Source: an uncultured Bdellovibrio sp. (GTDB taxonomy: Bacteria; Bdellovibrionota; UBA1018). Taken from it: a stretch of DNA of 64,000 bases. Where the stretch lies: assembly GCA_964490895.1 (NCBI GenBank), contig CAZBEI010000065.1, positions 1,192 to 65,191 on the forward strand. The letters run 5' to 3'. This document shows positions 1-64,000 of this stretch, piece after piece. The stretch's first letter is position 1, and the number at the start of each line of letters is the position of its first letter. A program made the translations under genes and the position numbers. The notes under the pieces are model-generated. The model worked only from the letters and a program-made list of their open reading frames with translations. It was not told the origin of the DNA and did no database searches.

Positions 1-1598
1 ATCAGTCTTGTATCCTCCGTGGGGTGACCAATAGTAAAATGATAGAGACTCTGGAATCCCTTATTTTTTAGCCCCAATATATCATGTACAGGATTATCGA
101 AAAAACACCCAATCCCAGTGGCTCGAATCCCAACTACCTCGGCATCAAGATAAAGGACTTGGCCTACAAGCCCGCTCTCCCAAAACAAACGAGGATAAAA
201 CCAGGGCCCATTTTCACGAATCGGTTTCTCATACTGGGTAATCATACCCAGACTAAAACAACCATCACTAGCAATATCCTGTGCGCAAGACACCGCTTTT
301 GCGGCCTCGCGCACATCACTACTCAAAAGAGAAAAAAGTGGGAGGTTATCAGGACAACCGTCTGGTTTACTCCAAGAAAATTCGGGACGAGAGTTTTCTT
401 TAAAATACGGCATGTGACTGAGATTTCGAAAGAAGAAATAGAGCCCTGGTTTCAATCCCTCAACGCGATGAATGAAAATGAGAAAATTAACTTTAGGTTC
501 CCAATCAAACACTTCAAAGGGAACTCTTCCTCTTGCAGGCAGTGTATTTTCTAGTATGGAATAGAAATTATTTGAGCTCATTGTTCCAACTCCATCAAAG
601 GCAATGGCACTACGCCTTTGATGAATCATTTTTCTAATTGGAGGGTCCATACTCCTAACCTTTATTGTTCGTTCATCATACTTAATCTGTTCCAATTTCT
701 GTTTTTCAAATGGCTTTTCTGTAAGTTCTGACATCTTTTCTACCCATTGCCAATTCACGTGTTCGGGACTGAGTTCATTTGGAGTCCCTTGCCACTCGAG
801 TAAATCAAACGCATTAAAGAGTGATTGGCTTTCCAAAATAGTATTGGGAGGTTCGTTATATTTTGGAATAATGACAAGACAACAATCAGGATGTTCCCTG
901 TCCGGTCCTGATTGGTTTCTAAGACCAAGCATAGATTCTAATTCCTTAGTTCCAATATGGGAGAGCAGTCGGGTCTCCCAACCCAAAACTGCAGCGGCAA
1001 CGGTGACAGCTCCAATGGCGTGCCCTACGTCATGATGGCAATATCGAAAAGCACGCTCTCCGTATTTCCACGCTTCTCTCCAATAGATGGAAGTGAGTGC
1101 AATAAAAAAAGTATTTTCAGGAAGATCTCTAATCATTTCTTTCCAGATAGAATTTGAGAAGCGAGCTCGCACTTCGAGCATATGTTCCTTAGGTGCATAG
1201 TGTGCCACGATGGGGCCATCGCTCATCTCTTTGATTGGACCACAAATCAAATAGCCTTCGGTGGGATGAAGGTTTCCACTTGAGGGATTTACCCTCAAGG
1301 GCCAAGCAGAGTCTTGAAAACTTTTCCAAGCAGAAAGGCCAAGGCAATCCTGAAAGAGTTGTGAAATCGTATTAAAAGTGGGGCGGCAAACAATTGTTTC
1401 AGAACGGCTCAGGACTTCCTCATAGTTTGGACCTAAATCTTCTGAGCTTAATTTAAGAGGAATTTCTTTTGCCCCCTGATACCTTCGAAAGGGGTTTGGT
1501 TGATTGGCCCAATCTAAATAACCTGGGCCGGGGGAGGATCGGTGGAATTGGTGTTTACTGAGTTCATGGTACTCAAAAACTTCCTCAATTTGATTCAT
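1..1598 (-). CDS. Nitroreductase-superfamily protein with two tandem nitroreductase-like halves (SagB/ThcOx-type dehydrogenase-like); partial, continues past the window start
   Basis: Open minus-strand frame from ATG at 1598 to the window edge (over 530 aa). Absent from the ORF track because no stop falls in the window. Translation shows nitroreductase-like segments (HYAPKEHMLEV..YWREAWKYGERAFRYCHHDVGHAIGAV, and a second half ending GIGCFFD). Confidence 0.55.
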   Translation of the reverse strand, partial: MNQIEEVFEYHELSKHQFHRSSPGPGYLDWANQPNPFRRYQGAKEIPLKLSSEDLGPNYEEVLSRSETIVCRPTFNTISQLFQDCLGLSAWKSFQDSAWPLRVNPSSGNLHPTEGYLICGPIKEMSDGPIVAHYAPKEHMLEVRARFSNSIWKEMIRDLPENTFFIALTSIYWREAWKYGERAFRYCHHDVGHAIGAVTVAAAVLGWETRLLSHIGTKELESMLGLRNQSGPDREHPDCCLVIIPKYNEPPNTILESQSLFNAFDLLEWQGTPNELSPEHVNWQWVEKMSELTEKPFEKQKLEQIKYDERTIKVRSMDPPIRKMIHQRRSAIAFDGVGTMSSNNFYSILENTLPARGRVPFEVFDWEPKVNFLIFIHRVEGLKPGLYFFFRNLSHMPYFKENSRPEFSWSKPDGCPDNLPLFSLLSSDVREAAKAVSCAQDIASDGCFSLGMITQYEKPIRENGPWFYPRLFWESGLVGQVLYLDAEVVGIRATGIGCFFDNPVHDILGLKNKGFQSLYHFTIGHPTEDTRL

Positions 1599-1639
1599 AG
1601 ACCTTACATAACATTACAACTACTCCTCAGCCACCACTC

Positions 1640-1800
1640 TTCGTGCCCAACCGGACCTCAACTATTCTTATCTTGTTCCAATTCCAGCTGCGCGAAGTTC
1701 TTTCTCGCTTACAGTTCCAGCTTTACAGCAATCAAGAAGCTTTCCGTCCACGACCACAGCGGGGACTCTTGTAATGCCGTACTGCTTTGCCTTATCGTGG
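1640..1800 (-). pseudogene. Fragment of a thioredoxin/glutaredoxin-like gene (and merT 5' end), decayed copy of the 46296-46568 locus
   Basis: About 80-85% nucleotide similarity to 46290-46470; no intact ORF. Confidence 0.4.
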
Positions 1801-2037
1801 CACTCGTTGGTATCAGGTTTTAGCCTGGATGAAATTCAAAGCCTTCTCAACCTCCGAGTCCGCTCCGTAAAACGTTGTAACCAGGTCAGATTCAAAGCTG
1901 AGCAAAAACTAAAGGATGTTCAACAAAAGATGGTGCACCTAAAAAAATTGGAACGTACTCTCAAGAGTCTCGTTTCAGACTGTGAAAATCGCGTGGTCTC
2001 TGATTGTTGCCCGATTATTGAAAAGATGGAGGTTTAG
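1774..2037 (+). pseudogene. MerR-family regulator C-terminal fragment; the N-terminal HTH is missing
   Basis: The translation GFSLDEIQSLLNLRVRSVKRCNQVRFKAEQKLKDVQQKMVHLKKLERTLKSLVSDCENRVVSDCCPIIEKMEV is about 85% identical to the C-terminal half of the intact MerR at 46675-47088. The DNA-binding half is absent. Confidence 0.55.
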
Positions 2038-2039
2038 AG

Positions 2040-2858
2040 ATGGCTGAGCTGAGGCTTATCTACTTTGAGGGATGCCCGAATGCTGAAAGAGTGAGAAGGA
2101 GTTTGGAAGGTACGGGTTATAAGTTTGATGAGGTGATTTTTGGAACGACCACTGGTTCAGAGGGCGGATGCTCATTGGAGATTCCAACGACTCAAGAGAT
2201 TCAAGCCAAGATAGTCGAGGCTGGTGTTAGGGAGACAAAGAAGGCAAAACTTCTTGCGCCAACAGGTTCCCTTGGTTCAATTATAACTGTCATTCTTTGC
2301 CCAGTTTGTAAACCCGCCATTGCGGCGCTCTTAGGATCAGTTGGTCTTGGTTTCGTTGTGAATGAATCAATCTTACAATCTGTTCTGGTTATATTCTTAG
2401 CTCTCACAATCGGCGGCCTGTTATGGTCTTTCTTGAAAGTACATCGCAATATCTGGCCTGTGATTCTTGGAGCAACAATGTCATTGGCGCTTTATCTGGG
2501 CCGCTATGTTTACTTTGGATATATGGAAAACAATGTTTTGACCTATGGAAGTATCGCTGGCCTCGTGGCAGTGAGCATTTGGAATTTCAGACTAAAAAAA
2601 AAAACACCTGTGGTTCGTGTACCAATACAGGTCCTTGAGTTGATTGGAGTAATGATGAGAAAAATTATTTTGACTTTATTGATGGCCATTCCTCTTCAGA
2701 TTTTGGCAGAGAAGTCAAAAACAACTTTTCTCGTGGAGGGGATGACATGCGCATCATGCGCAGGATCGATTGAAAAATCAGTTAGGAAAGTTCCTGAAGT
2801 AGATTCGGTGAACATTTCGGTAAAAGCAGGAAAAGTCACTGTCGGGGAATCAAAATAG
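2040..2858 (+). CDS. Mosaic ORF: thioredoxin-like N-terminus, membrane segment with CPVC motif (MerT-like) and a truncated C-terminal HMA domain (GMTCASC, MerP-like); possibly a fused or decayed MerT-MerP
   Basis: Single 272-aa frame. An internal signal-peptide-like MMRKIILTLLMAIPLQILA precedes the HMA motif. The HMA domain lacks its last ~20 aa. An A11 homopolymer lies at 2594-2604. Confidence 0.3.
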   Translation: MAELRLIYFEGCPNAERVRRSLEGTGYKFDEVIFGTTTGSEGGCSLEIPTTQEIQAKIVEAGVRETKKAKLLAPTGSLGSIITVILCPVCKPAIAALLGSVGLGFVVNESILQSVLVIFLALTIGGLLWSFLKVHRNIWPVILGATMSLALYLGRYVYFGYMENNVLTYGSIAGLVAVSIWNFRLKKKTPVVRVPIQVLELIGVMMRKIILTLLMAIPLQILAEKSKTTFLVEGMTCASCAGSIEKSVRKVPEVDSVNISVKAGKVTVGESK

Positions 2859-3261
2859 AAAGATGCGCCCGACCGATGGACCAAAGCGATTACGTCTCGG
2901 TTTTACTCTGACTTGACAGCAGGCTTGATAAGTCGAGTATTCTTAAGAAGCGCATGAAAGTTCAAATCCCATCCAATTCCGAAATACTTCGGTGGAAAAA
3001 CTCTGTCGTCATCTAAAGAAACCACTTTTTCCTGACAAATTGTGGAGTCTCGTCGTATCAACGGACAACCTAGACATGTGGTTTTGCTCACGTTGGGGAA
3101 TATCCTCGATCCCAATGTTCAGAAAATGCAAGGTCTCAAAAAATCCTGGGTTTGATCAAAAATTACAGGTAAATGTCAATTGACAGCCCAAAGCTCTTTC
3201 GAGGATATTTAACTTTACTTTTTGGATTCAATTATATAAAATAGATCCTATAAGTAAAAAT

Positions 3262-3834
3262 ATGAAGCTCAACAAATTGAAACAAAAAGGAAAAATGGTC
3301 TTTAATACTGAGGATGCACGAAAGATTGGAATTTCGCGACAACTCATTGCCCATTATCTCCATCAGGGATTGATTATACGACTTTCCCATGGTGTCTATC
3401 GTCTAGAAGGCACTGAGAGCATTGATTTTGAAGAACTGATTAAAGAGGTCCTAGCCGCTATTCCAAACTCCGTCATCGGTCTAAAAACGGCTCTAAGAAT
3501 CTATAACCTTACCGAAGAGCTGCCTTCCGAAATTGATATCATTGTGCCCAAAGAAAATGTTCCAAAAAGGAGGCTCGAAAACGTGCGTCTCTATCGCATC
3601 AAAGGGAATATTTATCGACACGATGTAAAACAAATCCATGGACTGCCCGTAACATCTCCTGAAAGAACAGTGATTGATCTTCTTAGATTCAATGAACCCA
3701 TGTCACTCATTTTGGAAGTCCTTGCTGAAGCGAAACAAAAAAGTATTGCCATTAGCATTCCTAAACTTAAAAAGATGAGTAAAATGTTTAGGGTTCAGGG
3801 AAAAATGAAGCAACTTCTTGAGGCGTGGGTATGA
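3262..3834 (+). CDS. AbiEi-family (type IV TA antitoxin-like) wHTH transcriptional regulator
   Basis: 190 aa. N-terminal wHTH (FNTEDARKIGISRQLIAHYLHQGLIIRLSHGVYRL) and a conserved C-terminal TSPERTVIDLL block typical of AbiEi. No AbiEii nucleotidyltransferase follows it. Confidence 0.5.
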   Translation: MKLNKLKQKGKMVFNTEDARKIGISRQLIAHYLHQGLIIRLSHGVYRLEGTESIDFEELIKEVLAAIPNSVIGLKTALRIYNLTEELPSEIDIIVPKENVPKRRLENVRLYRIKGNIYRHDVKQIHGLPVTSPERTVIDLLRFNEPMSLILEVLAEAKQKSIAISIPKLKKMSKMFRVQGKMKQLLEAWV

Positions 3835-3843
3835 CAAAGTGGA

Positions 3844-4074
3844 ATGAAAAGGATTTACGAACTCGTCTATCCACCATACTCCTCGACTTTGATGGTTGCA
3901 GAAGGACTAGACTTAAAAACAGTCAAAGAAATCTGTGGTCACAAAGATATCTCCACACCAATGACGGTTGTGCACTTGAGTTGCAGATTGTATTACAAAT
4001 GTTGCAAAAGTATTCGCAATAGTGCCTGCTGCAACATGTCCAAAGCTTCGTCTTGTCAGTTAGTTTTTGAGTGA
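3844..4074 (+). pseudogene. Tyrosine recombinase (phage-type integrase) C-terminal remnant, frameshifted
   Basis: LMVAEGLDLKTVKEICGHKDIST matches the integrase fragment at 62665-63024. A 1-nt indel destroys the catalytic Tyr region. Confidence 0.6.
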
Positions 4075-4101
4075 GGGCAGAGTTCTGAACATGGTTAGAC
4101 A
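3885..4101. repeat. Left copy of an ~215-bp imperfect direct repeat (integrase 3' end plus ~40 bp downstream)
   Basis: Aligns with 62848-63061 with ~10 mismatches and a 1-nt indel. The last ~100 bp are identical, then the flanks diverge sharply at 4102 / 63062. Confidence 0.7.
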
Positions 4102-4185
4102 TCCGTTAGACATCCAAAAAATTAAATTTTTAGTAGTATTATTTAGTTTTTTATACTATTTAAAACTACAAAGAGGTGAGTCACT

Positions 4186-4398
4186 ATGGGATTGCCCCAA
4201 ACAGTACGTTTTGATGATGATTTAGAAAAGAGAGTGAAAAAATATTTAGTTCAAAATAAGATAAAATTCCCCCAGCTTGTGAGGCTTGCTCTGGAGAAAT
4301 TTATTTCGGAGCCTCAGACATTAACTTTTATGCCAACAGAAAAAAGAGCTGACCCAGTCAAGCCAAAGTCTGTGCATAGAGGTCCAGGGAGAATTTAA
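4186..4398 (+). CDS. Small ribbon-helix-helix (CopG/Arc-like) DNA-binding protein
   Basis: Strong RBS AGAGGTGA 8 nt upstream. The N-terminus QTVRFDDDLEKRVKKYLVQNKIKFPQLVRLALEKFI fits a beta-strand plus two-helix RHH pattern. Confidence 0.45.
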   Translation: MGLPQTVRFDDDLEKRVKKYLVQNKIKFPQLVRLALEKFISEPQTLTFMPTEKRADPVKPKSVHRGPGRI

Positions 4399-4416
4399 CA
4401 AACTTAGGAGGTTTTT

Positions 4417-4638
4417 ATGTTTATGTCTAAGTTAATGTCATGGTTAATTACAGTTGCAATAATGCTCGCTTCAATTGGAGTTCTGGGGAAGGCGACTCTG
4501 TACCTAGCCATAAAAGCAGCAGAGTCTTGTCAATATGAACAGTTTAGTCTTGCAAAGTGGAATAGAGCTTTAGTGGGGCCCGATACTGTGGGTGCTCATT
4601 CAAAAAACAGGAATAAAGACGCTAAAGGCCACCATTAG
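4417..4638 (+). CDS. Small single-TM membrane protein
   Basis: RBS AGGAGG 7 nt upstream. Hydrophobic helix LMSWLITVAIMLASIGVLG. Paired with the RHH gene. Confidence 0.4.
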   Translation: MFMSKLMSWLITVAIMLASIGVLGKATLYLAIKAAESCQYEQFSLAKWNRALVGPDTVGAHSKNRNKDAKGHH

Positions 4639-4809
4639 AGAGAATTCTCCTTTCCAAATGCTTCGAGCCGTTTTTGAATGCAGTCTCTGATTTCTCTAAA
4701 TGAACGAAGACGGTCTTCCTTGGTGGTGCCACTTGACCCAGGATCAGAAAAGGGCCTTTATCTTGGCACTTCCTAGGATATTGCTGCACGCAAAAGCCCG
4801 TGTTTGTCG

Positions 4810-5154
4810 TCAACTTTGAGTAAAGAGCTGATAAAACGGTGGAAATGTTGTGAGCAATCCAAATAATACTAATCCAAATATGATTTTGAGCCAAAATGTT
4901 TCATCTAACTCTCTTTTTTTCATAAAGGTGTTCAAGATAAGCCACCCCATGAAATAGATGAGCACTGCTACACTGGTTTTGCCTGAAAGAGGGCCCACCG
5001 GATCGTAAAAATTTAGAGCAGGCTTAATCATTTTTGGACTTACCTCAGCTAAAATGGTGAGGATGCCCAGAGACGCGCTGCCCATTCCTGCAGCCATCAA
5101 AGCGGCGATCGGTTTTCCGTTTGGAACTAATTGATGTCGAGTAGAAGTCATCAT
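4810..5154 (-). CDS. Hypothetical integral membrane protein
   Basis: 114 aa, three hydrophobic segments. Last gene of the tightly packed minus-strand operon 4810-10012. Confidence 0.4.
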   Translation of the reverse strand: MMTSTRHQLVPNGKPIAALMAAGMGSASLGILTILAEVSPKMIKPALNFYDPVGPLSGKTSVAVLIYFMGWLILNTFMKKRELDETFWLKIIFGLVLFGLLTTFPPFYQLFTQS

Positions 5155-5169
5155 TTTATTCTCCTTTTA

Positions 5170-5700
5170 TTAACGAGTTGCAGCGACTTTGTTGATAAAA
5201 GCTCCAAATAGACCAGCCACTGCAGCAGATGCAAAGGTGATAATGAGAAGCCAAAACAGGGTGCGTCGCATGCGTGGGAAATCCTTAATTCGCTCCCCAT
5301 AATATTGAGCGCTATAGGCGATAGAGGTTAGAAGCATTGGAGCGATCCATGCCACATGCTCTTTCCATTCCATTCCAAACTCATGCCATTCTTTCGTGTT
5401 TGGTTTTGAAAGAAGAAAGTACCGAGGAAAATTAAACAGCTCAGTCCCAGCTACAGGTTTTGCCCGGTACCAGACATAGACAACCCAAGTACCCGTGATC
5501 ACCGTGCCCCAGGCAATGAGGGCCATAGCCCAAAGCCCAAGTTTCAGTCTTCGGCTGTTTTCCATAGCCCCTTCGGGGGTGATCCAGGAAGCCTTGAGTT
5601 CATATAGATCTGCAATAGCGCCGCCAAAAGCCAGCAGAAAGACTGCACCTAAAACCATTCCATGCAACACTGTCCAAATTTCTCGAATACTTAATTCCAT
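5170..5700 (-). CDS. Hypothetical integral membrane protein
   Basis: 176 aa, four predicted TM helices, Trp-rich loops. 16-bp gap to the downstream gene. Confidence 0.45.
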   Translation of the reverse strand: MELSIREIWTVLHGMVLGAVFLLAFGGAIADLYELKASWITPEGAMENSRRLKLGLWAMALIAWGTVITGTWVVYVWYRAKPVAGTELFNFPRYFLLSKPNTKEWHEFGMEWKEHVAWIAPMLLTSIAYSAQYYGERIKDFPRMRRTLFWLLIITFASAAVAGLFGAFINKVAATR

Positions 5701-5719
5701 GTGAGACCCCCTTTTAAAT

Positions 5720-6685
5720 TTATCTCAAATCAGTCACCACTTCTTTATTTTTGAGTATAAGTCGATAATGATATTGTGGATAGTTTTTGCTGAGAATTTT
5801 CTTGGCTTTTTCCTTATCCATAACAAAAGTTGCGGTGGACAAAATGTCACATACCATTGCAGATGGGCCGAGAATGGTTGTGTACAGAAATGCTTGTGCC
5901 GGTCTCAGTTTTTTTGGATCAATGAGATGGTGCCACTTTCCATCTTCAGAATAGCTCTCATTTTCTATGCCCGAAGAAGCAATGGATTCATTCTGAAGTT
6001 CGACCGGAAGGGTGCCCCGAGAGAGTGGATTATAAATCGCCACATTCCATTTTTTCCCATTTGCATGTTCTCCTTTGAGCTTTATATTACCTGAGAAATT
6101 AACCAGATAAGAAGTAATCCCTTGTTGCTCTAAGTAATTTGAAACCAGGTCAACGGCATAACCCTTAGCAATTCCGTCAAGTGTAATTGCCATCGCAGGA
6201 GTGGCAAAAGAAATCTGGTGTGCAGAGACTCTAATTTTACGATAATCAATAAGCAACTTGAGTCGGTCAAGAGATTTTTCGTCAATCAAACCAGAGCCAT
6301 TTTGAAAATGTTTTTTGATCTCCCGCAGGAGTGGCCAAACCGTGATATCAAAGTATCCGTCTGTCTTAGCTCCAGCTTCGATGGCGATTTGAATTATTTT
6401 TTTAAAATGAGTGGAGGGTTCTTCAATAAAGCCTTTCTCATTTAAACGAGAAATTTCGCTATCGATAAGGTAGAGGCTCATTGAGGCTTCTAGGTCATCC
6501 AGTATTTTTTTTATATCGAGCTGATGTTTTTTAGCTTCGGCTGACAAGCATGGATTTACGTACTGAATTTCGAAAACCGTACCCATGCTTGGAATGTGGA
6601 CTATGTGATCACAAAGTGGAGATGCCTGAAGTGGTATACCCATCAGTCCGAGCCAAAAAAAGTATACACTCCACTTAAATTTCAT
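5720..6685 (-). CDS. apbE: ApbE-family FAD:protein FMN transferase (flavin transferase) with signal peptide
   Basis: 321 aa with signal peptide. Contains the MAITLDGIAKGYAVD block matching the ApbE signature. Confidence 0.7.
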   Translation of the reverse strand: MKFKWSVYFFWLGLMGIPLQASPLCDHIVHIPSMGTVFEIQYVNPCLSAEAKKHQLDIKKILDDLEASMSLYLIDSEISRLNEKGFIEEPSTHFKKIIQIAIEAGAKTDGYFDITVWPLLREIKKHFQNGSGLIDEKSLDRLKLLIDYRKIRVSAHQISFATPAMAITLDGIAKGYAVDLVSNYLEQQGITSYLVNFSGNIKLKGEHANGKKWNVAIYNPLSRGTLPVELQNESIASSGIENESYSEDGKWHHLIDPKKLRPAQAFLYTTILGPSAMVCDILSTATFVMDKEKAKKILSKNYPQYHYRLILKNKEVVTDLR

Positions 6686-7130
6686 TTAATATCCATTCTT
6701 TTAGCATTAATAATTCGTCCATTCCGCTGGTCCAAATCTCTCCTCCATCATGGCCGGCACCTTTATTCTGGACTTTGATAAACATCAGACTCTTTTCAGG
6801 GTCTTTTGGCGTAATTTTCTTTAGACTCGACAAGTAATCTTTTTCGGCATCTCCAGTTAAATCAAAAGGCTCTCCCATTCCTTTGTGACACTCAAAACAC
6901 TTGGCTTGCATGTAGGGATAAACTTTTTTGATAAAAACCTGTTTCCCATTGGGAACGGGGGGCGGACTCTCAGTGTTTTTTGGTGCTTCTTTTGGTGAAC
7001 CTGTTTCGGGAGGCTTTGCAGGAGGATTATCAGTTGTCTTTGATGGAGCTGGCAGCCCACGCTTAAAGGGGTGGTCTGCACCACAGGAAAATAAAAACAG
7101 GACAGAAAAAAAAGGGATTAATTTATTCAT
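6675..7130 (-). CDS. Mono-heme c-type cytochrome lipoprotein
   Basis: Lipobox LFSC, a Pro-rich linker, and a single CFECH (CxxCH) haem-binding motif. Confidence 0.5.
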   Translation of the reverse strand: MNKLIPFFSVLFLFSCGADHPFKRGLPAPSKTTDNPPAKPPETGSPKEAPKNTESPPPVPNGKQVFIKKVYPYMQAKCFECHKGMGEPFDLTGDAEKDYLSSLKKITPKDPEKSLMFIKVQNKGAGHDGGEIWTSGMDELLMLKEWILNEI

Positions 7131-7138
7131 ATCAGCTC

Positions 7139-7684
7139 CTATTTTCTAGACTCCTCTTTTTTTAGTACAAAGGCATTAAAAGCAAAACTTGATTTCCTCA
7201 CAGCCTCTGATACGGCTCGAGAGGAGCGCGTAGCTCCTGAAACTGCATCAATGTCGCTTCCCACTTGAAATACCTCCGATGATTTTTTTCCTGAGAATTG
7301 TTTCAGGAACCGAAGTTCTTTTACGGGCTTGCCTCTTTCTTCGGAATATTCGATCACGCGAACAGATCTGATAATTCCGTCTGACTCAAAGCAAACTCCA
7401 ATGGTCATTGGGCCTTCTTTTCCTTCTTGAGGCACAACAGTACAGGCGACTTTTAGATGATCTTTTTCATCTTTTCCAAAATAAAATGTAAAAGAAGCAT
7501 CCGACGAAGTGTCTGCAAGTGTTTTTAGCTTTTTTAATTGTTCTGTGTTTAATACAAATGTCTCTTTAGTTTTTTTAGGAACGCTCGATAGAAATTCTTT
7601 TAGAAAATCTCTTGGTTCTTGCACTATCTCTCCTAAACAGAGGCAAGCAAAGAATGAAAATAAAATAAAGTGATAAAGTATCAT
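7139..7684 (-). CDS. FMN-binding domain protein (NqrC/RnfG/NosR-type FMN_bind), membrane-anchored
   Basis: N-terminal TM helix. C-terminal DAVSGATRSSRAVSEAV matches the FMN_bind flavinylation motif (Thr/Ser target of ApbE). Confidence 0.55.
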   Translation of the reverse strand: MILYHFILFSFFACLCLGEIVQEPRDFLKEFLSSVPKKTKETFVLNTEQLKKLKTLADTSSDASFTFYFGKDEKDHLKVACTVVPQEGKEGPMTIGVCFESDGIIRSVRVIEYSEERGKPVKELRFLKQFSGKKSSEVFQVGSDIDAVSGATRSSRAVSEAVRKSSFAFNAFVLKKEESRK

Positions 7685-8266
7685 CTATACCTCAACTGTG
7701 CCAAGGCTACGAATTTCAGGCCGTCGAAAGACTTCAAATAAAATGACAATCCAAAGCAAACCAAATGATACGGCCATCAGTGTTCCAGCTGCCGCCGTCA
7801 AATAGGCAAAAGACGGGCCTAGCAACCGAGTCACAATAAAACTTAAATTATCTAGTACAATGGTCAAATAAGGCACCCCAACTAAGGCTGTCTTAAATTT
7901 AGTCCCAACTCCTGTAAAAAGGGCCAACAACGTTAATCCAAAAAAGAAACTTGTCATCCCAAATAGATGGAAGTGTCCTTCGGCTACAAATTTTTTCATG
8001 CCCGGTTGCGAAACAGGAGGAGCCACCGTAGCTGTTTTAGCATCCAAGTCGAATGCTTCTTCCTTCTGTGCCACAACATTTGTTTTAATTTTTTCAGACG
8101 CTCCATAGTAATGAAGCGCGATTTGATCTGGTTTTAGACCTACGACCAGCGCAACATTGACGAGAGCGTAAATATATCCTGCAGTCAATGATAGCAAGTA
8201 TCCTAGAACAAGCGCTTTTAGAGGAAGAGGGGCATTTCTTAATTTAAATCTAAAAAATTCGTTCAC
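7685..8266 (-). CDS. Hypothetical integral membrane protein
   Basis: 193 aa, four or five hydrophobic helices. Abuts the FMN-binding gene with no gap. Confidence 0.45.
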   Translation of the reverse strand: MNEFFRFKLRNAPLPLKALVLGYLLSLTAGYIYALVNVALVVGLKPDQIALHYYGASEKIKTNVVAQKEEAFDLDAKTATVAPPVSQPGMKKFVAEGHFHLFGMTSFFFGLTLLALFTGVGTKFKTALVGVPYLTIVLDNLSFIVTRLLGPSFAYLTAAAGTLMAVSFGLLWIVILFEVFRRPEIRSLGTVEV

Positions 8267-8275
8267 TTTTTCTCC

Positions 8276-9316
8276 TTAAAAATCAAGCGCAAACATCAGA
8301 CGGAATAAATCATTGGGTTTTTCATCAAGTGCTTCGAGGTTCCATTGGTATTCGAGTATAAATTTCATAACGTCGATCGGAAATACAAAAGACAAATCAA
8401 AAGAGTGTGAATCTTGTTGGCTTTTTTGCTGTGAATTATTAATGTAAGTCCCATAGCGAATTCGAGGCTCAACAAAACCTAAAGCATTTGTTGCCAACTC
8501 AATATAATCTCCATATTTTCTAAAATTTCCTAATAATCCCTGAAAAATTTTAGCATCAGCAAAACCCAGTCCTAATTTTAGGTTTTTTAAAACCGGGAGA
8601 TTGACAAGATGATAATCAGTCCATAGGTCTCCTCCTAAAAGAACGAGAGGTTTTCCAATTTGCCACTGTGTGTAGTAACCCGATAGAATGAGTTTAATCT
8701 TTTCGAATGGAAATCCTGAGAGCCTGAGTCCCAGGGCCTGGGTGTTTGGGTCCGCGGGCAAGTTTAATTCTACGTCTTTGTCAGCTTTAGGTTCTCCAAA
8801 ACCATTGACGAGATAAGTATCTAAATTCCATTGATTTATCTCAAAGGTAAGTATGGCCCCATTTTCAGCCCAAATATTGGGAAACATCACTCCTTTTGCA
8901 GCAAATCCTTGTACACCCCCATAAAGATGATGGTAACGAGAAGTATCTCCAAAAGGGATCAGCACTTTTCCAAGATACGCTATTATTTTTTCAGTTGGCT
9001 TATAAATAATTTCTAAAAAACTTTTTGAGATGATTTCTCCTAAAAACGAAACTTTTTCTGAAGCATTGAGTTTTAAAAAAACTAAGAAATGATTATTTTT
9101 AAAGGTGTCATTTTGTCTGATCAGAGAAGGATTTTGATAGGGAGAAATTTCGTAAGACAAATCTAGTCTCCCTATCAATTTGAAAGGGATTTTTTCAGCT
9201 TGTGTGTTTACGTGTTTTGGAACTATTTCGGGAGAGTCTAGGTCTAAACTTTCCTCAGCCCATCCTTCAGAGAGCAGTAAAAAAACAAATAAGCTTAGTA
9301 AACCTATTTTTTTCAT
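8276..9316 (-). CDS. Putative outer-membrane beta-barrel protein
   Basis: Signal peptide, alternating amphipathic strands, C-terminal ..FALDF ending in Phe. Confidence 0.5.
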   Translation of the reverse strand: MKKIGLLSLFVFLLLSEGWAEESLDLDSPEIVPKHVNTQAEKIPFKLIGRLDLSYEISPYQNPSLIRQNDTFKNNHFLVFLKLNASEKVSFLGEIISKSFLEIIYKPTEKIIAYLGKVLIPFGDTSRYHHLYGGVQGFAAKGVMFPNIWAENGAILTFEINQWNLDTYLVNGFGEPKADKDVELNLPADPNTQALGLRLSGFPFEKIKLILSGYYTQWQIGKPLVLLGGDLWTDYHLVNLPVLKNLKLGLGFADAKIFQGLLGNFRKYGDYIELATNALGFVEPRIRYGTYINNSQQKSQQDSHSFDLSFVFPIDVMKFILEYQWNLEALDEKPNDLFRLMFALDF

Positions 9317-9325
9317 TCCGTACTC

Positions 9326-10012
9326 CTAAGGCTCTTTTTTGAGAAGAGTCTCACCCACTCTTTTCCAATCACCAGGGGCTGTAAATTTTAAAGTATTCAT
9401 TATTTTTTGTATGTTAGAAAGTATGTCGTTTGCCCTGTAAATAGTGACCTCATAGTTATCTCCTTGGTCTTTTGATATTCCAGTCCACACAAAAAACCAC
9501 TTGTGCGGTACTCCTTTTAGTTGATAGACAAAACTAATAAGGTGGGGGGATTGTGGGTCGTTTGGATTTTCTTGCCAGTCTCGACTCCATATTTGGCTGG
9601 ATTCGAACTCATTTTTTCCCATGATTTTTTGATCAGTATGAATCACTAATCGTTGCACGTCATTTTGTTCATAGTAAATATCTGCATTCCCTGTGATTTT
9701 AAAGGTGTGCCCTAGGGTCGGAGTGAGTTCAATTTTTTCAGTTTTAAATCTTAAAGTGGGATCAGGAGACATCACTTCGTCTACTTTTAGGTCATAGGCA
9801 CCTTCGAAAGAAGAAGCGAGCTTCAGATCTCGATCTGTGAGTATCCCAATTAATCGCCCCTCTTCTTGGACTGGAAGGTGTCGAATTCGATACTCCCTCA
9901 TCATCTCAAGTGCTTTTTTTAAACCGATATCATTCCCAATAGAATGTGGCATTGGGGTCATGTATGTTTGAATTTGAGGTATTTGTTTCATCTTTCTTTC
10001 TCCTTGAGTCAA
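9326..10012 (-). CDS. CBS-pair domain protein with uncharacterised C-terminal domain
   Basis: The N-terminal ~130 aa show two CBS motifs (HLPVQEEGRLIGILTDRDL). First gene of the minus-strand operon. Confidence 0.55.
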   Translation of the reverse strand: MTQGERKMKQIPQIQTYMTPMPHSIGNDIGLKKALEMMREYRIRHLPVQEEGRLIGILTDRDLKLASSFEGAYDLKVDEVMSPDPTLRFKTEKIELTPTLGHTFKITGNADIYYEQNDVQRLVIHTDQKIMGKNEFESSQIWSRDWQENPNDPQSPHLISFVYQLKGVPHKWFFVWTGISKDQGDNYEVTIYRANDILSNIQKIMNTLKFTAPGDWKRVGETLLKKEP

Positions 10013-10184
10013 ATCTTTAAATGATTCTTAAAGAGCATTAGCAAATTCTAGGCCATTCGATACAAGCTACAAAAAATTGAAATAAAAAATAGGACGGGAC
10101 ATTTTGGCGCAGAAGTTGTTTTTTATGTCCCATCTCAACTTTTAAAAGAAATCCATTTGGCCTTGTTTACTCTAGCCATATAAG

Positions 10185-10200
10185 TGGCATTGATTGTGCA
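10185..10200 (+). promoter_or_regulatory. Sigma-54 (-24/-12) promoter-like motif TGGCAT-N5-GTGCA upstream of uspA
   Basis: GG and GC separated by the canonical 10 nt. Lies 37 bp upstream of the ATG at 10237. Confidence 0.45.
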
Positions 10201-10236
10201 TACTCTTCTTAAAAATACGGGAGGTGTTAAGACAAT

Positions 10237-11152
10237 GAAAATTCTTTGGTGCTTAGATGTATTTGAAGAAAAAAATGATATTTACAATCGCACAATCAAT
10301 GTTTTAGAGAATATTACAAAAGAACACGCAAGCTCAATTGAACCAGTCTACCTATTGAGCCCAGAGCAATTCGAGCTGCCTGTTGAGTTTACTCCGTCTT
10401 GGGTAGAGCACTATCATCCAAAAGCAAAAAAAGCAGCCGAGAATAAACTTAAGGAGCATCCCCTGCCTGGTCTTTTGCCTATAAAAATTATAGGCCACGA
10501 AAAGCCCTCAATTTCGGGGTCCATTACTTCGTTGCTCAATTATGCTAAAAAAGAAAATGCGAACCTCATTGTAGTTGGATCCCACGGCAGAAGGGGGCTC
10601 TCAAGACTTTTCGTGGGGAGCTTTGCAGAGGCACTGCTCCTTCGGTCTCCTCTTCCTATTATGATTGTGGGACCCCACTCCATAAATGTTGACGGATTTA
10701 AAGAAATCCTATTCCCCACAGATTTGGGTGAAAATTTTTATGGTGTTTTTAGAGAAGTTTTAAAATTAGCTGGGCAATTAAAAACAAAGCTTACTTTACT
10801 TCATGTCATTCCTAACCCCATTGAGCCAGTGGTACAAAGTGGCGCTTTTTTATTAGGTGGAGGCTGGGTACCGATTTCAGGTTATCTGGAGAAAGAGGAG
10901 AAAAAGCAGAGAGAAATTGCTGAGCGTTGGATCAGAAAAGCAAAAAGCCATGGGATAGACGCTCAGTTTGTTTTAGATTATTCAAAACATGGGGTATTAT
11001 CTGCTATCCACGAGCATGCAAAAAACCATTGTTTTATTGCAATGGCTGCTCAAAGTGGGCCTCTTTCGGCTGCATTTTTAGGAAGTATCACCAGGCAAGT
11101 TGCAAGGTCAGCTTCTTGTCCAGTATGGTTAGTAAGAGAAAATGTGTTATAA
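10237..11152 (+). CDS. Universal stress protein, tandem UspA domains
   Basis: RBS GGGAGGTG 9 nt upstream of the ATG at 10237; the track ORF starts earlier at 10184. Two Usp domains with ATP-binding-like G-x2-G-x9-G(S) (VVGSHGRRGLSRLFVGS). Confidence 0.7.
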
Positions 11153-11162
11153 AGGATAGAGA

Positions 11163-12599
11163 ATGATTACTCCCACAAAAGGAAAGGTCCTCATAGTAGA
11201 CGACGACATGGAGATGAGATCACTTCTTGAGGATTATCTCAAGAGTGAAAACTTTCAAGTAAAAAGCTTTGCAAATGGCGTGGAGGCCCTTGAAGACTTA
11301 GAACTCCAGAGCTCTGAGACTGATTTAATTATTTCAGATATTAAGATGCCCCAAATGGATGGGTTAGAACTTACTTCAAAGCTCACGCACATTTTACCCA
11401 AAATTCCGATTCTATTAATCACTGCTTTTGGAAGCATCGAAACAGCACTTGAGGCCATGAAAAGAGGCGCATTTCATTATATTGTAAAACCTTTCAAACT
11501 TGCCGAAATGGCCGTGCATATTGAGAAGGCTTTAGAACATAGAAGACTTCAAAGAGATAACGAGGCTCTTCGAAAAGAGATAAAACAGTCCTGGGGTTTA
11601 GGAAATATCCTTGGAAAAAGCCAGGCCATGAAATCGGTCTTTGATTTAGTAACTCGTGTTTCTCAAACAACCGCGAATGTGCTCATCATGGGTGAAAGCG
11701 GGACAGGCAAAGAAATGGTAGCTCGCGCCATACACAAAACGGGCCCCAGGGCTCAAAAGCCTTTTGTTGCTATCAATTGCACGGCTATTCCCGAAACTCT
11801 TTTAGAGTCAGAGCTCTTTGGACATGCAAAAGGGTCTTTTACGGGAGCGCATCAAAGAAAACAGGGACTCTTCGAAGAGGCTGAGGGTGGGACTCTCTTT
11901 TTAGATGAGATTGGGGATATGGATGGCACTCTTCAATCTAAACTACTCAGAGTGATTCAAGAAAAGAAAGTCAGAGCTGTTGGAGACAACACGCTTCGAG
12001 ACATCAATGTAAGAATTATTGCAGCTACTCATAAAGACTTAAAAGCAGCGATGAAAGATGGCCGCTTTCGTGAAGATCTTTACTACCGCTTGAGCGTTAT
12101 TCCTATTTTGATTCCGCCCTTAAGGGAACGAAAAGAAGATATCCCATTATTGGCAGAGCATTTTTTAAAAAAATACTCTGCTACAAATAACACAAATGTG
12201 CGTGGATTCACAAAAAGCGCGATGAATAAACTCCTCACCCTGCGTTGGGAAGGGAACGTGCGCGAACTTGAAAATATTATTGAAAGGGCTGTTGTTTTGA
12301 GTTCTGGCACTTTCATTGACGAAAGGGACTTGCCCTCTCCAGAAACTCAAAATCCAGAACAGTTTTTTTCTTCTTCTACAGGAGACTTCCCTACGATCGA
12401 TCAACTCGAAAAAAGATACATGGGTCTCGTGCTCGAAAAATCAGGAGGCAGAAAAGACAAAGCAGCACAGATTTTAGGGATTAATAGAAGGACTCTCTAC
12501 CGCAAAGAAAGAGAATATGGCTTTATTACAGAGCAAGGCGATGAAATCCAAGAACAAAGTGATAAAATCCAAGAGGAGGAGGAGACTAAAAAACTTTAA
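11163..12599 (+). CDS. Sigma-54-dependent Fis-family response regulator (NtrC-like: REC + AAA+ sigma-54 activator + HTH)
   Basis: REC domain with phospho-acceptor Asp (LIISDIKMP). Walker A GESGTGKE. GAFTGA-type loop GSFTGA. C-terminal Fis-like HTH. 10-bp gap after uspA, so cotranscribed. Confidence 0.85.
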   Translation: MITPTKGKVLIVDDDMEMRSLLEDYLKSENFQVKSFANGVEALEDLELQSSETDLIISDIKMPQMDGLELTSKLTHILPKIPILLITAFGSIETALEAMKRGAFHYIVKPFKLAEMAVHIEKALEHRRLQRDNEALRKEIKQSWGLGNILGKSQAMKSVFDLVTRVSQTTANVLIMGESGTGKEMVARAIHKTGPRAQKPFVAINCTAIPETLLESELFGHAKGSFTGAHQRKQGLFEEAEGGTLFLDEIGDMDGTLQSKLLRVIQEKKVRAVGDNTLRDINVRIIAATHKDLKAAMKDGRFREDLYYRLSVIPILIPPLRERKEDIPLLAEHFLKKYSATNNTNVRGFTKSAMNKLLTLRWEGNVRELENIIERAVVLSSGTFIDERDLPSPETQNPEQFFSSSTGDFPTIDQLEKRYMGLVLEKSGGRKDKAAQILGINRRTLYRKEREYGFITEQGDEIQEQSDKIQEEEETKKL

Positions 12600-13776
12600 A
12601 CCAAATTGTAAAAACACTTCCCACTCCCAATTCACTCAGGACAGAAATTTCGCCACCCATTTCCTTTAGCAATTGAACAACAATTGCTAAACCCAAGCCT
12701 GTACCTTCTCCCACGTCTTTTGTAGTAAAAAAAGGTTTAAAAAGCTTATTTGTATTTTTTGGGTCAATCCCGCAACCGGTGTCCTTGATTTCAATGGCCA
12801 CTTTTTGCCCATGAACACTTGCTTTAATGTACAGTTGGTGTCCTGTTTTTCTTCCATCTCGAATCGCCTTATGAATGGCTTGAATCGCGTTCATCACTAA
12901 ATTTAAAATCGTTTGTTCTAAACGCCCATAATCTGCTTTTACTTTTATTTCGTCTGAGATGTCTGTCTTAATTTCTACTCCATCTTCTTTAAGATTTTGC
13001 CCTACGAGAGACAAAACCTCGTGCACAACTTGTGTAATGCTCACTTCTTCAATACGAAAATCACTAGTCCTTCGCCCCATTCTTAAGAGTGAACGAATGA
13101 GCTTAGAAATTTTATCAATTTGAGAAATAATAATTTCCAAATCTTTTTTAGGTAATTCGTCTTTGGACTGTAATATTAAAAACTCAGCTCTTCCACGAAT
13201 CACTCCAAGCGGGGTGCCCACTTCGTGCGCAAGACCACTCGAGAGCAACCCAATGGAGGCAAGTCGGTCTTGATGAAAAATTTTTGCCTCAAGTTCTTTT
13301 TTCTGAGTCATGTTTAGAGCCACACCCATGTAGCCTAAAATTTCGCCCATTTCTGACTTAAATGGAGTAATGGTCAAAAATACGGGCACATACGTTCCAT
13401 CTTTGGCACGATTGACGAGCTCGCCTTTCCAATGTGCAATTTTAGGGTCCCGAATTTTTGACCACATTTCTCTGTAAAACTCTTTGGATTGGAACCCAGA
13501 ATGCAAAAGTCCGGGAGTTTGCCCAATGGCTTCTGCATTAGAATAACCATAAGTTTGGCTCCAAGCAGGGTTGACGTAGACCAGATGACCGTCTTTGTCA
13601 CTAATCATGATGGTTTCATTGCTGTCTTCGACACATCTAAAAAAGATATTTTTGGGATCGAAATTAATCTCTAAGGGCATGAGTCCTTTTAACATCATTT
13701 CGACGTTCTTGACAGCACTTGTCTTATAAGGACGAGAAAAAATGTCCTTTTTTTTTGATTTTTGGGACAAAAACAC
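12586..13776 (-). CDS. Soluble PAS-domain sensor histidine kinase
   Basis: PAS domain (MISDKDGHLVYVNPAWSQTYGYS), HisKA H-box LAHEVGTPLG, and HATPase_c G-boxes (DTGCGI, GTGLGL). Its 3' end overlaps the response-regulator stop by 14 bp, convergent. Confidence 0.8.
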   Translation of the reverse strand: MFLSQKSKKKDIFSRPYKTSAVKNVEMMLKGLMPLEINFDPKNIFFRCVEDSNETIMISDKDGHLVYVNPAWSQTYGYSNAEAIGQTPGLLHSGFQSKEFYREMWSKIRDPKIAHWKGELVNRAKDGTYVPVFLTITPFKSEMGEILGYMGVALNMTQKKELEAKIFHQDRLASIGLLSSGLAHEVGTPLGVIRGRAEFLILQSKDELPKKDLEIIISQIDKISKLIRSLLRMGRRTSDFRIEEVSITQVVHEVLSLVGQNLKEDGVEIKTDISDEIKVKADYGRLEQTILNLVMNAIQAIHKAIRDGRKTGHQLYIKASVHGQKVAIEIKDTGCGIDPKNTNKLFKPFFTTKDVGEGTGLGLAIVVQLLKEMGGEISVLSELGVGSVFTIWFKVF

Positions 13777-13814
13777 CTCCCCCTGGTTTTCATGAAGCCT
13801 GAAACCGGGTCACT

Positions 13815-13830
13815 TGGTTTCACTTATGCA
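13815..13830 (+). promoter_or_regulatory. Sigma-54 promoter-like motif TGGTTT-N5-ATGCA upstream of cytochrome c
   Basis: GG..GC spacing is correct. Shares TTATGCA at -12 with the nirK motif. Lies 40 bp upstream of the ATG at 13870. Confidence 0.4.
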
Positions 13831-13869
13831 ACTTTGGTGCTAAAGTAAAAGTCTAATAGGAGATCAAAA

Positions 13870-14226
13870 ATGCACAAAATAAAATGCTTGGTTGGATTGG
13901 GTTTTATATTTTTGTATCAGGGAGCTTCGGCAGGTCCTCCAAAGTCTTCGCCCGAACTTATTGCAAAAGGAAAAGCCTCTTATGTGACCAACTGTTTGAC
14001 CTGTCATGGCGAAAATGGCGATGGCAATGGTCCTGCTGGACAGTACATGAATCCAAAACCTAGATCCTATACAAAAGATAAGTTTAAAAAGGGAGAGAAA
14101 CCTGAACAGGTTTTTAAAACCATTACAGCAGGGATTGATGGAACAGCAATGACTGGGTTTGGTCATTTGCCAGAAGACGAAAGATGGGGCCTTGTGTATT
14201 ACGTGCTTTCGTTTAAGAAAAAATAG
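13870..14226 (+). CDS. Class I c-type cytochrome (secreted, mono-heme), likely electron donor to NirK
   Basis: Signal peptide, CLTCH haem motif, distal Met region. RBS GGAG 9 nt upstream. Confidence 0.7.
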   Translation: MHKIKCLVGLGFIFLYQGASAGPPKSSPELIAKGKASYVTNCLTCHGENGDGNGPAGQYMNPKPRSYTKDKFKKGEKPEQVFKTITAGIDGTAMTGFGHLPEDERWGLVYYVLSFKKK

Positions 14227-14230
14227 CTAC

Positions 14231-14590
14231 TTACTCCAATTGTTTTATTTCTAGTTCGGGCATCTCTATCAAAAAAGCACGTGAAATCTCGCCAAAAGAA
14301 GTACCTTTTTGATAGACAAAGCTGGCCGCAGATTGTTCTGGAGCAAACCTCAAAGTTTTTGAATCCACAGCAGAAATTTTAGAAAACGCTTTCTTGAGGA
14401 GAGGAATTTGTTCTTTTGAGTGAAAGCCTTTGATTTCAATGACTACATAATGATTTCTAGTTTTTTCTGCCATTCTTTTATTTTTGTAAGAATAAACAGA
14501 AGCGGCCTTATCCCCCACACAAAAACCACAGGCAATGGCCTGAACGTGTGCCACTAAAAACAAAAACCCAGCCAAATAGATTATTTTCAT
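14231..14590 (-). CDS. Hypothetical small lipoprotein (CGFC motif)
   Basis: 119 aa, signal peptide with AIACGFC. No recognisable domain. Confidence 0.35.
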   Translation of the reverse strand: MKIIYLAGFLFLVAHVQAIACGFCVGDKAASVYSYKNKRMAEKTRNHYVVIEIKGFHSKEQIPLLKKAFSKISAVDSKTLRFAPEQSAASFVYQKGTSFGEISRAFLIEMPELEIKQLE

Positions 14591-14725
14591 ACCTCTCTCT
14601 TATTCATAAAATGGGCCAAGCAAAAAACCTAATTATTTTACTCTCTCAAGCTTAAAACAGAACCACAGATGGGACTAAATGTCACTCGCATGAGGCATAT
14701 TTTCTTCCTGCCGTGGCTTCTATTT

Positions 14726-14746
14726 TTTAAATCTAACGGATTTAAA
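14726..14746 (+). promoter_or_regulatory. Perfect 8-N5-8 palindrome TTTAAATC-taacg-GATTTAAA upstream of nirK (candidate regulator or IHF-type site)
   Basis: Seen directly in the sequence, 12 bp upstream of the -24 element of the nirK promoter motif. Confidence 0.3.
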
Positions 14747-14757
14747 GGGTTTTTTTT

Positions 14758-14773
14758 TGGCAAGGTTTATGCA
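14758..14773 (+). promoter_or_regulatory. Sigma-54 promoter-like motif TGGCAA-N5-ATGCA upstream of nirK
   Basis: Canonical GG/GC spacing, 31 bp upstream of the ATG at 14804. Confidence 0.45.
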
Positions 14774-14803
14774 TTTAATAAGACTTAATAGGAGGGTTTT
14801 ATC

Positions 14804-15829
14804 ATGCGTTTGGCCATTTGTTTTTTTGTGTTTATGTCTGGAAATTTATATGCGGGGGATAATCCTGACCCCTCAAAAATGATTTTTGGCCCACCCCCAG
14901 CCATTGTTCATAATAAAATTTTAGAAGGTCCTGTGATGCAGGGAGCAACGCTCCTTCCATTTGCTCCTAAACTCTCTGGTGAGCGAACCCTCAACGTTCG
15001 CTTGGATGTCACTCACAAAGTTCAAGAACTTGCAGATGGAGTTAAAATGATGGTTTGGACGTTTGGAGATTCTGTGCCAGGTCCAACTATTCGAGTCAGG
15101 CAGGGGGATCGAATTAAATTCACAATGGCAAATCGCAGCACTGAAACTGCAGCCATTACTCCTCCCATGCCTCATTCGATGGATTTTCATGCCTCTATGG
15201 TGAGCCCACAAGACAAATTTAGACCCATCTCACCGGGGCAAACATTAGAATTTGAATTCGTCGCAAATTATCCAGGGGTATACATGTACCACTGTGGAAC
15301 ACCCATGATTTTACATCACTTAGCAATGGGAATGTACGGCGCTGTCATTGTAGAACCCAAAGAAGGGTATCCCACAAAAGTAGACCGCGAGTATGTTCTT
15401 GTTCAGTCAGAATTTTATCCCCAAAAAAATGTGAATAAAAATGGAAAGAAAACAAGTGTGGTCGAATTAGACATGAACGCAGTTATCCACAAACAGGCCT
15501 CTATTGTTGCTTTTAATGGAAAGGCCTTTCGCCACCGTGACGAACCGCTCAAGGCAAAAGTAGGAGAAAGAGTGAGGCTCTTTGTGCTCAATGCAGGACC
15601 CAGTGGGACTTCGAGTTTTCATGTTGTTGGAACCATTTGGGACCGTGTTTGGCTTGAGGGAAATCCAAGCAATGAACTTCGAGGAGGTCAATCTGTGCTT
15701 TTAGGCGCAAGCAACTCAGCTATCGTTGAATTTATTATTCCAGAAAAAGGAAAATACATTATGGTCGATCATGAATTTGCTGACGCTAATGCAGGAGCAC
15801 TGGGATTAATTGATGCAACAGGAGATTAG
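14804..15829 (+). CDS. nirK: Copper-containing nitrite reductase NirK
   Basis: 341 aa with signal peptide. Cu-ligand blocks PHSMDFHA and YMYHCGTPMILHHLAMGMYGAVIVEP match the type 1 / type 2 copper sites of NirK. RBS AGGAGGG. Confidence 0.85.
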   Translation: MRLAICFFVFMSGNLYAGDNPDPSKMIFGPPPAIVHNKILEGPVMQGATLLPFAPKLSGERTLNVRLDVTHKVQELADGVKMMVWTFGDSVPGPTIRVRQGDRIKFTMANRSTETAAITPPMPHSMDFHASMVSPQDKFRPISPGQTLEFEFVANYPGVYMYHCGTPMILHHLAMGMYGAVIVEPKEGYPTKVDREYVLVQSEFYPQKNVNKNGKKTSVVELDMNAVIHKQASIVAFNGKAFRHRDEPLKAKVGERVRLFVLNAGPSGTSSFHVVGTIWDRVWLEGNPSNELRGGQSVLLGASNSAIVEFIIPEKGKYIMVDHEFADANAGALGLIDATGD

Positions 15830-15842
15830 CACAGAGTCAAAC

Positions 15843-16022
15843 GCAGCATGAGGGTTCTTCGGCTGCACTCTGTTCAACAGCACGGTGAATATAGTATTTA
15901 AAACACGGCTCACATCGTGCCGAGATTGCCCAGACCATCGCTGTGAGGATCTTAAATTTTTGAGGCGCTTCCCCATCAGAAAAAATAGCCCTCTTCCTCA
16001 TTTGGTCAATAGGCGTTGGTAG
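15843..16022 (-). pseudogene. Fragment of a second carboxymuconolactone-decarboxylase (CMD/AhpD-like) gene, in frame immediately after the stop of the upstream CMD gene
   Basis: Translates to LPTPIDQMRKRAIFSDGEAPQKFKILTAMVWAISARCEPCFKYYIHRAV-EQSAAEEPSCCV. This is about 90% identical to 45253-45627 but lacks the first ~24 codons and has a 39-codon internal in-frame deletion. Confidence 0.55.
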
Positions 16023-16619
16023 CTACTCTGGCTCTAAACGGGTCGGACAAAACCCCTGAGGTGGAATTTTTAGGGCCGCATTAAACTTACTCGAAAGGTT
16101 CTGATAAGCGATGAGAGCTGTCAACTCAATGATTTGGTTTTCATCAAAATGTATTTTTAAACGCTCAAAGAGTGTGTCCTCAATTTTTTTGTCAGATCGG
16201 GTCATTGCCTCCGTGTAAGCTAACGCTGCTCTTTCCTGTTCAGTATACGCAGGATCGCTTTCATAATTTGCTAAAGCCAGTATTTTTTCCATGGGCACCC
16301 CACGCTTCTGTAAAAGAGCACTATTAATATCAATACAAAAGGAGCAGTGATTAATCTGCGAAACACGCACAGTCACAAGCGATCTCAGTGCGGGATTTAG
16401 CGGAGAATTTTTTCTGTCGATTGCACTATAGAGAAATTGAAGCCCCATCAAAAGACGAGGCGAACGTCCCCAAAGTCGTGTAGGCTCAAGACTCGATCCA
16501 TACTTTTTTTTCTGTGCTCGAAAAATTAAACGCACCCAAAATGGGTACTCCCTTTCTGGTTTAGCTGCAATTCTCATAGGCTCCCCTTTCATTTCTGCAA
16601 GAATATCACTTTCTCTCAC
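16023..16619 (-). CDS. Carboxymuconolactone decarboxylase (CMD/AhpD-like) family protein
   Basis: 198 aa. HCSFCID CxxC-type motif and helical CMD-family pattern. Confidence 0.6.
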   Translation of the reverse strand: MRESDILAEMKGEPMRIAAKPEREYPFWVRLIFRAQKKKYGSSLEPTRLWGRSPRLLMGLQFLYSAIDRKNSPLNPALRSLVTVRVSQINHCSFCIDINSALLQKRGVPMEKILALANYESDPAYTEQERAALAYTEAMTRSDKKIEDTLFERLKIHFDENQIIELTALIAYQNLSSKFNAALKIPPQGFCPTRLEPE

Positions 16620-16738
16620 ACTTATATGTGCAAATATTTTTCAAGTCTCTTAATTATGGCGGGACATTTTGCCGCAAAATTTGTTTTTTTGTCTCATCAT
16701 GATTTTAAAAAACTCTTTTACTGCTTAAATAATTACAT

Positions 16739-16754
16739 GGCACTGATTATGCAT
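16739..16754 (+). promoter_or_regulatory. Sigma-54 promoter-like motif TGGCAC-N5-ATGCA upstream of the PLP-decarboxylase gene
   Basis: Near-consensus -24/-12. Lies inside a ~170-bp block duplicated from the uspA upstream region. Confidence 0.5.
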
Positions 16755-16821
16755 GTTAATCTTAAAAATAGGGGGCGAACATAACAAATTCTTTGGTACT
16801 TCATTCATTTGAAGCAAAAAA

Positions 16822-18546
16822 ATGACATCAAAGTGTAATACAAAAGACATTGCACTCAAGGGATTTTTCTTGGGCCCACAAGCTGAAAATGGCCCTTGGG
16901 TGTTAGAATTTATTCAAAGAGTTTTTGAGCGTTGGTTTAAGTGGAGAAGATCTCTTTATCCTGCAGATGGGAAAGGGATATCAAAATCAGATCAAAACAC
17001 CTCTGACTTTTTAGAAAGAAATCAGAATTTCAAGCTGCAGCTGGAGCGCCTCCTTTTACGTTTTGAAAACGAATTGCCAAAATTTTCTCCTCGGTACATG
17101 GGTCATATGTTTTCTGAAATTTCTCTCCCCGCACTGTTTGGACATATTGTGACCTTACTTCACAATCCCAATAATCTTTCTGGAGAATCTTCTCGAGTTG
17201 GGACTCAACTCGAAAACGAAGCCATCGGAATGTTAGCCCAAATGGTTGGTTATTCGGGAGCATGCAAAGGTCATTTTACTTCTGGGGGAACCCTTGCAAA
17301 CTTTGAAGCCATCATTCGCTCTCGAGCTCGTATTTTTTCTTGGCTTGAGCAGGGAGCCCTTGTTAAGCAAAACAACCTAAAAGAATTTGATCTTTTTTCT
17401 GCTTCACACATGGGTTGGGAATGTTTTGATCGATATCCTAAAACATTCGATGGACTCCATCTCTCTGAAAGTAATCCCTGGGAGCTTGCAAAAAAAATCG
17501 GATCTATTTTTCAGACTCCTTTTAGTGGCGGGGTCTTGCTCGTTCCAGAGAATAAACATTATTCGTGGAAAAAAGGAGTGTCTATTTTAGGACTAGGCGA
17601 TGAGGCTTTTTGGCCAATTTCATTAAACTCAGAAGGAAAACTTTGCACCCAGAGTCTCAATCAAAGAATCCATCAGGCAAGAAAAGAAAATCGGCCTATT
17701 TTTATGGTTGTCTCTGTCGCTGGAACTACGGAGCTTGGAGAAATTGACCCTGTTTCAGAAGTTCAGGAAATTTTAAATCATTGGAAAACAAACCATGGAG
17801 TTCATATTTGGCATCATGTGGATGCTGCTTATGGTGGATTTTTTTGCACACTCAAAAACCAGAACAAAAACCTCGCGGCACTTTCACAAGTAGACTCCAT
17901 TACGTTAGACCCACATAAATTAGGATATGTTCCGTTTTCATCGGGAGCTTTCTTAGTCAAAGAAAGGAGAAATTATTACATCAAGTCTTACGAAACTCCT
18001 TATCTCCAGTTTAATGAAAATGAAGACCCAGGTCCATTTACAATCGAAGGTTCTAGATCCGCAGCAGGAGCGGTGGCCACTTGGTTGACTGGGAAAACAA
18101 TTGGATTTGATGAAAATGGCTATGGACGAATTTTAGGTCGCACTTTGGACATTAAGCAAAATTTAGAAAAATTACTTCAAAAATCAAATTTGCCCATTCA
18201 AATCGCACCCCACACAGATACAAATATTCTTTGCTTTTGCGTGGTGGCCGCTCAAGGAGAACTCCTTTCGAAAACAAATGATAAAACCTTACACATCTAT
18301 GAGGCTCTTTCTGCAAAGGCAAGAGGCCCATTTATAGTCTCAAAAACAAAGCTTTATTTTAAGTCCTACAGACAGTACCTGGAGTCTTTTATTGGCTCAT
18401 GGCATGGAAAGATCGATCAGGACTCCCTTGTTTTAATCCGAATGTGCTTAATGAATCCCTTTTTTGATTCTGTAGAAATGGACGTCCAGTTTTCTCGAGA
18501 ATTTGTAGAGTGTATACGAAATTTGACTAAATATGAGGTAGGATAA
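16822..18546 (+). CDS. Pyridoxal-phosphate-dependent decarboxylase (group II, fold type I)
   Basis: 574 aa. Contains SGGTLANFEAI and DPHKLGYVP, the PLP-lysine block of group II decarboxylases. Confidence 0.7.
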   Translation: MTSKCNTKDIALKGFFLGPQAENGPWVLEFIQRVFERWFKWRRSLYPADGKGISKSDQNTSDFLERNQNFKLQLERLLLRFENELPKFSPRYMGHMFSEISLPALFGHIVTLLHNPNNLSGESSRVGTQLENEAIGMLAQMVGYSGACKGHFTSGGTLANFEAIIRSRARIFSWLEQGALVKQNNLKEFDLFSASHMGWECFDRYPKTFDGLHLSESNPWELAKKIGSIFQTPFSGGVLLVPENKHYSWKKGVSILGLGDEAFWPISLNSEGKLCTQSLNQRIHQARKENRPIFMVVSVAGTTELGEIDPVSEVQEILNHWKTNHGVHIWHHVDAAYGGFFCTLKNQNKNLAALSQVDSITLDPHKLGYVPFSSGAFLVKERRNYYIKSYETPYLQFNENEDPGPFTIEGSRSAAGAVATWLTGKTIGFDENGYGRILGRTLDIKQNLEKLLQKSNLPIQIAPHTDTNILCFCVVAAQGELLSKTNDKTLHIYEALSAKARGPFIVSKTKLYFKSYRQYLESFIGSWHGKIDQDSLVLIRMCLMNPFFDSVEMDVQFSREFVECIRNLTKYEVG

Positions 18547-18965
18547 AAGGGCCTCAAAAAGCAAAAAACTGCCACTCCAGAAACACACACATAAAGCCAC
18601 AGGCTCATTGCCCAGCGTGCGATCCTTCGATGGTGTGTATACCTTTTGGTCATCGCAAAGAACAAGCTAGTGACCACTAGTGGAGGAACCGCTGCTGCAA
18701 ATATTGTGTGTGTAAAAAGGATAGGGAAGTAGATGGACTTTATAACCCAACTCCCCTCAAAACCGACGTGTCCTACATGCATGTGGTAAATTCCATAGAG
18801 TCCGAGAAAAAGTAGAGATAAAACAAAGGCTGTGAGTACAAAAAACCGATGCACCATGGATCGTTTTTTTCGAATGAAAAAATATCCCAGTATAAGCAAA
18901 AGAGCGCTCGTTGAGTTCAGTCCTGCGTTGATGGAGGGTATGCTGTAAATGTTGATCTCACCCAT
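18417..18965 (-). CDS. DUF420-family membrane protein (accompanies caa3 oxidase clusters)
   Basis: Four TM helices. Start taken at MGEINIY with RBS AGAGGTGG; the track ORF extends to 19010. Its 3' end overlaps the convergent decarboxylase by 130 bp. Confidence 0.55.
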   Translation of the reverse strand: MGEINIYSIPSINAGLNSTSALLLILGYFFIRKKRSMVHRFFVLTAFVLSLLFLGLYGIYHMHVGHVGFEGSWVIKSIYFPILFTHTIFAAAVPPLVVTSLFFAMTKRYTHHRRIARWAMSLWLYVCVSGVAVFCFLRPFYPTSYLVKFRIHSTNSRENWTSISTESKKGFIKHIRIKTRES

Positions 18966-19142
18966 CGCCACCTCTTCCAAATTTTCTATATATCCAAAAA
19001 GCCAAGCCACACATCACCAGCGGCAGCACACTCAATAAGACTGTGACTAGAAAATAGGCATCCAAAGTGCGCCTGGGAAATCCTTGACCTGCACAAACAC
19101 TGCAAGCCCATGAGTCGTTCACTAGGACGTCCCAAAACAGAC

Positions 19143-19676
19143 TCATAAAAGATAAACCAATCCGTAAAGCAAGGGCCATAAACCAACCACAAAAAACCAA
19201 TACAAGCTTGTTGCATGGATAAAGTCTTCATTTTTAAATTCTACAAGAGCAATGCTGATTACAGCTAATCCAGCTAGCACATGAATCGCATGTGCTCCAA
19301 CAATCAGATAAAAGAAAGCGCCATAAATGCTTGAGGATGTTGTCAGCCCGTATCTCAGGAGACGCGCCCACTCGAATCCCTGAAAAGTTACAAAAAAAGA
19401 ACCCAATAAAATCGTAACGGCAAGCCAATGTCTCAACATCGTTTTTAATGCCAAGTACATCGTTACCGCACTCAATAAAAGAATCATTGTGTTAATAGCA
19501 GTTCTCTCAATCGGCAGACGTGGCTGATCAAAAGGTGGCCAGACAGCGGTGTTTGCTCGAGCAACGAGATAGGCGCTGATTAGGCCAGCAAAAAATAATG
19601 TCTCCGTTGCTAAGACCAAAAGCACTCCGAGGCTACTATTTGAAATTCTATACTTTTTTCTCACCAGGGTATTCAC
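19143..19676 (-). CDS. Second, short haem-copper oxidase subunit III-like protein
   Basis: 177 aa, five TM helices. HAIHVLAG, FEW and YWFF blocks shared with subunit III. Confidence 0.65.
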   Translation of the reverse strand: MNTLVRKKYRISNSSLGVLLVLATETLFFAGLISAYLVARANTAVWPPFDQPRLPIERTAINTMILLLSAVTMYLALKTMLRHWLAVTILLGSFFVTFQGFEWARLLRYGLTTSSSIYGAFFYLIVGAHAIHVLAGLAVISIALVEFKNEDFIHATSLYWFFVVGLWPLLYGLVYLL

Positions 19677-19682
19677 AATGAT

Positions 19683-19994
19683 TTACCTCGCTATTTTCAA
19701 ATCCACATAGACAATATCGGGTAGAACCCCGAAATACAGAAATACTAAGCACAGAGCTCCGAATCCCACGATTCCCCATACGATCTTTGGCTCCCACCGC
19801 AGATGCATGAAGTTTCCCAACACCAGCAATGTTTTTATGATGGCCAATGAAAAAATGCCTGCTACGGCCATTCTCTTGTTTCCCATAAATCCAATTGCTA
19901 GACTGACTGCCAAAAGCGCAACCAATACTGCCCAGACCATGATGTAGTTGGGATGTCCGTGGTAATTAGATTTCATATTTTCCTCCATTGCCAT
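19683..19994 (-). CDS. Cytochrome c oxidase subunit IV (prokaryotic caa3-type, CoxD/CtaF)
   Basis: 103 aa, three TM helices. Sits between the two subunit III genes; start abuts the coxC stop. Confidence 0.6.
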   Translation of the reverse strand: MAMEENMKSNYHGHPNYIMVWAVLVALLAVSLAIGFMGNKRMAVAGIFSLAIIKTLLVLGNFMHLRWEPKIVWGIVGFGALCLVFLYFGVLPDIVYVDLKIAR

Positions 19995-20579
19995 TCACTT
20001 CGCGATATAAAGAAGCGGAAATAGAAAAATCCAAACGATGTCGACGAAATGCCAGTAAAGGCCGACCATCTCAACCCGATGCAAATTCTCTCCTTTTGCT
20101 GCCTGTTTCATGATCACGAACATGGCAATCATTCCAGCCAACACGTGTGTTGCATGCAGGCCAGTCATTAGATAATAAAAACTCCAAAATAGATTTGATG
20201 TAAACGTAAACCCATGCGAAATTTCAGAGTTGTATTCGATCGCCTTAACAATCAAGAACAGAAGTCCCATGAGAATCGTAGCCGTCATATATTTTACAAC
20301 ACGTTTACGATTTCCATAAGTGGCGGCTTGGTGGGCAAGCACCACGCTTAGGCTACTCGTGAGCAAAACCAGTGTATTGAGCGCTCCCAGTGGAGTAGAC
20401 GTGTGCTCTGCATACTCACCCCAATGAGGAAATCTTGTACGGTATAATATATAGGTACAGATCAAACCTCCAAAAATGACGACTTCGGATGCGATCAACC
20501 ACCACATTGCAATTCTTCCATTGGGAACATCTGAAATCGTCGGATGGGGACTCACTTCGCTTGTGATTGCATCGCTCAT
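19995..20579 (-). CDS. coxC: Cytochrome c oxidase subunit III
   Basis: 194 aa. Conserved LHATHVLAG and YWHFVD motifs. Confidence 0.8.
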   Translation of the reverse strand: MSDAITSEVSPHPTISDVPNGRIAMWWLIASEVVIFGGLICTYILYRTRFPHWGEYAEHTSTPLGALNTLVLLTSSLSVVLAHQAATYGNRKRVVKYMTATILMGLLFLIVKAIEYNSEISHGFTFTSNLFWSFYYLMTGLHATHVLAGMIAMFVIMKQAAKGENLHRVEMVGLYWHFVDIVWIFLFPLLYIAK

Positions 20580-20594
20580 ATTTTTTTCCTCAAT

Positions 20595-22280
20595 TTAGCT
20601 GGGTACATTTTGAGGCCACCAGTCTTCGCTCCGGCCTGGCACACTGTACTCATATGCTCCTCGATAAATGCATGGAACCGTTTCGAAGTTTCCGTGTGGA
20701 GGTGGTGACGACACTGTCCACTCCAGCGTATTGGCTTGCCAAGGATTTTTACCCGCTTCTTTTCCTTTGAAGTAACTGACTATGAAATTGAATACAAAAA
20801 TCAACTGAGCTGTGATCATGCAGATCGCAGATATTGTTGCAATCTCCCGGTACCGACGAAGCTCAGGGGTCATCAGAGAAGGCCATGCCGAATAATCAAA
20901 GATGCGTCGATGTTCGCCTGCGAGACCCCCAAAAAATAAAGGCATGACCATGGTATTGAAGAAAATAGTCGTCAACCAGAAGTGAACCTTTCCCAAAGTT
21001 TCGGAGAGCATTTTTCCGGTAAACTTTGGATACCAATAATAAACAGCGGCAAATCCACCAAAAACGACAGTTGGGATCAAAGTATAATGAAAGTGCGCGA
21101 CTACAAAATAAGTGTCATGAGCGTAGATATCAAAAGCGCTCGATCCAAGGTATATCCCGGTTACTCCTCCAAGCAAAAACTCCCCGATAAAGCCAAGAGC
21201 AAATAACATGGGCGATGTAAACTGGATCGAGCCCTTCCATAATGTTGCAATACAAGAAAAGATAATCACAGCAAATGGAATCGAAATCATGATTGTAGTA
21301 ATACTAAAAAATGTGGCCATCCTCGGATCAATGCCTGCGACAAACTGATGGTGTGCCCAAACGATGAACGAAAGCACACCCGCGATCATCGTCGAATAAA
21401 TGATCATTTTATAACCAAAAATCGGTTTTCTCGAAAATGTTGAGAGAATTTCGGCGAGAAATCCAATAGCAGGGAGCAATAAAACATAGACCTCGGGATG
21501 CCCAAAAAACCAAAACAAATGTTGAAACAAAATGGGGTCGCCACCCACTGCTGGATTATAAAATCCTGTCCCTACAGTTCGATCAAGTAAAAGCATCACA
21601 GCGCCAGCAATCAAAGGTCCTACCGAAAACATAAAAATCAATATGGAGATAATGAACATCCAAATTACAACCGGCATTCGAAACCAACTCATGCCTGGCG
21701 CTCGCATGTTAAAGGAAGTCACAAGAAAATTGATTCCACCCATCAAAAAAGCGATGAACTCAAGGGCAACAGCGAGAATCCAAAGATTGCCACCCATCCC
21801 AGAAAAAAAATCAAGTCGTCCATTGTATCCACCAGCAGAAAGGGGTGGATAGGCAGTCCAACCCCCACCAAACGCTCCACCAGGAGCCAAAAATGACAGA
21901 GTTAGAATGACAGTGCTTAGAAAAAAAACCCAGTATGACATCATATTCAAAGTGGGAAATGCCATGTCTTCAGTACCAATCATGAGCGGAATGAGGAGAT
22001 TTCCGAAGCCCGCTAAAAGCAGTGGCATAGCCACCCAAAAAATCATAATCGTACCGTGCATTGTAACAAAAGTGTTGTACTGGCTAGCATCAAGCGAACC
22101 AAAACCCGGGATGGAGTGTCCTGGATACGCAAGTTGCATACGAAAAACATAAGACAAGTATCCACCGACAAATGCCATCACGAGCGCTGTGAGGATGTAC
22201 TGAGTACCGATTACTTTATGATCTGTAGAAAAAATATATTTTTTCCAGAAACTAGTGTGCGAAGTTGACATTCTAGACAT
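20595..22280 (-). CDS. coxA: Cytochrome c oxidase subunit I (haem-copper oxidase catalytic subunit)
   Basis: 561 aa, 12 TM helices. GHPEVY, WAHHMF-like HH pair and FFGHPEVY blocks. Confidence 0.9.
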   Translation of the reverse strand: MSRMSTSHTSFWKKYIFSTDHKVIGTQYILTALVMAFVGGYLSYVFRMQLAYPGHSIPGFGSLDASQYNTFVTMHGTIMIFWVAMPLLLAGFGNLLIPLMIGTEDMAFPTLNMMSYWVFFLSTVILTLSFLAPGGAFGGGWTAYPPLSAGGYNGRLDFFSGMGGNLWILAVALEFIAFLMGGINFLVTSFNMRAPGMSWFRMPVVIWMFIISILIFMFSVGPLIAGAVMLLLDRTVGTGFYNPAVGGDPILFQHLFWFFGHPEVYVLLLPAIGFLAEILSTFSRKPIFGYKMIIYSTMIAGVLSFIVWAHHQFVAGIDPRMATFFSITTIMISIPFAVIIFSCIATLWKGSIQFTSPMLFALGFIGEFLLGGVTGIYLGSSAFDIYAHDTYFVVAHFHYTLIPTVVFGGFAAVYYWYPKFTGKMLSETLGKVHFWLTTIFFNTMVMPLFFGGLAGEHRRIFDYSAWPSLMTPELRRYREIATISAICMITAQLIFVFNFIVSYFKGKEAGKNPWQANTLEWTVSSPPPHGNFETVPCIYRGAYEYSVPGRSEDWWPQNVPS

Positions 22281-22286
22281 TCTCCT

Positions 22287-23270
22287 TCATTTTACAGTCT
22301 TCAAATATTCCACGATAGCGTCTACCTCACCCTCAGTGAGGCCACCCCGCTGGGGTGGCATAAGGGGTTGGTATCCTTTTACGATGTCTACATTTGGTTC
22401 TAGAATCGATCGTCGGATATAGGCTTCGTCTGCAATAATTTCGTGTTCTTTTCCACCTGTGAGAACCACTGTTTTTCGTCCAAAAATTCCTTTATAGGAT
22501 GGACCCACAACTTTTGCTCCATCAACGCTGTGACAAGCGAGGCAGCCTTTTATTTTTACAAGCTGCATTCCTTTTGTTGCTGTTCCCAGACTGAGATTGT
22601 TCTCGTCAGGTAAATCAGGATTGTTGCGCCAACGGTCATAGTCTTCTTGCGACTCGACGATCAGTGTCCCACTCATTACGGTGTGTCCAACTCCACAAAT
22701 TTCAGCACAGGCAATCTCGTATTGTCCAATCTTATTGGCCACAAACCAGCCTGTGATGGTTCGGCCCGGCACAACATCTTGTTTGAGCCTCAGGCTGGGA
22801 ACCCAAAAACTATGCAGTACATCTTTAGATTCGAGATGAAAAACGATGGTCTTATTTACCGGCACGTGAAAGTCGTTTATTTTTTTTAGTTCGCCTTTGC
22901 TCTCAAACCTGCCGTTATTGTCAGGATAAGTAAAAAGCCACGAAAATTGTTGAGCAGTGACTCTTACAACAATGTCTCCTTTTGGAGTTGAGCCCTTAAT
23001 CTTTTCCCATGCATCAGTAGTCCGAAAGTCGATATAGAAATCCATTACAATGATAATAAGTACGGGAACAATAACCCATTTTACTTGGTGCCAAGAATTT
23101 CCAAGGATGTAGTTTGCTTTTTCTCCAGATTGCCTGCGAAATTTCACTAAAGAGTAAAAGAATATCGCTAGGACTACAAAAAGGCAGACTCCAACCAAGA
23201 TGGTGATCAAAATGGCAAGAGAGTCAATCTCAGAACCAAAACTTGATACATTTTCGGGCATGAACATCAT
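22287..23270 (-). CDS. coxB: Cytochrome c oxidase subunit II with fused C-terminal cytochrome c domain (caa3-type)
   Basis: CuA site H..CAEICGVGHTVM. C-terminal CLACH haem c motif. Confidence 0.85.
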   Translation of the reverse strand: MMFMPENVSSFGSEIDSLAILITILVGVCLFVVLAIFFYSLVKFRRQSGEKANYILGNSWHQVKWVIVPVLIIIVMDFYIDFRTTDAWEKIKGSTPKGDIVVRVTAQQFSWLFTYPDNNGRFESKGELKKINDFHVPVNKTIVFHLESKDVLHSFWVPSLRLKQDVVPGRTITGWFVANKIGQYEIACAEICGVGHTVMSGTLIVESQEDYDRWRNNPDLPDENNLSLGTATKGMQLVKIKGCLACHSVDGAKVVGPSYKGIFGRKTVVLTGGKEHEIIADEAYIRRSILEPNVDIVKGYQPLMPPQRGGLTEGEVDAIVEYLKTVK

Positions 23271-24004
23271 ACAATCTTTCTTTCAAATTCATCCAAAGAC
23301 CCATAAAGCTGACTTACATTTTCTAAAATAAAAATCCGATCTTGAAATCTATCGACTTGAAATTCCTGGTTTCGGATGATTTCTAAATTGAACGGAAGGA
23401 CTTCGGGTTCATCACTTAAGGCATAGCGACACTCAGCAAATGACGAAGCAATTCCCGCTCCAAAGATGCGTTTTCCTTTTGGAGTTTTGATCAATGCAAA
23501 TTCGACAGTGAACCAAAAGAGGCGTTCAAACTGACGAAGGATCTCAGGGTTATTTACAAATCGTGAGGCTCTTTCTCCAAACCTATGGCAGAAATCTGCA
23601 TAAGCAATGTCTGTAAAAAAAGGGAGATGTCCATAGAGATCATGAAATACGTCAGGTGCTGGCGTGTAGGACAAATCCTTTGGGTCACGAATAAAATTAC
23701 CTATCGGAAACTCCCGCCTTGCAAGCATGGGGAAAAAATCGATGGCATCTTCTAGTCCTTCGACTGGAACTCCTCTAAAGCCGGTTTTTTTTTGGAGAAT
23801 AAAATTTACTGTATCGAGGTCAGGAACGTGTTTAGAGCTGAGGCCTAAACTTTTCACTCCGTCTGAAAAAAGATCGACAATTTGCTCTGCTCTTTTTGGG
23901 GTCTGGCGTTCAAAGAGTAAGCTCCAGACCTGGTGCTCTTCGGGCGTAAACTTTCGAAAAACAACTCCACCCATATTACCGTTCTCCAGATTCGAACATT
24001 CCAC
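23267..24004 (-). CDS. phhA: Phenylalanine 4-hydroxylase (pterin-dependent aromatic amino-acid hydroxylase)
   Basis: PDVFHDLYGHLPFF, the iron-binding 2-His motif of the aromatic amino-acid hydroxylase family. About 245 aa, bacterial PhhA size. Confidence 0.75.
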   Translation of the reverse strand: MECSNLENGNMGGVVFRKFTPEEHQVWSLLFERQTPKRAEQIVDLFSDGVKSLGLSSKHVPDLDTVNFILQKKTGFRGVPVEGLEDAIDFFPMLARREFPIGNFIRDPKDLSYTPAPDVFHDLYGHLPFFTDIAYADFCHRFGERASRFVNNPEILRQFERLFWFTVEFALIKTPKGKRIFGAGIASSFAECRYALSDEPEVLPFNLEIIRNQEFQVDRFQDRIFILENVSQLYGSLDEFERKIV

Positions 24005-25067
24005 GCCTCATTTGATCGCGTTCGATAGATTTAAAGAGCGCTAGAAAGTTGCCCTCGCCAAATGAGAAATAATTTTTTCTCTGGATAATTTCAATGAAAA
24101 TAGGACCTATCAGGTTTTTAGTGAAAATTTGGAGAAGGTAGCCATTTTTATCTCCATCTACTAAGACGTTGTGGCTTTGGATACTTTTGTGGTCTTCGGT
24201 GACATTGGGGACACGGTTAAAAACTTCGCGATAATAGTCATCGTCAATATCTAGCATTTCTATAGAGGTCCCACTCAATCTATCAAGTGAGGCCAGAATA
24301 TCGCTGGTCAGAAAAGCAAGGTGTTGGATGCCTGGGCCATTATATTCTCTGAGATATTCGTTGATTTGTGATTTTTCTTCGTCTGCTTCGTTAATGGGAA
24401 TGCAAAACTTTCCACAAGGAGAGCGTAAAGCATAGGACTGAAGTCCAGTTTTCATCCCTCGGATATCAAAGTATCGGACTTCGGTGAAACCGAAGATCGT
24501 TTTATAAAACTCTGCCCACTCTCGCATCGTTCCTTTGGCTACATTGTTTGTAAGATGATCGATGGACAGAAATCCTTTGGACGGGACAAGATCGGGCTTA
24601 AAAAGATTTTCAAACTGTAGTTTTTCGTAAAGGTCTTGGTCATTGTAGTTTTCTATAAAATAAATGGGACTATCCCCAATCCCATAAATTGCAGGACACT
24701 CTATGCCTGCGGCGGTAATATAATCCCCGCCCCGGTAAACCCTTGCTCCTTTTGCGATGGCTGTATTCAAAGCGTGAGCAGCATTTTTCACTCGCCATCC
24801 CATAGAACAGATCGACGGTCCATGGACATGTCCAAAGCGAGTTCCAGAAGAGTCGGGCTCATTATTCAAAAGAAAACGGATGTCATTTTGTTGATAGTAG
24901 TCGATTTTTCTCGTCTCGTGGTGCTTGACTCTAGAAAAACCAAACTCTAAGAATAATTCGTGAAGTATGCCTGGATTTCGAGATGTAAATTCTACAAACT
25001 CAATTCCGTCTAATTCCAGTGGATTGCTTGTCACTGACTTCTCCTTTATTTCTGCCAGCTTTTCCAA
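23976..25067 (-). CDS. hppD: 4-hydroxyphenylpyruvate dioxygenase
   Basis: 363 aa, two vicinal-oxygen-chelate modules. C-terminal GPGIQHLAF and EIIQR..FGEGNF match the HPPD signature. Confidence 0.8.
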   Translation of the reverse strand: MEKLAEIKEKSVTSNPLELDGIEFVEFTSRNPGILHELFLEFGFSRVKHHETRKIDYYQQNDIRFLLNNEPDSSGTRFGHVHGPSICSMGWRVKNAAHALNTAIAKGARVYRGGDYITAAGIECPAIYGIGDSPIYFIENYNDQDLYEKLQFENLFKPDLVPSKGFLSIDHLTNNVAKGTMREWAEFYKTIFGFTEVRYFDIRGMKTGLQSYALRSPCGKFCIPINEADEEKSQINEYLREYNGPGIQHLAFLTSDILASLDRLSGTSIEMLDIDDDYYREVFNRVPNVTEDHKSIQSHNVLVDGDKNGYLLQIFTKNLIGPIFIEIIQRKNYFSFGEGNFLALFKSIERDQMRRGMFESGER

Positions 25068-26158
25068 TAGTCACTCAGTTCTACAGTTTCGGCGTGCGGG
25101 GTTTTCTTGAGAGTGTTTCGCGCATCAATCATGACCGCCACCTCATCAGTTCTCTGTATTTCTCTGGCTCTTTCGATTGCTTTTCGTTGTGGACCATGTT
25201 GAATACCTTGAGGATGAAAGGTGATCATCCCCTCCTTAATGCCCGCCCGACTGAAAAACTGGCCGCTGTGATAAAAAATCACTTCATCAAAGTCGATGTT
25301 GAGATGATAAAACGGCACTTTCATCGCTTGAGGATCCCCATTTTCAAGGGGCCGAGGAAGAAACGTGCAGATCACAAAATTGTTTGCAACAAATGTCGTG
25401 TGAGCAGAGGGTGGAAGGTGGTAACGGTCTGCAGATACAGGTCTAATGTCTCGAACATTAAGTTGCCATACTGATAATGTGCCTTTCCAACCTACTGCAT
25501 TGAGCGGATGAAAGGGATATAAAACGCGCGTGATCTCTCCGCAGTGTTGAATTCTGAGTTCATACTTTCCATTTGATTTATGCTCCATTTTTTCTGGCTC
25601 TGGTGTTGGAACACGAATCACTGCTGGATCAAATAGAGCGTGCTGTCCCAGCATCCCTTTTTCTGGAAAACAAACTTCGCTATAGGCTTCTATCAGTAGG
25701 GAGTGGGTTTCTTCCCGAGGATCAAATCGATAAACTGTACCTCTAGGAATAACAAGGTAGTCCCCAGGTTCGTAGACAAGAGGACCAAAGTCTGTTTCAA
25801 TTCGACCTTTGCCTGCATGGATGAAAAAAATTTCATCAGCGTCAGCATTTCTAAAGAAATACTGCATCTGGTTTTTTAGTCGGAAAAAAGAAATGCGAAC
25901 ATCGTCATTGTAGAGATAGCTTTGTCTGGCTTCAAGGTAATCTTGAGAAATATCCGTCACAGATCGAGCAAGATCGTAGGCTTGAGGCTTGAGGGGGCCT
26001 TCAATTTCAAGCCACTCAACAAGGGGTCGAGTACGGTAAAAGTGGGCGTACCTCCCTGAAAAACCATTTCTGGCATACTCCTCTTCGCTGGTTCCCTCTG
26101 GTATGCCCACATGAGCTTGATGAGCCACCTTCCCTTTGATGTGGGGGATTTGCATTAG
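25046..26158 (-). CDS. hmgA: Homogentisate 1,2-dioxygenase
   Basis: Cupin-fold HGO blocks (FFRNADADEIFFIHAGKG, FHPQGIQHGP). Start placed at MQIPHIKG with RBS GGAAAGAGGA. The longer track ORF (to 26290) would overlap the divergent LysR gene. Confidence 0.75.
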   Translation of the reverse strand, partial: LMQIPHIKGKVAHQAHVGIPEGTSEEEYARNGFSGRYAHFYRTRPLVEWLEIEGPLKPQAYDLARSVTDISQDYLEARQSYLYNDDVRISFFRLKNQMQYFFRNADADEIFFIHAGKGRIETDFGPLVYEPGDYLVIPRGTVYRFDPREETHSLLIEAYSEVCFPEKGMLGQHALFDPAVIRVPTPEPEKMEHKSNGKYELRIQHCGEITRVLYPFHPLNAVGWKGTLSVWQLNVRDIRPVSADRYHLPPSAHTTFVANNFVICTFLPRPLENGDPQAMKVPFYHLNIDFDEVIFYHSGQFFSRAGIKEGMITFHPQGIQHGPQRKAIERAREIQRTDEVAVMIDARNTLKKTPHAETVELSDYWKSWQK

Positions 26159-26261
26159 AATCCTCTTTCCTTTGGAAACAAGTATAGAAAATTTTCTGTA
26201 TATTAAAAGTATAGAAAACAGTGTAAGACTGTAAAAAAAACTCACAAAGAGGAAACTACCC

Positions 26262-27179
26262 GTGCATATCACTTTGGAAGAAGCCCGCACTTTGGATGCT
26301 GTTGTTCAGTTCGGAAGTTTTTCGAAAGCAGCACAAAATCTTCGCAAGAGTCATTCTGCTATCATCTATTCGCTGAAATCCTTAGAAACACAAACGGGTT
26401 TGCGCATTCTCGACAGAACGCAGTATCGAACCACGCTCACGCCCACAGGGAAACGCGTGTGGGAGCAGTGTAAAAAACTTTTGTCTTCTGAGCAAGATTT
26501 TACACACCTTTGCCGGAATCTTGGCTCTGGATGGGAGCCCTACCTAAAAATTGTGGTCGACGGACTCATTCCATTCGATTCCATTTTGCAGGCGCTCGAA
26601 AAACTAAGCCAACAGAAAGTTCCCACCAAAATCATGCTCTATGAGGAGTTTCTAGGTGGCGTGGAAAACAGTTTTATAGAAAATAGTGCGGATGTTATGA
26701 TCTCGGTGATTCCTCCAGAAAAAACTGTGCTTGAACCCATAAAACTTTGCCCGATCAGTAGCTACTTGGTCGTGAACAAGGAGCACTTCTTGGCTAAAAC
26801 ACGCAAGCGCCTGACGATTAGCCAGCTGCAAGAGTATCCCTTTCTCACCGTACGAGGATCGGATACAAGACTCAATCTCACAACCTCTGCCTTCGAGGAA
26901 TCATCGGCTTATCACCTGAACAATTTTCAGTCGAAGAAAGCAGCCATTCTCAAAGGGCTAGGTTTTGGTTGGCTACCGGAGTATTTGATCCATAAGGAAC
27001 TTGCAAAGAAAGAGCTTAAAATTGTTTACTGGGAGAAAAGCAGCGCGCACACTTACTTTCCTCATATCTATTGTCGAGGAACAAAGCATTTAGGTAAGGC
27101 TGGCTTGTCGTTTCTAAATGCATTGCTTTCATTTCAGCAGGTACCGAACTGTGAAGAATGTGCTCTTAAAACAAAATAA
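26262..27179 (+). CDS. LysR-family transcriptional regulator (divergent from hmgA-hppD-phhA)
   Basis: N-terminal HTH (LDAVVQFGSFSKAAQNLRKSHSAIIYSLKSLE). GTG start with RBS AAGAGGA. Confidence 0.8.
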   Translation: MHITLEEARTLDAVVQFGSFSKAAQNLRKSHSAIIYSLKSLETQTGLRILDRTQYRTTLTPTGKRVWEQCKKLLSSEQDFTHLCRNLGSGWEPYLKIVVDGLIPFDSILQALEKLSQQKVPTKIMLYEEFLGGVENSFIENSADVMISVIPPEKTVLEPIKLCPISSYLVVNKEHFLAKTRKRLTISQLQEYPFLTVRGSDTRLNLTTSAFEESSAYHLNNFQSKKAAILKGLGFGWLPEYLIHKELAKKELKIVYWEKSSAHTYFPHIYCRGTKHLGKAGLSFLNALLSFQQVPNCEECALKTK

Positions 27180-27267
27180 AAAAGCAAGATTGTGACAAAA
27201 AGGTATAATTAGAGAATTATTGTCTCATTTTTTTTCCAACATTAGAAACTTTATGCTTAATCCCACC

Positions 27268-27283
27268 TGGCATATTATTTGCA
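27268..27283 (+). promoter_or_regulatory. Sigma-54 promoter-like motif TGGCAT-N5-TTGCA (inside repeated element copy A)
   Basis: Near-consensus -24/-12. A TTGTGACAA palindrome lies ~75 bp upstream (27189-27197). Confidence 0.5.
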
Positions 27284-27301
27284 TCAGCACTGTACTTAAA
27301 A

Positions 27302-28057
27302 ATGCAAAAAAAAGTGGCCTCTAAAATTTTTGTAGTCAGTGCTATTTTTTTCCTAAGCGCCAATGCGACTGCACTCGAACAAACTGTCACACAAGGCATC
27401 AAGTCACTGGATTGCCAGAAAGAAATTTTAAGTCAACTCTCTCAGTGGGGAACCAAAAATGAGTGGATGACTCTGAAGCGTCCATTTGAAGACGAAAATT
27501 CCTACTTGAGTCCCACTCACGAAATCGGCGTTTGGGTCAAAATTCAATTTCAAACCCCACATGCACTTACCGCTTATCGAATGAATACAGAGCAAACAGA
27601 AAAAATCAATTGGGACAAAAAATGCCAAGCAACTTCTCAAATTCATGACACAAAAGGGGCGGAAGAAAAAAAAGACCCGGATTTATTGAGTGACAGTGAC
27701 TTAAAAGTCTTGATCAAAGATAATCCTTCTGGAATTTTATTTGTTTGGACCCCTCACACCCCTTGCTCGATCAAAGGGCTGAGAAATATCCAAATGGCTG
27801 CAAAAACACTCGGAGTTAAACTTTTTCCACTTTTACACCCCGCCTCCAACAGAAAGAGGGCTTGGCAAATGATCAGAGAGCTGCAACTTCCAGTCGATCA
27901 GTTGAGAGAAGTGGCGTCTTTAGAGCTTATTTTGAGAGGACTCATCAATCATGCTCCATCGATGATTGTGTTTTCGAAGGGAGAAATTAAAACTCCGATC
28001 TTGCGAGGCCCACACAGTTCTCTTAGATACCTCAACTTTGTAAAAGAAACCCTATGA
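27302..28057 (+). CDS. Secreted hypothetical protein
   Basis: Signal peptide; no recognised domain. Starts with MQKK, shared with the duplicated element. Confidence 0.45.
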   Translation: MQKKVASKIFVVSAIFFLSANATALEQTVTQGIKSLDCQKEILSQLSQWGTKNEWMTLKRPFEDENSYLSPTHEIGVWVKIQFQTPHALTAYRMNTEQTEKINWDKKCQATSQIHDTKGAEEKKDPDLLSDSDLKVLIKDNPSGILFVWTPHTPCSIKGLRNIQMAAKTLGVKLFPLLHPASNRKRAWQMIRELQLPVDQLREVASLELILRGLINHAPSMIVFSKGEIKTPILRGPHSSLRYLNFVKETL

Positions 28058-28067
28058 GGACAGGAAC

Positions 28068-29510
28068 TTGACAATGAAAAATATTCTCTCATGCTTGATA
28101 GTAGGGTTATTTTTTCTAAAACCCTCTCTAGCATCTTTGCCAAGCTATTGTTCTTTGCCTTCAGTGTATACAAAAATTTTACATACTTTTCCACGAGACG
28201 GTAAATTTTTAGACAATATTGCTTGGCTTTCAAATCCTGTCCCCAATTCTGTAGGACTTCCCTATCTCATTAGTTTTAGTCAGTTCATGGAAGATGGCAA
28301 AGACAAAAACTATATTCTCAATTTAGCCTCTGGAAAAACAGTCACTATTCCGGGTCAAGGAGATCCTGTGGTCACTCCAGACGGAAAATTTTTGACTATT
28401 CCAGGAGCTCACTCTGGAGAAAGCCAACTCCTTATTTTTTTAACTAAAACTGTTTTGAGGACTTTATTAAAAAAAGAGGCCGGCATTAATAGTCTCGAAA
28501 AAATAAAGCCCCTTTTTGTAGATCCAAAAGTCGAGGGGTATTGCCAGTCCTTTGGAGTATTGCCAAGCAAAAAAGGCACAATCCGATACAGACTCCTACA
28601 CACAGAAGGAGGCGGGCCCTTTCAGCTCACGGAGTACGAAGTTCATGAAAAAAACGGAAAATTTGAATTTAAAAATCTCGGGGCCATGCAGGTCTGTAGC
28701 AACATGCCGAATTCAGTCCACGACAATGGTACCGCGATTCTCTCAAAAGATGGACGCTATGTCTCTCTCTATGACTCTCAAGCACAGTCTACAAAGATTT
28801 TTGAACTCGAAGTAGCACAGGGAAAATGCTCTTGCAAAGAAGCCGTGGACTTCGGGTTTCCAACAGGAAGAGTGGATTTTAGCTACGATGGGAAAAAAAT
28901 TACTTTTCATGTCAATTTCTTAGGTATTGATTATGCAGACAATTATGTTTTAAAAGTCCCAGCATCTAAAATAAAAGACGTTTTTGTGGCCGAGCTTGAT
29001 TATAAAAATGGAAAAATAACCGGCATCAAAAAAATGGCGCGCTTGACAGCTTCTCAAAAAATGGGCGAAGGCTCTTATTTTCCGACTTTTTTGCCCAATG
29101 GAAAAATCTTTTATGTCTATCAAGACAACAGTGACCAACAGGACCGAAAATATCGACTTGAAGTCGTAGACTCTCGAAGTGCTAAGTATGAGGAAAATTT
29201 ATTTTCAAAACTCGACTCAGAAAAAGAGCAGGCTCGGTTTTTATCCAAAGTAGCATTGGGAAGACTTTGGTCCAAAGCCTGCGAACAAAAAATACTCACC
29301 CCCATTCAGTCAGCTCTGTACGCCATGAGTTTAGATACAAAATCCTGTCAATCTGTTGTGCGAGGTTCTTGGTCAAAATATAAATCTCAGATTTTAGTTG
29401 AGTTAACAGCTAACCGGAATGAAACGAGCTCAAGACTTAAAAAAATCAAGGACTCTGTTTTTAGACGTAAGATTTTTCAAGAGACACTCTTGGCGGCTTG
29501 TAGGCAATGA
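28068..29510 (+). CDS. Secreted protein with TolB/WD40-like beta-propeller repeats
   Basis: Signal peptide. Repeated DG-hydrophobic blades (TPDGKFLTIPG, SKDGRYVSLYD, SYDGKKITFHV, LPNGKIFYVYQD). Confidence 0.5.
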   Translation: MTMKNILSCLIVGLFFLKPSLASLPSYCSLPSVYTKILHTFPRDGKFLDNIAWLSNPVPNSVGLPYLISFSQFMEDGKDKNYILNLASGKTVTIPGQGDPVVTPDGKFLTIPGAHSGESQLLIFLTKTVLRTLLKKEAGINSLEKIKPLFVDPKVEGYCQSFGVLPSKKGTIRYRLLHTEGGGPFQLTEYEVHEKNGKFEFKNLGAMQVCSNMPNSVHDNGTAILSKDGRYVSLYDSQAQSTKIFELEVAQGKCSCKEAVDFGFPTGRVDFSYDGKKITFHVNFLGIDYADNYVLKVPASKIKDVFVAELDYKNGKITGIKKMARLTASQKMGEGSYFPTFLPNGKIFYVYQDNSDQQDRKYRLEVVDSRSAKYEENLFSKLDSEKEQARFLSKVALGRLWSKACEQKILTPIQSALYAMSLDTKSCQSVVRGSWSKYKSQILVELTANRNETSSRLKKIKDSVFRRKIFQETLLAACRQ

Positions 29511-29624
29511 GTGTGCTCAAAACACTATCCATATAAAAAGCAAGATTGTGACAAAAAAGCATTTTTTTGAGAATTATTGTCCCGTTTTTTTAAAACGTTA
29601 GAAACTTTAATGCTTAACATTGCC

Positions 29625-29640
29625 TGGCCTATTACTTGCA
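29625..29640 (+). promoter_or_regulatory. Sigma-54 promoter-like motif TGGCCT-N5-TTGCA (inside repeated element copy B) upstream of the Mo-enzyme operon
   Basis: Near-consensus -24/-12, 17 bp upstream of the ATG at 29657. The TTGTGACAA palindrome lies ~75 bp upstream (29544-29552). Confidence 0.5.
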
Positions 29641-29656
29641 CCAATAAAGACTACAA

Positions 29657-30466
29657 ATGCAAAAAAGAGGGGCTGAGAGCCAAGAAATTGACTTCGACTG
29701 TGTAGATTTTCATCGCCGATGGGAAAGAGCACGTATTTCTGCTCTTAAAAAAGCATTAGATTTTATCCCACAGGCTCTAGATACGGAAAAAGAGTTTCAA
29801 CTTCTCACACTGGTAAGACCAGAATCTGAAAACCTTGTGTTAAAGCTTGTGTTTGACCATAGTTTTCAACTTGGAAAAAGTTTATCCCTGTTTTTGAAAC
29901 GCCCCATCACACTGAAAGAAATCAAAAAAATCATAACCTCATCAAACCAATCTTGTCACCAGGGAGTTTGGCAAGATAAAGGCTTTGCTTTTGTATTAGA
30001 ACGAGAGGGATGTGATTCACAAAAGAAAACAGGAAAGTTTTACTGCCAGTACTCTAGGGAAGCTATGGATGGTTTGACTATGGGGGCGTGCAAAGACGAG
30101 GGGTATGCACGCCACAAAAGCGTAGGGCATGGAGATGAAAACTGTGTTGATGTTTTCTACAGTGAAAATGCGAGATCCAATCAGTTTGGAGGCATTGCAA
30201 AAGAAATATCTGAAAAACTAGAGTTTCTGCAAGAAGAGTTTGAAAAAATGAACTTGAACCTCGTTTTTGATGGAATTCGAGAAGGTACGTTATTTTACCA
30301 ACTTACCTCTAAAAATAGCTCTCTGTGTGGAAGTTCTGAAGACTTATTTCACCGTACCATTCAAGAAAGAATTAAAAAAGAATTCCCACTCCTTATCGTT
30401 CAAAATAGAACACCAAAATCTGTATTGGCAAAAAACAAAAATCACGAGGTGTATCCCCATGCCTAA
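29657..30466 (+). CDS. Hypothetical Cys/His-rich cytoplasmic protein translationally coupled to the molybdoenzyme alpha subunit
   Basis: 269 aa, no signal peptide. Its stop overlaps the alpha start (ATGCCTAA). Start codon uncertain. Confidence 0.4.
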   Translation: MQKRGAESQEIDFDCVDFHRRWERARISALKKALDFIPQALDTEKEFQLLTLVRPESENLVLKLVFDHSFQLGKSLSLFLKRPITLKEIKKIITSSNQSCHQGVWQDKGFAFVLEREGCDSQKKTGKFYCQYSREAMDGLTMGACKDEGYARHKSVGHGDENCVDVFYSENARSNQFGGIAKEISEKLEFLQEEFEKMNLNLVFDGIREGTLFYQLTSKNSSLCGSSEDLFHRTIQERIKKEFPLLIVQNRTPKSVLAKNKNHEVYPHA

Positions 30467-33400
30467 CGCAATTAAAAGAAGAGATTTTCTAAAAGGAATG
30501 GCTTATGTGGGCTCTTGGGGAGTGGCTTCGTCATGGATGCTCTCCCATAAACTCATGGCTGCTCCCATTCGTTACTTTAAACCCACCCACATCGAAAATC
30601 CTCTCGCTTTTTATCCGAATCGAGACTGGGAAAAAGTCTATCGTAATATTTTTGAACCAGACTCCTCTTTTGTTTTTTTATGCGCCCCCAATGACACCCA
30701 CAACTGCCTCCTAAAAGCTTATGTAAAAAATGGAGTCATTATCCGAATTGGACCCAGTTATGGTTATGGAAAAGCAACGGACCTCTATGGCAATCAGGCT
30801 TCTCATCGGTGGGATCCGAGAATTTGTCAAAAGGGGCTCGCTCTTGTTCGCAGAATATATGGAGACCGTAGAGTAAAAGCTCCCATGGTGAGGCGAGGGT
30901 TTAAGCAGTGGGTAGAAGACGGATTTCCAAGAGATCCATTGACTGGAAAACCAGATCCTAAATATTTCGAGCGCGGAAAAGACAAGTGGTTAAGGATCGA
31001 CTGGGAGGGAGCCTATGATTTGTCAGCTCGTACGATTGAGAATATCAGCAAAACTTATTCTGGAGAAAGTGGAGCAAAATTGCTTAAAGCACAAGGATAT
31101 GACCCCAGCATGATTGAGGCAACAGAAGGTGCGGGGACTCAGACTATTAAGCTTCGGGGTGGGATGGCATTCTTGGGTGCAACACGGATTTTTGGGCTTT
31201 ATCGATTTGCCAATATGCTCGCACTCATGGATGCAAAACAGCGTGGAGTTTCGCCTGATCAAGCCATCGGTGCAAGAGGTTGGGACAGTTATAGCTGGCA
31301 CACGGATCTCCCTCCTGGGCATCCCATGGTTACAGGGGCACAGACCAATGACTTTGATCTTTTTTCTACAGAATATTCAAAATTAATCATTGCCTGGGGA
31401 ATGAATTGGATCACCACTAAAATGCCAGACTCCCATTGGCTAACAGAGGCGCGGTTGAAGGGAGCAAAGACTGTTGCTGTAACGGTAGAATACAGTGCTA
31501 CGGGATCAAAGTGTGACGATGTCATTATTATCCGTCCTGGAACAGATCCTGCATTTGCCCTGGGAGTTGCGCAAGTTATTATTTCTAAAAAATTGTATGA
31601 CGAAGACTTTGTGCAAAAAAATACGGATTTACCTTTTTTAATTCGCTTAGACACGCTCCAACCTCTCCGCCCAGAAGAAGTGTTTGCAAACTATAAAGCC
31701 ACTCCTATCGAAACCATGAGCTTTATCAAGAAAGGCGAAAAAACATTACCAGGGAATTTACAAAAAAATCAATTTGCAAATGAGAACATGCAAAAAGATT
31801 TTAGTCCGTACGTTATTTTTGATAAAAAAATAAAAAAATTAGTCCCGGTAACACGAGACCAATGGGGACAGACATTCTCTCAAACCGAAATGAAGCCAGA
31901 CCTAAGAGCCCATCGAAAAATAAAACTCATTAACGGCAATGAAGTCGAAGTCAGAACGGTTTTCCATTTGACAGAGGAATATCTCAATAAAAACTTTACA
32001 CCCAAACTCACCGCTCTTGTCACAGGAACCCCAGAAAAAACCATCGTCAATCTTGCACTGGATATTGCAAAAAATAAGGAAAAAACTCTTTTTGCCTGCG
32101 GAATGGGCCCCAATCAGTTTTTTAACTCAGATCTAAAAGACAGGGCTATTTTTTTAGTGGCTGCTCTGACTCGAAATGTTGGCTTTCCGGGTGGAAACGT
32201 GGGGAGCTATGCCGGAAATTATAGAGCGGCACTTTTTGGAGGGATACCACAATTTGCAACAGAAGATCCCTTTCACCTCCAACTTGAAAAAGGAGGCAAA
32301 ATTACAGTAAAAAAATATCTCCATTATGAGTCACTCCATTATTTTAACTATGGAGACAGACCCTTAAGACTTGGCAACAAACTTTTTACAGGACATGGCC
32401 ACTTGCCCACTCCTACAAAAATGATGTGGTTAAATAACTCTAACTCAGTGATCGGTAACATTAAATGGCATTTCGATGTCGTCAATAATACTCTTCCAAA
32501 GCTAGAGTTTATTGCTTACTCAGATTGGTGGTGGACTGGATCCTGCGAGTACTCAGACATTGTATATGGTGTAGATAGTTGGGCTGAGTTCAAGGTTCCA
32601 GACATGTGTGGCTCTTGCACGAACCCTTTTGTTCAGATTTATCCGAGAACTCCCGTTCCAAGAATTTTTAATACCAAAAGTGATATTGAAGTGATTGCTG
32701 GTGTATCCAAACGATTGGGCGAGATTTTGAACGAACCTCGCATGAAAGACATGTGGAAGTTTGTTTCCGATGGTGACGTCGACGAATATCTGCAGAGAGT
32801 GATTGATCATTCGTTTACGCTAAAAGGATATGACTTTAAAACTCTAGAAAAAAATGCCAAAGAAGGGATTCCAGCTTTACTCAATACAAGGACTTACCCG
32901 AGAGTTTCCTCCTTTGAGCAAGCAAAAAACGAACAACCTTGGCACACAAAATCTGGTCGGCTAGAGTTTTATCGATTCGAATCGGACTTCATTGATAGCG
33001 GAGAAAACATGGTTGTTTACCGAGAGCCCATTGACTCCACTCATTATGAACCTAACGTGATTGTAGCTCATCCTCATACAGCCATTCGGCCAAAAACTCC
33101 AAAAGATTATGGACTCGATCCAAAGGATCTTTCGGTGGAGGCAAGACAGGTCAGAAATGTTCTGAAAACGCCAGAAGAGTTGATTCGATCTCAACATCCG
33201 CTGAAATTAAAATTATACTCTCACGTTTACCACACTCCTAAGTACCGACATGGAGCTCATTCGACCCCTGTCGATACTGATTATACTTCGGTTTGGTTTG
33301 GTCCATTTGGGGACGTGTATCGACACGACAAGAGAATGCCTGCCAACTCTGAAGGCTACGTTGACATCAATCCGCTCGATGCAAAGGCTTTAGGCGTAGA

Positions 33401-33941
33401 AGATGGAGATTATGTCTATATTGACGCTGACCCAGAAGATCGGCCTTTTAGGGGTTGGAAAGAAAATACACTGGAGTACAAAGTCGCACGGCTGCTTTTG
33501 AGAGCTCGTTATTACCCGGGCACACCCCGTGGAATCGCGCGCACTTGGCACAACATGTATGGTGCGACGTTGGGCAGCGTAAAAGCTCACGAAACGAGGC
33601 CAGACGGTTTGGCAAAAAATACTGAAACCAACTATCAGTCTATGTACCGTTATGGGAGCCATCAAAGTGCCACACGAGCATGGCTCAGGCCCACTCTCAT
33701 GACAGAATCCCTTGTCCACAAGGGCATGTTTGGCCAAGGAATTGAAAAGGGTTTTGCTCCTGATATTCATTGCCCAGTGGGTGCTCCCAGAGAAGCTTTT
33801 GTGAAAATCACTAAAGCAGAATTAGGGGGTATGGATGGAAAGGGAATGTGGAGGCCCGCCTCACTTGGCTTCAGACCTACCTACGAAAACAAAGCAATGA
33901 AAGAGTATCTAAAGGGTCATTTCTTAAAGAAAAAATCTTAG
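30459..33941 (+). CDS. Type II DMSO-reductase-family molybdoenzyme alpha subunit, periplasmic nitrate reductase / nitrite oxidoreductase-like (NarG/NxrA-type), Tat-exported
   Basis: Start at MPNAIKRRDFLKG (twin-arginine motif) with RBS GAGGTG; the track ORF begins upstream at 30267. About 1160 aa. The first Fe-S (FS0) motif C-x3-D-x3-C aligns to NarG H-x3-C-x3-C next to YVKNG. The Mo-ligand Asp region TTKMPDSHWLTEARLKGAKTVAV parallels NarG. Confidence 0.85.
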   Translation: MPNAIKRRDFLKGMAYVGSWGVASSWMLSHKLMAAPIRYFKPTHIENPLAFYPNRDWEKVYRNIFEPDSSFVFLCAPNDTHNCLLKAYVKNGVIIRIGPSYGYGKATDLYGNQASHRWDPRICQKGLALVRRIYGDRRVKAPMVRRGFKQWVEDGFPRDPLTGKPDPKYFERGKDKWLRIDWEGAYDLSARTIENISKTYSGESGAKLLKAQGYDPSMIEATEGAGTQTIKLRGGMAFLGATRIFGLYRFANMLALMDAKQRGVSPDQAIGARGWDSYSWHTDLPPGHPMVTGAQTNDFDLFSTEYSKLIIAWGMNWITTKMPDSHWLTEARLKGAKTVAVTVEYSATGSKCDDVIIIRPGTDPAFALGVAQVIISKKLYDEDFVQKNTDLPFLIRLDTLQPLRPEEVFANYKATPIETMSFIKKGEKTLPGNLQKNQFANENMQKDFSPYVIFDKKIKKLVPVTRDQWGQTFSQTEMKPDLRAHRKIKLINGNEVEVRTVFHLTEEYLNKNFTPKLTALVTGTPEKTIVNLALDIAKNKEKTLFACGMGPNQFFNSDLKDRAIFLVAALTRNVGFPGGNVGSYAGNYRAALFGGIPQFATEDPFHLQLEKGGKITVKKYLHYESLHYFNYGDRPLRLGNKLFTGHGHLPTPTKMMWLNNSNSVIGNIKWHFDVVNNTLPKLEFIAYSDWWWTGSCEYSDIVYGVDSWAEFKVPDMCGSCTNPFVQIYPRTPVPRIFNTKSDIEVIAGVSKRLGEILNEPRMKDMWKFVSDGDVDEYLQRVIDHSFTLKGYDFKTLEKNAKEGIPALLNTRTYPRVSSFEQAKNEQPWHTKSGRLEFYRFESDFIDSGENMVVYREPIDSTHYEPNVIVAHPHTAIRPKTPKDYGLDPKDLSVEARQVRNVLKTPEELIRSQHPLKLKLYSHVYHTPKYRHGAHSTPVDTDYTSVWFGPFGDVYRHDKRMPANSEGYVDINPLDAKALGVEDGDYVYIDADPEDRPFRGWKENTLEYKVARLLLRARYYPGTPRGIARTWHNMYGATLGSVKAHETRPDGLAKNTETNYQSMYRYGSHQSATRAWLRPTLMTESLVHKGMFGQGIEKGFAPDIHCPVGAPREAFVKITKAELGGMDGKGMWRPASLGFRPTYENKAMKEYLKGHFLKKKS

Positions 33942-33949
33942 GAGAGTTT

Positions 33950-35080
33950 ATGTCAAAAGTAAAAAATTGGCACTTGGGACGTGAGATGGAATATGTTTAC
34001 GAAGAACATCGCCCCAAAAAACAATGGTCCATAGTATTCGATTTGAATAAATGCATTGCCTGCCAAACTTGTACACTGGCTTGTAAAACCACCTGGACGA
34101 GTGGAAAAGGCCAGGAATACATGTTTTGGAATAATGTCGAAACAAAGCCCTATGGGAGCTATCCACTGGCATGGGATGTGCGAGTTTTAGAAAAACTAGG
34201 TCAACAAGAGTGGGGGAAAAAAGAACCTTATTACGGGAAGACGATTTTTGAGGGAGCCCTGCCGACCGAAAGGGCCGTACACTTTCATCCCAAAGACGAA
34301 GACTGGATGTATCCCAATCAGGGCGAAGATGATTGCTTAGGAAATGTAACAAGGGGTGACTCTATTACTCTTCCGCACGACAAGTGGTTTTTTTATTTAC
34401 CTAGAACTTGTGCTCATTGTACTTATCCCGCTTGTCTCGCTGCATGCCCCAGAAAAGCAATTTATAAAAGAGACGAAGACGGAATTGTTTTGATCGATCA
34501 ATCCAGGTGCAAAGGCTATGGAGAATGCGTTCGAGCCTGCCCATACAAAAAATCAATGTACAACCCTTATACAAGAGTGAGCGAAAAATGTATCGGTTGC
34601 TATCCCGCAGTTGAGAAGGGCTATCAACCCATGTGTGTGCAAAACTGTATTGGGAAAATTAGAATCATGGGGTTTGTAAACCCTCCCTGGAAAGTGAGAG
34701 AGAATAATCCAATTGATTATTTGATTCACAAAAAAGAATTAGCCCTGCCTTACTATCCACAACTGGGATTAGAGCCTAATATCTATTACATCCCACCCAT
34801 CCATGCTGATAAAACATACCTCACTCAAATGTTTGGACCCAATGTCGAACACTCAATAGAACAATATAAAAAAATAAAGAACGACATTACAACACAGGGT
34901 CTTTTGGTTTTGATGGGTAGTACGGATCGAATTATTCATAGTTTTGAAGTTAAAAACAATACGGCCTATGGATATGACGAAAAGGGAGACGAAATTGTCC
35001 ATGTTCCTATCACAGAACCACTTTATGAGAGAGAAAGCTTTGATGCCAAACGTCAGGTTGTCAGGAACAATACGCCCTAA
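33950..35080 (+). CDS. Molybdoenzyme beta subunit (four Fe-S clusters; NarH/NxrB-like)
   Basis: Start at MSKVKNW with RBS GGAGAG. Cys clusters CIACQTCTLAC, CAHCTYPACLAACP, CKGYGECVRACP, CIGCYP..C. Confidence 0.8.
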   Translation: MSKVKNWHLGREMEYVYEEHRPKKQWSIVFDLNKCIACQTCTLACKTTWTSGKGQEYMFWNNVETKPYGSYPLAWDVRVLEKLGQQEWGKKEPYYGKTIFEGALPTERAVHFHPKDEDWMYPNQGEDDCLGNVTRGDSITLPHDKWFFYLPRTCAHCTYPACLAACPRKAIYKRDEDGIVLIDQSRCKGYGECVRACPYKKSMYNPYTRVSEKCIGCYPAVEKGYQPMCVQNCIGKIRIMGFVNPPWKVRENNPIDYLIHKKELALPYYPQLGLEPNIYYIPPIHADKTYLTQMFGPNVEHSIEQYKKIKNDITTQGLLVLMGSTDRIIHSFEVKNNTAYGYDEKGDEIVHVPITEPLYERESFDAKRQVVRNNTP

Positions 35081-35093
35081 CTAAGGAGTAAAC

Positions 35094-35954
35094 ATGAAAA
35101 TAAAAAGAAACTTATTTTTACTTTTTTTTATATTAAATTTATGTCCCTCAATTGATGCAGCCGAACTTATTTCTAAGTTTGTGAAGGCAGACTTCTCCCA
35201 TTTTCCAATGGGCGATGACATCTGGAAGGGAGCACGCGAAGAAACAATTAAACTCATGGCTCAACCCATGGCCATCCCAAGACCCAAAGAAACAAACACA
35301 TCCGAAATTTATGTCAAAACCTTAAATGATGGAAAATGGATTGCCTTTCGAATCAGGTGGAAAGACACAGAGAAAAACGAAGCAGGTAGGTTGGGTCAGT
35401 TTTCGGATGCACTTGCTCTTGAGTTTCCAGTCAAAAGTAACCTTTCTCCACCTCCGATTTTCATGGGTGCCAAAGATAACCCTGTTCATGTTTTTCATTG
35501 GCGCGCTCAGTATCAGGCAGACAAAGAACGCGGAAAACCCACGATGAAGGATCTTTATCCCAATATGAATGTCGACATTTATCCTATGGAATTTCAGGAC
35601 CAAGGCTACCTCATGGGATTAACCGAAGAAAAAAGAGAAGTCTTCTCACATGGGATGGCAGCAGGAAATCCTCAGTCGTACAGAAAAATCCATGGTGTGG
35701 ATGAGATTTTTGCTGAAGGTTTTGGGAGTAGCTCCGTCATTGAAAACGTTGAGTCAATTGCACAGGGGGCTTGGAAAAATAATGAATGGGATCTCGTTTT
35801 GTCTAGATCGCTTAAGCGCGAAAACGGATCTATTTTAGAGTCTGGAAAAGGGAGCTTTGTAGGTTTTGCTGTTTGGCAGGGAGGCAAAGACGAAGTGGGA
35901 TCTAGAAAATCAGTCACCATGAATTGGACACCCCTTAAGATTCAAGCAGAATAG
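35094..35954 (+). CDS. Gamma subunit, EbdC/NxrC-like periplasmic haem-b protein (ethylbenzene-dehydrogenase gamma family)
   Basis: Signal peptide, 286 aa. Conserved FPMGDDIWKGA..W.A.Y pattern of type II gamma subunits. Gene order matches alpha-beta-gamma-delta. Confidence 0.7.
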   Translation: MKIKRNLFLLFFILNLCPSIDAAELISKFVKADFSHFPMGDDIWKGAREETIKLMAQPMAIPRPKETNTSEIYVKTLNDGKWIAFRIRWKDTEKNEAGRLGQFSDALALEFPVKSNLSPPPIFMGAKDNPVHVFHWRAQYQADKERGKPTMKDLYPNMNVDIYPMEFQDQGYLMGLTEEKREVFSHGMAAGNPQSYRKIHGVDEIFAEGFGSSSVIENVESIAQGAWKNNEWDLVLSRSLKRENGSILESGKGSFVGFAVWQGGKDEVGSRKSVTMNWTPLKIQAE

Positions 35955-35965
35955 GAGTACTTATT

Positions 35966-36649
35966 ATGGAAAATAATTTTGCAAATAAAGTCTCACAGTT
36001 TGTCTTGGCTTCACTTATTACGTCTTACCCAGACACAGCTTTTCCCGATCATCTGTCAAAAATATCTCAAACTGAGCTTGATTGTAGTGAACTCATGGCA
36101 ATGCTCCACTCCTATTGCGAAAGCCAAATCAAATTAGATAACCTCAGGTCTGATTATATTGACATTTTTGATCGAGGAAAAAATCTAAACCCTCTTTATG
36201 AAACAGAATATGAGAGAGAGCGAACACAAGTAAAAGCCACAACGCTTTCAGATATTGCTGGATTTTATAAGGCGTTTGGATTTGACTTCGATGGCACAAG
36301 CTATCCAGAAATGGTGGACCATGTGTCTGTTGAGCTTGAGTTTTATGCCTTGTTGCTCATGAAACAAGCTTATCTTGAAGAAAATAAAACGACAGAGGGT
36401 GTGTCCATAACATTAGATGCTAGGAAAAAATTTCTAAAAGATCACTTGGGTCGCTTTGTTGGTTCCATTGCTGAACGGCCAGGGGTCAAAGAAAACCATT
36501 TTTATTCTCGTGTTTTTGATTGGTGTAAAGATTTGATTCAAACAGAATGCCAAGAACTTGGGGTCAAAGTGATTCCAGCCCAGTGGTTTTCAGTATCACA
36601 AAAGCCGCAAGATTCTGGCGAAATGTGCTGCGGGGATCATAAAAATTGA
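35966..36649 (+). CDS. TorD/NarJ-family redox-enzyme maturation chaperone (delta subunit)
   Basis: 227 aa, all-helical. The DIFDRG..YETEYE..EL.FY..L pattern is typical of the NarJ/TorD family. Confidence 0.65.
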   Translation: MENNFANKVSQFVLASLITSYPDTAFPDHLSKISQTELDCSELMAMLHSYCESQIKLDNLRSDYIDIFDRGKNLNPLYETEYERERTQVKATTLSDIAGFYKAFGFDFDGTSYPEMVDHVSVELEFYALLLMKQAYLEENKTTEGVSITLDARKKFLKDHLGRFVGSIAERPGVKENHFYSRVFDWCKDLIQTECQELGVKVIPAQWFSVSQKPQDSGEMCCGDHKN

Positions 36650-37629
36650 CAAAATTACAAGATCCTTTTGATAGGAAATTTTCTTATCTCCGACTTTCTG
36701 TTACAGATGTCTGTAATTTTAGGTGCGTTTATTGCCTCCCCAAGGGCTATCAAAAACCAAAAAAATCTTTTACTCCTTTAACATTAGTTGAAATCAAAAA
36801 TCTCGTGCTCGCATTTTCTGAGCTAGGTATCACCAAAGTGAGGCTGACCGGTGGAGAGCCCACAACAAGACATGACATTGTCGAAATAGCTCGAGTGATT
36901 TCAGAAATCCAAGGAATAAAAAAAATCGCACTGACCACCAATGGTTATCGTTTAAGTGAACTCGTTCCCCACCTTAAAGCAACGGGTCTGTCCTCCCTCA
37001 ATGTCAGTGTGGACAGCTTAGATCCTGAAAATTTTTCTAGTATTACGGGCAAGCCCTTGCTTCATAAAGTTCTCGACGGGATAAGTCGCGCAATTCAAGT
37101 CGGAATAGCATCAGTAAAAATAAACGTAGTTTATTTGAAAAAAATAAATAGCGCAGAACTTGAGCGATTTTTAGACTGGGCCAAAGAAACCCCTGTCGCT
37201 ATTCGCTTTATTGAGCTCATGGAGACTGGAAAAAATAAAGTATTATTTCAATCCCATCACCTCTCATTAGGAGAAATTCAATTTTACCTTTTAAAGTCGG
37301 GCTGGAGTTTAATCCCAAAAGAAACTGACAGTGGGCCCGCCTGGGAGTACTGCCACCCAGAGTATAGGGGTCAAATTGGAGTCATTGCTCCCTACTCAAA
37401 AGATTTTTGCCAGTCTTGCAACCGGCTACGCATTTCTTCTCAAGGCGAACTCAAACTCTGTCTTTTTGGTGAAAAAAATTACTCTTTGCGCCACCTCCTC
37501 CAATCGCAAAAATATAAAGAAGAGCTCAAATCAACAATCCAACATTTGATCTATCAGAAACCCATTTCACATTTCTTACACGAGGGAAAATATGGAAACA
37601 CATGGAATCTATCCTCCATCGGAGGATAA
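36646..37629 (+). CDS. moaA: GTP 3',8-cyclase MoaA (radical SAM)
   Basis: CNFRCVYC radical-SAM motif and a C-terminal CQSCNRLR..G cluster. Confidence 0.85.
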   Translation: MTKLQDPFDRKFSYLRLSVTDVCNFRCVYCLPKGYQKPKKSFTPLTLVEIKNLVLAFSELGITKVRLTGGEPTTRHDIVEIARVISEIQGIKKIALTTNGYRLSELVPHLKATGLSSLNVSVDSLDPENFSSITGKPLLHKVLDGISRAIQVGIASVKINVVYLKKINSAELERFLDWAKETPVAIRFIELMETGKNKVLFQSHHLSLGEIQFYLLKSGWSLIPKETDSGPAWEYCHPEYRGQIGVIAPYSKDFCQSCNRLRISSQGELKLCLFGEKNYSLRHLLQSQKYKEELKSTIQHLIYQKPISHFLHEGKYGNTWNLSSIGG

Positions 37630-38602
37630 CTCTTCGCAAATGGTGGATGTTAGCTCAAAAGACATCACCTTACGCAAAGCGCGTGCAACAGGAAGAATTC
37701 AAGTTTCTCTAGAAATCATAGAAAAAATCAAATCAAACACAATTCCAAAGGGAGATGTTTTTAGAGTGGCAGAAGTCGCTGGCATTCTTGCTGCCAAAAA
37801 AACTCCAGAGATCATCCCCCTTTGCCATCCCATCCTTATTGAGTCTGTTCGAATCCATTGCGAAATAAAAACGCCACATGCGATAGAAGTGACCTCCGAA
37901 GTCATAGCCCAAGCCAAAACAGGTGTTGAAATGGAAGCTTTGGTGGCCGTGCAAGCGGCACTGCTGTGCATTTATGACATGACAAAGGGGCTTTATCCCT
38001 ACGCTACCATCGAAGACGTTCATGTTGTATCTAAAACGGGTGGAAAATCGGAACATTGGCCAAACCCTAAAAACAACACACAACAATTAGATATAAAAGT
38101 TGGGATCCTGACCGTGAGTGACCGTTGTTCAAAAGGCAAACAAGAAGACAAATCCGGAAAAACAATTGAGTGTTTTTTTACTGAAACAAACTCTACTCTC
38201 ATCGGGAGTCTCATCGTACCAGACGATGTGGGCAAAATTCAAAGTGCCATCAAAAATTTAGCATTTGAGGAAAAAGCAGACCTCATTATCACAACAGGTG
38301 GGACTGGACTCGGCCCTCGAGATCAAACTCCTTTAGCGCTACAGACGCTTTGGACAAAGCCCTTGCCAGGAGTTGGAGAACTCTTAAGGAGTAAAGGTTC
38401 GCTACACACTCCACTTTCTTGGCTGAGCCAAATGGAGGCTGGATTGATCGAAAATACCCTGGTGGTCTCCCTACCAGGCAGCCCAAAGGCTGTAAAAGAG
38501 TCCCTAGATATTTTGAGCCCCTTACTGGTGCATATTTTTGACATGATTCGCGGAGAGAATCATGAAGGTAAAATGATTCGCGGAGAGAATCATGAAACTT
38601 AA
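37592..38602 (+). CDS. moaC: Bifunctional MoaC (cyclic pyranopterin monophosphate synthase) and MogA/MoaB-like molybdopterin adenylyltransferase fusion
   Basis: N-terminal half has MVDVSSKDITLRKARA..EIIPLCHP (MoaC). C-terminal half has GILTVSDR..IITTGGTGLGPRD (MogA/MoaB). Confidence 0.75.
   Translation: METHGIYPPSEDNSSQMVDVSSKDITLRKARATGRIQVSLEIIEKIKSNTIPKGDVFRVAEVAGILAAKKTPEIIPLCHPILIESVRIHCEIKTPHAIEVTSEVIAQAKTGVEMEALVAVQAALLCIYDMTKGLYPYATIEDVHVVSKTGGKSEHWPNPKNNTQQLDIKVGILTVSDRCSKGKQEDKSGKTIECFFTETNSTLIGSLIVPDDVGKIQSAIKNLAFEEKADLIITTGGTGLGPRDQTPLALQTLWTKPLPGVGELLRSKGSLHTPLSWLSQMEAGLIENTLVVSLPGSPKAVKESLDILSPLLVHIFDMIRGENHEGKMIRGENHET
38543..38602. repeat. 30-bp tandem duplication (atgattcgcggagagaatcatgaa + 6 nt) at the moaC-mogA / transporter junction
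   Basis: Two adjacent 30-bp units with 26/30 identity. Each carries GGAGAG-N4-ATG. The first gives the mini-ORF MKVK; the second is the transporter start. Confidence 0.8.
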
Positions 38603-39683
38603 ATGGCTATCCAATCAATTTCTTGGAGCCTTTTCTGACGGAGCGATTTTGATTCCTATGATCGCTGTGCTCTCTGCAAAGTCTGGATATAATATTAAAA
38701 CTCTACTCTTCAGTGCAGGGATTATTTATTGTGTGAGTGGAGCTTATTTTAAAATCCCAATGGCTGTGCAACCTCTAAAATCACTGGTGATCACGGCTCT
38801 TGCAATTCAAGCAAGTCTCACCGAAATTAGGCTAGTGGGAGCATTGATTGGACTACTTTGCCTGTTTTTGACTCTCTTTGATGCCAATGCACTTGCTAAA
38901 AAAGTACCCATTGAGCTGATACACGGGCTCCAAGTAGCATTGGGTGTTTTACTTATTTTACAAGGGTTTAGAGCTATCCACACAGAAGTGCTTGTTGTTT
39001 TAGTTGTTTTAGTTATTATTTACTATTTCTTCGAATTTCCGATTTTAGGCGTATTGGCTTGCCTTGGAATTTTATTCTCTTTCACACGCACACTACCCAT
39101 CCCTGGCAGCACAATCAATATAAACGGAAGTGAGTTTAGATTTTCAGTTATTATTTCACTTTTACTTCCGCAAATAATTCTGACACTCAGCAATTCAGTC
39201 ATTGGAACGTATCACGTTTCACAGTACTATTTTCCAAAAGGGGCAAGCAAAGTAACTCCCAAACGACTTTTAACTTCGATTGGGATTGGAAACATTTTGA
39301 CAGCCTTATTTGCGGGTCTCCCCTTTTGTCATGGCTCTGGTGGAATTACGGCACATTACTTGGGTGGAGCCAGACATTACATTTCAAACTTTATTGTAGG
39401 CTTTTTTCTAATTGGAGTATTCATTTTTCTCCAATTTTCTAAAAATTATTTTACCTTTCACTATCCTCCCATTCTTTTGTCAAGCTTGCTCATATCAGTA
39501 GGAGTTTTTCATATCAAATTAGCAAAAGAGACTTGGATTAAAAAAGAAAATGGCAAACCAACCCTCATGCTGATGGCTCTTACTGCACTGACAACACAAA
39601 ACTTACTCTACGCACTGGGGATTGGAATATTTCTAGAACTCATCAGTAAACGGATCTATAAATTGACAGGAGCACGCTCATGA
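38592..39683 (+). CDS. Polytopic membrane transporter embedded in the Moco cluster (possible molybdate/sulfate-family permease)
   Basis: 363 aa, about 10 TM helices. Position between mogA and moeA suggests molybdate uptake; family not securely identified. Confidence 0.5.
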   Translation: MKLKWLSNQFLGAFSDGAILIPMIAVLSAKSGYNIKTLLFSAGIIYCVSGAYFKIPMAVQPLKSLVITALAIQASLTEIRLVGALIGLLCLFLTLFDANALAKKVPIELIHGLQVALGVLLILQGFRAIHTEVLVVLVVLVIIYYFFEFPILGVLACLGILFSFTRTLPIPGSTININGSEFRFSVIISLLLPQIILTLSNSVIGTYHVSQYYFPKGASKVTPKRLLTSIGIGNILTALFAGLPFCHGSGGITAHYLGGARHYISNFIVGFFLIGVFIFLQFSKNYFTFHYPPILLSSLLISVGVFHIKLAKETWIKKENGKPTLMLMALTALTTQNLLYALGIGIFLELISKRIYKLTGARS

Positions 39684-40939
39684 TCACTTATGCACAAGCT
39701 TTAGAGATCATCTATGAAGCTGGAAATAAAAAAATATTAGGAACAGAAAAAATTTCAATAGAACTATCCATCGGAAGAGTCTTAGCGGAATCCATTTATA
39801 GCCCAGAGGATCTGCCAGGATTTGACAACTCAGCGATGGATGGTTTTTGTGTTGTCTCAAAAGAGACTCTCACCGCAAGTCAAGCTCACCCCATTGAGCT
39901 TTCAATTTTAGATACAATTGCAGCAGGGGACTCCAAGAAATTTGATCCAAGCACATTGGCTGAAAATCTTATCTGCTTCGAAATCATGACCGGAGCTCCT
40001 CTTCCTCATACGCAGTTTGATGCAGTGGTTAAGGTAGAAGATGTAAAGCGGTTGGGAAATAAAATCATATTGACCCGACCCATTCTCAGCAAAGAAAATG
40101 TTCGACATCAAGGTTCCGATACTCAGATGGGAACTTTAATCCTTGGATCTGGGACTCCACTCTCGCACCAACACTTACTCATGCTCGCAGCACTGGGCAT
40201 AAGCGAAGTTTCTGTATTTAAAAAGCTAAAACTAGCCCTTATTTCAACTGGAAAAGAACTGGCTCATTATACCGAAAAGGAGTTAAAACCAGGACAAATT
40301 AGAAATTCTACAGCGCCCTATTTATTGAGCCTACTAAACTCTCTGGGGTTTAACGTGACCTATATAGGAAACATCCAAGATGATCCGGGTTACTTCAAAA
40401 AAAAATGTGACAAAATTATTTTTGATGATTTTGATATTCTTCTTACAACGGGTGCTGTCTCTGTAGGGAAATTTGATTTCATCAAAGAAGTATTAACTCA
40501 AATGAAGACAGAAATTCTATTTCACAAATCTGCTATTCGACCTGGCAAGCCTATTCTGTTTGGCGAATTTTGCCACCTTGCCAGTCATCACTCTGTGTTT
40601 TTTGGGATGCCTGGAAATCCAATCTCAACGGCAGTTGGGGTGAGGTTTTTTTTAATTCCCTACCTGCGTTGTATCACAAAACAACCCATGGAGGCGCCTC
40701 TTTTGATTGAGCTTGAAAACGAAGTGAGAAAACCCAAAGACCTGCGCTGTTTTTATAAAGCTAAACTCACTATTGTCTCCTCAAAAGCTAAGGTGACTGT
40801 TTTACCTGGACAGGCCTCGTTTATGGTCAGCCCACTCTTAGAGTCAAGCGCTTGGGCTGTTCTTCCAGATAGCAAAGAGGTGTTCGAGCCTGGAGAAAAA
40901 ATCGATGTTTATCCATTATTACCCCAAACCTATTTTTAA
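39680..40939 (+). CDS. moeA: Molybdopterin molybdotransferase MoeA
   Basis: 419 aa. PGFDNSAMDGFCV and GGVSVG blocks. Confidence 0.85.
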   Translation: MITYAQALEIIYEAGNKKILGTEKISIELSIGRVLAESIYSPEDLPGFDNSAMDGFCVVSKETLTASQAHPIELSILDTIAAGDSKKFDPSTLAENLICFEIMTGAPLPHTQFDAVVKVEDVKRLGNKIILTRPILSKENVRHQGSDTQMGTLILGSGTPLSHQHLLMLAALGISEVSVFKKLKLALISTGKELAHYTEKELKPGQIRNSTAPYLLSLLNSLGFNVTYIGNIQDDPGYFKKKCDKIIFDDFDILLTTGAVSVGKFDFIKEVLTQMKTEILFHKSAIRPGKPILFGEFCHLASHHSVFFGMPGNPISTAVGVRFFLIPYLRCITKQPMEAPLLIELENEVRKPKDLRCFYKAKLTIVSSKAKVTVLPGQASFMVSPLLESSAWAVLPDSKEVFEPGEKIDVYPLLPQTYF

Positions 40940-40959
40940 ATTAAGCCAAGGAAAATAAA

Positions 40960-41226
40960 ATGATTAAAATAAAATTTCAATTTTTTGGTCTGTTAAAAAA
41001 GCAAATTCCAGCTCCTTTTATCGAAATGGAAGTCGAAGAAGGAATAAAACTAAACCAACTCGTCACAAGGCTTCTCAATGTATTAAAAAACGAAGGACAC
41101 TGCTTACTCAATATCTCTACTCTTGACGAGTGCGCTATTGCCAACGAATCAAGAGTACTAGATAAAAATGAAGCAATCCATGAGAGCTGCACTCTTTCAC
41201 TTTTGCCGCCAGTTTGTGGAGGTTAA
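40960..41226 (+). CDS. moaD: Molybdopterin synthase sulfur-carrier subunit MoaD-like
   Basis: 88 aa ending in Gly-Gly (VCGG). Confidence 0.65.
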   Translation: MIKIKFQFFGLLKKQIPAPFIEMEVEEGIKLNQLVTRLLNVLKNEGHCLLNISTLDECAIANESRVLDKNEAIHESCTLSLLPPVCGG

Positions 41227-41273
41227 GTATTTTGTTTAAATATAAAATAAAAATAACAAAAAAGCCGATAGAA

Positions 41274-41732
41274 ATGAGTAAAATCCTAGAGGAACTTCAA
41301 GACCCACGGAGTGGGGCCTCGACGCTCTTTGTTGGCTCTGTTCGCAATCAGAATCTCGGGCGAGTTGTAAAATCCGTTCACTACGAAGCTTTTGTTCCAC
41401 TTGCACTTAAAACCCTTGTTTTGATTTGTAAAAATGCAAAAAAACAGTTTAGCCCCAATAAAGAACTTCTTAAAATCGCCATCGTTCATCGGTTAGGAAA
41501 ACTCAGTGTTGGTGAAATGAGTGTCGCAATTGGCGTGGCAACGAAACATCGCGACGAGTCGTACAAAATATCGAGATTCATTATTGAAGAACTAAAAAAA
41601 CAGGTCCCCATTTGGAAAAAAGAACATTATGTAGACGGAGAAAGCGAGTGGCTTAAAGGACATGCACTTTGCAACAAAAACCATCGGCGTCGTGCTCATG
41701 GGCGGTCAATCGAGCAGAATGAAGTCTCCTAA
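41274..41732 (+). CDS. moaE: Molybdopterin synthase catalytic subunit MoaE
   Basis: Start taken at MSKILEEL; the track ORF starts at 41214. GASTLFVGSVRN and VAIGVATKHR blocks. Confidence 0.7.
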   Translation: MSKILEELQDPRSGASTLFVGSVRNQNLGRVVKSVHYEAFVPLALKTLVLICKNAKKQFSPNKELLKIAIVHRLGKLSVGEMSVAIGVATKHRDESYKISRFIIEELKKQVPIWKKEHYVDGESEWLKGHALCNKNHRRRAHGRSIEQNEVS

Positions 41733-42270
41733 GGAGGATCTCATCTTTCAAGGAAAAAAATGGATTGACCACCAACTCAGCACTCTTACAAAGACCCTCA
41801 AAGGGATTCCATCCTTTGTCGTTGTCAGTGGCAAACCAAAAGGCTACCCCTCAGTCAAAGATATCAAAAAAAACCTGGGACCGCTGGGTGGGATATATTC
41901 TGTGCTCAGAAATTTTTACCCTATTCTAAAGAATAGCTCTATTCTCTTTATTCCAATTGACATGCCATTTCTTTCCGAAAAATCACTCAAAAAATTAATT
42001 CAAGCTCCTGTGACTCAAAATATTGATTACATAGGTTTTAAATCATACGAACTTCCTTTTTTATTAAAAATATCTGAAAAAACAGTCAAATTGGCACAGT
42101 CCTTTTGTGATGACTCAATCTGCTCTCGCGATCGCTCGATCAAAAAATTTCTGGCGTGTTTGAATTCGCGTATCATTGGTGTTCCAAAACAACTGCAGTT
42201 TGAGTTCTGCAATATCAACACTCCCGAGGAATGGAAGCTACTTTATGAACATTCGATTATCTCCGAATGA
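41662..42270 (+). CDS. mobA: Molybdenum cofactor guanylyltransferase MobA
   Basis: N-terminal GVVLMGGQSSRM nucleotide-binding motif. Confidence 0.7.
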   Translation: MHFATKTIGVVLMGGQSSRMKSPKEDLIFQGKKWIDHQLSTLTKTLKGIPSFVVVSGKPKGYPSVKDIKKNLGPLGGIYSVLRNFYPILKNSSILFIPIDMPFLSEKSLKKLIQAPVTQNIDYIGFKSYELPFLLKISEKTVKLAQSFCDDSICSRDRSIKKFLACLNSRIIGVPKQLQFEFCNINTPEEWKLLYEHSIISE

Positions 42271-42619
42271 AATTCGATTTCGTTTTAAAAAAAATGAGCT
42301 TGAGAATCTATTAAAAACAGAAAAAATCGAAGAGACTCTCTTCTTTTCCAGAGAAATGGGTTTTAGTTACTGTGTTTTAATGAAACGAAATATTTCAGAA
42401 ATGGAGCTTTGTTTGTACCCCAATCAATTTGTATTGCATATCCATCCTCATCAGATAGAAACGTTATTAAACCAAGATCTAAGAAAAAACTCAGGTCTGT
42501 TTCAGGAAATTTATAGGGACGAAACAAATGTGTTAAAACTAAAAGTCGAGATTGATTTAGATCCTCACCCTTTTTCGAGGGGGCCTTTCCAGGCCGAAAA
42601 GCCGCCCTCAAGCGAATAG
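42245..42619 (+). CDS. Hypothetical small protein at the end of the Moco operon
   Basis: About 124 aa from MNIRLSPN. No recognised domain. Its 3' end overlaps the convergent moeB by 55 bp. Confidence 0.3.
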   Translation: MNIRLSPNEIRFRFKKNELENLLKTEKIEETLFFSREMGFSYCVLMKRNISEMELCLYPNQFVLHIHPHQIETLLNQDLRKNSGLFQEIYRDETNVLKLKVEIDLDPHPFSRGPFQAEKPPSSE

Positions 42620-43668
42620 ACATCTAGAATTCCCTTATTTTTTATGTCTAAAACAAGTTTTTTTGAGCTATTCCCTACTCCACAATAAAAGACATATTTT
42701 TTACCTAAATAGTGTATATTTTTAAGTTGCTCGTCATTGAGACAGAGAGACCCTGGGATACGACCCAACTTCCATTCGAGAGGACTTCTGAGATCAATCA
42801 AGACCAGGTGTTCTGTTTGCATGAGTGCAGTCAATTCTTTTTGTGCCAGTTCAAGGTTTTGAGTCTGAAATACCTCCAAAGGACTCTGCATTTTGCTTTG
42901 ACCTATATTTTGAAAAGAACAAGTCGTACAATTTGAATTTTTTTGAGTTTTAAAAATTGAAAAATTCATAGTTTGAGTGTCCATCACAAGAAGCTTATTT
43001 AATAATAATTCAAAAGGTGCTGGAGGACTGTCTTGAGACAAAATCCATTTTAAAGTTTCCAGGGCTAGTATAGATCCTAGGATACCTGCCACAGGACCTA
43101 AAATTCCAGTTTCAGAGCAATTAGGGACCCCTTCCTTTGGAGGCTCTGGGTAAAGACAACGGTAACAATTTCCTTTTCCGCCTCCTTTTTCTGGCCAAAA
43201 CAGCGACGCTCTCACCTCAAATTGGGAGAGAGCGCCGAAAACCCAAGGGGTATTCATTTTTGTGCAATAGTCATTGATTAAATATTTAGTGTCAAAGTTA
43301 TCTGTGCCATCAATAACAATATCATAACCAGAAAAGACATCCGCTACATTTTGTGAACTCAGCAAGTCCGGGTAAGTTTGAATTTCGACTTTAGAGTTGA
43401 GTTGAGTGAGTTTTTCTTTTGCAACCTCAGTTTTTAATTCTCCCTGATCTGATTCAGAATATAAAACTTGTCGATTTAAGTTTGATCTATCCACACGATC
43501 AAAATCTACTAGACCTATTTTTCCAATACCTGCTGCAACTAAATATTGAGATGCGGGCACGCCTAAGCCACCCACCCCAACACAAAGTACTTTAGCTTTC
43601 GAAATTTTTTCCTGGCCTTTTTCTCCTACCTCTTTGAGTAGAATTTGTTTTATGTAGCGCTGATCCAT
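42565..43668 (-). CDS. moeB: MoeB/ThiF-type adenylyltransferase with C-terminal rhodanese domain (MoeZ-like)
   Basis: GVGGLGVPASQYLVAAGIG nucleotide-binding fold, CxxC pairs, and a C-terminal rhodanese-like region with active-site Cys (YCGVGN). Confidence 0.75.
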   Translation of the reverse strand: MDQRYIKQILLKEVGEKGQEKISKAKVLCVGVGGLGVPASQYLVAAGIGKIGLVDFDRVDRSNLNRQVLYSESDQGELKTEVAKEKLTQLNSKVEIQTYPDLLSSQNVADVFSGYDIVIDGTDNFDTKYLINDYCTKMNTPWVFGALSQFEVRASLFWPEKGGGKGNCYRCLYPEPPKEGVPNCSETGILGPVAGILGSILALETLKWILSQDSPPAPFELLLNKLLVMDTQTMNFSIFKTQKNSNCTTCSFQNIGQSKMQSPLEVFQTQNLELAQKELTALMQTEHLVLIDLRSPLEWKLGRIPGSLCLNDEQLKNIHYLGKKYVFYCGVGNSSKKLVLDIKNKGILDVYSLEGGFSAWKGPLEKG

Positions 43669-43674
43669 ACTTTT

Positions 43675-45132
43675 TCAGCTTGTCTGGCCGCTTAAATAAG
43701 AAATTACATGGTGTGCCGTGTAAGATTGCTGTCCATGGGGAAGAAATTGCTTTAACTGAAGCAAATCATCCCCTGCAGTAAGAAGAGGTAGCTCTTGATA
43801 ACCATTTTTTTGAATTTGCCCAAGTCCGATGTTTGACATGAGTGCATTACACAAGCACTTCCGACCGACGGTGTCTTCGATCTTGCCGCCCTTGTGAACA
43901 TAGTCGTCAATAGGTTCTGCCGGGCAGCGATAGATCATACTTCCATCTGGACGATTTACGATTTGCCTGAGATAGCCGAGATCACACTTCCGAGAACGTG
44001 CTTGATACAAAGCACTTTCTGACAACGTCCCTTCTAGTGGAGCAATCTTAAACGGAAACCCCGTGGGTGATGCAAAAGGATCAGTAAAGACAGCCTCGGG
44101 TTTGGTAGGATTATTAAAACACCACTTTTCGATCACTGCTTTTCGTAAATGCTCCGACAAACCCGACTCGTTGCAAAACGCAAATGCGGTGCCAACCTGT
44201 ATGCCAGTTGCACCGACACTGAGCGCTTGCTGGAGTTTATCTGGAGATCCAAATGATCCTGCAAGCCAGAATGGAAGACCGATCTTTCGAATTGCCTCCA
44301 AGTCAGCTTCGTCCTTTGCACTGTAAATGGGTTCACCTCGTTCATTGAGTTGCAGAGGTCCTCTAGGTGGGGCGTTATGTCCTCCCGCCAAAGGACCTTC
44401 GATTATGAAACCATCTACCTTACCTGTAGATTTTCGAGCCAGATGTAGAGCTAGTGTAGCTGACGAAATAATCGCTAAAAACTTTGGCCTTATTAAGGAA
44501 GACCGAGCCATTTTTGGAAATACGTGCATCGGATCAAAGCTGATTCGAATGTCTGTGTCAGGATTAGACTCGGCAACTACGATCTTAATCGAGGCTTCAT
44601 TTTGCTCTGAAAATCTGTCCAAGACGCCAGGAATTTCGCGAGGAACACCTGCTCCCATGAGTACGTAATCTACCCCAGCAAGCATTGCACCATAGATACC
44701 AGGAAGATTCGAAGTTTGAAGTTTTTCTAGAAAGTTGATCCCAATAACTCCGTCGTGGCCTTCTTTTGCGAGAAAAACTTCAACAAAACTAGCAACCACA
44801 CTCAACTGCTGTAAAAAAAGAGGTGCACTCACCGAAGGAAGTGGGATCCTCTTATAGCCTTTTCCAAGAGAGCGGCCATTTTGCAGCCAAAAAGAGGAAA
44901 GAACCTGTTCGATAAGAACGCCATCAGGAAAGTGAGCAAGTGCCCGCCGCACGTGTCCTTCGGCGTCACTATCTTGAAGTCTGCGGATCAAAATCGTATT
45001 GATGCCTGTCCCAGATACCACTCCCAGTTGTCCGAGCGTAGAGACGGCCTTTGCTAGTCTCCAATCAGATACTCCGACACCCATGCCTCCTTGAATAATC
45101 AGCGGTAGACTCATATCCTTCCCATAACACAT
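43675..45132 (-). CDS. Nitronate monooxygenase / 2-nitropropane dioxygenase family flavoprotein (long form)
   Basis: N-terminal IIQGGMGVGVS motif and a TIM-barrel FMN-binding pattern. 485 aa. Confidence 0.7.
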   Translation of the reverse strand: MCYGKDMSLPLIIQGGMGVGVSDWRLAKAVSTLGQLGVVSGTGINTILIRRLQDSDAEGHVRRALAHFPDGVLIEQVLSSFWLQNGRSLGKGYKRIPLPSVSAPLFLQQLSVVASFVEVFLAKEGHDGVIGINFLEKLQTSNLPGIYGAMLAGVDYVLMGAGVPREIPGVLDRFSEQNEASIKIVVAESNPDTDIRISFDPMHVFPKMARSSLIRPKFLAIISSATLALHLARKSTGKVDGFIIEGPLAGGHNAPPRGPLQLNERGEPIYSAKDEADLEAIRKIGLPFWLAGSFGSPDKLQQALSVGATGIQVGTAFAFCNESGLSEHLRKAVIEKWCFNNPTKPEAVFTDPFASPTGFPFKIAPLEGTLSESALYQARSRKCDLGYLRQIVNRPDGSMIYRCPAEPIDDYVHKGGKIEDTVGRKCLCNALMSNIGLGQIQKNGYQELPLLTAGDDLLQLKQFLPHGQQSYTAHHVISYLSGQTS

Positions 45133-45252
45133 TTTTACCCACTCAAGGGTTCAAAATTGAGAGATTCCACCATCCCGCGGATGCTGAAATTTGGGTTTGG
45201 TTTTCCGAAGGAGCCGAGCCTAGCCATCGCTAAAACTGAAAAACATTAGTAG

Positions 45253-45627
45253 TCAAGCACAGCATGAAGGCTCTTCTGCTGAAGCACTTTGCCCAGATAC
45301 CGCTTCTTTATATGCTTTAAATGCTTTAATAGCCCACATTTCACCCACACAGCCACCCATAGTAGAGGCAATAGCTAAAAACTCACCAAGTTCTATTTCT
45401 GTAGTGCCAACTGCTACTGCGCGATGGATATAGTATTTAAAACATGGCTCACATCGAGCCGAGATAGCCCAAACCATCGCAGTGAGAATTTTAAATTTCT
45501 GAGGTACCTCACCATCTGAAAAGATTGCCTTCTTCCTCATTTGATCAATCAGTGCTGGGATTCCACTTGTGATTTTAGAAAAGTCCTTCATTAAGTTTAA
45601 GGCAGGATCAATTTTATTATAATCCAT
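45253..45627 (-). CDS. Carboxymuconolactone decarboxylase (CMD/AhpD-like) family protein
   Basis: 124 aa. CEPC redox motif. Last gene of the mer-like operon. Confidence 0.65.
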   Translation of the reverse strand: MDYNKIDPALNLMKDFSKITSGIPALIDQMRKKAIFSDGEVPQKFKILTAMVWAISARCEPCFKYYIHRAVAVGTTEIELGEFLAIASTMGGCVGEMWAIKAFKAYKEAVSGQSASAEEPSCCA

Positions 45628-45637
45628 AAGTCCTCCA

Positions 45638-45931
45638 TTAGTTTTCTATTTTTTTGCATTCTTGAGACGTTGCTTTATATCCCACATCGTTAATTGCTTT
45701 CTTAATAGCTTCTGCATTCGTTTGTGCGGGATCAAATTGAACAACTGCATTTTTCTTTTCAACAAAGACTTTGGCTACTTCAACGCCCTTAATCTTCTTC
45801 ACGGCAGCTTTCACCGTGATGCCACAGGTAGCGCAGGTCATCCCTTGTACATTATAACAAGCCTGCTCTGCCCTGGCTAAGCTTGCTACGTTGAGCATGC
45901 TTATAAAAACCAAGTATATTATTTTTCTCAT
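45638..45931 (-). CDS. merP: Periplasmic heavy-metal-binding protein, MerP-like (signal peptide + HMA domain)
   Basis: Start at MRKIIYLVF with RBS AAGGAGGGAG. GMTCATCGITV metal-binding loop. The track ORF extends upstream to 46012. Confidence 0.65.
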   Translation of the reverse strand: MRKIIYLVFISMLNVASLARAEQACYNVQGMTCATCGITVKAAVKKIKGVEVAKVFVEKKNAVVQFDPAQTNAEAIKKAINDVGYKATSQECKKIEN

Positions 45932-45942
45932 TTCTCCCTCCT

Positions 45943-46299
45943 TTAGGAAAAAAACCAGACAACCCACTGTGGGGAGGTTATTCCCAAGACAGCAACTGAA
46001 ACTCCAATCCAATAAAATATAACCATCTTTCTATATTTTTTGGGATCGGCACAAATGGACCCTGGTTCACAACTGTTACGTCTTCGATAAAGTGTAAAAC
46101 CAGCAACTCCAAAAAGCACTAAGACTAAAATTAACATGGGTACGCGGATCACATCAAATTTTGCCAGAGCTGCTGCACCAGATACTCCAAGAATTGTCAA
46201 AATGAGAGGACCTACACAACATAAAGGGACTAGCATAGAAGCAATAATTCCAGTTGTCACAAGCCATCCAGATTTATTTCCGACTTTGCTCTTGTTCAT
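45943..46299 (-). CDS. merT: MerT-like metal transport membrane protein
   Basis: TM1 Cys pair LVPLCCVGPL and cytoplasmic loop Cys pair SCEPGSIC as in MerT. About 118 aa from MNKSKVG. Confidence 0.6.
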   Translation of the reverse strand: MNKSKVGNKSGWLVTTGIIASMLVPLCCVGPLILTILGVSGAAALAKFDVIRVPMLILVLVLFGVAGFTLYRRRNSCEPGSICADPKKYRKMVIFYWIGVSVAVLGITSPQWVVWFFS

Positions 46300-46568
46300 C
46301 TCGTTCCAACTCCCGCTGCTCGCAGTTCCTTTTCGCTCACGGTACCACTTATACAGCAATCAAGAAGTCTACCGTCTACAACGATAGCAGGAACTTTTGT
46401 AATGCCATATTTTTTTGCTTTATCTCTACACTCATTGGTGGCACATCCAGCATTAAGGTCGTAGATTACGACATTGCATGATGAACATGCTATTTTTTTA
46501 ACTAGGGCCACAACGGGCTCACAAACCGGACAGCCAGAAGTGAAAACCTCAATTTTTCTATTAGCCAT
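46296..46568 (-). CDS. Thioredoxin/glutaredoxin-like small redox protein
   Basis: 90 aa. N-terminal CPVC motif. First gene after the merR-divergent promoter. Confidence 0.55.
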   Translation of the reverse strand: MANRKIEVFTSGCPVCEPVVALVKKIACSSCNVVIYDLNAGCATNECRDKAKKYGITKVPAIVVDGRLLDCCISGTVSEKELRAAGVGTR

Positions 46569-46674
46569 AATTTAGGACTCCTTCTATCATCAGCTTAACC
46601 CCTATACCCAAGTATAGGGTCAATAGAAATTATTTTCTTGGCCTTGTACCTATATATAGGGTTAGAATATAAGC

Positions 46675-47088
46675 ATGAGAAACGGTGTGTCTAAAACTTT
46701 AACTATTGGTCAACTAGCGAAGGCTGCTGATGTTAACATTCAAACCGTTCGTTTTTATGAAAGAAAAGGAATTTTAAAACCCCAAACACGACTAGAATCA
46801 GGCTATCGTATTTACAACGAAGACAGTCTTAGACGTCTTCGTTTTATTCGTCACGCAAAGGATTTGGGTTTTAGTCTTAATGAGATTCAAAGTCTCCTCA
46901 ATCTCAGGGTGCGTTCAGTAGAAAGTTGCAATCAAGTTAAATTGAAGGCTGAGCAAAAGCTGAAAGATGTTCAGCAAAAGATCGTCCAACTCAGAACGTT
47001 AGAACGAACCCTCAAGGGTCTCGTTTCTGATTGTGAAAATCGTGTCGTTTCAGACTGTTGCCCAATAATTAAAAAAATGGAAATCTAA
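46675..47088 (+). CDS. MerR-family metal-responsive transcriptional regulator
   Basis: N-terminal HTH (LTIGQLAKAADVNIQTVRFYERKGIL), coiled coil, and C-terminal Cys cluster CENRVVSDCCPI. Confidence 0.8.
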   Translation: MRNGVSKTLTIGQLAKAADVNIQTVRFYERKGILKPQTRLESGYRIYNEDSLRRLRFIRHAKDLGFSLNEIQSLLNLRVRSVESCNQVKLKAEQKLKDVQQKIVQLRTLERTLKGLVSDCENRVVSDCCPIIKKMEI

Positions 47089-47262
47089 ACTATTCTGTTA
47101 AAGCTTGTTTCGGGGGCCATTGCCGCCACAGCTTTAGTGTTTTCATACAGCAATTTTGAAGGGTTCCCAAATGCTCCATGTAAGGCTGGCTAATCTTGAA
47201 AAATATAAAAAAATGACGGTAGAGCAGGTTTGTAATATATTTACTATATTCATATTGTTTAT

Positions 47263-50200
47263 TTAATTAGCCCTTGGCATCACTACCGAAGAAGAGGGAA
47301 CTACAGTTCCCTCTTTCATTTCAAACTTCCACTTCCAGATAAAGTAGATCGCTGGGTACACAAGAAGTTCTAGAGCGAAACTCGTTACGAGCCCTCCCAC
47401 CATGGGGGCAGCAATACGTCTCATCACGTCGCTGCCTGCTCCTGCAGCCCACATAATGGGTAGTAACCCCATAAATGCTGCCATGACCGTCATCATCTTT
47501 GGGCGTATCCTCTTGACGGCACCGTGTATGATAGCGTCACAGAGGTCTTCTTTTGTTTTCATTTGCCCAGCCTTAACTTTTTCTTCGTAAGCCAGATCGA
47601 GATAAAGGAGCATAAAGACTCCTGTCTCAGCATCCAAACCCATCAGAGCAATCATGCCCACCCATACGGCAATCGAAATATTGTATCCAAGCAAAAAAAG
47701 AAGCCACACACTCCCAATAACAGAAAAAGGTACCGCGAGCATTACAATGCCAGTTTTTATAATAGATTTTGTATTCATGTAGAGCAAAAGAGCAATCAGA
47801 AAAAGAGTCAGAGGTATGACAACCTTGAGGCGCTCCTTTACGCGAATCATATTTTCGAACTGTCCGCTCCAGACGAGATTATATCCTGTGGGCACTTTTA
47901 CTTTTTGTTCGACAACTTGCTTAGCTTCTTCTACATAACCGCCGATGTCTCTCCCAGCCATATCAACATAGACAAAACCAGCAAGAAGTCCGTTTTCGTT
48001 TCTGATCATCGATGGCCCTTCGACCATCTTAATGTCTGCAATCTGAGCCATTGGGATTTGAACTCCATTTGCTGCAGGAACAAGAACCCGCTTAAGTGCG
48101 TTGATATTATCTCTGAATTCTCTGGCGTATCGAATATTGATAGGATATCGCTCTCGACCCTCTATGGTTGAGGTGATGTTTTCACCTCCAACGGCAGAAC
48201 TGATAACCATTTGAGCTTCGTTGACAGAAATGCCGTATCTCGCAAGCTCATCACGATTTAAAACAAAATCTAAATAATATCCCCCTGCGGCTCTCTCAGC
48301 ATAAACGTTTCGAGTTCCACGAATCCCTCTGACCGCGGCTTCAATTTGTTCACTGGTGGCTTGTATGACTTTAAGATCAGGTCCCATGACTTTAATGCCG
48401 ATCGGGGTTCTGATTCCTGTAGAGAGCATGTCGATGCGGTTTTTGATGGGCATTGTCCAAATATTAGGGATTCCCGCAAATTTTAGTTTTTCATTCATTT
48501 CATTCTGGAGCTCATCAAATGTTTTATGAGGTGGAGTAGTCCAAGAAAAGAGTGGATACATAAATTGAGGGAGCCACGTGTACCATCGCTTGACGTGAGG
48601 CCATTCTGCTACAGGCTTCAGAACAACAGTCGTTTCGACCATCGAAAAAGGAGCAGGATCTGTAGGTGTTTCAGCACGTCCTGCTTTACCAAAAACACTT
48701 TTGACTTCTCCAAATTCTTTAATGAGCTTGTCTTGAATTTGCAAAATACGCTCGGCTTCTGTAACAGACATTCCGGGAAATGCTGTTGGCATATAAAGAA
48801 AAGCTCCCTCATTGAGAGGCGGCATGAACTCTGAGCCTAACTTCATGTAAATTGGTATCGTGGACAAAACTAGAATCACTGCTGCGGTAATTACTTGTTT
48901 GGGATACTTGAGAACAAAGTGAACTGCCGGTTCATAATATTTGAAAAGAACCCGGCTAATAGGATGCTTTTCTTCGGGGTAGTATTTGCCAACGAGGATC
49001 TGATTACCCAGCCAAATGATTTTTTTTCTTAAAAATTCGACCTGGTGATAAAACTTTGGGAGAACTCTAGTCAATGGTGAGTAGACAAAATAATCCATTC
49101 TTGTGAACATCATGCGAAGGGCAGGGTCAACCGTTACGGCAAGAAGAGCTGCTAAAGCCATTGCCAAAGTTTTTGAAAAAGCAAGCGGAGTAAAGAGTCT
49201 TCCCTCTTGATCTACCAAAGTAAAAACAGGCAAAAACGAAACAGCGATAACAAGGAGAGAAAAAAATACAGAGGGCCCTACTTGTTTAAGAGCATTTAAG
49301 CGAACTTCGTGAAAATCGCCCTTTCTTCCTGTAGAATTCCACTCCTCAAGTTTCTTATAAGCATTTTCGACTTCCACTATGGCCCCATCCACCAAAACAC
49401 CAATAGAAATAGCAATTCCAGCCAAAGACATGATGTTAGTCGTAAGCCCCAAGAAGTACATGGGGATAAAGGCTAGGAAAACTGAAATCGGAATGGTAAC
49501 AATAGGGACTGTTGCCGAAGGGATATGCCACAAAAAAAGAAGTATGACAAAGCTCACAATGATTACCTCAAGCTTTAGTTCATGCTTGAGAGTGTCGATG
49601 GCTCTTGTGATCAGATCAGAACGGTCATAGACAGGAACGATTTTTAATCCCGGAGGAAGACTTGGTTTTATTTCTTCGAGTTTTTCTTTTACTCGATTGA
49701 TAACATTAAGAGCATTTTCTCCTTGGCGCATGACAACGATGCCACCAACAGCGTCTCCCATCCCATTGAGATCAGTGACACCTCTCCTGATATCAGGACC
49801 TAGTTCCACGTTGGCTAAGTGTTTAACCAGTATAGGAACACCTGTTTTGGGATCATGTCCCACTACGACTTTTTCAATATCACTTTTTTGCTTAATATAT
49901 CCACGGCCACGAACCATGTATTCGGTGCCAGCAAATTCGAGCACCCTTCCACCCGTATCGCTATTGCCCTTTCGGACGGAGTCCACAAGCTGTGTGAGAG
50001 TCATCCCATAAGAAATAAGACGGTTGGGATCTACGTTAATTTGGTACTGTTTTACAAATCCTCCCACAGAGGCCACCTCCGCAACTCCGGGAACAGATTG
50101 CAGGTGGAATTTTAGCTGCCAATCTTGGATACTTTTCATTTGAGCAAGATTGAGATGATCTGACTCATCAATAAGGGCGTATTGGTAGACCCAACCCACA

Positions 50201-50601
50201 CTTGTGGCATCAGGGCCAATTTCTGTTTTGACCCCTTCGGGAAGTCTTGGCAGGATTTTACTTAGATATTCTATAACGCGTGACCTTGCCCAATAGAGAT
50301 CAGTTCTGTCTTCAAAAATAACATAGACATAGGAGTATCCAAAATCTGATAACCCTCGAACAGTTTTTATTTTTGGTGCGCCCAAAAGAGCTGTAACAAT
50401 GGGATAAGTGACTTGATCTTCGAGTATGTCTGGTGACCTATCCCATCTTGAATAAATAATGACCTGCGTATCAGATAAATCTGGAATCGCATCCAGAGGG
50501 ATATGTCTCACACACCACCACGCTCCTACCATGGCTACACCAGTGAGGATAAAAACGAGCAATTTATTTTTTGCACTCCACTCAATGAGGTTTTCAATCA
50601 T
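47263..50601 (-). CDS. cusA: Heavy-metal efflux RND transporter, CusA/CzcA family
   Basis: 1112 aa, 12 TM helices, two large periplasmic loops. HME-RND family. Confidence 0.9.
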   Translation of the reverse strand: MIENLIEWSAKNKLLVFILTGVAMVGAWWCVRHIPLDAIPDLSDTQVIIYSRWDRSPDILEDQVTYPIVTALLGAPKIKTVRGLSDFGYSYVYVIFEDRTDLYWARSRVIEYLSKILPRLPEGVKTEIGPDATSVGWVYQYALIDESDHLNLAQMKSIQDWQLKFHLQSVPGVAEVASVGGFVKQYQINVDPNRLISYGMTLTQLVDSVRKGNSDTGGRVLEFAGTEYMVRGRGYIKQKSDIEKVVVGHDPKTGVPILVKHLANVELGPDIRRGVTDLNGMGDAVGGIVVMRQGENALNVINRVKEKLEEIKPSLPPGLKIVPVYDRSDLITRAIDTLKHELKLEVIIVSFVILLFLWHIPSATVPIVTIPISVFLAFIPMYFLGLTTNIMSLAGIAISIGVLVDGAIVEVENAYKKLEEWNSTGRKGDFHEVRLNALKQVGPSVFFSLLVIAVSFLPVFTLVDQEGRLFTPLAFSKTLAMALAALLAVTVDPALRMMFTRMDYFVYSPLTRVLPKFYHQVEFLRKKIIWLGNQILVGKYYPEEKHPISRVLFKYYEPAVHFVLKYPKQVITAAVILVLSTIPIYMKLGSEFMPPLNEGAFLYMPTAFPGMSVTEAERILQIQDKLIKEFGEVKSVFGKAGRAETPTDPAPFSMVETTVVLKPVAEWPHVKRWYTWLPQFMYPLFSWTTPPHKTFDELQNEMNEKLKFAGIPNIWTMPIKNRIDMLSTGIRTPIGIKVMGPDLKVIQATSEQIEAAVRGIRGTRNVYAERAAGGYYLDFVLNRDELARYGISVNEAQMVISSAVGGENITSTIEGRERYPINIRYAREFRDNINALKRVLVPAANGVQIPMAQIADIKMVEGPSMIRNENGLLAGFVYVDMAGRDIGGYVEEAKQVVEQKVKVPTGYNLVWSGQFENMIRVKERLKVVIPLTLFLIALLLYMNTKSIIKTGIVMLAVPFSVIGSVWLLFLLGYNISIAVWVGMIALMGLDAETGVFMLLYLDLAYEEKVKAGQMKTKEDLCDAIIHGAVKRIRPKMMTVMAAFMGLLPIMWAAGAGSDVMRRIAAPMVGGLVTSFALELLVYPAIYFIWKWKFEMKEGTVVPSSSVVMPRAN

Positions 50602-51806
50602 TTTAGTTTTTGCAGTACCCCACGTAATTTTGATTCAGAATCAATGAGAAAATTGGCCGATGTGACAACCACATCACTCTCCTTAAGCCCTGAGAGTACT
50701 TCGTAATAATCATCTGTTCTAACGCCAACTTTTATGGGCTGGGGCTCGAAACGTCCCTTGTCATTGACAAGAAAAACAAAAGATTGTTGTTCAGAATGCA
50801 TCACTGAGTTTTCAGGCACTACAAGTCGTTTACCTAAATCCACTTTGATCCTGACATTCAAGAAGGTATCTGGCCTGAGCAGACCTTCTGTGTCGGGAAC
50901 TAGGGCTCTGAGACGAACAGTTCTTGTTGGAGAATTTACAACCGGGCTTATGCTTGAGATTTTACCGTGAAATGTTTTACCGGGAATGGATGGGGACTCG
51001 GCCTCTACTTCTGCCGAAGCACTTAGCCCCGCGACTTCATATTCGAAAACTTCTGCGTATACCCACACAGAACCGCTGGGTAAAAGCAGGTTGAGTGAAT
51101 TACTCCCTCCCTTCGAAAGACCACGGATTTGAGTGTCTCCTAACCCCAGCAGCCGGAGCTTTGTTTTAGCAGATGTGATGAGTTCATTGGCTTGCTTTTG
51201 CAGTCCAGGATAAGAATTTCCCTCCATCTGAGACCTTGCAGTCACAGCCTGTTGATATTCTTCGATTGCTATGTATAAATCAGGATCAAAAGCAACTCGC
51301 CCGCTAGCCTTTACCTCACGATTTAATTGCTTAAACTCCACTTTTGCTTTTGTTACACCAATGAGCTGCTGTCTTTCGGATGATAATGTAAAACTCCCTC
51401 GGCCCTCCACTTGAGTTGATCCATTTTCCTCAACCTCGTCCGAATAGACAGCTACATAATCCATTCCCATATTGTCCTTAGTTGGTGCGGGCGAAGTAAC
51501 TTTTGGATCCATAGGATTTCTGTAATAGAGAACCTTTCTTTCGTTTTTGTCAGAAGGTTTGTCAGAAGGTTTGTCAGAAGGTGTGTCAGCTGTGGCCCCA
51601 TCGTCTACTTTTTGTAAATCCATGTGACAAACTGGGCATTGATCTGGATGATCCGAAATTACCGAAGGATGCATGGGGCAACTGTAAACTGTTTTTGGAG
51701 CTCTTCCGTGTCCAGCTGACTCCTGGAATTTTTTTTTGGCAATGATATAACCACCCATACCAAAAACAAGGGCAAAGGACGTACATAAAGCCAAAATTTT
51801 TTTCAT
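50598..51806 (-). CDS. cusB: RND efflux periplasmic adaptor (CusB/CzcB-like) with N-terminal metal-binding CPMHP..CPVCHM motif
   Basis: Signal/TM anchor, a YSCPMHPSV....CPVCHMDL finger-like motif, beta-barrel/lipoyl membrane-fusion-protein domains. Contains a (PSDK)x3 repeat. Confidence 0.8.
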   Translation of the reverse strand: MKKILALCTSFALVFGMGGYIIAKKKFQESAGHGRAPKTVYSCPMHPSVISDHPDQCPVCHMDLQKVDDGATADTPSDKPSDKPSDKNERKVLYYRNPMDPKVTSPAPTKDNMGMDYVAVYSDEVEENGSTQVEGRGSFTLSSERQQLIGVTKAKVEFKQLNREVKASGRVAFDPDLYIAIEEYQQAVTARSQMEGNSYPGLQKQANELITSAKTKLRLLGLGDTQIRGLSKGGSNSLNLLLPSGSVWVYAEVFEYEVAGLSASAEVEAESPSIPGKTFHGKISSISPVVNSPTRTVRLRALVPDTEGLLRPDTFLNVRIKVDLGKRLVVPENSVMHSEQQSFVFLVNDKGRFEPQPIKVGVRTDDYYEVLSGLKESDVVVTSANFLIDSESKLRGVLQKLK

Positions 51807-53122
51807 TTTAGACTCTCTCCTAGTGGCTCGCCCAACAAGGCTTCTAGTTCAGCAATTTTAGATTCATAGTTTACCAGTGCTTCGTAATAGGACAACTCTG
51901 TTTGAAAACGAGTTTTTATGAGATTAAGGAGAGACGCATACTCAATTTTACCTGTAGAATAAGCTAATTTGCCACTCTGTGTAGACTGCTCAGCAAGGGG
52001 TAGCAGTCCCCCACCAAATAAACTCAGTCGTTTGTTAGCTTCTTGTAGTTCTGAAAAAATCGTGTGAACGCTATGAAGAATATGGTTTCTTTCTTCGTTT
52101 AACAGGGCGTCAGACTTTGCTTCTTGAGCTCTTGCGCCTTTAACCTCCTCTGATTGCTTGCTAAAGGTCCAAATAGGAAGTGACATAAAAACTCCACCTG
52201 AGACAAGACTTACACCTCGATCACCAGGACTTGGCTGTCTCTTTGTGTAGGAAACTTTGAATTCAAAATCAGGAAGATAGTTCCACTTTGCATAAGAGAG
52301 TTTAGTTTCAGCAGACTCAAGCAGAGCTCTCGCTGATTTGATACTAGGATTTTTAGAAATAATTTTTTCTGCTAAAATTTTCTCATTTATTGCTGAAAAA
52401 TTAATGGAGGTTTTTTTGATTTCTTCAGGTTTACCAATTTCATGATGACTGGGTCTTCCTAAGATATGATTTAAATCCCCGGTTTTAGTTTGAATCAGTC
52501 TTTCAGCACTAAACAAATGATCTGTAAACGCGGCCTCCTCAAGCTGTACACTGAGAAGCTCAGCTAGAGTGATTTTGCCAAGAGAATTTCGACTGCGAGT
52601 CACTGCAACCATCTGTTTCATCACTCCCAATTGTTCGTGAGTGATGTCTTCCCTTTTATATGCTAAAAATAACTCATAGTAGGCAAGCCGCACATCTTTA
52701 ATGAGTTGCAATTGTTGATTATTAAAATTTTCTTTTTTGGAGTTGTATTCGTGGGTTGTGGCTCTGCTCAACTTTGTGAGCTTTCCCGGAAATGGTATTT
52801 TCTGAGTAATACTCAGCTGGTTCCCAGTCATTCCAAACTCTCTTGAACTCAAAGTATCGGCTGGATAATTCATTGCCTCAAATCCAATCATTGGATCCTC
52901 ATAAGCACCTCTCGGCCCTATCTCCGCTTCCTTGGAAAGAGCTTCATATTTTGATGCCTTAAGTAGTAGATTATTATCTAAAGCTTCTTGAATAACGTCT
53001 TTGAGTCTTATAGAGTCTTGGGCCAGGCCTTTGACCGATGGTAAAGCAGCCCCAAAAAGAAAACAACCAAAAAGAAAACAATAAGATAGCCAAAATAAAT
53101 TAAACCGGGTGTTAAATACCAT
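51803..53122 (-). CDS. cusC: Outer-membrane efflux protein (TolC/CusC family)
   Basis: 439 aa, signal peptide, two coiled-coil repeats. Overlaps cusB by 4 nt. Confidence 0.8.
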   Translation of the reverse strand: MVFNTRFNLFWLSYCFLFGCFLFGAALPSVKGLAQDSIRLKDVIQEALDNNLLLKASKYEALSKEAEIGPRGAYEDPMIGFEAMNYPADTLSSREFGMTGNQLSITQKIPFPGKLTKLSRATTHEYNSKKENFNNQQLQLIKDVRLAYYELFLAYKREDITHEQLGVMKQMVAVTRSRNSLGKITLAELLSVQLEEAAFTDHLFSAERLIQTKTGDLNHILGRPSHHEIGKPEEIKKTSINFSAINEKILAEKIISKNPSIKSARALLESAETKLSYAKWNYLPDFEFKVSYTKRQPSPGDRGVSLVSGGVFMSLPIWTFSKQSEEVKGARAQEAKSDALLNEERNHILHSVHTIFSELQEANKRLSLFGGGLLPLAEQSTQSGKLAYSTGKIEYASLLNLIKTRFQTELSYYEALVNYESKIAELEALLGEPLGESLK

Positions 53123-53227
53123 GTTTTACATCTTTCCCCGTTAATTAATACGCGCCACTATACATTTTTGTGACATTCAAACTTAAATTTTGTCATATCT
53201 AAAACCTGTAATATTCCTGGCGTCACA

Positions 53228-53932
53228 CTACAAACTAGTCACAATACCTAGCAAAAAAGAATGACCAGAGAAATTCTCGCCAGTGACTGGAGAAAATATG
53301 TGACGATAATCAACCATCAATTGAGTTTTATCCGTACCCATCCAAGCAAGGTTATGGCGGATACCGAGCGTCGCATGATAAGCCAACGAACCTCCTCGTC
53401 TCTGAGCTCCGTCAAGGTCTGAAGACTGTAAATAGGTGTAATATCCCACCCCAAGTTCAACGACTGGCATCGCCCATTTCATTATTGGAGCATAGTCTCC
53501 CAAGTAGACTAACCCAAAAGTCAGCGGTAACAGTGAGAGCCGACTGGGGCCTGCGGGTATGCCATCTGCGAAGCTTGCGTTGCCTATGTGTGAACTGTAA
53601 CCCAAGTCTACCCGTACACCCCAGCTTCCGAGAAATGTAATCGGAGTCGTTTCCCAGCCGATTTCTAAAGCAAACGCGGAATCATTTTTAGGATAATAAA
53701 AATTATAAGCGTCTCCAGTTAAGGTTGTTCCATTGAGCGATCTTGTTCCGATTTGAAATTGTAAGGTAGAAAAATGACTTGAGTCAGCTGAGGACAATTG
53801 CTCTAGGTAAACGACGTTTTGAGAGGACTTCGAAGCTCCTGGATCTAGAAGTAGGGGCAATTTTTCATTCCCAGCAGCCAATGACCCAGCAGCCGATAGA
53901 GCAACAAAACTCATTACGAGAACCCGATTCAC
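53228..53932 (-). CDS. Small outer-membrane beta-barrel protein
   Basis: Signal peptide, eight or more amphipathic strands, aromatic-rich C-terminus. Confidence 0.45.
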   Translation of the reverse strand: MNRVLVMSFVALSAAGSLAAGNEKLPLLLDPGASKSSQNVVYLEQLSSADSSHFSTLQFQIGTRSLNGTTLTGDAYNFYYPKNDSAFALEIGWETTPITFLGSWGVRVDLGYSSHIGNASFADGIPAGPSRLSLLPLTFGLVYLGDYAPIMKWAMPVVELGVGYYTYLQSSDLDGAQRRGGSLAYHATLGIRHNLAWMGTDKTQLMVDYRHIFSPVTGENFSGHSFLLGIVTSL

Positions 53933-55266
53933 TTTGCCACCTTCAGATTAGCAATCTCGCCAAGGCCCTCGTGAAAAATTAAGCCTTCGATATTTTTACC
54001 GGCATGAAGCCCCTTTAATGTTAGGGGATAGGCACCGGCCGTTTGAGCGACCAATCGGCGTGTATAAATATTAAATTCAACACGAGAAAATGGGAGTTCC
54101 ACGTACTCAGTCGAGCCAAAAGCACCAAAATACAATCTCATGTTTCCGGTAATTGAAATCCCGTCAGGTTGAGAAAGATCCTCTGAGCTAATGAAATTCG
54201 CCGTGACCCTTTCGGGCAAATGGGATTGAGTATTCGTATTTTCAAGTTTCCCCTGGTAGATCCCAGCCAGAGACTGAATTTTTTCGTATCCAAGAGGAAA
54301 TAAGGGATAAGATGATCCGACTGAAAAAATAACTTCTCCTGTTTCTCCCATAAAACGGTTACTCCAGTGTCCTCGCATGTCTGCGCCCACAAACTGTCCA
54401 AAGAGTGAGACATTGAGACCCTCTTGTCTCAGAGTGAGTTGCCCACTGATCGGGTTAAAGGACACATCATCGTAGGAATAAGTCGTTTGCTCTGTGGAGT
54501 TATCATCCCCAAAAATCAATCTCAATGTCGCTCTCACGTTGATAGCGTCAGGAAGTTTGACTGACGTACTCAGAGCCAACTTCGCCAATTGGAGTTGGTT
54601 TGATTTATCCCAAAGGGCAAGGCCTCTGTATTCGCCCTTAATATGATGGAGGGGGTGATCAGAAATTTTGCCTGTTCCACCCGATGATACCGAGCGAACG
54701 AGTTCCAGGCTCCCCTGCTCGGAAGCACTAGGAGCAGACCAAGTTCCATGCAAGACCGCTCTGTTAGTAGAAACATCAAGATAGATGAAAATGTCTTTAT
54801 ATTGGCTATTATTCACAACCAAGTTCATCTTTGCAGTATTCAGATCAAAATCACCCTTACCAACAGAGAAACTCACAAACTCAGAGCTAGAGTCATTTGG
54901 CAAATTTGGCGGCGAATTTGGAGCCGCTTCTGAAAAATTAAAGCGAATGAACCCCGACAATGTTGGAACAAGAATGGGATCCACCTGTCCATCTTGAGTT
55001 TCAGGAACATTTTTAATTTCTAAATTCAAGGTTATATTTTCTTGAGTTCCGGCAGATCGTATAAACTTTCCGTGGTATTCCCCAGCGACTTGCTGGAGCT
55101 CTTTAGTTTTTGTCTGCGTTTTGAGCTGATTTCGCTCTCTTAAACTTTCTCTTTCGCTTTTGTTATTGGTCCCACATGAAACAAAAAAGACAATAGAAAT
55201 GCTTATTAGGACGCAGTGAAGCACAGATTGGATGATACTTGCTTTTACTTTCATACTTATGGCCAT
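53929..55266 (-). CDS. Lipoprotein with two copies of a novel ~100-aa module (paralog 1 of 3)
   Basis: Lipobox FVSC. Repeated blocks LRLIFGDDNSTEQTTYSYDDVSFNPISGQLTL and MRLYFGAFGSTEYVELPFSRVEFNIYTRRLVAQT. Confidence 0.5.
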   Translation of the reverse strand: MAISMKVKASIIQSVLHCVLISISIVFFVSCGTNNKSERESLRERNQLKTQTKTKELQQVAGEYHGKFIRSAGTQENITLNLEIKNVPETQDGQVDPILVPTLSGFIRFNFSEAAPNSPPNLPNDSSSEFVSFSVGKGDFDLNTAKMNLVVNNSQYKDIFIYLDVSTNRAVLHGTWSAPSASEQGSLELVRSVSSGGTGKISDHPLHHIKGEYRGLALWDKSNQLQLAKLALSTSVKLPDAINVRATLRLIFGDDNSTEQTTYSYDDVSFNPISGQLTLRQEGLNVSLFGQFVGADMRGHWSNRFMGETGEVIFSVGSSYPLFPLGYEKIQSLAGIYQGKLENTNTQSHLPERVTANFISSEDLSQPDGISITGNMRLYFGAFGSTEYVELPFSRVEFNIYTRRLVAQTAGAYPLTLKGLHAGKNIEGLIFHEGLGEIANLKVAK

Positions 55267-56087
55267 TTCTGCATTGTGACTCGTCCCACTTTTCCGAGTC
55301 CATCGGTATACAAGTCTCCCTCCGCTGTTGCATCGTAGGACATATACCCCTTAAAAGTAAGACCGTAGTTTTCGGTTTTAGCGGTCAAAAACCGACTGTA
55401 AGAATTAAACTGTACGTCCGTAAATTTTATTTCTATGTATTCTAGAGAATTGAAACTTCCAAGATACAATCTCAAATTTCCATTAATTGCTAACTTCGGT
55501 GTAGGGCCAGAGAGATCTTGGGTTGCAACAAATGACATTGTCAATCTTTCCGGAAGACTGGATTGGGGATTTGTGTTTGCAAGTATACCACGATAATATC
55601 CAGACAACTCTTTGACGTTTGTTGATGCAAGCGGTGGAACAGGAAAGTTGTCTTTTGTTGCTATAAATTTTCCAACCCGACCGACAATCGAAGAATACCA
55701 GTCCCCCTCAATTTGGCCCCCCTTAAGAATGGCTACGGCACTCACATCGCTTCCGTCGTTGGTAAATACCAGTTGTCCAGTGATGGGATTAAGGGGCACG
55801 TTCGCAAATTCGTAAGTTAGAAACTCATTCGAATCGGCTGCGCCAAAGATAATCCTCATATTAGCAGAAATTTTGAATTCTCCGCTCGGATTTGTTGTTT
55901 TTAAGGTGATCAGTCCGAACTGATAATAGTTAGTACCTTCATGCTGAAAGATAACCTTATAAAGTCCCGCAACTGAACTCACGTCCTGCGAGATAGCATA
56001 TTGAGAAAAGACAAGGGCAACCAAAAAAGTCGCTGAAAAAATTAAACGAGCCAAAGCTGAGCGTGACACTAATATAAAACGAAACAT
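55257..56087 (-). CDS. Secreted protein with two copies of the same novel module (paralog 2 of 3)
   Basis: Start at MFRFIL with RBS GAAGGGGGG. Blocks MRIIFGAADSNEFLTYEFANVPLNPITGQLVFT and LRLYLGSFNSLEYIEIKFTDVQFNSYSRFLTAKT. Confidence 0.5.
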   Translation of the reverse strand: MFRFILVSRSALARLIFSATFLVALVFSQYAISQDVSSVAGLYKVIFQHEGTNYYQFGLITLKTTNPSGEFKISANMRIIFGAADSNEFLTYEFANVPLNPITGQLVFTNDGSDVSAVAILKGGQIEGDWYSSIVGRVGKFIATKDNFPVPPLASTNVKELSGYYRGILANTNPQSSLPERLTMSFVATQDLSGPTPKLAINGNLRLYLGSFNSLEYIEIKFTDVQFNSYSRFLTAKTENYGLTFKGYMSYDATAEGDLYTDGLGKVGRVTMQKWP

Positions 56088-56194
56088 AGAACCCCCCTTC
56101 GCATGCATTCACCCTTGACGTATACCTATCTTGGGGTATATGTCAAGGCTAAGAAAAAATGCTGTAAAAAGAGAAAAACTAGGGGGGGTTTTAA

Positions 56195-56644
56195 ATGAAA
56201 TTTAAAAAATTAAGTGATTTGATCTCTGGGGTCTTTATTGTGGGAATACTGAGTTTAAGTATTTCAGCCTTAGCAGCTGATCTCCATTGCAGTATTTGTA
56301 GCATGAAAATCCCACAGAGTTCAAAAAACCATCTTGTCCTAAAAAACTTGGATCCCAAGAAACCATCTCTTCATGCTTGCTCACTATCTTGTGCGACTAA
56401 GGCCAGAAAATATGACCCAAAATACGCTCAAATAGAGGTTTCTAATTTTAATCATCCTGACGAATTTCTCTCTGGTGAAAAAGCTTTTTTTCTCATGAAG
56501 AGTGAAAAAATTCAGGCCGATCTTGGCCCAATGGCGATGCTCCCTTATTTTGGTGCTTTTAGTACAAAAGCAGAAGCAGAGGCAGCTCAAAAAAAATATG
56601 GGGACGGAGTCATTGTCCAAGGATTTGAGGGTGCTTTAAAATGA
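56195..56644 (+). CDS. nosL: NosL-family copper-binding lipoprotein (Cu chaperone)
   Basis: Signal peptide. CSICSM aligns to the NosL CxxCxM motif. C-terminal A.LGPMAMLPYFGAF..AEA.AAQKKYGG..V.F resembles NosL. Confidence 0.55.
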   Translation: MKFKKLSDLISGVFIVGILSLSISALAADLHCSICSMKIPQSSKNHLVLKNLDPKKPSLHACSLSCATKARKYDPKYAQIEVSNFNHPDEFLSGEKAFFLMKSEKIQADLGPMAMLPYFGAFSTKAEAEAAQKKYGDGVIVQGFEGALK

Positions 56645-57120
56645 GAACCCGCACACTTTTTTCGGCGGTTTTTTTGGGTCTGTTATTGGGTTGTGGTCCT
56701 ATGAATTCTCCCAAAAAAATAAACTCAGATGATCAAAATAAAAAAAAATCTTCTCCTACCGCCTCTGGAGCTACTCGAGTTTCAAAAAATAACCAGTTCT
56801 ATGTTTATGCAACACCTGTAAATCCATCTGCGTCTAATATACCAAGCTCCACGCGTCTAGAGATAGGCGAAAATACTTATCTCTTTCGGTTTTCGCATTG
56901 CGAAGATCTAAAAAATCCATCTGATCAAGCGACCCTCAAAATTACTTATTGGATGCCAGAGATGCCAGACATGGGCAAATCTGATGGAGTGGCCGTTCGT
57001 CAAACAGATGGATCTTATACATCGACACTTTTCTTTGGGATGCCAGGCCATTGGGAAATCACACTCAAAATGCAAGATGGAAATATACAGGATGATTATG
57101 TCTTTGATGAAAATTTCTGA
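56641..57120 (+). CDS. YtkA/FixH-like Met-rich copper-binding lipoprotein
   Basis: Lipobox LLGC. WMPEMPDMG Met motif and GMPGHWEITL block. Confidence 0.5.
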   Translation: MRTRTLFSAVFLGLLLGCGPMNSPKKINSDDQNKKKSSPTASGATRVSKNNQFYVYATPVNPSASNIPSSTRLEIGENTYLFRFSHCEDLKNPSDQATLKITYWMPEMPDMGKSDGVAVRQTDGSYTSTLFFGMPGHWEITLKMQDGNIQDDYVFDENF

Positions 57121-58057
57121 TATTTCGAAAAGCACTCTTTTGTTTTCATTTGTTTTCATTTGTTTTTCTGTACCTTCCTACGCTTCAAGCTGTTGTGCTG
57201 GAAGTGGAGGGCAAAGTCTTTGTGTTTTACCTTCGGAACAAAGCTACCAATTGGGGGCATCCAGTGCTTACCGGTCTATCGAAGGGCGCTTTGATCCTTA
57301 TGGACAATATACTGCCAATAAAGAGGGTGATCGCATTCGCTCCATTGTCACAGTTCTTGGAGCTGCCTATCGCCTTAATCATGATTGGCAGTTGGGTCTG
57401 AGTGTCCCCATTACAAGTAATCAGCAAAGTTTTTCTGGAAAAAACCATGGGGCAACCTCTCTGGGAGACCCTGCCTTTGAAGCGAGGTATACTTTTTTGG
57501 AGGACCTAAGCTTTCTCACATTTCGACCCGGACTTACTTTCTATGGAGGAGTTCGTTTGCCTGTTGGAAAATCTATTTATAATTCGACAGACCCTTACAA
57601 TGCAGATGCTGTGGGTGATGGAACAACGACTTTTCATATGGGGCTGAATGCCTCAAAAATCTATAGCCCAATAAAACTCACTTTTGATAGTGCATTTTTT
57701 TATCCGTTCAGTAAGAAAGTTACCGAAATGCGGGGAGACCCTGTTTCATCCCCCTACCCACTTAAAAGTGGAAACAAAGTGCAACTTCTAGAGAGCGCTG
57801 GTTATCTGGTCAATGAACACTGGAGTGGCACTTTAGGTGTAAAGCAGCTTTGGATTTTCGAAAGCTCTCTCAATTCAGAGCCTGTATTGGGCTCTGCGGG
57901 GCGTCTTTTTTCGAGTCTCATCACACTTAATTATTTTCACAACGCTTCTTTAGGTTTGGGTCTCACTTATGAAACAGCATTTCCATTTTACCATTACCTA
58001 GCGAATCAGCCCTATGTCCAACAAATTTCTTTGGCCGCAACTTATGGAGGATTTTAA
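57107..58057 (+). CDS. Outer-membrane beta-barrel channel protein
   Basis: Start at MKISDISKS with signal peptide; the track ORF starts at 56984. Amphipathic strands. Ends ..AATYGGF. Confidence 0.5.
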   Translation: MKISDISKSTLLFSFVFICFSVPSYASSCCAGSGGQSLCVLPSEQSYQLGASSAYRSIEGRFDPYGQYTANKEGDRIRSIVTVLGAAYRLNHDWQLGLSVPITSNQQSFSGKNHGATSLGDPAFEARYTFLEDLSFLTFRPGLTFYGGVRLPVGKSIYNSTDPYNADAVGDGTTTFHMGLNASKIYSPIKLTFDSAFFYPFSKKVTEMRGDPVSSPYPLKSGNKVQLLESAGYLVNEHWSGTLGVKQLWIFESSLNSEPVLGSAGRLFSSLITLNYFHNASLGLGLTYETAFPFYHYLANQPYVQQISLAATYGGF

Positions 58058-58495
58058 ATGAAACAATCAACACTGAATGTCTTTGGGCTTAGTAACTGGT
58101 TAGCAGTTACTCTAATTTTTGGAATTTTCAGTCTGGGATCCAACTCTGGCTGGACTGACTCAAATCCTATAAAGTTTGATCCTGCAGAGCCAAGTGCGGG
58201 TGGGAACTATCAAGTTTCAGGCAATTGGTTAGAACTCAAGCGGGGCTGGAATGTCTTAACTCTTCAAATTGTAGATTCTAACTCCAATCCTGTCACTGGG
58301 GCAGAGCTAAAAGTTATCTACGACATGGTTGGAATGCCCATGAATCCTCCCAATAAGCCAGTAGAGGAAAAGGGGGAGGGTCGTTACAATAAACAGGTTT
58401 TTTTAGGGATGCGAGGTCAATGGAAATTTGATCTGACGATCCACAAAGACACTGTAGAAGACACGCTCTCACACATTGAAAACGTTAAAAATTAG
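58058..58495 (+). CDS. Second YtkA/FixH-like Met-rich lipoprotein (paralog of 56641-57120)
   Basis: YDMVGMPMNPP and GMRGQWKFDLTI blocks parallel the first copy. Confidence 0.5.
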   Translation: MKQSTLNVFGLSNWLAVTLIFGIFSLGSNSGWTDSNPIKFDPAEPSAGGNYQVSGNWLELKRGWNVLTLQIVDSNSNPVTGAELKVIYDMVGMPMNPPNKPVEEKGEGRYNKQVFLGMRGQWKFDLTIHKDTVEDTLSHIENVKN

Positions 58496-58532
58496 AAATA
58501 TTGAGAGTGAGTATTGGTTCTAAGGAGGTTTT

Positions 58533-60131
58533 ATGAAAGTTCTCTATTTTTTATTTTTGCAGCTTTTACTGTCCACTATAATTGCACCCACAAATGCACA
58601 GACTAGCGAAGGCTCCGTATTTGGAAGATATCTGGGTGTTCTTGAACACGAAAGAACGGGAGAACAGCAGTTAGCTAAACTTGATTTTATACTGGACCGA
58701 AATGAGGGTTCAACGCTTGCTTTGAAAGCAATTCTGACATTGCATTTTGGAGATTATACAAGCCAAGAATACGCTGCATTTCATTTTAATCAGGTTCAAT
58801 TCAATCTGCTGACTTCTAGTCTTGTCTTTGATCAGCCTGATCAAGACGTGAGAGTTGTTGTAGAGCGATTCGAGGGTGGAGTGCTTTCGGGCACGTTAAA
58901 ATCAAATATTTTTGGAACCGTAGGAAAAATAAAATTACAAAGAGATGAGGGCCAGAGTGCTGTTCTAAGCTCACTCCCTTTGATTGAACCCGTGCAGGGC
59001 GAATACAAGGGTAAATGCAATAACAAAGAGTCCTGGTTAAGACTCTTTACCTATCGAGCTACCGAAGATATTACTAAAACTGGAAACCCATTTGGGGCCT
59101 ATGAAATAGTGGGTCACATTGCCCAATATGATTTTGCTCTTTGCGGGCCAGACCCTGAAAGACCTTGTGTTTTAGCAGAGTATAATGCAGGTTCTTATGA
59201 TTATTTTTCGCAGGAGCTTAAGCTGATCGGAAGACTGAGCCGACTAAAATGTAAAAAAATAGGATCACAGTTGAATTGTGATTCTTGTCAATTTCAAAGA
59301 GTTTCGAATGAAAACGAATTAAAAAACCTACACCCACCCACATCAGTACCAGAACTTTTTGTATTAAGCTCTGATAGTTCTCCTCACCCATCACAACCGA
59401 TGTCTATCAGTGGCGAATACGAAGGATATTTGTATCATGAGTATTTGAACACCTATCAAAAAGCACGAATTGATCTTTCAACTTTTCAAACAATAGAAAA
59501 TGGAGAAAGTCACTTCAAAGTATCGGCAGCCGCACGGCTTATTTTTGGCAATGGCAATAAAGAAGCCGAGGAGATTTTGAGTTACCGCTTTGATAATGTG
59601 GACTACCCAAACCCAACCCGACCTTTTCAACTTGTATTTGCTCGTTCCTCAGCTGATGTGGATGCTATCATTCGGATTTCGTCTTTTAAGGATGGAGTGA
59701 TTAAAGGCGAATGGTTTTCTCTCATGTTTGGCCGAGTGGGTGCTTTTGAACTCCGGAAAAAAGAGTTAGAGCAGCTACCCACCCCAAAACAACTCATGAC
59801 AGGTCTTACAGGTGAGTATAAAAACAGCACGTGGTTCATTAGTCTTGCTGCTCGATTAGGAAGAACACCTATTAATACAGATAATCCATTTTTCCCTTTG
59901 CAGTTGGAAGGGTTTGTTGGTCCTAATAATAGATTTTTTAGAAAAGATGACATCCAAAGAGGAAGTTATGATTTTTACACTGGAAAATTTGCATTACTCT
60001 ATGACAATAATTATTTACTAACCGGAACTCGATTTCAAGATGGAAATTTTTCCCTTTCTTACGTTGCCAATAAGTTTGCTGTATTGGCTCAGAATTTTTA
60101 TCCAGATCTTTATAAAAAAATAAATGAATAG
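58533..60131 (+). CDS. Secreted protein with two copies of the novel module plus a Cys-rich insert (paralog 3 of 3)
   Basis: RBS AAGGAGG. Blocks LTLHFGDYTSQEYAAFHFNQVQFNLLTSSLVFDQ and ARLIFGNGNKEAEEILSYRFDNVDYPNPTRPFQLVF. Confidence 0.5.
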   Translation: MKVLYFLFLQLLLSTIIAPTNAQTSEGSVFGRYLGVLEHERTGEQQLAKLDFILDRNEGSTLALKAILTLHFGDYTSQEYAAFHFNQVQFNLLTSSLVFDQPDQDVRVVVERFEGGVLSGTLKSNIFGTVGKIKLQRDEGQSAVLSSLPLIEPVQGEYKGKCNNKESWLRLFTYRATEDITKTGNPFGAYEIVGHIAQYDFALCGPDPERPCVLAEYNAGSYDYFSQELKLIGRLSRLKCKKIGSQLNCDSCQFQRVSNENELKNLHPPTSVPELFVLSSDSSPHPSQPMSISGEYEGYLYHEYLNTYQKARIDLSTFQTIENGESHFKVSAAARLIFGNGNKEAEEILSYRFDNVDYPNPTRPFQLVFARSSADVDAIIRISSFKDGVIKGEWFSLMFGRVGAFELRKKELEQLPTPKQLMTGLTGEYKNSTWFISLAARLGRTPINTDNPFFPLQLEGFVGPNNRFFRKDDIQRGSYDFYTGKFALLYDNNYLLTGTRFQDGNFSLSYVANKFAVLAQNFYPDLYKKINE

Positions 60132-60141
60132 GAGAGTCGAT

Positions 60142-61152
60142 ATGAGGTTTAAATTTTTTGAAAATGCTATTGCCTTTACAGTAAGCTGCGTTTTTATCCT
60201 ATTATTGTCTCAAGAAGGGTTTACTTACCCCAGCATAAGAACATACCTTGGAAAAAGCTTTCTTGGAAAATCAGCCGAAAATAAAAAGCAGTGCGAAGAC
60301 CTTTTGCCAAAATTAGTTGCAACAATCGATCATGTTAAAGAATCAGGGATTAAAGTGGTTCATAGTCAATGTAGGGAAAATGAAAATTCCTATCAAATAG
60401 AGATTGATTATGGATATCAGCTCTCGGATCCACTCTATTCTGATATTCTTACACCCAAATCTCAAAATTCATGCTCCACAGATGTTCTAGATGTTAGACA
60501 AAGGCTATCGGAGGCAAAAAACAGTCTTTATTTACTAGATGTGTATTGCAAACCTGATGGAGAAAACGAAAGAATTCAAATCGATTACTTTAATCCAGAA
60601 CATTTAGTTTTAGTTCAAATAGAATATCCATTGCAGTTTTCTAAGCATAGTGACTGCGAAGCAGAGTCCTCTCGTCTATTCAAATCTATTTCTAGTAGCG
60701 TGATTTTCGCACTTCGAAACTATTGCAGAAGGGTCACCTATAGTACCACCGGAGAGATTTCGTTTCGCTCTATCGTTGATTATTATAAGCCTATCTACAA
60801 ATCCATTAGAACTGAAATCGTGCTAAGCACAACGGACAAAACCGAATGTGTCCACCAGTTAGAGGTTGTGAAGGCAAAATTCAATCAGCATAAGTTCACA
60901 GATATTTTTTTGGCTTGCACTTTAGAAGGTGGTTTGTTTATGGGGGTTTTGGCTTTTGTAGAAACTACGGATAGAAGTTTAAGCTTTGTTTCGCCTGAGC
61001 ATTTTTATGACAAGAAGACTTGCGAACAAAAAGGAGAACTCATGTCACGGTACTATGAAAAATTAAACACACCTGTTGTGCATTGGAGTTGTACACAGCA
61101 GTACGTCAATGGCTCATATGATCTATTGTTTTTTTATTACTATCAAATTTAA
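60142..61152 (+). CDS. Secreted hypothetical protein (Cys-rich)
   Basis: Start at MRFKFF with RBS AGGAGAG; the track ORF starts at 60124. Signal/TM anchor. No recognised domain. Confidence 0.4.
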   Translation: MRFKFFENAIAFTVSCVFILLLSQEGFTYPSIRTYLGKSFLGKSAENKKQCEDLLPKLVATIDHVKESGIKVVHSQCRENENSYQIEIDYGYQLSDPLYSDILTPKSQNSCSTDVLDVRQRLSEAKNSLYLLDVYCKPDGENERIQIDYFNPEHLVLVQIEYPLQFSKHSDCEAESSRLFKSISSSVIFALRNYCRRVTYSTTGEISFRSIVDYYKPIYKSIRTEIVLSTTDKTECVHQLEVVKAKFNQHKFTDIFLACTLEGGLFMGVLAFVETTDRSLSFVSPEHFYDKKTCEQKGELMSRYYEKLNTPVVHWSCTQQYVNGSYDLLFFYYYQI

Positions 61153-61213
61153 ATAGGGAGAAAAATAGGGTCTGATCTAAAATAGTTAGGAGTGGACTAC
61201 AATCAATAAATGT

Positions 61214-61729
61214 TCAATTAAGAGCCCCCTCTTTTTTTAGAAACTTTGATCTATTTATAGCAGTTAAAATATTGCCTATGGCAACTTTTCCACTCCAACT
61301 GCCAACAAGATTTCTTTCGCGATTAAACAGAAAAATTTGTGGAACTGATTTTATTTCACCAGAAAGCGTCTTTGATGCGTCTTTACTTGGAATCCATTGT
61401 TCATATTGAGGCTGAAAATGTGAGACAAACGCTTCTATTTCTTTTTTTCTAGATTGAATAGGAATCCCTAAAATAAAAAGCCGCTTTTCTTCATGGTTGA
61501 TACTTTTTAGGAGTGCGTTTAACTCTTGAACCTCTTGGCCACATGGGGCACAAAATGGGCTCCAGAATTGAAGCAACACAAAATCTTCTTTGATCTTGTG
61601 GAGTTGGGTTCTGATTTCTGGTTGCTCATTGATTTTAATTGGGCTGTCTTGCACAGATGCCTTTAGTTCTAAAGCTGAAAAAACAATTAAACCACAAGTA
61701 AGGCTCATCACTAGATTTTGAAATCTCAC
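61214..61729 (-). CDS. TlpA/ResA-like periplasmic thiol-disulfide oxidoreductase
   Basis: Signal peptide and FWSPFCAPCGQE CxxC thioredoxin-fold motif. Confidence 0.65.
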   Translation of the reverse strand: MRFQNLVMSLTCGLIVFSALELKASVQDSPIKINEQPEIRTQLHKIKEDFVLLQFWSPFCAPCGQEVQELNALLKSINHEEKRLFILGIPIQSRKKEIEAFVSHFQPQYEQWIPSKDASKTLSGEIKSVPQIFLFNRERNLVGSWSGKVAIGNILTAINRSKFLKKEGALN

Positions 61730-61916
61730 ATGGTTTTTTATCTGGGTTATAGAAGTTTGTAAAGTTCAATACTTTACGCATTATTTGGGGATAAAAAATG
61801 GGCATTCCTCAAAAACAGAAACAATATTTGCTATCAGCTCAATCAACGCATCCAGGGCCCCTGCCAGGGGTGGGCCTTGAAACTCTGGATTTCCTGCTAA
61901 GGAAGATTATTATCTA

Positions 61917-62270
61917 TCAAAAACTAATTCCAAATTTTTTGAGCAATGAAATATAACACATGTATCCAATTAACATGAGAACACAAGAAAGGGTCATTGC
62001 CCATTCAAATCGAACACCATTTCTCAGCAAAATAGGAAGACTTAATAAAAATAAAAATGACGGGAGAATTGCCCAAAAAATATTTATGGAAAGATCGGCT
62101 ACTTTTCCAGTGTCTTTGGTATCTGAGTAAAGCCATAACATGGTCATGAGCGAAGTCATTGGTAAAGCTGCTAAAATCGCAGCAAAAGCGGATGACCTTT
62201 TTCCAATTTCAGAAACTGCCGAAATAATTAAAGCTGAAATGACAGTTTTAAGAATAAATCTCATTAACAA
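61917..62270 (-). CDS. Hypothetical small membrane protein
   Basis: 117 aa, three or four TM helices. Confidence 0.4.
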   Translation of the reverse strand: MLMRFILKTVISALIISAVSEIGKRSSAFAAILAALPMTSLMTMLWLYSDTKDTGKVADLSINIFWAILPSFLFLLSLPILLRNGVRFEWAMTLSCVLMLIGYMCYISLLKKFGISF

Positions 62271-62311
62271 TACCTCCCCTGTTTCTTTTTTTTCACATGA
62301 ACCTCCTCGAC

Positions 62312-62641
62312 CTAAAAATGATGAGCATAAATTAGTCCTGTCTCCTCCAGCTTCAAAAGGAGGTCCCTTCTTTGTTGAGCAAGATTTTTTAGACGTTGCC
62401 TTTTGTATGGATGGATCTTGGCAATATCAAAAACGACTAACGCCAGTTCTGTAACTTTTGGATCTGGAGAAGTCTTGAGCAGTTCAAGCCACTTGATATT
62501 TTTCAAGGAGATGTGGGACTGCTTTAAAAACCCAAAGATCTCATCTTTCTGCTCGATAGTGTCACGTATCTCAATAGGCATCCGATTGCAATCTTTACAA
62601 ATATGATTCCTGTGACCACCACCCAAAGGGGAAAAGGTCAA
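62312..62641 (-). CDS. Hypothetical protein
   Basis: 109-aa ORF. Has a CKDC motif; no recognised domain. Confidence 0.3.
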   Translation of the reverse strand: MTFSPLGGGHRNHICKDCNRMPIEIRDTIEQKDEIFGFLKQSHISLKNIKWLELLKTSPDPKVTELALVVFDIAKIHPYKRQRLKNLAQQRRDLLLKLEETGLIYAHHF

Positions 62642-62664
62642 GGTATGTCCCTTGTAACCCCTTT

Positions 62665-63024
62665 TTGTATGCTGAACTAAGCCAGCTGATTCAAGCTAAA
62701 AGGCTTTTGCCAGAGCAAACCTTATTCAGCTCTGAAAAGGGGACTCCGATTGATCATGATAATTTTGTGGGCCGATATTTTGAAAAAGACCTCAAAGATG
62801 CGGGGTTAAAAAAAATTCGGTTTCATGACTTGCGACATACGGGAGTGACTTTGATGGTTGCAGAAGGACTAGACTTAAAAACAGTCAAAGAAATCTGCGG
62901 TCACAAAGATATCTCTACAACAATGAAGTATGTGCACTTAGTAGCAGATTGTATTAAAAATGTTGCAAAAGTATTCGCAATAGTGCCTGCTGCAGCATGT
63001 CCAAAGCTTCGTCTTGTCAGTTAG
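62665..63024 (+). pseudogene. Tyrosine recombinase/integrase C-terminal fragment (N-terminally truncated)
   Basis: Catalytic-domain blocks RFHDLRHTGVTLMVAEG and GHKDISTTMKYVHL (active-site Arg, His and Tyr). Only ~119 aa, with an upstream in-frame stop. Confidence 0.7.
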
Positions 63025-63061
63025 TTTTTGAGTGAGGGCAGAGTTCTGAGCATGGTTAGAC
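62848..63061. repeat. Right copy of the ~215-bp direct repeat
   Basis: Aligns with 3885-4101. Confidence 0.7.
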
Positions 63062-63091
63062 AAGCATGACTTGCTAAGCCCTTGAAATCAT

Positions 63092-63141
63092 TGGAGCCGA
63101 CGGCCGGAATCGAACCGGCGACCTACGCTTTACGAAAGCAT
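63092..63141 (-). tRNA. tRNA-Thr(CGT) 3' fragment (anticodon arm, variable loop, T-arm, acceptor 3' strand, CCA); no D-arm or 5' acceptor strand, att-site-like remnant
   Basis: The reverse complement reads ATGCTTTCGTAAAGCGTAGGTCGCCGGTTCGATTCCGGCCGTCGGCTCCA. T-arm GCCGG/TTCGATT/CCGGC, anticodon loop TTCGTAA. The upstream sequence cannot form a D-arm. Confidence 0.5.
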
Positions 63142-63416
63142 GCGATAGACTTAGACGTAAGTGTTCAAAAAGATTCAAAAAAATACCTTCAAAACCACTC
63201 TTTTGTAGCTCAAATCATGGCGAAACTCGCCGAAAAAATCCTAATCATTCTGCGGGCTGCCACAAGTCCTTGCTACACCGGTGCTACACAAACTTTTACA
63301 GAGCCATCTGACCCAGTAGAAGCGAAGCAGGCATTAGATTCTAAAAACAAAATTTCAAATCCAATAAATCAAAAAAGAAAGCGGGGAAAAAATTCTATGG
63401 ACCCGCCATAAATAAA

Positions 63417-63452
63417 AAAGCCCGGCGGGTTCTCCGACGGGCTTTTCGAAAC
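63417..63452. terminator. Bidirectional rho-independent terminator-like hairpin (A-run / GC stem / T-run)
   Basis: aaaaaGCCCGGCGGgttctCCGACGGGCttttcg: 9-bp GC-rich stem with one mismatch, flanked by A6 and T4. Confidence 0.6.
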
Positions 63453-63605
63453 TTAGTTGTCGTCAGTGTTTGGTTGCCACCGATGCTGACGGCTATCACT
63501 TTTTAATCGGAACTGCTTTTACGAGCGGTTCCTGAATATGGATACGAACGGACATCTCCATTGTTACGGGGATGTCGTTGATCCGTCAACATTTGGAGAA
63601 AATAT

Positions 63606-64000
63606 ATGGAATTACGGACAAGCCCGATCATTGCAGTCTGCACGCAAAAGGGCGGGGTGGGAAAAACTACTACCGCTATCAATCTTGCTCAAGCTCTTGC
63701 TCTTCACGATTTGAAAATTTTGCTCGTTGATCTAGATCCCCAGGGAAATGCCACTTGTGGAGTGGGTATCAAGCTCGAATCAATTCAGACTTCTGTTGCG
63801 GATTTAATTCGCGACCGGGATTTACTGGCTGAGAAAGCCATCTACAAAGGAGATGGGCTAGATATAATCCCAGCCACTCCCTATCTCGCGCGAGTGGAGC
63901 GAGAGATGGTTGGCATGACCAATAGTGAGCTTAGGCTTATGCGAAAACTCGCTCAAGTACGTGAAAAATATTCAGCAATTATTTTGGATACTCCCCCAAC
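63606..64000 (+). CDS. parA: ParA/Soj-family partitioning ATPase (5' part, continues past the window end)
   Basis: RBS GGAG. Deviant Walker A KGGVGKTTTAINLA, then DLDPQGNAT. Confidence 0.8.
   Translation, partial: MELRTSPIIAVCTQKGGVGKTTTAINLAQALALHDLKILLVDLDPQGNATCGVGIKLESIQTSVADLIRDRDLLAEKAIYKGDGLDIIPATPYLARVEREMVGMTNSELRLMRKLAQVREKYSAIILDTPP

Follow-up and report, generated by a model that had tools for sequence, protein, structure and literature searches.

The closest described systems are the mer operons of Tn21 and Tn501, with the gene order merR-merT-merP-(merC)-merA-merD, and the mer clusters of C. metallidurans CH34, in which degenerate merRT-deltaP (pMOL30) and merRTPA'A'' (CMGI-1) coexist with intact clusters (PMC2864759 Table 5). 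At the protein level, isolated residues 80-128 of Tn501 MerR are helical and form a stable dimer (PMC5027573). The locus described here lies in a 64,000-nucleotide stretch of a contig from an uncultured Bdellovibrio sp. (the window). It combines an intact mer-like cassette (locus 2) with homologous mer-like gene remnants that are degenerate and non-collinear (Table 1), as a preliminary description of this DNA had recognised. The pieces are real and point to ordinary gene decay: we regard them as probably the non-functional remains of at least two mer-like cassettes distinct from the one at 45.2-47.1 kb.

Table 1 Intact genes, relics (primed) and a candidate relic in the window
Feature	Position	Strand	Description
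trx' relic	1668-1815	-	3' 47 codons (codons 44-90) + TAA of thioredoxin-like gene
merR' relic	1816-2037	+	codons 65-137 + TAG
merC' pseudogene	2040-2638	+	75-bp in-frame deletion and -1 frameshift
merP' pseudogene	2652-2920	+	MerP-like HMA gene, own signal peptide, premature TAG
candidate ArsC-type low-molecular-weight phosphatase 3' relic	4638-4757	-	tblastn
CMD124' relic	15837-16022	-	61 codons + TGA; small CxxC...CC AhpD-like gene
CMD198	16023-16619	-	intact AhpD/YciW-like CMD gene, 198 aa; NF053654, E 5e-46
locus 2, intact cassette	45253-47088		merR (+) divergent from trx-merT-merP-CMD124 (-)
CMD124, locus 2	45253-45627	-
merP, locus 2	45638-45931	-
merT, locus 2	45943-46299	-
trx, locus 2	46296-46568	-
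merR, locus 2	46675-47088	+

The intact cassette

The gene set of locus 2 recurs in 12 other genomes and in C. metallidurans CH34, on pMOL30. A consensus scan located a MerR-type operator dyad at 46601-46618, the sole one in the window. The cassettes are called mer-like by homology alone, as judged from their sequences. The locus-2 MerR has the HTH and three metal-binding cysteines; its TIGR02051 score of 130 lies under the cut-off of 150.85, and all NCBIfam scores fall under the equivalog cut-offs. No merA, merD or Pyr_redox-type protein was found in the approximately 77 ORFs scanned, which included every window ORF of at least 400 aa.

Anatomy of the relics

Self-BLAST of the window aligns three of the relics with the intact cassette, all plus/plus and without gaps: trx at 1670-1811 with 46298-46439 (76.8% over 142 nt, E 1.6e-23), merR at 1816-2030 with 46867-47081 (78.1% over 215 nt, E 3.7e-44) and CMD at 15877-16010 with 45416-45549 (84.3% over 134 nt, E 1.8e-35). 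These matches are well past chance, a repeat search of the window concurs, and protein identity between relics and intact cassette is 82-84%. The homologies reported earlier are thus sound and their figures need revision: nucleotide identity is 77-78% for trx and merR and 84% for CMD (previously ~85% and ~90%), the former two fragments have real bounds of 1668-1815 and 1816-2037 within a range given as 1640-2037, and the CMD fragment has 61 codons where ~55 had been counted.

At locus 1, trx' and merR' meet at 1815/1816, where microhomology is absent. The DNA lost there, 423 bp by comparison with locus 2 or 439 bp by comparison with the metagenome contig L066, held the trx CxxC, both promoters and the operator, and the merR HTH. 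The trx' relic accordingly lacks its N-terminal 43 codons, the CxxC active site among them. The merR' relic is without HTH, promoter and operator and retains the dimerisation helix and metal-binding Cys loop, with the whole coiled coil and all three cysteines, and in this region it is 84% identical in amino acids to the intact MerR. Its only Pfam match is MerR-DNA-bind (profile positions 14-65 of 65), which bears out the earlier view that the joining deletion had removed the HTH; with three cysteines kept and the HTH absent, merR' falls outside the canonical mer-type MerR proteins.

The next gene, merC', has lost 75 bp at 2133/2134, within the N-terminal thioredoxin-like domain and including the conserved YSSPT segment. 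The missing 25-26 residues are present in all seven aligned relatives, each of which ends in a C-x-x-C tail; the window protein alone shows both the gap and the loss of that tail. The tail was lost because the frame shifts by -1 within an A11 run (2594-2604), so that the conserved TCGSC motif at the C terminus, like the original TGA (2636-2638), is no longer read in frame; the alternative frame after the run reads ...KKKNTCGSCTNTGP up to a stop. The apparent 'MerC-HMA fusion' at 2040-2858 is this frameshifted ORF running into merP'. Among the MerC relatives listed (n=86; 191-262 aa), which span just 56-74% of the 272-aa ORF, none has an HMA domain. In merP' itself a premature TAG occupies 2856-2858, where L066 has AAG; HMA sequence resumes beyond it (...VTVGESK before the stop, KDAPDRWTKAI... 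after it), and decay has reached the 3' end, with the HMA profile match broken off at position 40 of 62. Three lesions, the merC deletion, the A11 frameshift and the merP TAG, had escaped the preliminary description.

Some distance away, CMD124' follows immediately on the TAG (16023-16025) that ends the 198-aa CMD gene, without a change of frame, exactly as first described. It lacks codons 1-22 and, as had also been seen, an internal segment, which amounts to 41 codons (123 nt) and not 39; GAAGAA-type direct repeats flank this deletion. The ASTMGGCVGEMW core, kept in 14/14 full-length relatives aligned with it, is gone, so that RCEPC and the C-terminal CC survive in what is no longer a complete CMD/AhpD-like fold (PF02627). 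The relic is 84% identical to L004 over 157 nt and is not called as a gene in the Logan gene calling. All five relics, trx', merR', merC', merP' and CMD', are homologous to full-length genes and lack essential parts, and are classed as pseudogenes or gene relics.

The window is carried on an apparently metagenome-derived NCBI contig, in which chimeric joins at collapsed repeats might be suspected. Two independent Logan assemblies, one per sequencing run, nevertheless contain three contigs that match it at 100%: ERR4904393_508616 (window 1565-3136), ERR4904393_884414 (15652-17160) and ERR3478687_1154753 (15715-17124). Together they reproduce the 1815/1816 junction, the merC deletion, A11, the merP' TAG, the 16022/16023 boundary and the 123-bp deletion. 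The longest exact words common to relics and intact copy are 14-17 nt and never exceed 17 nt, lengths at which a k-mer assembler does not collapse repeats. Taken together, the identical contigs and the short words make assembly chimeras very unlikely.

Origin and age of the relics

The pieces had been taken for a second copy of the intact module, arising from duplicated modules. The architecture of locus 1 (1668-2920) is trx/merR-merC-merP and differs from the merR/trx-merT-merP-CMD of locus 2. The locus-1 arrangement is found intact in two metagenome contigs from uncultured bacteria, L066 (ENA ERZ2854929 NODE_4392) and L073 (Logan ERR15232711_17181), the latter with the order CMD187, trx/merR-merC-merP-LMWPc. 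Gene order and orientation in both are those of the window, whose copy has four inactivating lesions whereas theirs are intact. Identities likewise point away from the local copy. The trx' relic is 85.1% identical in nucleotides to L066 and 91.5% in amino acids to the relative L003, as against 77% and 83% to the local copy; merR' has 89% aa identity to L003 and 84% to the local copy; and merC-merP' is 72.5% identical to L066 in nucleotides.

Relic and intact sequences differ mostly at third codon positions (5/5/23, 7/3/40 and 6/5/27 differences at positions 1/2/3 in three comparisons), dN/dS is about 0.03-0.1 overall and about 0.04-0.07 for those of the three comparisons in which it is computable, and dS is saturated. 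By these sequence measures the divergence is old and was built up under purifying selection. Third-position differences, saturated dS and relatives elsewhere that are equally close or closer together mean that the relics did not arise by recent local duplication, and the duplication proposal is not supported; in the decay account, the relic cassettes far predate any duplication of locus 2.

Could all the pieces nonetheless come from one second composite copy, for instance merC-merR/trx-merT-merP-CMD, that was scrambled by rearrangement or recombination and then decayed? L003 holds merC, merR, trx, merT, merP and CMD124 in a single cassette and gives the highest amino acid identities to trx' and merR'. 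Moreover, a CMD198-type gene abuts trx in L073/L074, and inverting 1668-16022 would restore this adjacency. Against this, trx homology at locus 1 runs precisely up to the stop codon and no further, matching L066, in which trx comes last, there is no merT/merP trace left of 1668, and merP' follows merC as in L066 and L073, unlike L003. Inverted repeats are absent at the putative inversion breakpoints, the copies (77-84% nt, words of at most 17 nt) are too diverged for homologous recombination, none of the junctions falls on a homology boundary, and saturated dS excludes recent local duplication. A single scrambled copy in the window is for these reasons unlikely. The six-gene cassette of L003 does leave room for a single ancestral composite copy.

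Recombination between modules had also been invoked, and we found no evidence for it. No junction coincides with inter-copy homology; one deletion is without microhomology and others lie between short direct repeats, which argues for illegitimate deletion instead.

Neighbours of the relics

The CMD198 protein is complete, its NF053654 profile match extending to position 175 of 179, and thousands of homologues, mostly of 180-200 aa, are without a C-terminal tail of the kind that the CMD124' frame would supply. The gene is not part of the relic, and a homologue adjoins the trx/merR-merC-merP cassette in L073/L074. TAG terminates 12 of 57 genes and is an ordinary stop. Recoding at the CMD198 stop (read-through, Pyl or Sec) was considered and rejected: the TAG is ordinary and is not the Sec codon TGA, the protein is complete, and its homologues are tail-less.

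Beyond set 1, the segment at 4638-4757 is probably the 3' remnant of a gene for an ArsC-type low-molecular-weight phosphatase, judging from weak tblastn matches (E 6e-4 and 8e-4, 32-33 aa) to two homologous queries, with stop codons upstream in the same frame. An ArsC-type phosphatase gene also borders the mer-like cassettes of L003 and L073.

The idea that the region was put together by island assembly finds little support in the surroundings. There are no tRNA genes in the window, G+C is uniform (38-44.5%, apart from 60-62 kb, where it falls to 36%), and the DNA between the relics and the intact cassette encodes core metabolism (cytochrome oxidase, tyrosine catabolism, a Mo-enzyme and Moco synthesis). 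Mobile-element remnants are confined to 3.2-4.1 kb, where an AbiEi gene, not followed by an AbiEii gene, and the 3' piece of an integrase gene stand beside set 1. Integrase sequences in the window are fragments only; they make up a 217-bp, 95% direct repeat at 3885-4101 and 62847-63062, and the DNA inside these integrase repeats includes core respiratory and cofactor genes.

Decay or residual function

Decay of older cassettes would account for the relics as follows. Set 1 (1668-2920) would be a pseudogenised trx/merR-merC-merP cassette in which four lesions can be told apart: one blunt deletion, of ~430 bp, that took the trx 5' half, the divergent promoters and operator and the merR HTH, followed along the DNA by the 75-bp in-frame deletion in merC, the A11 -1 frameshift and the AAG>TAG nonsense mutation in merP. 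Relic 2 (15837-16022) would be the remainder of a CMD124-type gene, the last gene of merR-merT-merP-CMD cassettes, that lost its 5' end at the CMD198 boundary and 123 bp internally between short direct repeats; its in-frame position past the TAG would then be a coincidence, with a chance of 1 in 3. The lesions probably arose by ordinary illegitimate deletion, slippage and point mutation once the cassettes were dispensable, a state for which the intact paralogous cassette would account. They are presumably young relative to the divergence between cassettes, since the surviving trx', merR' and CMD' stretches are still codon-structured and free of frameshifts and stops. Relic-specific amino acid replacements (one in trx', none in merR', five in CMD') are too few to discriminate; those in trx' and merR' do not exceed the counts of the intact branches, and such low numbers are consistent with recent inactivation. 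Low dN/dS in open stretches is also expected under continued selection on truncated products. No relative above 95% nt identity carrying the pre-deletion alleles was found, and we thus infer the order and timing of these events.

A different reading holds that the truncated ORFs still function. An HTH-less MerR C-terminal domain (1774-2037, 87 aa) could dimerise with the intact MerR or compete with it for metal, transcriptional slippage at A11 could restore MerC, and the CMD relic could be produced either on its own, as a CxxC/CC mini-protein, or by read-through as a tail on CMD198. The relics are indeed open, codon-structured and low in dN/dS, merR' has kept its three cysteines and coiled coil at 84% aa identity, and several lesions keep the frame. 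Counting against decay, four features keep or join frames (the merC 75-bp and CMD 123-bp deletions, the merC-merP read-through and the TAG-adjacent relic); were they independent, we estimate their joint chance at ~1%, a value uncorrected for the post-hoc choice of these four. Against function, a consensus scan found no sigma-70-like promoter site in 1200-2040, consensus scans likewise show the upstream operator to be absent, and by eye there is no clear Shine-Dalgarno before the 54-aa ORF. The CMD relic has lost its invariant fold core, merC part of its Trx-like domain including YSSPT, and merP is interrupted by a nonsense codon; TAG is a normal stop here. Truncated homologues number zero among the 87 MerC relatives listed and the best 120 each of CMD124 and CMD198. 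Function of these ORFs is accordingly very improbable. Its most specific version, in which upstream read-through yields the 87-aa HTH-less MerR domain in translational coupling with merC while A11 slippage restores some MerC, is more doubtful still; if true, the domain might pair with the intact MerR as a heterodimer, or act as a metal buffer, and in either way dampen the induction of locus 2.

Comparison with known systems

With the Tn21/Tn501 operon the window shares the three-Cys MerR pattern, long-spacer promoters and a dyad operator, as well as homologues of MerT, MerP and MerC. It differs in that merA and merD were not found among the scanned ORFs, in the addition of trx and CMD124, and in a MerC whose N-terminal domain is Trx-like and which has a CxxC at its C terminus. 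The merR' relic holds the equivalent of the coiled coil in the Tn501 MerR 80-128 fragment and of its Cys82/117/126. Unlike that engineered fragment, merR' was made by natural deletion, without promoter and operator, and is known here from sequence alone.

A parallel to the decay itself is found in C. metallidurans CH34, where, as here, metal-resistance regions close to mobile-element remnants hold partial, decayed clusters in a genome that also has intact ones. In contrast to CH34, decay in the window has struck the trx 5' end, the merR HTH, merC, merP and CMD, the host is Bdellovibrionota-like, and no transposon of the Tn4378/4380 type is involved. On pMOL30, merR/merT-merP(delta) is directly followed by a CMD124-family gene (60% aa identity), which places that cluster in the cassette family of locus 2, the source type of the CMD relic.

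Decayed remnants of mer-like cassettes

The features flagged in the preliminary description are real and have an ordinary explanation: they are decayed remnants of redundant mer-like cassettes. Comparison of the window with itself returned three matches between relic pieces and the intact cassette (locus 2), each ungapped and in the same orientation (see table), and together with translation they bear out the substance of the thioredoxin-like (trx), merR and CMD fragments first reported. Their identities had been overestimated, at ~85% and ~90% where 77-78% and 84% are measured at the nucleotide level. The HTH, the DNA-binding part of MerR, has indeed been removed by a deletion, and the CMD piece continues the reading frame of an intact 198-aa CMD gene (CMD198, 16023-16619, minus strand), beginning right behind its TAG (16023-16025). 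The CMD relic lacks its N-terminus (22 codons) and carries an internal deletion, as described, of 123 nt, i.e. 41 codons rather than 39. Assembly chimerism, raised as a caveat, is contradicted by three short Logan contigs, independently assembled from sequencing runs ERR4904393 and ERR3478687, which match the window at 100% across every junction. The longest exact word common to relic and intact copies is 14-17 nt, so repeat collapse cannot have joined them.

Relics, lesions, neighbouring features and reference genes in the window (primes denote relics)
Feature	Position	Strand	Detail	Basis
trx piece	1670-1811		vs 46298-46439, 76.8% over 142 nt, E 1.6e-23	self-comparison
merR piece	1816-2030		vs 46867-47081, 78.1% over 215 nt, E 3.7e-44	self-comparison
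CMD piece	15877-16010		vs 45416-45549, 84.3% over 134 nt, E 1.8e-35	self-comparison
trx', thioredoxin-like gene relic	1668-1815	minus	last 47 codons + stop	translation
merR', MerR regulator relic	1816-2037		codons 65-137 + stop	translation
CMD', small CMD/AhpD-like gene relic	15837-16022	minus	61 codons + TGA	translation
Lesion (a)	1815/1816		423-439 bp deletion, no microhomology; trx codons 1-43, promoters/operator, merR codons 1-64 gone	alignment to L066, A1
Lesion (b)	2133/2134		75-bp in-frame deletion; segment of MerC N-terminal thioredoxin-like domain	alignment to L066, A1
Lesion (c)	2594-2604		one base lost in A11 run; merC frameshift	alignment to L066, A1
Lesion (d)	2856-2858		AAG>TAG nonsense codon inside MerP-like HMA domain	alignment to L066, A1
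AbiEi antitoxin gene	3262-3834		no AbiEii toxin gene after it	
Integrase 3' fragment	3844-4074		its 217 bp recur at 62847-63062, 95% identity	
ArsC-type low-molecular-weight phosphatase, weak C-terminal relic	~4638-4757	minus	~37 codons, E ~6-8e-4	tblastn
merR	46675-47088	+		Pfam/NCBIfam
trx	46296-46568	minus	divergent from merR	Pfam/NCBIfam
merT	45943-46299	minus		Pfam/NCBIfam
merP	45638-45931	minus		Pfam/NCBIfam
CMD124, 124-aa CMD gene	45253-45627	minus		Pfam/NCBIfam
Logan contig ERR4904393_508616	1565-3136		100% identical	
Logan contig ERR4904393_884414	15652-17160		100% identical	
Logan contig ERR3478687_1154753	15715-17124		100% identical	

Lesions of the relic genes

The relics at 1668-2920 (locus 1) include a 272-aa ORF (2040-2858) that scored as MerC plus HMA. 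Its 86 relatives (191-262 aa) reach coverages of only 56-74%, most ~69%, and none has an HMA domain. The best of them belongs to an undamaged cassette, trx(-)/merR(+)-merC(+)-merP'(+), on ENA contig ERZ2854929 NODE_4392 (L066); two further loci, L073 (Logan ERR15232711_17181) and L074, share the order trx/merR-merC-merP, preceded by a CMD198 homologue. Nucleotide alignment to L066, at 85% in trx and 72.5% across merC-merP', and a protein alignment of MerC relatives (A1) resolve four lesions in the window copy. The MerC segment absent at lesion (b) is present in all seven aligned relatives. Past the A11 run the alternative merC frame still encodes the family C-terminus (TCGSC, then a stop), and the apparent 'MerC-HMA fusion' arises because the shifted frame enters the next gene, whose HMA domain remains recognisable beyond the TAG, to ~2920. 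Homopolymer runs of this length are slippage-prone (L066 has A7-CC-A3 here), and the merC reading frame could differ between cells or transcripts. Users of public databases should be aware that the 272-aa 'MerC-HMA fusion' entered there is a frameshift artefact. Scanning metagenome contigs with this ORF yielded only distant HMA-domain matches and no cassette relatives; a tblastn phage search with the MerC relative P0002 gave no match, and the plasmid DNA search was uninformative, its sole match being 87 nt of thioredoxin.

The CMD relic was aligned with 14 full-length sequences of the CMD124 family (the small AhpD/CMD-like gene ending locus 2), one of them the window's and the other 13 drawn from further loci. 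Three motifs recur in all 14, namely RCEPC, an invariant ASTMGGCVGEMW block and a C-terminal (S/H)CC. In the relic the two outer motifs survive and the block between them is gone, leaving the CMD/AhpD-like core incomplete. GAAGAA-type direct repeats flank its 123-nt deletion, and its 5' homology boundary falls no more than about 3-12 nt from the stop of CMD198. The latter gene is complete, matching its profile up to position 175 of 179 and having thousands of homologues, mostly of 180-200 aa. The in-frame TAGs at 16023 and 2856 raised TAG reassignment or pyrrolysine, which is rejected: TAG is the stop of 12 of the 57 genes here, and with CMD198 complete at an ordinary stop, read-through or recoding is not indicated. 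A common frame for CMD198 and the relic is expected by chance in one case in three.

Age and mechanism of decay

The third codon position accounts for the great majority of differences between the relics and their intact counterparts in the window (5/5/23, 7/3/40 and 6/5/27 by codon position), with dN/dS ~0.03-0.1 and saturated synonymous sites, values like those of intact orthologues from different genomes. Other genomes contain relatives of the relics that are as close as the local copy or closer: trx' reaches 85% (nt) with L066 and, at the protein level, 91.5% with L003, another related locus, vs 77% (nt) and 83% (aa) locally; merR' is 89% (aa) identical to L003 vs 84% locally; and CMD' is 84% (nt) identical to L004 over a longer span than to the local copy. 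Relic-specific replacements are few (trx' 1, merR' 0, CMD' 5). Together these comparative data point to cassettes that probably diverged long ago as working genes, whether as old paralogues or separate acquisitions, and to inactivating lesions that would be recent relative to that divergence. The redundant metal-resistance cassettes would then have decayed by ordinary deletion.

The preliminary description had instead invoked repeated recombination between duplicated modules during island assembly. Nothing points to recombination between the copies: none of the junctions coincides with the edge of a homologous stretch, and sequences that are 77-84% identical, sharing exact words of at most 17 nt, are ill suited to homologous recombination. 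Between the relics and the intact cassette lies core-function DNA (cytochrome oxidase, tyrosine catabolism and a molybdoenzyme with Moco synthesis), G+C is uniform across the window, and a tRNA scan of the window found none; island assembly is unsupported for the region as a whole. A scan for Rfam families also came up empty.

All relics may alternatively stem from a single ancestral composite copy, a possibility kept alive by the cassette merC-merR/trx-merT-merP-CMD124 in L003. Independent relics are favoured, however, by homology that ends precisely with the trx stop codon (trx is likewise terminal in L066), by merP' following merC, as in L066 and L073, and by the lack of any merT or merP trace left of 1668. 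The CMD198-type gene adjacent to trx in L073 and L074 suggests that CMD198 and the locus 1 relics once lay side by side. Inverting 1668-16022 in one step would bring them together again; a search for inverted repeats at its ends found only chance words of at most 10 nt, which leaves the inversion a speculation. The HTH-less MerR domain, if expressed, could interfere with intact MerR: the coiled coil and the three cysteines all survive in it, and the equivalent fragment of Tn501 MerR forms a stable dimer (PMC5027573). Sequence scans found neither promoter nor operator for it, which makes such expression highly improbable.

Genomic neighbourhood

Mobile-element scars adjoin locus 1 (see table). 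ArsC-type phosphatase genes also flank mer-like cassettes in L003 and L073. The 217-bp direct repeat (3885-4101 and 62847-63062, 59 kb apart) represents the 3' ends of two tyrosine-recombinase genes, the left a 76-aa stump behind the AbiEi gene without AbiEii, the right a 119-aa ORF (62665-63024) limited to the C-terminal half of the catalytic domain; the two may have been left behind by related integrative elements. In L066 (1-6004), the intact trx/merR-merC-merP has phage-like genes as its immediate neighbours (5'-3' exonuclease, PDDEXK nuclease, HNH/AP2), which suggests that this cassette type moves with mobile elements.

The three genomes compared (the window, 47263-53122; L003, 12.2-17.4 kb; L066, 12.9-17.6 kb) all pair their mer-like cassettes with a Cus/Czc-type RND efflux system, made up of an AcrB-like pump, an outer-membrane factor and a membrane-fusion protein that bears an HMBD heavy-metal-binding domain. 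The position and orientation of this system differ from one genome to the next, which shows that the metal-resistance neighbourhood is often rearranged locally.

Other repeats were also seen. One of ~190 nt (10087-10281 and 16652-16828; 72% identity, with blocks at 84%, e.g. GGGACATTTTG(G/C)CGCA) stands upstream of a Usp gene (10184) and a PLP-decarboxylase gene (16822), which suggests that the two genes have a regulatory region in common, perhaps linked to the sigma-54 activator and histidine kinase encoded nearby. Another of 140 nt (27179-27318 and 29535-29673; 79%) precedes two ORFs without Pfam match (27302-28057, 29657-30466), and a tandem 30-nt duplication (38543-38602; 90%) copies the stop/start overlap at the junction of a moaC/mog fusion gene and a MOT1-type molybdate transporter gene.

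The intact cassette and its terminal gene

All mer assignments in locus 2 score under the NCBIfam equivalog cut-offs and no MerA-like protein occurs among the ~77 ORFs scanned in the window, so 'mer-like' is the right term. The merR/trx intergenic region holds a perfect dyad, CCCTATAC-N4-GTATAGGG (46600-46619), within a long-spacer promoter; long spacers are usual for MerR-type promoters, and the window has no second dyad of this kind. A downstream ThiF/rhodanese gene (42565-43668) was considered as part of the module, which the data do not support: it adjoins the Moco-biosynthesis cluster (36.6-42.3 kb), scores as MoeB-like and, in related loci, has no homologue closer than 10 kb to the CMD gene; it more likely belongs with that cluster. 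Redox and metal proteins of 16023-16619, 45253-46568 and 42565-43668 match NCBIfam '(seleno)protein' models (YciW-related, UxxU metal-binding, MerT/CopZ fusion selenoprotein, ArsM/AhpD selenoprotein, rhodanese-related), such a model being the best match of CMD198; judged from their reading frames, which call for no in-frame TGA, the versions here appear to use Cys.

Mer-like cassettes in this lineage have at least two architectures, trx/merR-merC-merP and merR/(trx)-merT-merP-CMD124. A genome scan found the set merR, merT, merP and CMD124 in 12 other genomes, mostly Bdellovibrionota MAGs, and this gives the placement of the organism behind the window; one additional locus has only a distant CMD124 homologue. 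Cassettes of merR-merT-merP without merA end in a conserved gene of the CMD124 family (123-127 aa; RCEPC, invariant GGCVGEMW block, C-terminal Cys-Cys; window 45253-45627, L003-L014, L072, L077). They occur in Bdellovibrionota, Dyella, C. metallidurans and an unclassified Pseudomonadota MAG. The family, with RMET_RS30030 as an example from C. metallidurans, spans at least 447 protein clusters, every one named merely 'CMD family / AhpD', and literature searches found no paper linking merT/merP with a carboxymuconolactone decarboxylase, and nothing under the locus tags Rmet_5988-5990. The relics by themselves matter little, as ordinary deletional decay in an uncultured Bdellovibrionota-like genome; CMD124, conserved and unstudied at the end of merA-less cassettes, is the more useful and a testable lead. 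Decayed mer clusters have precedents in the merRT-deltaP and merRTPA'A'' of C. metallidurans (PMC2864759), and the merR-merT-merP-CMD124 set on plasmid pMOL30 of strain CH34 corresponds to that published merRT-deltaP cluster and, following it, a CMD124 homologue of 60% identity.

Follow-up and report, generated by a model that had tools for sequence, protein, structure and literature searches.

Two truncated integrase genes and a lone tRNA-Thr(CGT) fragment in a Bdellovibrio-like bacterium: a probable composite of integrative-element DNA

How did two truncated integrase genes, some 59 kb apart, and a single fragment of a tRNA-Thr(CGT) gene come to lie in one stretch of DNA of an uncultured Bdellovibrio sp.? 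The preliminary description of this stretch (64,000 nucleotides, the window hereafter) read nearly all of it as one decayed integrative island, bracketed by two direct repeats of about 215 bp that were taken for the attL and attR of a tRNA-targeted integration. The window is a genome island of an ordinary and already known kind from a Bdellovibrio-like bacterium. As to how it arose, we lean, with moderate confidence, towards a composite of integrative-element DNA that accumulated as successive elements integrated site-specifically into one and the same tRNA-Thr(CGT) gene, and that has since decayed. The integrase remnants and the tRNA fragment lie as follows.

3885..4063, plus strand: integrase remnant #1, residues ~327-386 only, frameshifted, catalytic Tyr gone
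4064..4115, plus strand: att arm of remnant #1 on the integrase side, bearing the tandem GTTAGACATCC x2 typical of the family at 4094-4115; no tRNA block follows
62608..63024, plus strand: integrase remnant #2, reduced to ~140 C-terminal residues out of ~386
63025..63091, plus strand: integrase-to-tRNA spacer of 67 nt, with a single GTTAGACA site at 63055-63062, where the repeat ends
63092-63141, minus strand: tRNA-Thr(CGT) 3' block of 50 nt, from CCA to the 5' strand of the anticodon stem

What are the repeats? Pairwise alignment of 3885-4101 (217 nt) with 62847-63062 (216 nt) gives 94.9% identity with 10 mismatches and 1 indel, and the similarity stops abruptly at either side of both copies, so that the sharp divergence of the flanks described earlier holds. 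Each copy is made up of the 3' end of a tyrosine-integrase gene (178 nt of coding sequence) and 38 nt of non-coding spacer downstream, and the right one ends 29 nt before the tRNA block. The repeats had thus been rightly recognized as integrase 3' ends, and the truncation of both genes, to ~60 C-terminal residues on the left and ~140 on the right, stands as well, as does the left frameshift, which is caused by a 1-nt insertion. In the left copy the catalytic Tyr is moreover substituted (TTMKYVHL to TPMTVVHL). Remnant #2 corresponds to residues ~240-386 of ~386-residue relatives and matches positions 91-168 of the 172 in the Pfam Phage_integrase profile; of the catalytic RHRY region said to be retained there, box II (HxxR) and the Tyr box are indeed kept, but box I with the first catalytic Arg is missing, as are the N-terminal domains. 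Either copy retains 38% of the protein at most, both are pseudogenes, and a search of the window found no integrase N-terminal remnant.

In P4-like tyrosine integrases that target tRNA genes, the att identity block reaches from the anticodon loop to the 3' end of the tRNA. The family of the window's remnants, compared across 83 related loci, resembles them in several respects. The full-length homologues looked for were found; they have ~375-405 residues with Int_N, Phage_int_M and Phage_integrase domains, and in 50 of the 83 loci an intact, convergent tRNA gene (Met, Gly, Arg and one Thr-CGT) lies 61-209 nt past the integrase stop codon, with a median of 113. Tandem arm-type repeats, 8-11 nt long and of the GTNGACNATC type, separate integrase and tRNA at most related loci. 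Direct repeats of the tRNA 3' end, 35-53 nt in length, delimit three intact small elements (L055, L088 and L095); they reach from CCA to the anticodon loop or stem, and the 50-nt fragment in the window is equal to these in extent. Unlike P4-like integrases, both window copies are pseudogenes; truncated members of the family are common in related MAGs. The gap of 67 nt between the integrase stop codon and the tRNA block fits the range of the relatives, placing the right copy at a native junction, and the right end is a genuine integrase/tRNA integration junction.

The tRNA-Thr(CGT) 3' fragment about 30 bp past the right repeat was correctly described: it lacks the D-arm and the 5' acceptor strand. 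ARAGORN and Rfam find no intact tRNA in the whole window, and when all of it was scanned for hairpins resembling a T-arm, 63092-63141 alone came up, so that there is no second att-type block. These observations bear on the proposal of a single island of ~59 kb that entered tRNA-Thr(CGT) once and left the two repeats as attL and attR. The repeats are direct, they bracket mobile-looking cargo, the right one lies by a tRNA fragment, and the flanks diverge sharply at both repeat ends, all of which would fit. Nevertheless, we regard this proposal as very improbable. The real att repeats of the family are tRNA blocks, of which the window holds one, whereas the repeats are integrase coding sequence and spacer that stop short of it; a single integration leaves an intact tRNA beside the integrase, as in the 50 relatives, and not a 3' fragment; an arbitrary codon marks the point where the left copy is fused to an AbiE locus unrelated to it; and a divergence of 5% together with the lost catalytic Tyr codon does not suit a duplication made in one event. 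The repeats are homologous leftover parts of the related integrase genes of successive elements and not attachment sites. Their sole remaining activity would be to serve as substrate for homologous recombination, which could delete the 59 kb.

Where, then, is the missing 5' half of the tRNA? On the right, the block directly abuts DNA of a different kind.

63142..63605, plus strand: conserved arm and leader of the parA element
63145-63157: TAGAC/TTAGAC next to the tRNA block
63270-63289: GCTACAC repeat in the arm
63397-63411: mini-ORF (MDPP-stop) in the leader
63414-63447: terminator-like hairpin in the leader
63606..64000, plus strand: parA, first 131 codons, the first gene of an element called B here

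The parA gene noted earlier is confirmed by matches to Pfam AAA_31, CbiA and ParA. The terminator placed before it turns out to be a hairpin of -22 kcal/mol that only four U follow, and it did not pass a simple terminator scan. Several Bdellovibrionota MAGs carry two or three homologues each of this parA (62-89% identity); in 29 of 32 loci one ORF family, Phage_rep_O-like and 1.2-1.5 kb in size in relatives, then follows, and past it the cargo varies. In Bdellovibrionota genomes the module always adjoins a tRNA, a tmRNA or a tRNA fragment, and at 14 loci an intact tRNA or tmRNA gene (seven kinds) lies ~400-500 nt upstream (648 nt in L040). At four loci (L005, L006, L010 and L020) and in the window, a minus-strand tRNA 3' block stands directly against the homologous arm, and the sequences on the left of that block are unrelated from locus to locus. 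A shared arm next to unrelated left-hand DNA is what would be expected of an attR-type junction for an element lying on the parA side. The block at 63092-63141 marks the junction of the ~59-kb unit, called A2 here, with the parA element. As an integrase-adjacent tRNA is intact in so many relatives, the fragment is not the product of a single integration, and the loss of its 5' half would be best explained by a second element of the parA/RepO-like family on the right. Against this model counts that in L003 and L004, the closest ParA relatives, the same arm is joined to a tRNA-Pro 5' half, which a simple 3'-block model does not predict.

Elements of the pSAM2/AICE and pKLC102/PAPI-1/ICEclc types carry partition gene and integrase at opposite ends. 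The parA family is similar to these in its att-proximal parA, its insertion at tRNA genes, and the replication-initiator-like gene by parA that precedes a large variable cargo. It differs in that no relaxase, T4SS or other backbone genes lie within 10 kb of parA at 34 loci, and in that a parA end and an integrase end were not observed in one element. Across the 83 and 34 related loci the parA module and the window's integrase family never occur within 10 kb of each other, so that the use of a related integrase by B is conjecture.

The following course of events could have produced the window. Island A2 (about 4.1-63.09 kb) would have entered the 3' part of tRNA-Thr through its P4-type tyrosine integrase, the gene of which normally lies convergent with an intact tRNA, 60-200 nt away. 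A newer element, B, would then have integrated into the same tRNA, to the right of A2; it starts with the conserved arm, the mini-ORF/terminator leader, parA and the RepO-like gene. This would have displaced the 5' half, and with it the functional tRNA, to the distal end of B outside the window, while the original 50-nt 3' block stayed between the A2 integrase and the B arm. Subsequently the A2 integrase would have lost its first ~240 codons, after which A2 could no longer be excised. The left 217-bp repeat could be what survives of a sibling integrase, namely its fossil 3' end with the arm; most likely it closed a still older element, A1 (AbiE, mer remnants, SagB-like gene), within the same array, and deletion would have removed the att block together with the left end that A2 itself once had. 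We infer this order as well as the integration of B with an intact tRNA-Thr at its distal end.

Other systems are described in which, through serial integration, older elements are pushed inward while broken integrases and partial tRNAs stay behind (bioRxiv 10.1101/2020.12.28.424599; PMC5704250). In CIME-ICE arrays of the ICESt1/ICESt3 type, site-specific integrative elements accrete in tandem and then decay (PMC5704250). As there, the incoming element would use the att site or target-gene end already held by a resident without integration genes, giving a composite island whose internal att is a hybrid. By definition, both attL and attR are retained in a CIME, whereas only one block survives in the window, and hence the 59-kb unit is not mobilizable in cis by site-specific excision. 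Prochlorococcus tycheposons provide a second parallel, with tRNA-seeded growth of islands (bioRxiv 10.1101/2020.12.28.424599). Common to both are tRNA genes as seeds, later integrations that shift older elements inward, fragmented integrases and partial tRNAs inside the islands, and the combination of tyrosine recombinase, replication module and variable metabolic cargo; different are the phylum, Bdellovibrionota, and the end module, ParA and a RepO-like protein behind a mini-ORF/terminator leader.

Alternatively, the source contig of 66,762 nt could be the excised or plasmid-like form of one element, with integrase, P' arm, tRNA block, P arm and parA adjacent as its contiguous attP. The truncated integrase would bar it from the chromosome, and it would persist through ParA and the RepO-like protein. 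An integrase by a tRNA 3' block that lacks the 5' half, with element-type arms on both sides, matches an attP; the integrase-side arm motif TTAGAC is found again on the parA side, 10 nt past the block, a recurrence that likewise speaks for serial integration; genes for partition and replication belong to the element family; and the 2.76 kb that remain of the contig are about enough for the remainder of parA, a RepO-like gene and the missing end of the SagB-like gene. We consider this arrangement unlikely. The four other block-arm-parA junctions adjoin unrelated, non-integrase DNA, indicating that the family is integrated there, and parA is nearby at no other integrase locus. Cytochrome oxidase, Moco synthesis, aromatic amino-acid catabolism and uniform composition look chromosomal, a second integrase fossil within a plasmid would need a separate explanation, and a search of a plasmid collection gave no match.

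Does the left side carry the marks of an older element, as the serial-integration model proposes?

3..1598, minus strand: SagB-type dehydrogenase-domain gene, partial (runs off the window), in segment A1 outside the bracketed region
1670..2858, plus strand: scrambled mer remnants (glutaredoxin-like piece, MerR C-terminal fragment, MerC-HMA fusion)
1774-2037, plus strand: MerR C-terminal fragment (Pfam MerR-DNA-bind)
2040-2858, plus strand: MerC-HMA fusion (Pfam MerC, HMA)
3262..3834, plus strand: AbiEi antitoxin gene (Pfam AbiEi_4, AbiEi_1, AbiEi_3_N)

The first gene, previously called a nitroreductase, has a Pfam Nitroreductase match and is instead a SagB-type dehydrogenase-domain protein (NCBIfam TIGR03605 SagB family domain, 96.9 bits against a cut-off of 78.4). 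The scrambled mer remnants, seen already in the preliminary description, are supported by Pfam and paralogous to the intact mer cluster at 45.2-47.1 kb (direct repeat D2, 1670-1811 versus 46298-46439, 77%). Decayed paralogues of A2 mer genes in the left segment are as expected of sibling islands. The AbiEi stop codon overlaps the next start (ATGA), and the 18 codons at 3831-3884 may be what is left of an AbiEii toxin gene severed by the repeat. The stretch left of the junction, in which mer, CusCBA and AbiE genes occur together with integrase fossils and fragments of paralogous genes, is very probably of island origin. The former element boundary at ~4.1 kb is putative: neither an att block nor a parA-type arm lies there, the GC and tetranucleotide profiles of the window are flat with no step, and no relative with the same gene or cargo order was found. 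Lacking a boundary mark, A1 and A2 could belong to a single element in which the fossil lies internally.

The cargo of A2 (4116..62607; Pfam and NCBIfam searches) had been described as coherent, comprising Cu/Mo-dependent nitrogen-oxide respiration, copper trafficking and efflux, and Moco synthesis, and as suggesting the acquisition of one respiratory module. It begins with ApbE and FMN_bind proteins and a sigma54 two-component pair, followed by a cytochrome c, a NirK-like copper protein, a CMD-family protein and a PLP decarboxylase. Next come an aa3-type cytochrome oxidase and PAH/HPPD/HGD aromatic amino-acid catabolism with a LysR regulator, then an alpha/beta/gamma/delta complex of the type II DMSO-reductase family, Moco synthesis genes and a MOT1 transporter. 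Nitronate monooxygenase, MerR/T/P, CusCBA, YtkA-like and unknown proteins and a thioredoxin-like protein complete the series. The aa3 oxidase, the Phe/Tyr catabolic cluster and the PLP decarboxylase do not fit a single module of that kind, and the molybdenum enzyme is assigned by sequence to the type II DMSO-reductase family. Within 4116..62607 there is no ParA, RepO-like protein, integrase N-terminal remnant or tRNA block; a second parA or RepO-like gene is absent from the window, and no conjugation genes were seen there.

Could this cargo be ordinary, vertically inherited chromosome, in which two dispersed integrase pseudogenes lie 59 kb apart by chance and only a short stretch around 62.6-63.1 kb is of mobile origin? 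The flat composition, the frequency of truncated integrases in related MAGs and a Moco cluster near a parA in the Bdellovibrionaceae MAGs L032 and L033 are in keeping with it. We hold it to be quite unlikely, as Mer and Cus clusters, duplicated and decayed mer and CMD fragments and an AbiE stub are typical of island DNA, and the two flanks that might be taken as a 'core' reference are of mobile type themselves. Furthermore, the native integrase-tRNA spacing implies that at least one element entered here.

The two direct repeats at 3885–4101 and 62847–63062, which the preliminary description took for the attL and attR of a decayed integrative island, are genuine repeats that align with 94.9% identity (10 mismatches and one indel) and whose similarity stops sharply on both sides. 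They consist of integrase coding sequence plus arm, i.e. the element sequence that flanks an att block, and they end before the block itself, which is present only once. Since the repeats are thus not attL and attR, the key mechanistic claim of that description is wrong, and the literal model of a single island flanked by the two repeats is contradicted by the sequence and most improbable. The description is right in part, as this is decayed island DNA, associated with integrases, at a tRNA-Thr site. Repeats of integrase 3' ends can mimic att sites, and island boundaries therefore need a real att block as check.

Features at the integrase and tRNA ends of the window
From 3885: left integrase remnant, last ~60 codons with a 1-nt insertion and a changed catalytic Tyr codon (TTMKYVHL to TPMTVVHL; Tyr to Val)
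62608–63024, plus strand: right integrase remnant, Pfam Phage_integrase positions 91–168 of 172, residues ~240–386 of ~386-aa relatives
63092–63141, minus strand: tRNA-Thr(CGT) piece of 50 nt, from CCA to the 5' strand of the anticodon stem, 29 nt past the right repeat copy
63397–63447: mini-ORF and hairpin upstream of parA

Both integrase copies are truncated, as judged by their coverage of the Pfam model and of relatives, and the left one is frameshifted by its insertion, in agreement with what had been noticed at first. The right copy was said to retain the catalytic RHRY region; the HxxR box and the catalytic Tyr are indeed kept, but box I and all N-terminal sequence are gone. An integrase N-terminal remnant is absent throughout the 64-kb window, and neither copy has a complete catalytic domain (Arg I, Lys, His-x-x-Arg, His/Trp, Tyr) with N-terminal DNA-binding domains. 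The retained part is 50–67% identical to the related integrase proteins P0002–P0016 and to 80 metagenome loci, and both copies are pseudogenes of a P4-type tRNA-targeting family (Int_N/Phage_int_M/Phage_integrase). The final 38 nt of the repeat are non-coding, and the arm contains GTTAGACATCC as the family's canonical tandem pair in the left copy (4094–4115) and as a single site in the right copy (63055–63062). Fused directly to the left copy are the last part of an AbiEi antitoxin gene and 18 codons that possibly represent an AbiEii stub. Upstream of 3885 some tblastn integrase alignments extend to 3817, where nucleotide similarity is near chance. Two Logan contigs (L001 and L002; runs ERR4904393 and ERR3478687) are 99.9% identical to the window at 59.7–62.9 kb and show that these two public sequencing runs contain the window's own strain. 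L001 ends 30 nt into the right repeat, as expected for an assembly graph branching at repeats.

What does a true att site of this integrase family look like? Protein search and a metagenome scan yielded 83 loci with integrase relatives, of which the full-length ones comprise ~375–405 codons and, where annotated, carry Int_N, Phage_int_M and Phage_integrase. An intact tRNA gene, mostly for Met but also for Gly, Arg and in one case Thr-CGT, converges on the integrase 61–209 nt past its stop codon (median 113) in 50 of these loci. The right remnant converges in the same geometry on the tRNA-Thr 3' end, 67 nt from its stop, a spacing that is native. Most of the related integrase-tRNA spacers contain tandem 8–11-nt repeats of the GTNGACNATC type. 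Three loci hold whole small elements (3.5–8.5 kb), each flanked by 35–53-nt direct repeats that reach from just past the tRNA CCA to the anticodon loop or stem, and the tRNA-Thr fragment of the window thus matches a genuine att block of the family in both size and end-points. This fragment without 5' half, described previously as lying ~30 bp beyond the right repeat, is borne out by the reading of the block at 63092–63141, and past the 5' strand of the anticodon stem the window sequence is not tRNA-like. As Rfam at relaxed thresholds gave only weak T-arm matches around the fragment, to tmRNA models, its identity was confirmed by reading and by comparison with the intact tRNA-Thr(CGT) of one of the related loci (L124). 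No intact tRNA was found in the window by ARAGORN or Rfam. A second att block was likewise absent, for tRNA-Thr with up to 3 mismatches allowed and also for any other tRNA. A structural search of the 64 kb for T-arm hairpins returned the fragment at 63092–63141 as sole match.

On its right the block adjoins DNA of another element family. Homologues of the partial ParA (63606–64000) are 62–89% identical and found in Bdellovibrionota, mostly in Bacteriovoracaceae MAGs, with two or three copies in several genomes. The gene after ParA belongs to a single ORF family, with a Phage_rep_O-like domain, in 29 of 32 loci; farther downstream the genes vary. An intact tRNA or tmRNA gene lies on the same strand ~400–500 nt upstream of parA in 14 loci (648 nt in L040), covering His, Arg, Cys, Gln, Asn, Leu and tmRNA, and in loci with an intact tRNA the conserved element sequence begins directly after CCA. 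In the window and in four related loci (L005, L006, L010, L020) a minus-strand tRNA 3' block adjoins a homologous arm with GCTACAC-type repeats. Read by eye, the block originates from Pro-GGG in L005, apparently from Arg-CCG in L006 and from Pro-CGG in L010, and it was left unassigned in L020; in the window it comes from Thr-CGT. The DNA beyond the block is mutually unrelated among the five. The order in tRNA orientation, element arm, 3' block, outside DNA, is that of an attR-type junction with the element on the parA side. A parA module within 10 kb of the integrase family was found in none of the 83 integrase loci. The sole parA locus with a nearby tyrosine integrase is L030, where a distantly related enzyme is encoded 0.5 kb after the parA/RepO-like pair. 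A scan of IMG/VR with ParA gave zero matches.

Measured against the classical picture of a tRNA island, an integrase beside a tRNA 3' end is present at 62608–63141, and a reconstituted intact tRNA at the integrase-side junction is absent. With a single block in the window, there is neither a tRNA 3' direct repeat at the far end nor the retained pair of attL and attR that defines a CIME. A Pfam/NCBIfam scan of all but about ten small ORFs revealed no conjugation module (relaxase, coupling protein, T4SS). What is found is the configuration of an array, an integrase-dead element adjoining a second element at the same target, as the block abuts the parA/RepO-like arm. The best-supported reading is tandem accretion and decay at a tRNA hot-spot. 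In the simplest version, the first occupant was an island whose integrase lay next to an intact tRNA-Thr, and a parA-type element later integrated into the same tRNA-Thr. With that the functional tRNA-Thr would have moved to the distal end of the newcomer, leaving the old 3' block caught between the two elements. Death of the integrase and burial of the att site by the second element would have locked in the 59-kb island, which with both lost could no longer excise. In other systems serial integration pushes older elements inward and leaves fragmented integrases and partial tRNAs behind (bioRxiv 10.1101/2020.12.28.424599; PMC5704250), the same pattern as proposed here. Such a structure is of a known kind, found here in a little-studied phylum and adjoining a possibly undescribed parA/RepO-like family. 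Alternatively, the order integrase, block, arm, parA could represent an attP, carried by a plasmid-like circle whose integrase is dead. The source contig of 66,762 nt leaves 2.76 kb outside the window, which could just accommodate a RepO-like gene and the missing parts of parA and of the SagB-like gene; four relatives look integrated, however, and the cargo is of chromosomal character, so that a circular element is unlikely.

In two loci that are the closest ParA relatives, L003 (~8400–8470) and L004 (~1660–1730), the arm is joined to the plus-strand 5' half of a tRNA-Pro (anticodons GGG and TGG), with a fixed point after the anticodon loop, whereas in L005 (~860–915) the homologous arm lies against a minus-strand tRNA-Pro 3' block in the opposite orientation. 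The parA family thus seems able to lie to the one side of the anticodon loop or to the other, something that the usual 3'-block model would not lead one to expect. Furthermore, ~160 nt upstream of parA a mini-ORF with a strong ribosome binding site directly precedes a conserved hairpin (-22 kcal/mol, z = -2.95) that is rich in GC and ends in a short U-run. The arrangement recurs in L003, L004, L005, L020, L022, L025, L012, L013, L018, L034 and L040. For the window, L003, L004 and L020 the peptide is MDPP*; elsewhere the mini-ORF gives MDPPE*, MPPS*, ...KPP* or a bare ATG-stop. Mini-ORF and hairpin together resemble an attenuator of the leader-peptide/terminator type, serving the partition/replication module. 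Tentatively, and with some way to go before it could be called probable, the parA/RepO-like module may represent an undescribed plasmid-like integrative family of Bdellovibrionota. Its members would insert at the anticodon stem-loop of many different tRNA and tmRNA genes and to either side of the loop, so that the same arm may adjoin an intact tRNA, a 3' block or a 5' half, and a conserved mini-ORF (Pro-Pro-stop or bare start-stop) with a terminator behind it would act as their gate. Its serial accretion and decay would build large metabolic islands, the 59-kb block being one fossil in a predatory lineage. The module beside tRNAs and its mini-ORF leader may be worth a separate study; the 59-kb island by itself is an ordinary case of tRNA hot-spot accretion.

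Some parA loci have features of their own. In L030 (3012–6516) and in L032 and L033 (1–9200), which are Pseudobdellovibrionaceae and Bdellovibrionaceae MAGs, a more distant parA/RepO-like pair, with 65% identity in ParA, comes shortly after a moeB-like gene, and in L032 and L033 it also lies beside a full Moco cluster with the internal order of the window. In L040 (7770–8360) the last 16 nt of the tmRNA recur with 1 mismatch ~220 nt further on, followed by arm and parA, which suggests that a small att remnant lies in tandem at this other hot-spot.

The left boundary is less clear-cut. Near 4.1 kb there is no att block, no parA or RepO-like remnant and no integrase N-terminal remnant. The left segment (1–3884) is mobile-looking, with a SagB-type gene, AbiE and decayed mer genes that are paralogous to the intact mer cluster at 45–47 kb. 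We infer that the left repeat is a relic of the integrase end of a sibling, an older element within this array, and that an att block and the left end of the next element were deleted between this sibling and the 59-kb unit. As an alternative, there may be one larger island that extends beyond the window at its far end, with the 217 bp as a fossil in its interior. GC content ranges from 0.36 to 0.45 in 2-kb windows, and neither GC nor skews nor tetranucleotides reveal a step or boundary in the window, the flanks being just 3.9 and 0.9 kb long and themselves of mobile type. Composition was dropped as island evidence in either direction, the profiles being flat. An ordinary chromosome with scattered integrase pseudogenes is quite unlikely. 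No relative with the cargo order of the window was found. A plasmid origin was considered separately, and megablast of 44–64 kb against PLSDB gave no match.

Cargo of the ~59-kb unit (~4.1–63.09 kb)
ApbE and FMN_bind proteins (Pfam/NCBIfam)
Sigma54 two-component pair (Pfam/NCBIfam)
Cytochrome c and NirK-like copper protein, the latter at 197 bits, under the 296-bit equivalog cut-off
CMD-family protein and PLP decarboxylase (Pfam/NCBIfam)
aa3-type cytochrome oxidase (Pfam/NCBIfam)
Phe/Tyr catabolism (PAH, HPPD, HGD) and LysR regulator (Pfam/NCBIfam)
30267–36649: type II DMSO-reductase-family complex, with alpha (1224 aa), Fe-S beta, EB_dh-type haem gamma and NarJ-like delta subunits
Nitronate monooxygenase (Pfam/NCBIfam)
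MerR/T/P (Pfam/NCBIfam)
CusCBA (Pfam/NCBIfam)
53228–61152: YtkA-like and Pfam-less proteins, downstream of CusCBA

The cargo had been regarded as a coherent module for nitrogen-oxide respiration. Redox and metal genes are present, but the content is mixed, and as it includes aerobic respiration and amino-acid catabolism the former view is overstated. None of the subunits of the DMSO-reductase-family complex comes close to the NCBIfam cut-offs for subfamily or equivalog, which indicates a divergent Mo enzyme, here in a genome of Bdellovibrionota; its neighbours are a MOT1 molybdate transporter and the genes of a complete Moco pathway. A 532-aa protein (58533–60131) has more than 60 homologues, none above 43% identity, which give no boundary information. 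In two other genomes (L134, L135) its homologues adjoin RND/OEP efflux genes, so that its role is probably that of an accessory, as yet uncharacterised, to metal efflux systems. A Bacteriovoracaceae-like bacterium may have acquired and then fixed ~59 kb of accessory DNA, with accessory redox functions (NirK-like protein, Mo enzyme with Moco synthesis, aa3 oxidase) and metal resistance (Cus, Mer). Moreover, a 143-nt direct repeat with 83% identity (15877–16019 and 45416–45558) has one copy within the CMD-family gene of the mer cluster and the other as an orphan between the NirK-like gene and a second CMD-family gene, a further sign of mosaic, recombined cargo.

What the first reader, a model, noticed from the sequence alone, without database searches (positions are those of the whole stretch)
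4810..10012. Nine-gene operon combining ApbE flavin transferase, a membrane-anchored FMN-binding protein, a cytochrome c lipoprotein, membrane proteins and an outer-membrane barrel
ApbE (MAITLDGIAKGYAVD) covalently flavinylates FMN_bind domains, and the adjacent protein carries the target motif DAVSGATRSSRAV. Added to these are a mono-heme CxxCH lipoprotein, three small membrane proteins, an outer-membrane barrel and a CBS-domain protein, all overlapping or under 20 bp apart. The set resembles flavin-based extracellular/periplasmic electron-transfer systems (the Listeria FmnB/PplA logic) but in a diderm arrangement I do not recognise. It does not look like Nqr, Rnf or NosR.
Basis: partly seen in the sequence, partly recalled or inferred. 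Interest (0 to 1): 0.65.

Follow-up and report, generated by a model that had tools for sequence, protein, structure and literature searches.

The report
Porin-linked flavin and haem electron relay
Five of these eight genes form a conserved, undescribed envelope module that most likely passes electrons between the inner membrane and a dedicated outer-membrane pore, through a protein with covalently attached flavin and a small lipid-anchored cytochrome.

Summary
There are eight co-directional genes, not nine, and only five of them form a conserved unit.

The conserved unit, in fixed order, is:
- an OprP-like 16-strand porin
- a 4-helix inner-membrane protein of Pfam family Aq_1264_TM (PF27139, no known function)
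- a secreted FMN_bind protein with an intact flavinylation motif
- a FoxE-like mono-haem lipoprotein
- ApbE

This order recurs in about 30 loci from Bdellovibrionota, Rhodothermales, Gemmatimonadota, Eisenbacteria and Myxococcota. The two distal membrane genes are a separate, very widespread two-gene module. The CBS gene is accessory.

Aq_1264_TM is the new element. It has about 1,000 clusters at 50% identity and a family-wide invariant HxH at the periplasmic face. Distant members also sit beside barrels and FMN_bind genes. Some are fused to ApbE, and 34 of 145 carry a CxxCH haem motif in the periplasmic loop that is homologous to the separate cytochrome here.

The porin N-terminus and the membrane protein's loop share the same acidic short motif, which varies in parallel by lineage.

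Best reading: a periplasm-spanning flavin/haem relay between the quinone pool and a small substrate admitted by the porin. Substrate and direction are unknown. It is not Rnf, Nqr, NosR, PepSY, MsrQ or DsbD.

The parts
8276..9316 (-). Outer-membrane 16-strand porin (346 aa), OprP-like, with a signal peptide. The mature N-terminus carries the acidic motif EESLDLD (res 21-27, nt 9236-9256). The conserved inward L3-like loop is PFGDTSRYHHLYGG (res 121-134, nt 8915-8956). The protein ends in Phe. Core part.
7685..8266 (-). Inner-membrane 4-helix protein (193 aa) of family Aq_1264_TM (PF27139). N- and C-termini are predicted cytoplasmic. The periplasmic loop (res 43-89) holds H52-Y53-Y54 and the acidic motif EEAFDLD (res 69-75, nt 8042-8062). 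The invariant H98-F99-H100 (nt 7967-7975) sits at the periplasmic start of helix 2. D139/N140 lie within the membrane and R147 at the periplasmic end of helix 3. Core part and the novel element.
7139..7684 (-). Secreted FMN_bind protein (181 aa) and predicted ApbE substrate. Flavinylation motif S149-G-A-T152 (nt 7229-7240). Its start codon abuts the stop codon of the TM gene. Core part.
   Evidence: Pfam PF04205, E 5e-12. RnfG models are well below cut-off. Closest solved chain is RnfG 9ERI_G, E 0.0026. The motif is conserved in 29 of 30 homologues; L033 reads SSAT. AXA-type signal peptides in homologues.
6675..7130 (-). Mono-haem c lipoprotein (151 aa). It has a lipobox LFSC, then the conserved mature N-terminus C-G-A-D-H-P-F-K-R-G (nt 7056-7085), then a Pro-rich linker of about 45 aa. 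A FoxE/PSCyt1-like haem domain follows, with CFECH (res 78-82, nt 6885-6899) and a conserved later His in GHDGG (res 126-130). Core part.
   Evidence: Profile against PDB: FoxE 5MAB, E 6.3e-6 over the whole domain. hhalign to the haem-bearing loop of Aq_1264_TM relatives: 95.6%, E 1.2e-8. Present in 30 of 33 loci.
5720..6685 (-). ApbE FAD:protein FMN transferase (321 aa) with a signal peptide. It overlaps the cytochrome gene by 11 nt. Core part (maturation enzyme).
   Evidence: Pfam PF02424, E 4.9e-62, profile positions 1-260 of 266. Follows the cytochrome gene in 22 of the related loci.
9326..10012 (-). CBS-domain protein: one CBS domain at res 16-64, plus about 130 aa of unknown C-terminal domain. 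The likely true start is the ATG at 9991. Accessory and co-transcribed here.
   Evidence: Pfam PF00571, E 7.5e-12. Homologue near the module only in L015 and L018. A CBS-pair protein sits directly upstream of the TM176 homologue in L046.
5170..5700 (-). 176-aa membrane protein, first gene of an independent widespread two-gene module. Not part of the conserved system.
   Evidence: Absent from all 30 related loci. More than 473 metagenome matches at 50-68% identity, none with ApbE or FMN_bind nearby. No Pfam or NCBIfam hit.
4810..5154 (-). 114-aa membrane protein, second gene of the same independent module.
   Evidence: Follows the TM176 homologue in 75 of 80 metagenome loci.
10040..10055 (-). 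Candidate sigma-54 -24/-12 element TGGCCTAGAATTTGCT, about 50 nt upstream of the ATG at 9991. Tentative.
   Evidence: An NtrC-type sigma-54 activator (11163-12599) and a soluble PAS histidine kinase (12586-13776) lie next door. Similar kinase or regulator genes lie near the module in 7 other loci. A comparable promoter was found in only 1 of 27 other loci, so it is not a conserved feature.

Best explanation
Window 5720-9316 encodes a conserved five-gene envelope module. In my reading it is a short electron relay across the periplasm.

(1) ApbE, secreted to the periplasm, attaches FMN covalently to Thr152 of the secreted FMN_bind protein. This step is inferred from the domain and motif.

(2) The FMN protein and the lipid-anchored mono-haem cytochrome work at the periplasmic face of the 4-helix inner-membrane protein (Aq_1264_TM). 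That protein's invariant HxH, conserved Tyr, Glu and Arg, and a buried Asp/Asn form a site open to the periplasm. I take this site to exchange electrons with membrane quinol, possibly through a bound haem or metal. This step is inferred.

(3) Electrons then pass from FMN to haem c. The cytochrome sits on a Pro-rich tether of about 45 residues that could reach across the periplasm.

(4) The dedicated OprP-like porin admits the small, probably anionic or metal-chelate redox substrate. It also helps hold the relay in place. Its mature N-terminus and the inner-membrane protein's periplasmic loop carry the same acidic motif ([DE][DE]-x-hydrophobic-[DSNG]-hydrophobic-D/E). I read these as two docking sites for the same periplasmic carrier.

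I favour outward (reductive) flow, because the carriers are a flavin and a probably bis-His haem. Both the substrate and the direction are unknown.

The CBS gene and the 176- and 114-aa membrane genes are neighbours, not parts of the module.
For: Shown here:
- Fixed gene order of porin, TM, FMN_bind and cytochrome in 30-32 of 33 loci, followed by ApbE in 22, across five phyla.
- The flavinylation motif is kept in 29 of 30 homologues; L033 reads SSAT.
- CxxCH plus a conserved later His in the cytochrome.
- The porin fold.
- The HxH is invariant across a superfamily of 1057 clusters at 50% identity.

Links between the parts:
- In distant family members the TM gene again lies next to FMN_bind: L116 and L120 with 4-nt overlaps, L117, L125. 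It also lies next to a barrel: L117, L119, L120, L121, L123, L124, L125.
- 34 of 145 relatives carry an invariant CxxCH in the periplasmic loop about 40 residues before the HxH. That segment is homologous to the separate cytochrome here (hhalign 95.6%, E 1.2e-8).
- Two relatives are fused to ApbE.

The shared acidic motif:
- Present in 25 of 32 TM proteins, always 27-43 residues before the HxH.
- Present in 16 of 24 full-length porins, in 15 of them just after the signal peptide.
- Present in only 9 of 361 background ORFs, 0 of 30 FMN proteins and 0 of 29 cytochromes.
- Its flavour is the same in both proteins within a lineage: LDLD in Bdellovibrionota, SFDD/GFDD in Rhodothermales.

Extra redox proteins join the module in some lineages:
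- An EB_dh haem-b lipoprotein (Pfam 1e-33).
- A multihaem c554/MtrC-like cytochrome.
- A di-haem protein.

This fits the 'modular flavin/cytochrome usage' described in PMC8238504.
Against: - No catalytic oxidoreductase and no recognised quinone-binding, NAD(P)H-binding or Fe-S protein is in the module.
- The inner-membrane protein has no conserved residue on the cytoplasmic side that could carry electrons across the membrane. Its cofactor, if any, is unknown, and its fold matches only generic helix bundles.
- H52 is not conserved outside this clade.
- One subfamily pairs the TM protein with an FMN_bind-like protein that lacks the flavinylation motif (L119). The covalent flavin is therefore not essential to the family.
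- The barrels beside the different subfamilies show no detectable sequence homology to each other.
- The context of distant relatives rests on only nine loci.
- The carriers are mostly aerobes, which does not fit anaerobic mineral respiration.
- Docking through the acidic motif was not modelled.
Confidence: 0.5

Rival explanations
1. The same hardware runs inward, as an iron(II) or other electron-donor oxidation pathway resembling a 'split Cyc2/FoxE'. Fe(II) enters or meets the porin and is oxidised by the FoxE-like cytochrome. Electrons then pass through the flavoprotein and the inner-membrane protein to the quinone pool or an oxidase.
For: - The cytochrome domain's best solved relative is FoxE, the iron oxidase of Rhodobacter ferrooxidans (E 6.3e-6).
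- The porin is a 16-strand OprP-like barrel, the same structural class reported for Cyc2.
- In L124 a haem-loop Aq_1264_TM gene follows a barrel whose N-terminus reads AVPSFARQMGGMQCAACHTVFPEL. This nearly matches the Cyc2-specific motif AXPXFAR[QK][TY], then 5 aa, then CXXCH, then PXL. A class I cytochrome c follows.
Against: - The FoxE match is at the level of a widespread haem domain; the same motifs occur in hydrazine synthase.
- The conserved distal residue here is His, not the Met of FoxE. Together with a flavin this suggests low potentials poorly suited to accepting electrons from Fe(II).
- This porin has no fused haem domain.
- The Cyc2-like link is a single locus whose gene is split by a frameshift.
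- No oxidase or bc1 genes are linked.
Confidence: 0.15
2. Reductive metal assimilation. The porin admits a ferric (or cupric) chelate, the flavin/haem pair reduces it in the periplasm, and the HxH membrane protein is the permease for the reduced ion. Electrons would come from a donor encoded elsewhere.
For: - Many ApbE gene clusters are tied to iron reduction and uptake (PMC8238504).
- The invariant HxH, with conserved Tyr, Glu, Asp and Met at or near the periplasmic face, resembles a metal site.
- A dedicated porin fits uptake.
- The hosts are aerobes, for which iron is scarce.
Against: - No Fur-box-like site within 300 nt upstream of the porin gene in 0 of 27 loci.
- No FTR1, VIT1, FeoB, P19 or TonB receptor is linked.
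- A single 4-helix bundle with conserved residues on only one face is an unlikely ion pathway unless it oligomerises.
- Haem c inserted in the loop, and added multihaem or haem-b partners, point to electron transfer as the family's business.
Confidence: 0.15
3. Flavin trafficking. The Aq_1264_TM protein delivers FAD across or along the inner membrane to ApbE, or salvages flavins that enter through the porin. It would not carry electrons.
For: - Two relatives are fused to ApbE.
- In L117 the gene follows a fused ECF S/T-type transporter of the kind used for flavin export in Listeria.
- The route by which FAD reaches ApbE is described as still obscure (PMC12052999).
- FAD and FMN are phosphate anions, and the porin is OprP-like.
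Against: - The tightest and deepest linkage is to FMN_bind and to a barrel, not to ApbE. ApbE is absent from the Vulgatibacter locus, and no ApbE was found in the short stretch held after the TM gene pair in L119.
- A quarter of the sampled relatives carry covalent haem c in the loop, which has no place in flavin transport.
- Four helices are too small to pass FAD as a monomer.
Confidence: 0.08
4. It is a known complex (Rnf, Nqr, NosR/NapH, PepSY, MsrQ or DsbD type) with diverged or mis-sized subunits, or a chance juxtaposition of unrelated genes.
For: The FMN_bind protein's nearest named relatives are RnfG subunits.
Against: - RnfG models score 24-43 bits against cut-offs of 102-230.
- No other subunit family of those systems hits any protein of the cluster at E 0.1.
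- Gene order conserved across five phyla excludes chance.
Confidence: 0.02

Closest known systems
ApbE-dependent extracytosolic electron-transfer systems surveyed by Meheust et al. 2021 and Huang et al. 2024 (NapH-like, MsrQ-like, PepSY-like, DsbD, Nqr/Rnf-like, DUF4405)
   Same: - A secreted ApbE and a secreted FMN_bind substrate with the [ST]GA[ST] motif.
- A small membrane protein encoded beside them.
- Cytochromes and flavoproteins used interchangeably.
   Different: - The membrane partner is a different family (Aq_1264_TM). It has four helices and only two invariant His, both at the periplasmic face.
- It has no Fe-S, no bis-haem His quartet, no Cys pairs and no NAD-binding domain.
- A dedicated porin is a constant partner. 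The sections of those two surveys that I read do not describe this for any class.
RnfG / NqrC subunits of Rnf and Na+-NQR
   Same: An FMN_bind fold with covalent FMN on the periplasmic side. RnfG is the closest solved relative (9ERI_G).
   Different: - Scores are far below family cut-offs.
- The protein has a cleavable signal peptide rather than an uncleaved anchor in most homologues.
- None of the other five Rnf/Nqr subunits is present.
Listeria flavin-based extracellular electron transfer (FmnB, PplA, Ndh2, EetA/B, DmkA/B)
   Same: The logic is shared: an ApbE-type transferase makes a flavinylated extracytosolic carrier, which small membrane proteins of unknown mechanism connect to the quinone pool.
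   Different: - This is a diderm setting with a porin and a c-type cytochrome.
- No Ndh2, Dmk genes or PplA-type lipoprotein is present.
- Homology of Aq_1264_TM to EetA/EetB was not tested.
Cyc2 fused cytochrome-porin of iron oxidisers
   Same: A 16-strand OprP-like barrel working with a single c-type haem. One distant Aq_1264_TM gene (L124) directly follows a Cyc2-like gene.
   Different: - Here the porin has no haem domain and no AXPXFAR motif.
- The haem is on a separate lipoprotein of a different, FoxE-like domain type.
- A flavoprotein and an inner-membrane partner are added.
FoxE di-haem cytochrome (foxEYZ, Rhodobacter ferrooxidans SW2; PDB 5MAB)
   Same: The same haem domain type, with shared motifs: F..(I/V).P(I/L)L...CxxCH, PG.PE.S, and a C-terminal WI..GA.
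   Different: - One domain instead of two.
- A lipid anchor and a long linker.
- Probably a His rather than a Met distal ligand.
- No FoxY or FoxZ neighbours.

Membership tests
ApbE flavin transferase (PF02424) | Full-length match to the ApbE family profile above the curated cut-off | tested here: met
   210 bits against a cut-off of 25.6, profile positions 1-260 of 266
ApbE flavin transferase (PF02424) | Extracytosolic location (signal peptide or lipobox) | tested here: met
   N-terminal hydrophobic signal MKFKWSVYFFWLGLMGIPLQA in the window. Sec, lipobox or Tat-type signals in homologues. Judged by eye, with no predictor run.
ApbE flavin transferase (PF02424) | FAD-dependent transfer of FMN to a target Thr/Ser | not testable with these tools
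   Needs biochemistry
ApbE substrate of FMN_bind type (PF04205) | FMN_bind domain above the cut-off | tested here: met
   46.7 bits against a cut-off of 22
ApbE substrate of FMN_bind type (PF04205) | Conserved [ST]GA[ST] flavinylation motif | tested here: met
   SGAT at residues 149-152. D-x-[VI]-[ST]-G-A-[TS]-x-[ST]-[ST] in the 30 aligned homologues, with L033 reading SSAT.
ApbE substrate of FMN_bind type (PF04205) | Covalent FMN actually attached | not testable with these tools
   Needs UV-fluorescent SDS-PAGE or mass spectrometry
Aq_1264_TM (PF27139) | Match to the family model | tested here: met
   The model is absent from the local Pfam copy. A 100% identical database protein (P0001) and all 69 first-round homologues carry the precomputed PF27139 label. 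The label's name is given.
Aq_1264_TM (PF27139) | Four-helix membrane core with HxH at the start of helix 2 (my working definition from the alignment) | tested here: met
   H98 and H100 are invariant in 32 diverse members. Four long helices in the AF2 model.
Rnf / Na+-NQR | RnfG/NqrC equivalog score | tested here: not met
   TIGR01947 43 bits against 102; NF045876 41.5 against 205; NF041840 30.5 against 230
Rnf / Na+-NQR | RnfD/NqrB, RnfA/E or NqrD/E, and RnfC/B or NqrF/A subunits in the cluster | tested here: not met
   No such Pfam or NCBIfam hit for any of the eight proteins at E 0.1
NosR / NapH-like | Polytopic membrane protein with cytoplasmic Fe-S cluster motifs, often fused to FMN_bind | tested here: not met
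   NosR model 14 bits against 1000. No Cys-rich membrane protein in the cluster.
PepSY-like / MsrQ-like / DUF4405 membrane cytochromes b | Four conserved transmembrane His forming two haem b sites across the membrane | tested here: not met
   Only two family-wide His, both at the periplasmic face. No Pfam hit.
Listeria-type flavin-based extracellular electron transfer | Ndh2, DmkA/B and PplA-type multi-FMN lipoprotein in the locus | tested here: not met
   None among the window ORFs or related loci scanned
Listeria-type flavin-based extracellular electron transfer | EetA/EetB membrane proteins | not tested
   No EetA/EetB sequences were available for comparison with Aq_1264_TM
Cyc2 fused cytochrome-porin | 16-strand OprO/OprP-like barrel | tested here: met
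Cyc2 fused cytochrome-porin | N-terminal fused haem domain with AXPXFAR[QK][TY] and CXXCH | tested here: not met
   The window porin has no Cys at all in its N-terminal region and no such motif
FoxE-type cytochrome | Homologous haem-binding domain | tested here: met
   Profile against 5MAB_A: E 6.3e-6, profile positions 8-94 aligned to FoxE 177-288
FoxE-type cytochrome | Two haem domains, His/Met ligation, foxY/foxZ neighbours | tested here: not met
   One CxxCH in the window protein. The conserved candidate ligand is His. No PQQ propeller or DMT transporter nearby.
MtrCAB / porin-cytochrome conduits | Barrel of 20 or more strands sheathing a multihaem cytochrome | tested here: not met
   16 strands with an inward loop. 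Mono-haem partner in the window.

The most novel reading that the evidence does not exclude
Aq_1264_TM plus its adjacent barrel defines a previously unrecognised, widespread trans-envelope redox apparatus of diderm bacteria.

The inner-membrane HxH protein would be a new kind of quinol-linked electron gate. The same acidic docking peptide on the inner-membrane protein and on the porin would let one periplasmic carrier shuttle between the two membranes. That carrier could be flavin, haem, or both, free or fused. Cyc2-type porin-cytochromes would be one outer-membrane partner among several.
Probability: 0.25. Interest if true: 0.85.

Novelty: new variant of a known kind. Interest (0 to 1): 0.66.

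Why it matters
ApbE-flavinylated proteins are known to carry electrons outside the cytoplasm in about half of all bacteria. Many such gene clusters still lack a known link to the membrane.

- This finding supplies a candidate link. It is a small membrane protein family of about 1,000 clusters at 50% identity, with no described function, that consistently sits beside flavin or haem carriers and a porin.
- It also gives concrete handles for experiment: an invariant HxH, a flavinylation Thr, a single haem, and an acidic docking motif repeated on both membranes.
- If the relay reading is right, it shows how a diderm can connect its quinone pool to a porin-delivered substrate without a multihaem conduit.
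- It may connect flavin-based and Cyc2/FoxE-type iron redox systems.
- If the flavin-trafficking reading is right, it bears on the open question of how FAD reaches ApbE.

Tried and rejected
- **Near-identical DNA in plasmids:** none found.
- **Exact-sequence look-up of the window protein and its identical database twin:** not on record.
- **Sigma-54 promoter as a conserved feature:** found in the window and 1 of 27 other loci, against a background of about 0.03 per 400 nt. Not significant, so kept only as a local lead.
- **Fur boxes upstream of the porin genes:** 0 of 27. This is a weak negative, because the consensus used is proteobacterial.
- **Rfam scan of the whole window:** no FMN riboswitch or any other family.
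- **Sequence homology between this porin family and the barrels next to distant Aq_1264_TM genes:** none detectable by hhalign. Only the association is conserved, not a demonstrable common porin lineage.
- **NCBIfam models for the barrels and distant TM proteins:** none.
- **NirK and the class I cytochrome c 4-6 kb away as functional partners:** rejected, because neither recurs in the related loci.
- **Literature searches for aq_1264, PF27139, or a porin plus ApbE plus FMN-binding system:** nothing found.

Full report
**1. What is in the window**

Between 4810 and 10012 the minus strand carries eight ORFs. They are separated by at most 19 nt or overlap. In transcription order:

| Coordinates | Size | Identity | Evidence |
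|---|---|---|---|
| 9326-10012 | 228 aa | CBS-domain protein; likely true start is the ATG at 9991 | PF00571 |
| 8276-9316 | 346 aa | secreted protein ending in Phe | no family hit |
| 7685-8266 | 193 aa | membrane protein | no family hit |
| 7139-7684 | 181 aa | FMN_bind protein | E 5e-12 |
| 6675-7130 | 151 aa | lipoprotein with one CxxCH | |
| 5720-6685 | 321 aa | ApbE | E 5e-62 |
| 5170-5700 | 176 aa | membrane protein | no family hit |
| 4810-5154 | 114 aa | membrane protein | no family hit |

I find eight. The only further ORF is 4622-4894, which overlaps the last gene.

NCBIfam places the FMN_bind protein nearest to RnfG, but far below every cut-off (43 bits against 102). NosR scores 14 bits against 1000.

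**2. Which genes belong together**

Homologues of the 193-aa protein carry the precomputed label PF27139, Aq_1264_TM. This family is absent from the local Pfam copy.

A scan of one genome per species gave 30 loci:
- Bdellovibrionota
- Rhodothermales and other Bacteroidota
- Gemmatimonadota
- Candidatus Eisenbacteria
- one MAG deposited as Pseudomonadota
- one MAG deposited as uncultured bacterium

Two further look-ups added a marine Bdellovibrionaceae locus and Vulgatibacter of the Myxococcota.

I called ORFs in all loci, then searched and clustered them against the window proteins. Of 33 loci, counting the window:

| Protein | Loci |
|---|---|
| 346-aa barrel | 32 |
| membrane protein | 33 |
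| FMN_bind | 31 |
| cytochrome | 30 |
| ApbE | 23 |

They always occur in the window's order. The shortfalls are mostly contig ends.

The 176-aa and 114-aa proteins occur in none of these loci. A metagenome scan with the 176-aa protein found more than 473 relatives at 50-68% identity. The 114-aa homologue followed it in 75 of the 80 loci kept. Not one of those loci had ApbE, FMN_bind, the barrel or the cytochrome. Their neighbours vary: Usp, CBS-pair proteins, cupredoxins, DoxX.

So the 'operon' is a five-gene conserved module (5720-9316). It is flanked by a CBS gene and by an unrelated two-gene membrane module. In L046 a CBS-pair gene sits directly upstream of the 176-aa homologue. The five-gene module may therefore have been inserted between such neighbours.

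**3. The parts**

*Membrane protein.* The model (pLDDT 84) has four long helices and a short helix at 46-54. By the positive-inside rule both ends are cytoplasmic, and residues 43-89 form a periplasmic loop.
- Within the clade, the invariant residues include H52, Y53, E69, P88, K91, E96, G97, H98, F99, H100, D139, N140, R147 and M164.
- All three His lie at the periplasmic face.
- There is no match to solved structures, by sequence or by fold beyond generic helix bundles.

*FMN_bind protein.*
- The motif D-x-[VI]-[ST]-G-A-[TS]-x-[ST]-[ST] is present in 29 of the 30 aligned homologues; L033 reads SSAT.
- Most homologues have AXA-type cleavable signal peptides.

*Cytochrome.*
- Every homologue has a lipobox followed by a conserved mature N-terminus C-G-x3-P-[FL]-x-R-G. 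A low-complexity linker comes next, then one haem domain, or two in four loci.
- The domain keeps CxxCH, a PG-x-PE-x-S stretch, a later His in G-H-G-G-G, and a C-terminal W-I.
- Its best solved relative is FoxE (5MAB), E 6.3e-6 over the whole domain.
- The same motifs occur in hydrazine synthase, so this is a domain-family match and not a functional assignment.

**4. The membrane protein family at large**

An exhaustive profile search of 1.84 billion representatives found 1057 clusters at E up to 1e-3 and 394 at E up to 1e-10. Only 12 reached 1e-30, so the window's clade is a small branch of a large family.

In an alignment of 32 diverse members, only H98 and H100 are invariant, and Y53 is nearly so.

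I could read the context of nine distant members:

| Locus | Gene order |
|---|---|
| L116 | FMN_bind overlapping the TM gene by 4 nt |
| L120 | barrel, FMN_bind, TM, ApbE |
| L117 | NusG_II, fused ECF S/T-type transporter, TM, 404-aa barrel, FMN_bind, ApbE |
| L119 | BBP2 porin, TM, FMN_bind-like protein without the flavinylation motif |
| L121 | BBP2 porin, TM |
| L122 | TM, then the start of an FMN_bind-like protein resembling that of L119; the contig starts 43 nt before the TM gene and no barrel is seen |
| L123 | barrel, TM |
| L124 | barrel, TM, class I cytochrome c |
| L125 | barrel with an acidic N-terminus, FMN_bind, TM, TM fused to ApbE |

A barrel next to the TM gene is thus the most constant association. 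A flavin or haem carrier comes second.

**5. Fusion evidence**

- Two relatives are fused to a complete ApbE, through a lipobox-like fifth helix that would put ApbE in the periplasm.
- 34 of 145 top relatives carry CxxCH in the periplasmic loop about 40 residues before the HxH.
- In an alignment of 20 such proteins, the Cys, Cys, His and both HxH histidines are invariant, and an upstream Met is nearly invariant.
- A profile-profile comparison shows that this loop segment is homologous to the haem-binding half of the window's separate cytochrome (95.6%, E 1.2e-8).

A domain that is a separate lipoprotein here is therefore built into the membrane protein elsewhere. This argues that the two proteins work in contact, and that the family's business is redox chemistry at the periplasmic face.

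**6. A shared docking-like motif**

The periplasmic loop of the membrane protein and the mature N-terminus of the porin carry the same short acidic motif. In the window these are EEAFDLD and EESLDLD.

| Set | Proteins with the motif (one regular expression) | Position |
|---|---|---|
| Membrane proteins | 25 of 32 | always 27-43 residues before HxH |
| Full-length porins | 16 of 24 | 15 of the 16 at ORF positions 20-43 |
| FMN proteins | 0 of 30 | - |
| Cytochromes | 0 of 29 | - |
| Other ORFs | 9 of 361 | - |

The flavour changes in parallel in both proteins: LDLD or LNLD in Bdellovibrionota, SFDD or GFDD in Rhodothermales. I interpret this as two docking sites, one on each membrane, for the same periplasmic partner. 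This is an inference, and no complex model could be run.

**7. Accessory proteins and regulation**

Extra proteins that join the module in some lineages:
- Rhodothermales and Gemmatimonadota insert an EB_dh haem-b lipoprotein between the porin and the TM gene (Pfam 1e-33).
- Rhodothermales and Eisenbacteria add a multihaem c554/MtrC-like cytochrome.
- Six Bdellovibrionota loci add a di-haem protein after ApbE.

A PAS histidine kinase and/or a sigma-54 NtrC-type regulator lie near the module in seven loci and in the window.

A -24/-12-like element lies at 10040-10055, upstream of the CBS gene. A comparable element was found in only one other locus. No Fur-box-like sites were found.

**8. Interpretation**

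The cofactor set is a covalent flavin and haem c, with added haem proteins in some lineages. Together with the fusions and the fixed pairing with a porin, it fits a short electron relay between the inner membrane and a substrate that enters through the porin.

The membrane protein has no conserved residue that could carry electrons across the bilayer. It most likely exchanges electrons with quinol at its periplasm-facing polar site, with or without a bound haem or metal.

I favour outward flow, because a flavin and a probably bis-His haem are low-potential carriers. Three rival readings remain open and are scored separately:
- inward flow, as Fe(II) oxidation of a split Cyc2/FoxE type
- reductive metal uptake, with the HxH protein as the permease
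- flavin delivery to ApbE

The Cyc2 lead rests on one locus. In L124 the barrel's N-terminus reads AVPSFARQMGGMQCAACHTVFPEL, against the published Cyc2 motif AXPXFAR[QK][TY], then 5 aa, then CXXCH, then PXL.

**9. Comparison with what is known**

The two surveys of flavinylation-associated systems list Nqr, Rnf, NosR/NapH-like, MsrQ-like, PepSY-like, DsbD, Nqr/Rnf-like, the Listeria system and DUF4405/FezC.
- None of these uses this membrane family, and none is described with a dedicated porin in the sections I read.
- Full-text searches for the family name or accession, or for such a gene set, found nothing.
- The 2025 ApbE review does not mention porins.

I therefore rate the module as a new variant within the known kind 'ApbE-dependent extracytosolic electron-transfer systems'.

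**10. Limits**

- Function is inferred entirely from sequence, predicted structure and gene context.
- ORFs in related loci were called mechanically.
- The context of distant relatives covers nine loci.
- The barrels of the different subfamilies are not demonstrably homologous.
- Lipoprotein sorting, topology and haem ligation are predictions.

Noticed in passing
window 4810-5700 (-): The 176-aa and 114-aa membrane proteins form their own two-gene module. It has more than 473 metagenome matches, the pair is kept in 75 of 80 loci, and it has no Pfam or NCBIfam family. Its neighbours are often stress- or redox-related (Usp, CBS pair, cupredoxin, DoxX). Function unknown.
   Followed up: partly
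window 9326-10012 (-); L046 258-938: The CBS protein has a single CBS domain plus about 130 aa of unassigned C-terminal domain. In L046 a CBS-pair gene lies directly upstream of the 176-aa homologue. This suggests the five-gene module was inserted between such neighbours in the window.
   Followed up: partly
window 10040-10055 (-), 11163-13776: A sigma-54-like -24/-12 element lies upstream of the cluster. Next to it are an NtrC-type activator and a soluble PAS histidine kinase. Similar regulators lie near the module in seven other loci, but the promoter motif itself is not conserved.
   Followed up: partly
window 13870-15829 (+): A class I cytochrome c is followed by a copper nitrite reductase-like protein that scores below the NirK equivalog cut-off (197 against 296 bits). 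It is not linked to the module in other genomes.
   Followed up: no
window 1774-4074 (+): Remnants of a mobile element lie just beyond the cluster: a MerR C-terminal fragment, a MerC-HMA fusion, an AbiEi antitoxin and a short integrase fragment.
   Followed up: partly
L124 136-2693: A barrel with a Cyc2-like N-terminus (AVPSFARQ...CAACH...PEL), split by a frameshift or stop codon, is followed by a haem-loop Aq_1264_TM gene and a class I cytochrome c. This is a possible link between this membrane family and Cyc2-type iron oxidation.
   Followed up: partly
L119 5546-6115; L122 659-970: FMN_bind-like proteins lacking the [ST]GA[ST] motif sit next to Aq_1264_TM genes in one subfamily. The covalent flavin is therefore dispensable for some family members.
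   Followed up: no
window 7056-7085 (-) and homologues: The mature lipoprotein N-terminus C-G-x3-P-[FL]-x-R-G of the cytochrome is conserved across five phyla. It loosely recalls the P-x-F-A-R motif at the mature N-terminus of Cyc2. Its role (sorting or docking to the porin) is unknown.
   Followed up: no
L009, L011, L017, L018 (cytochrome genes): In four Bdellovibrionota loci the cytochrome lipoprotein carries two tandem haem domains instead of one, like the two-domain FoxE.
   Followed up: no
L125 4548-6682: Two Aq_1264_TM paralogues lie in tandem, and the second is fused to ApbE. The barrel upstream again starts with an acidic motif (EVETDDLTLD).
   Followed up: no
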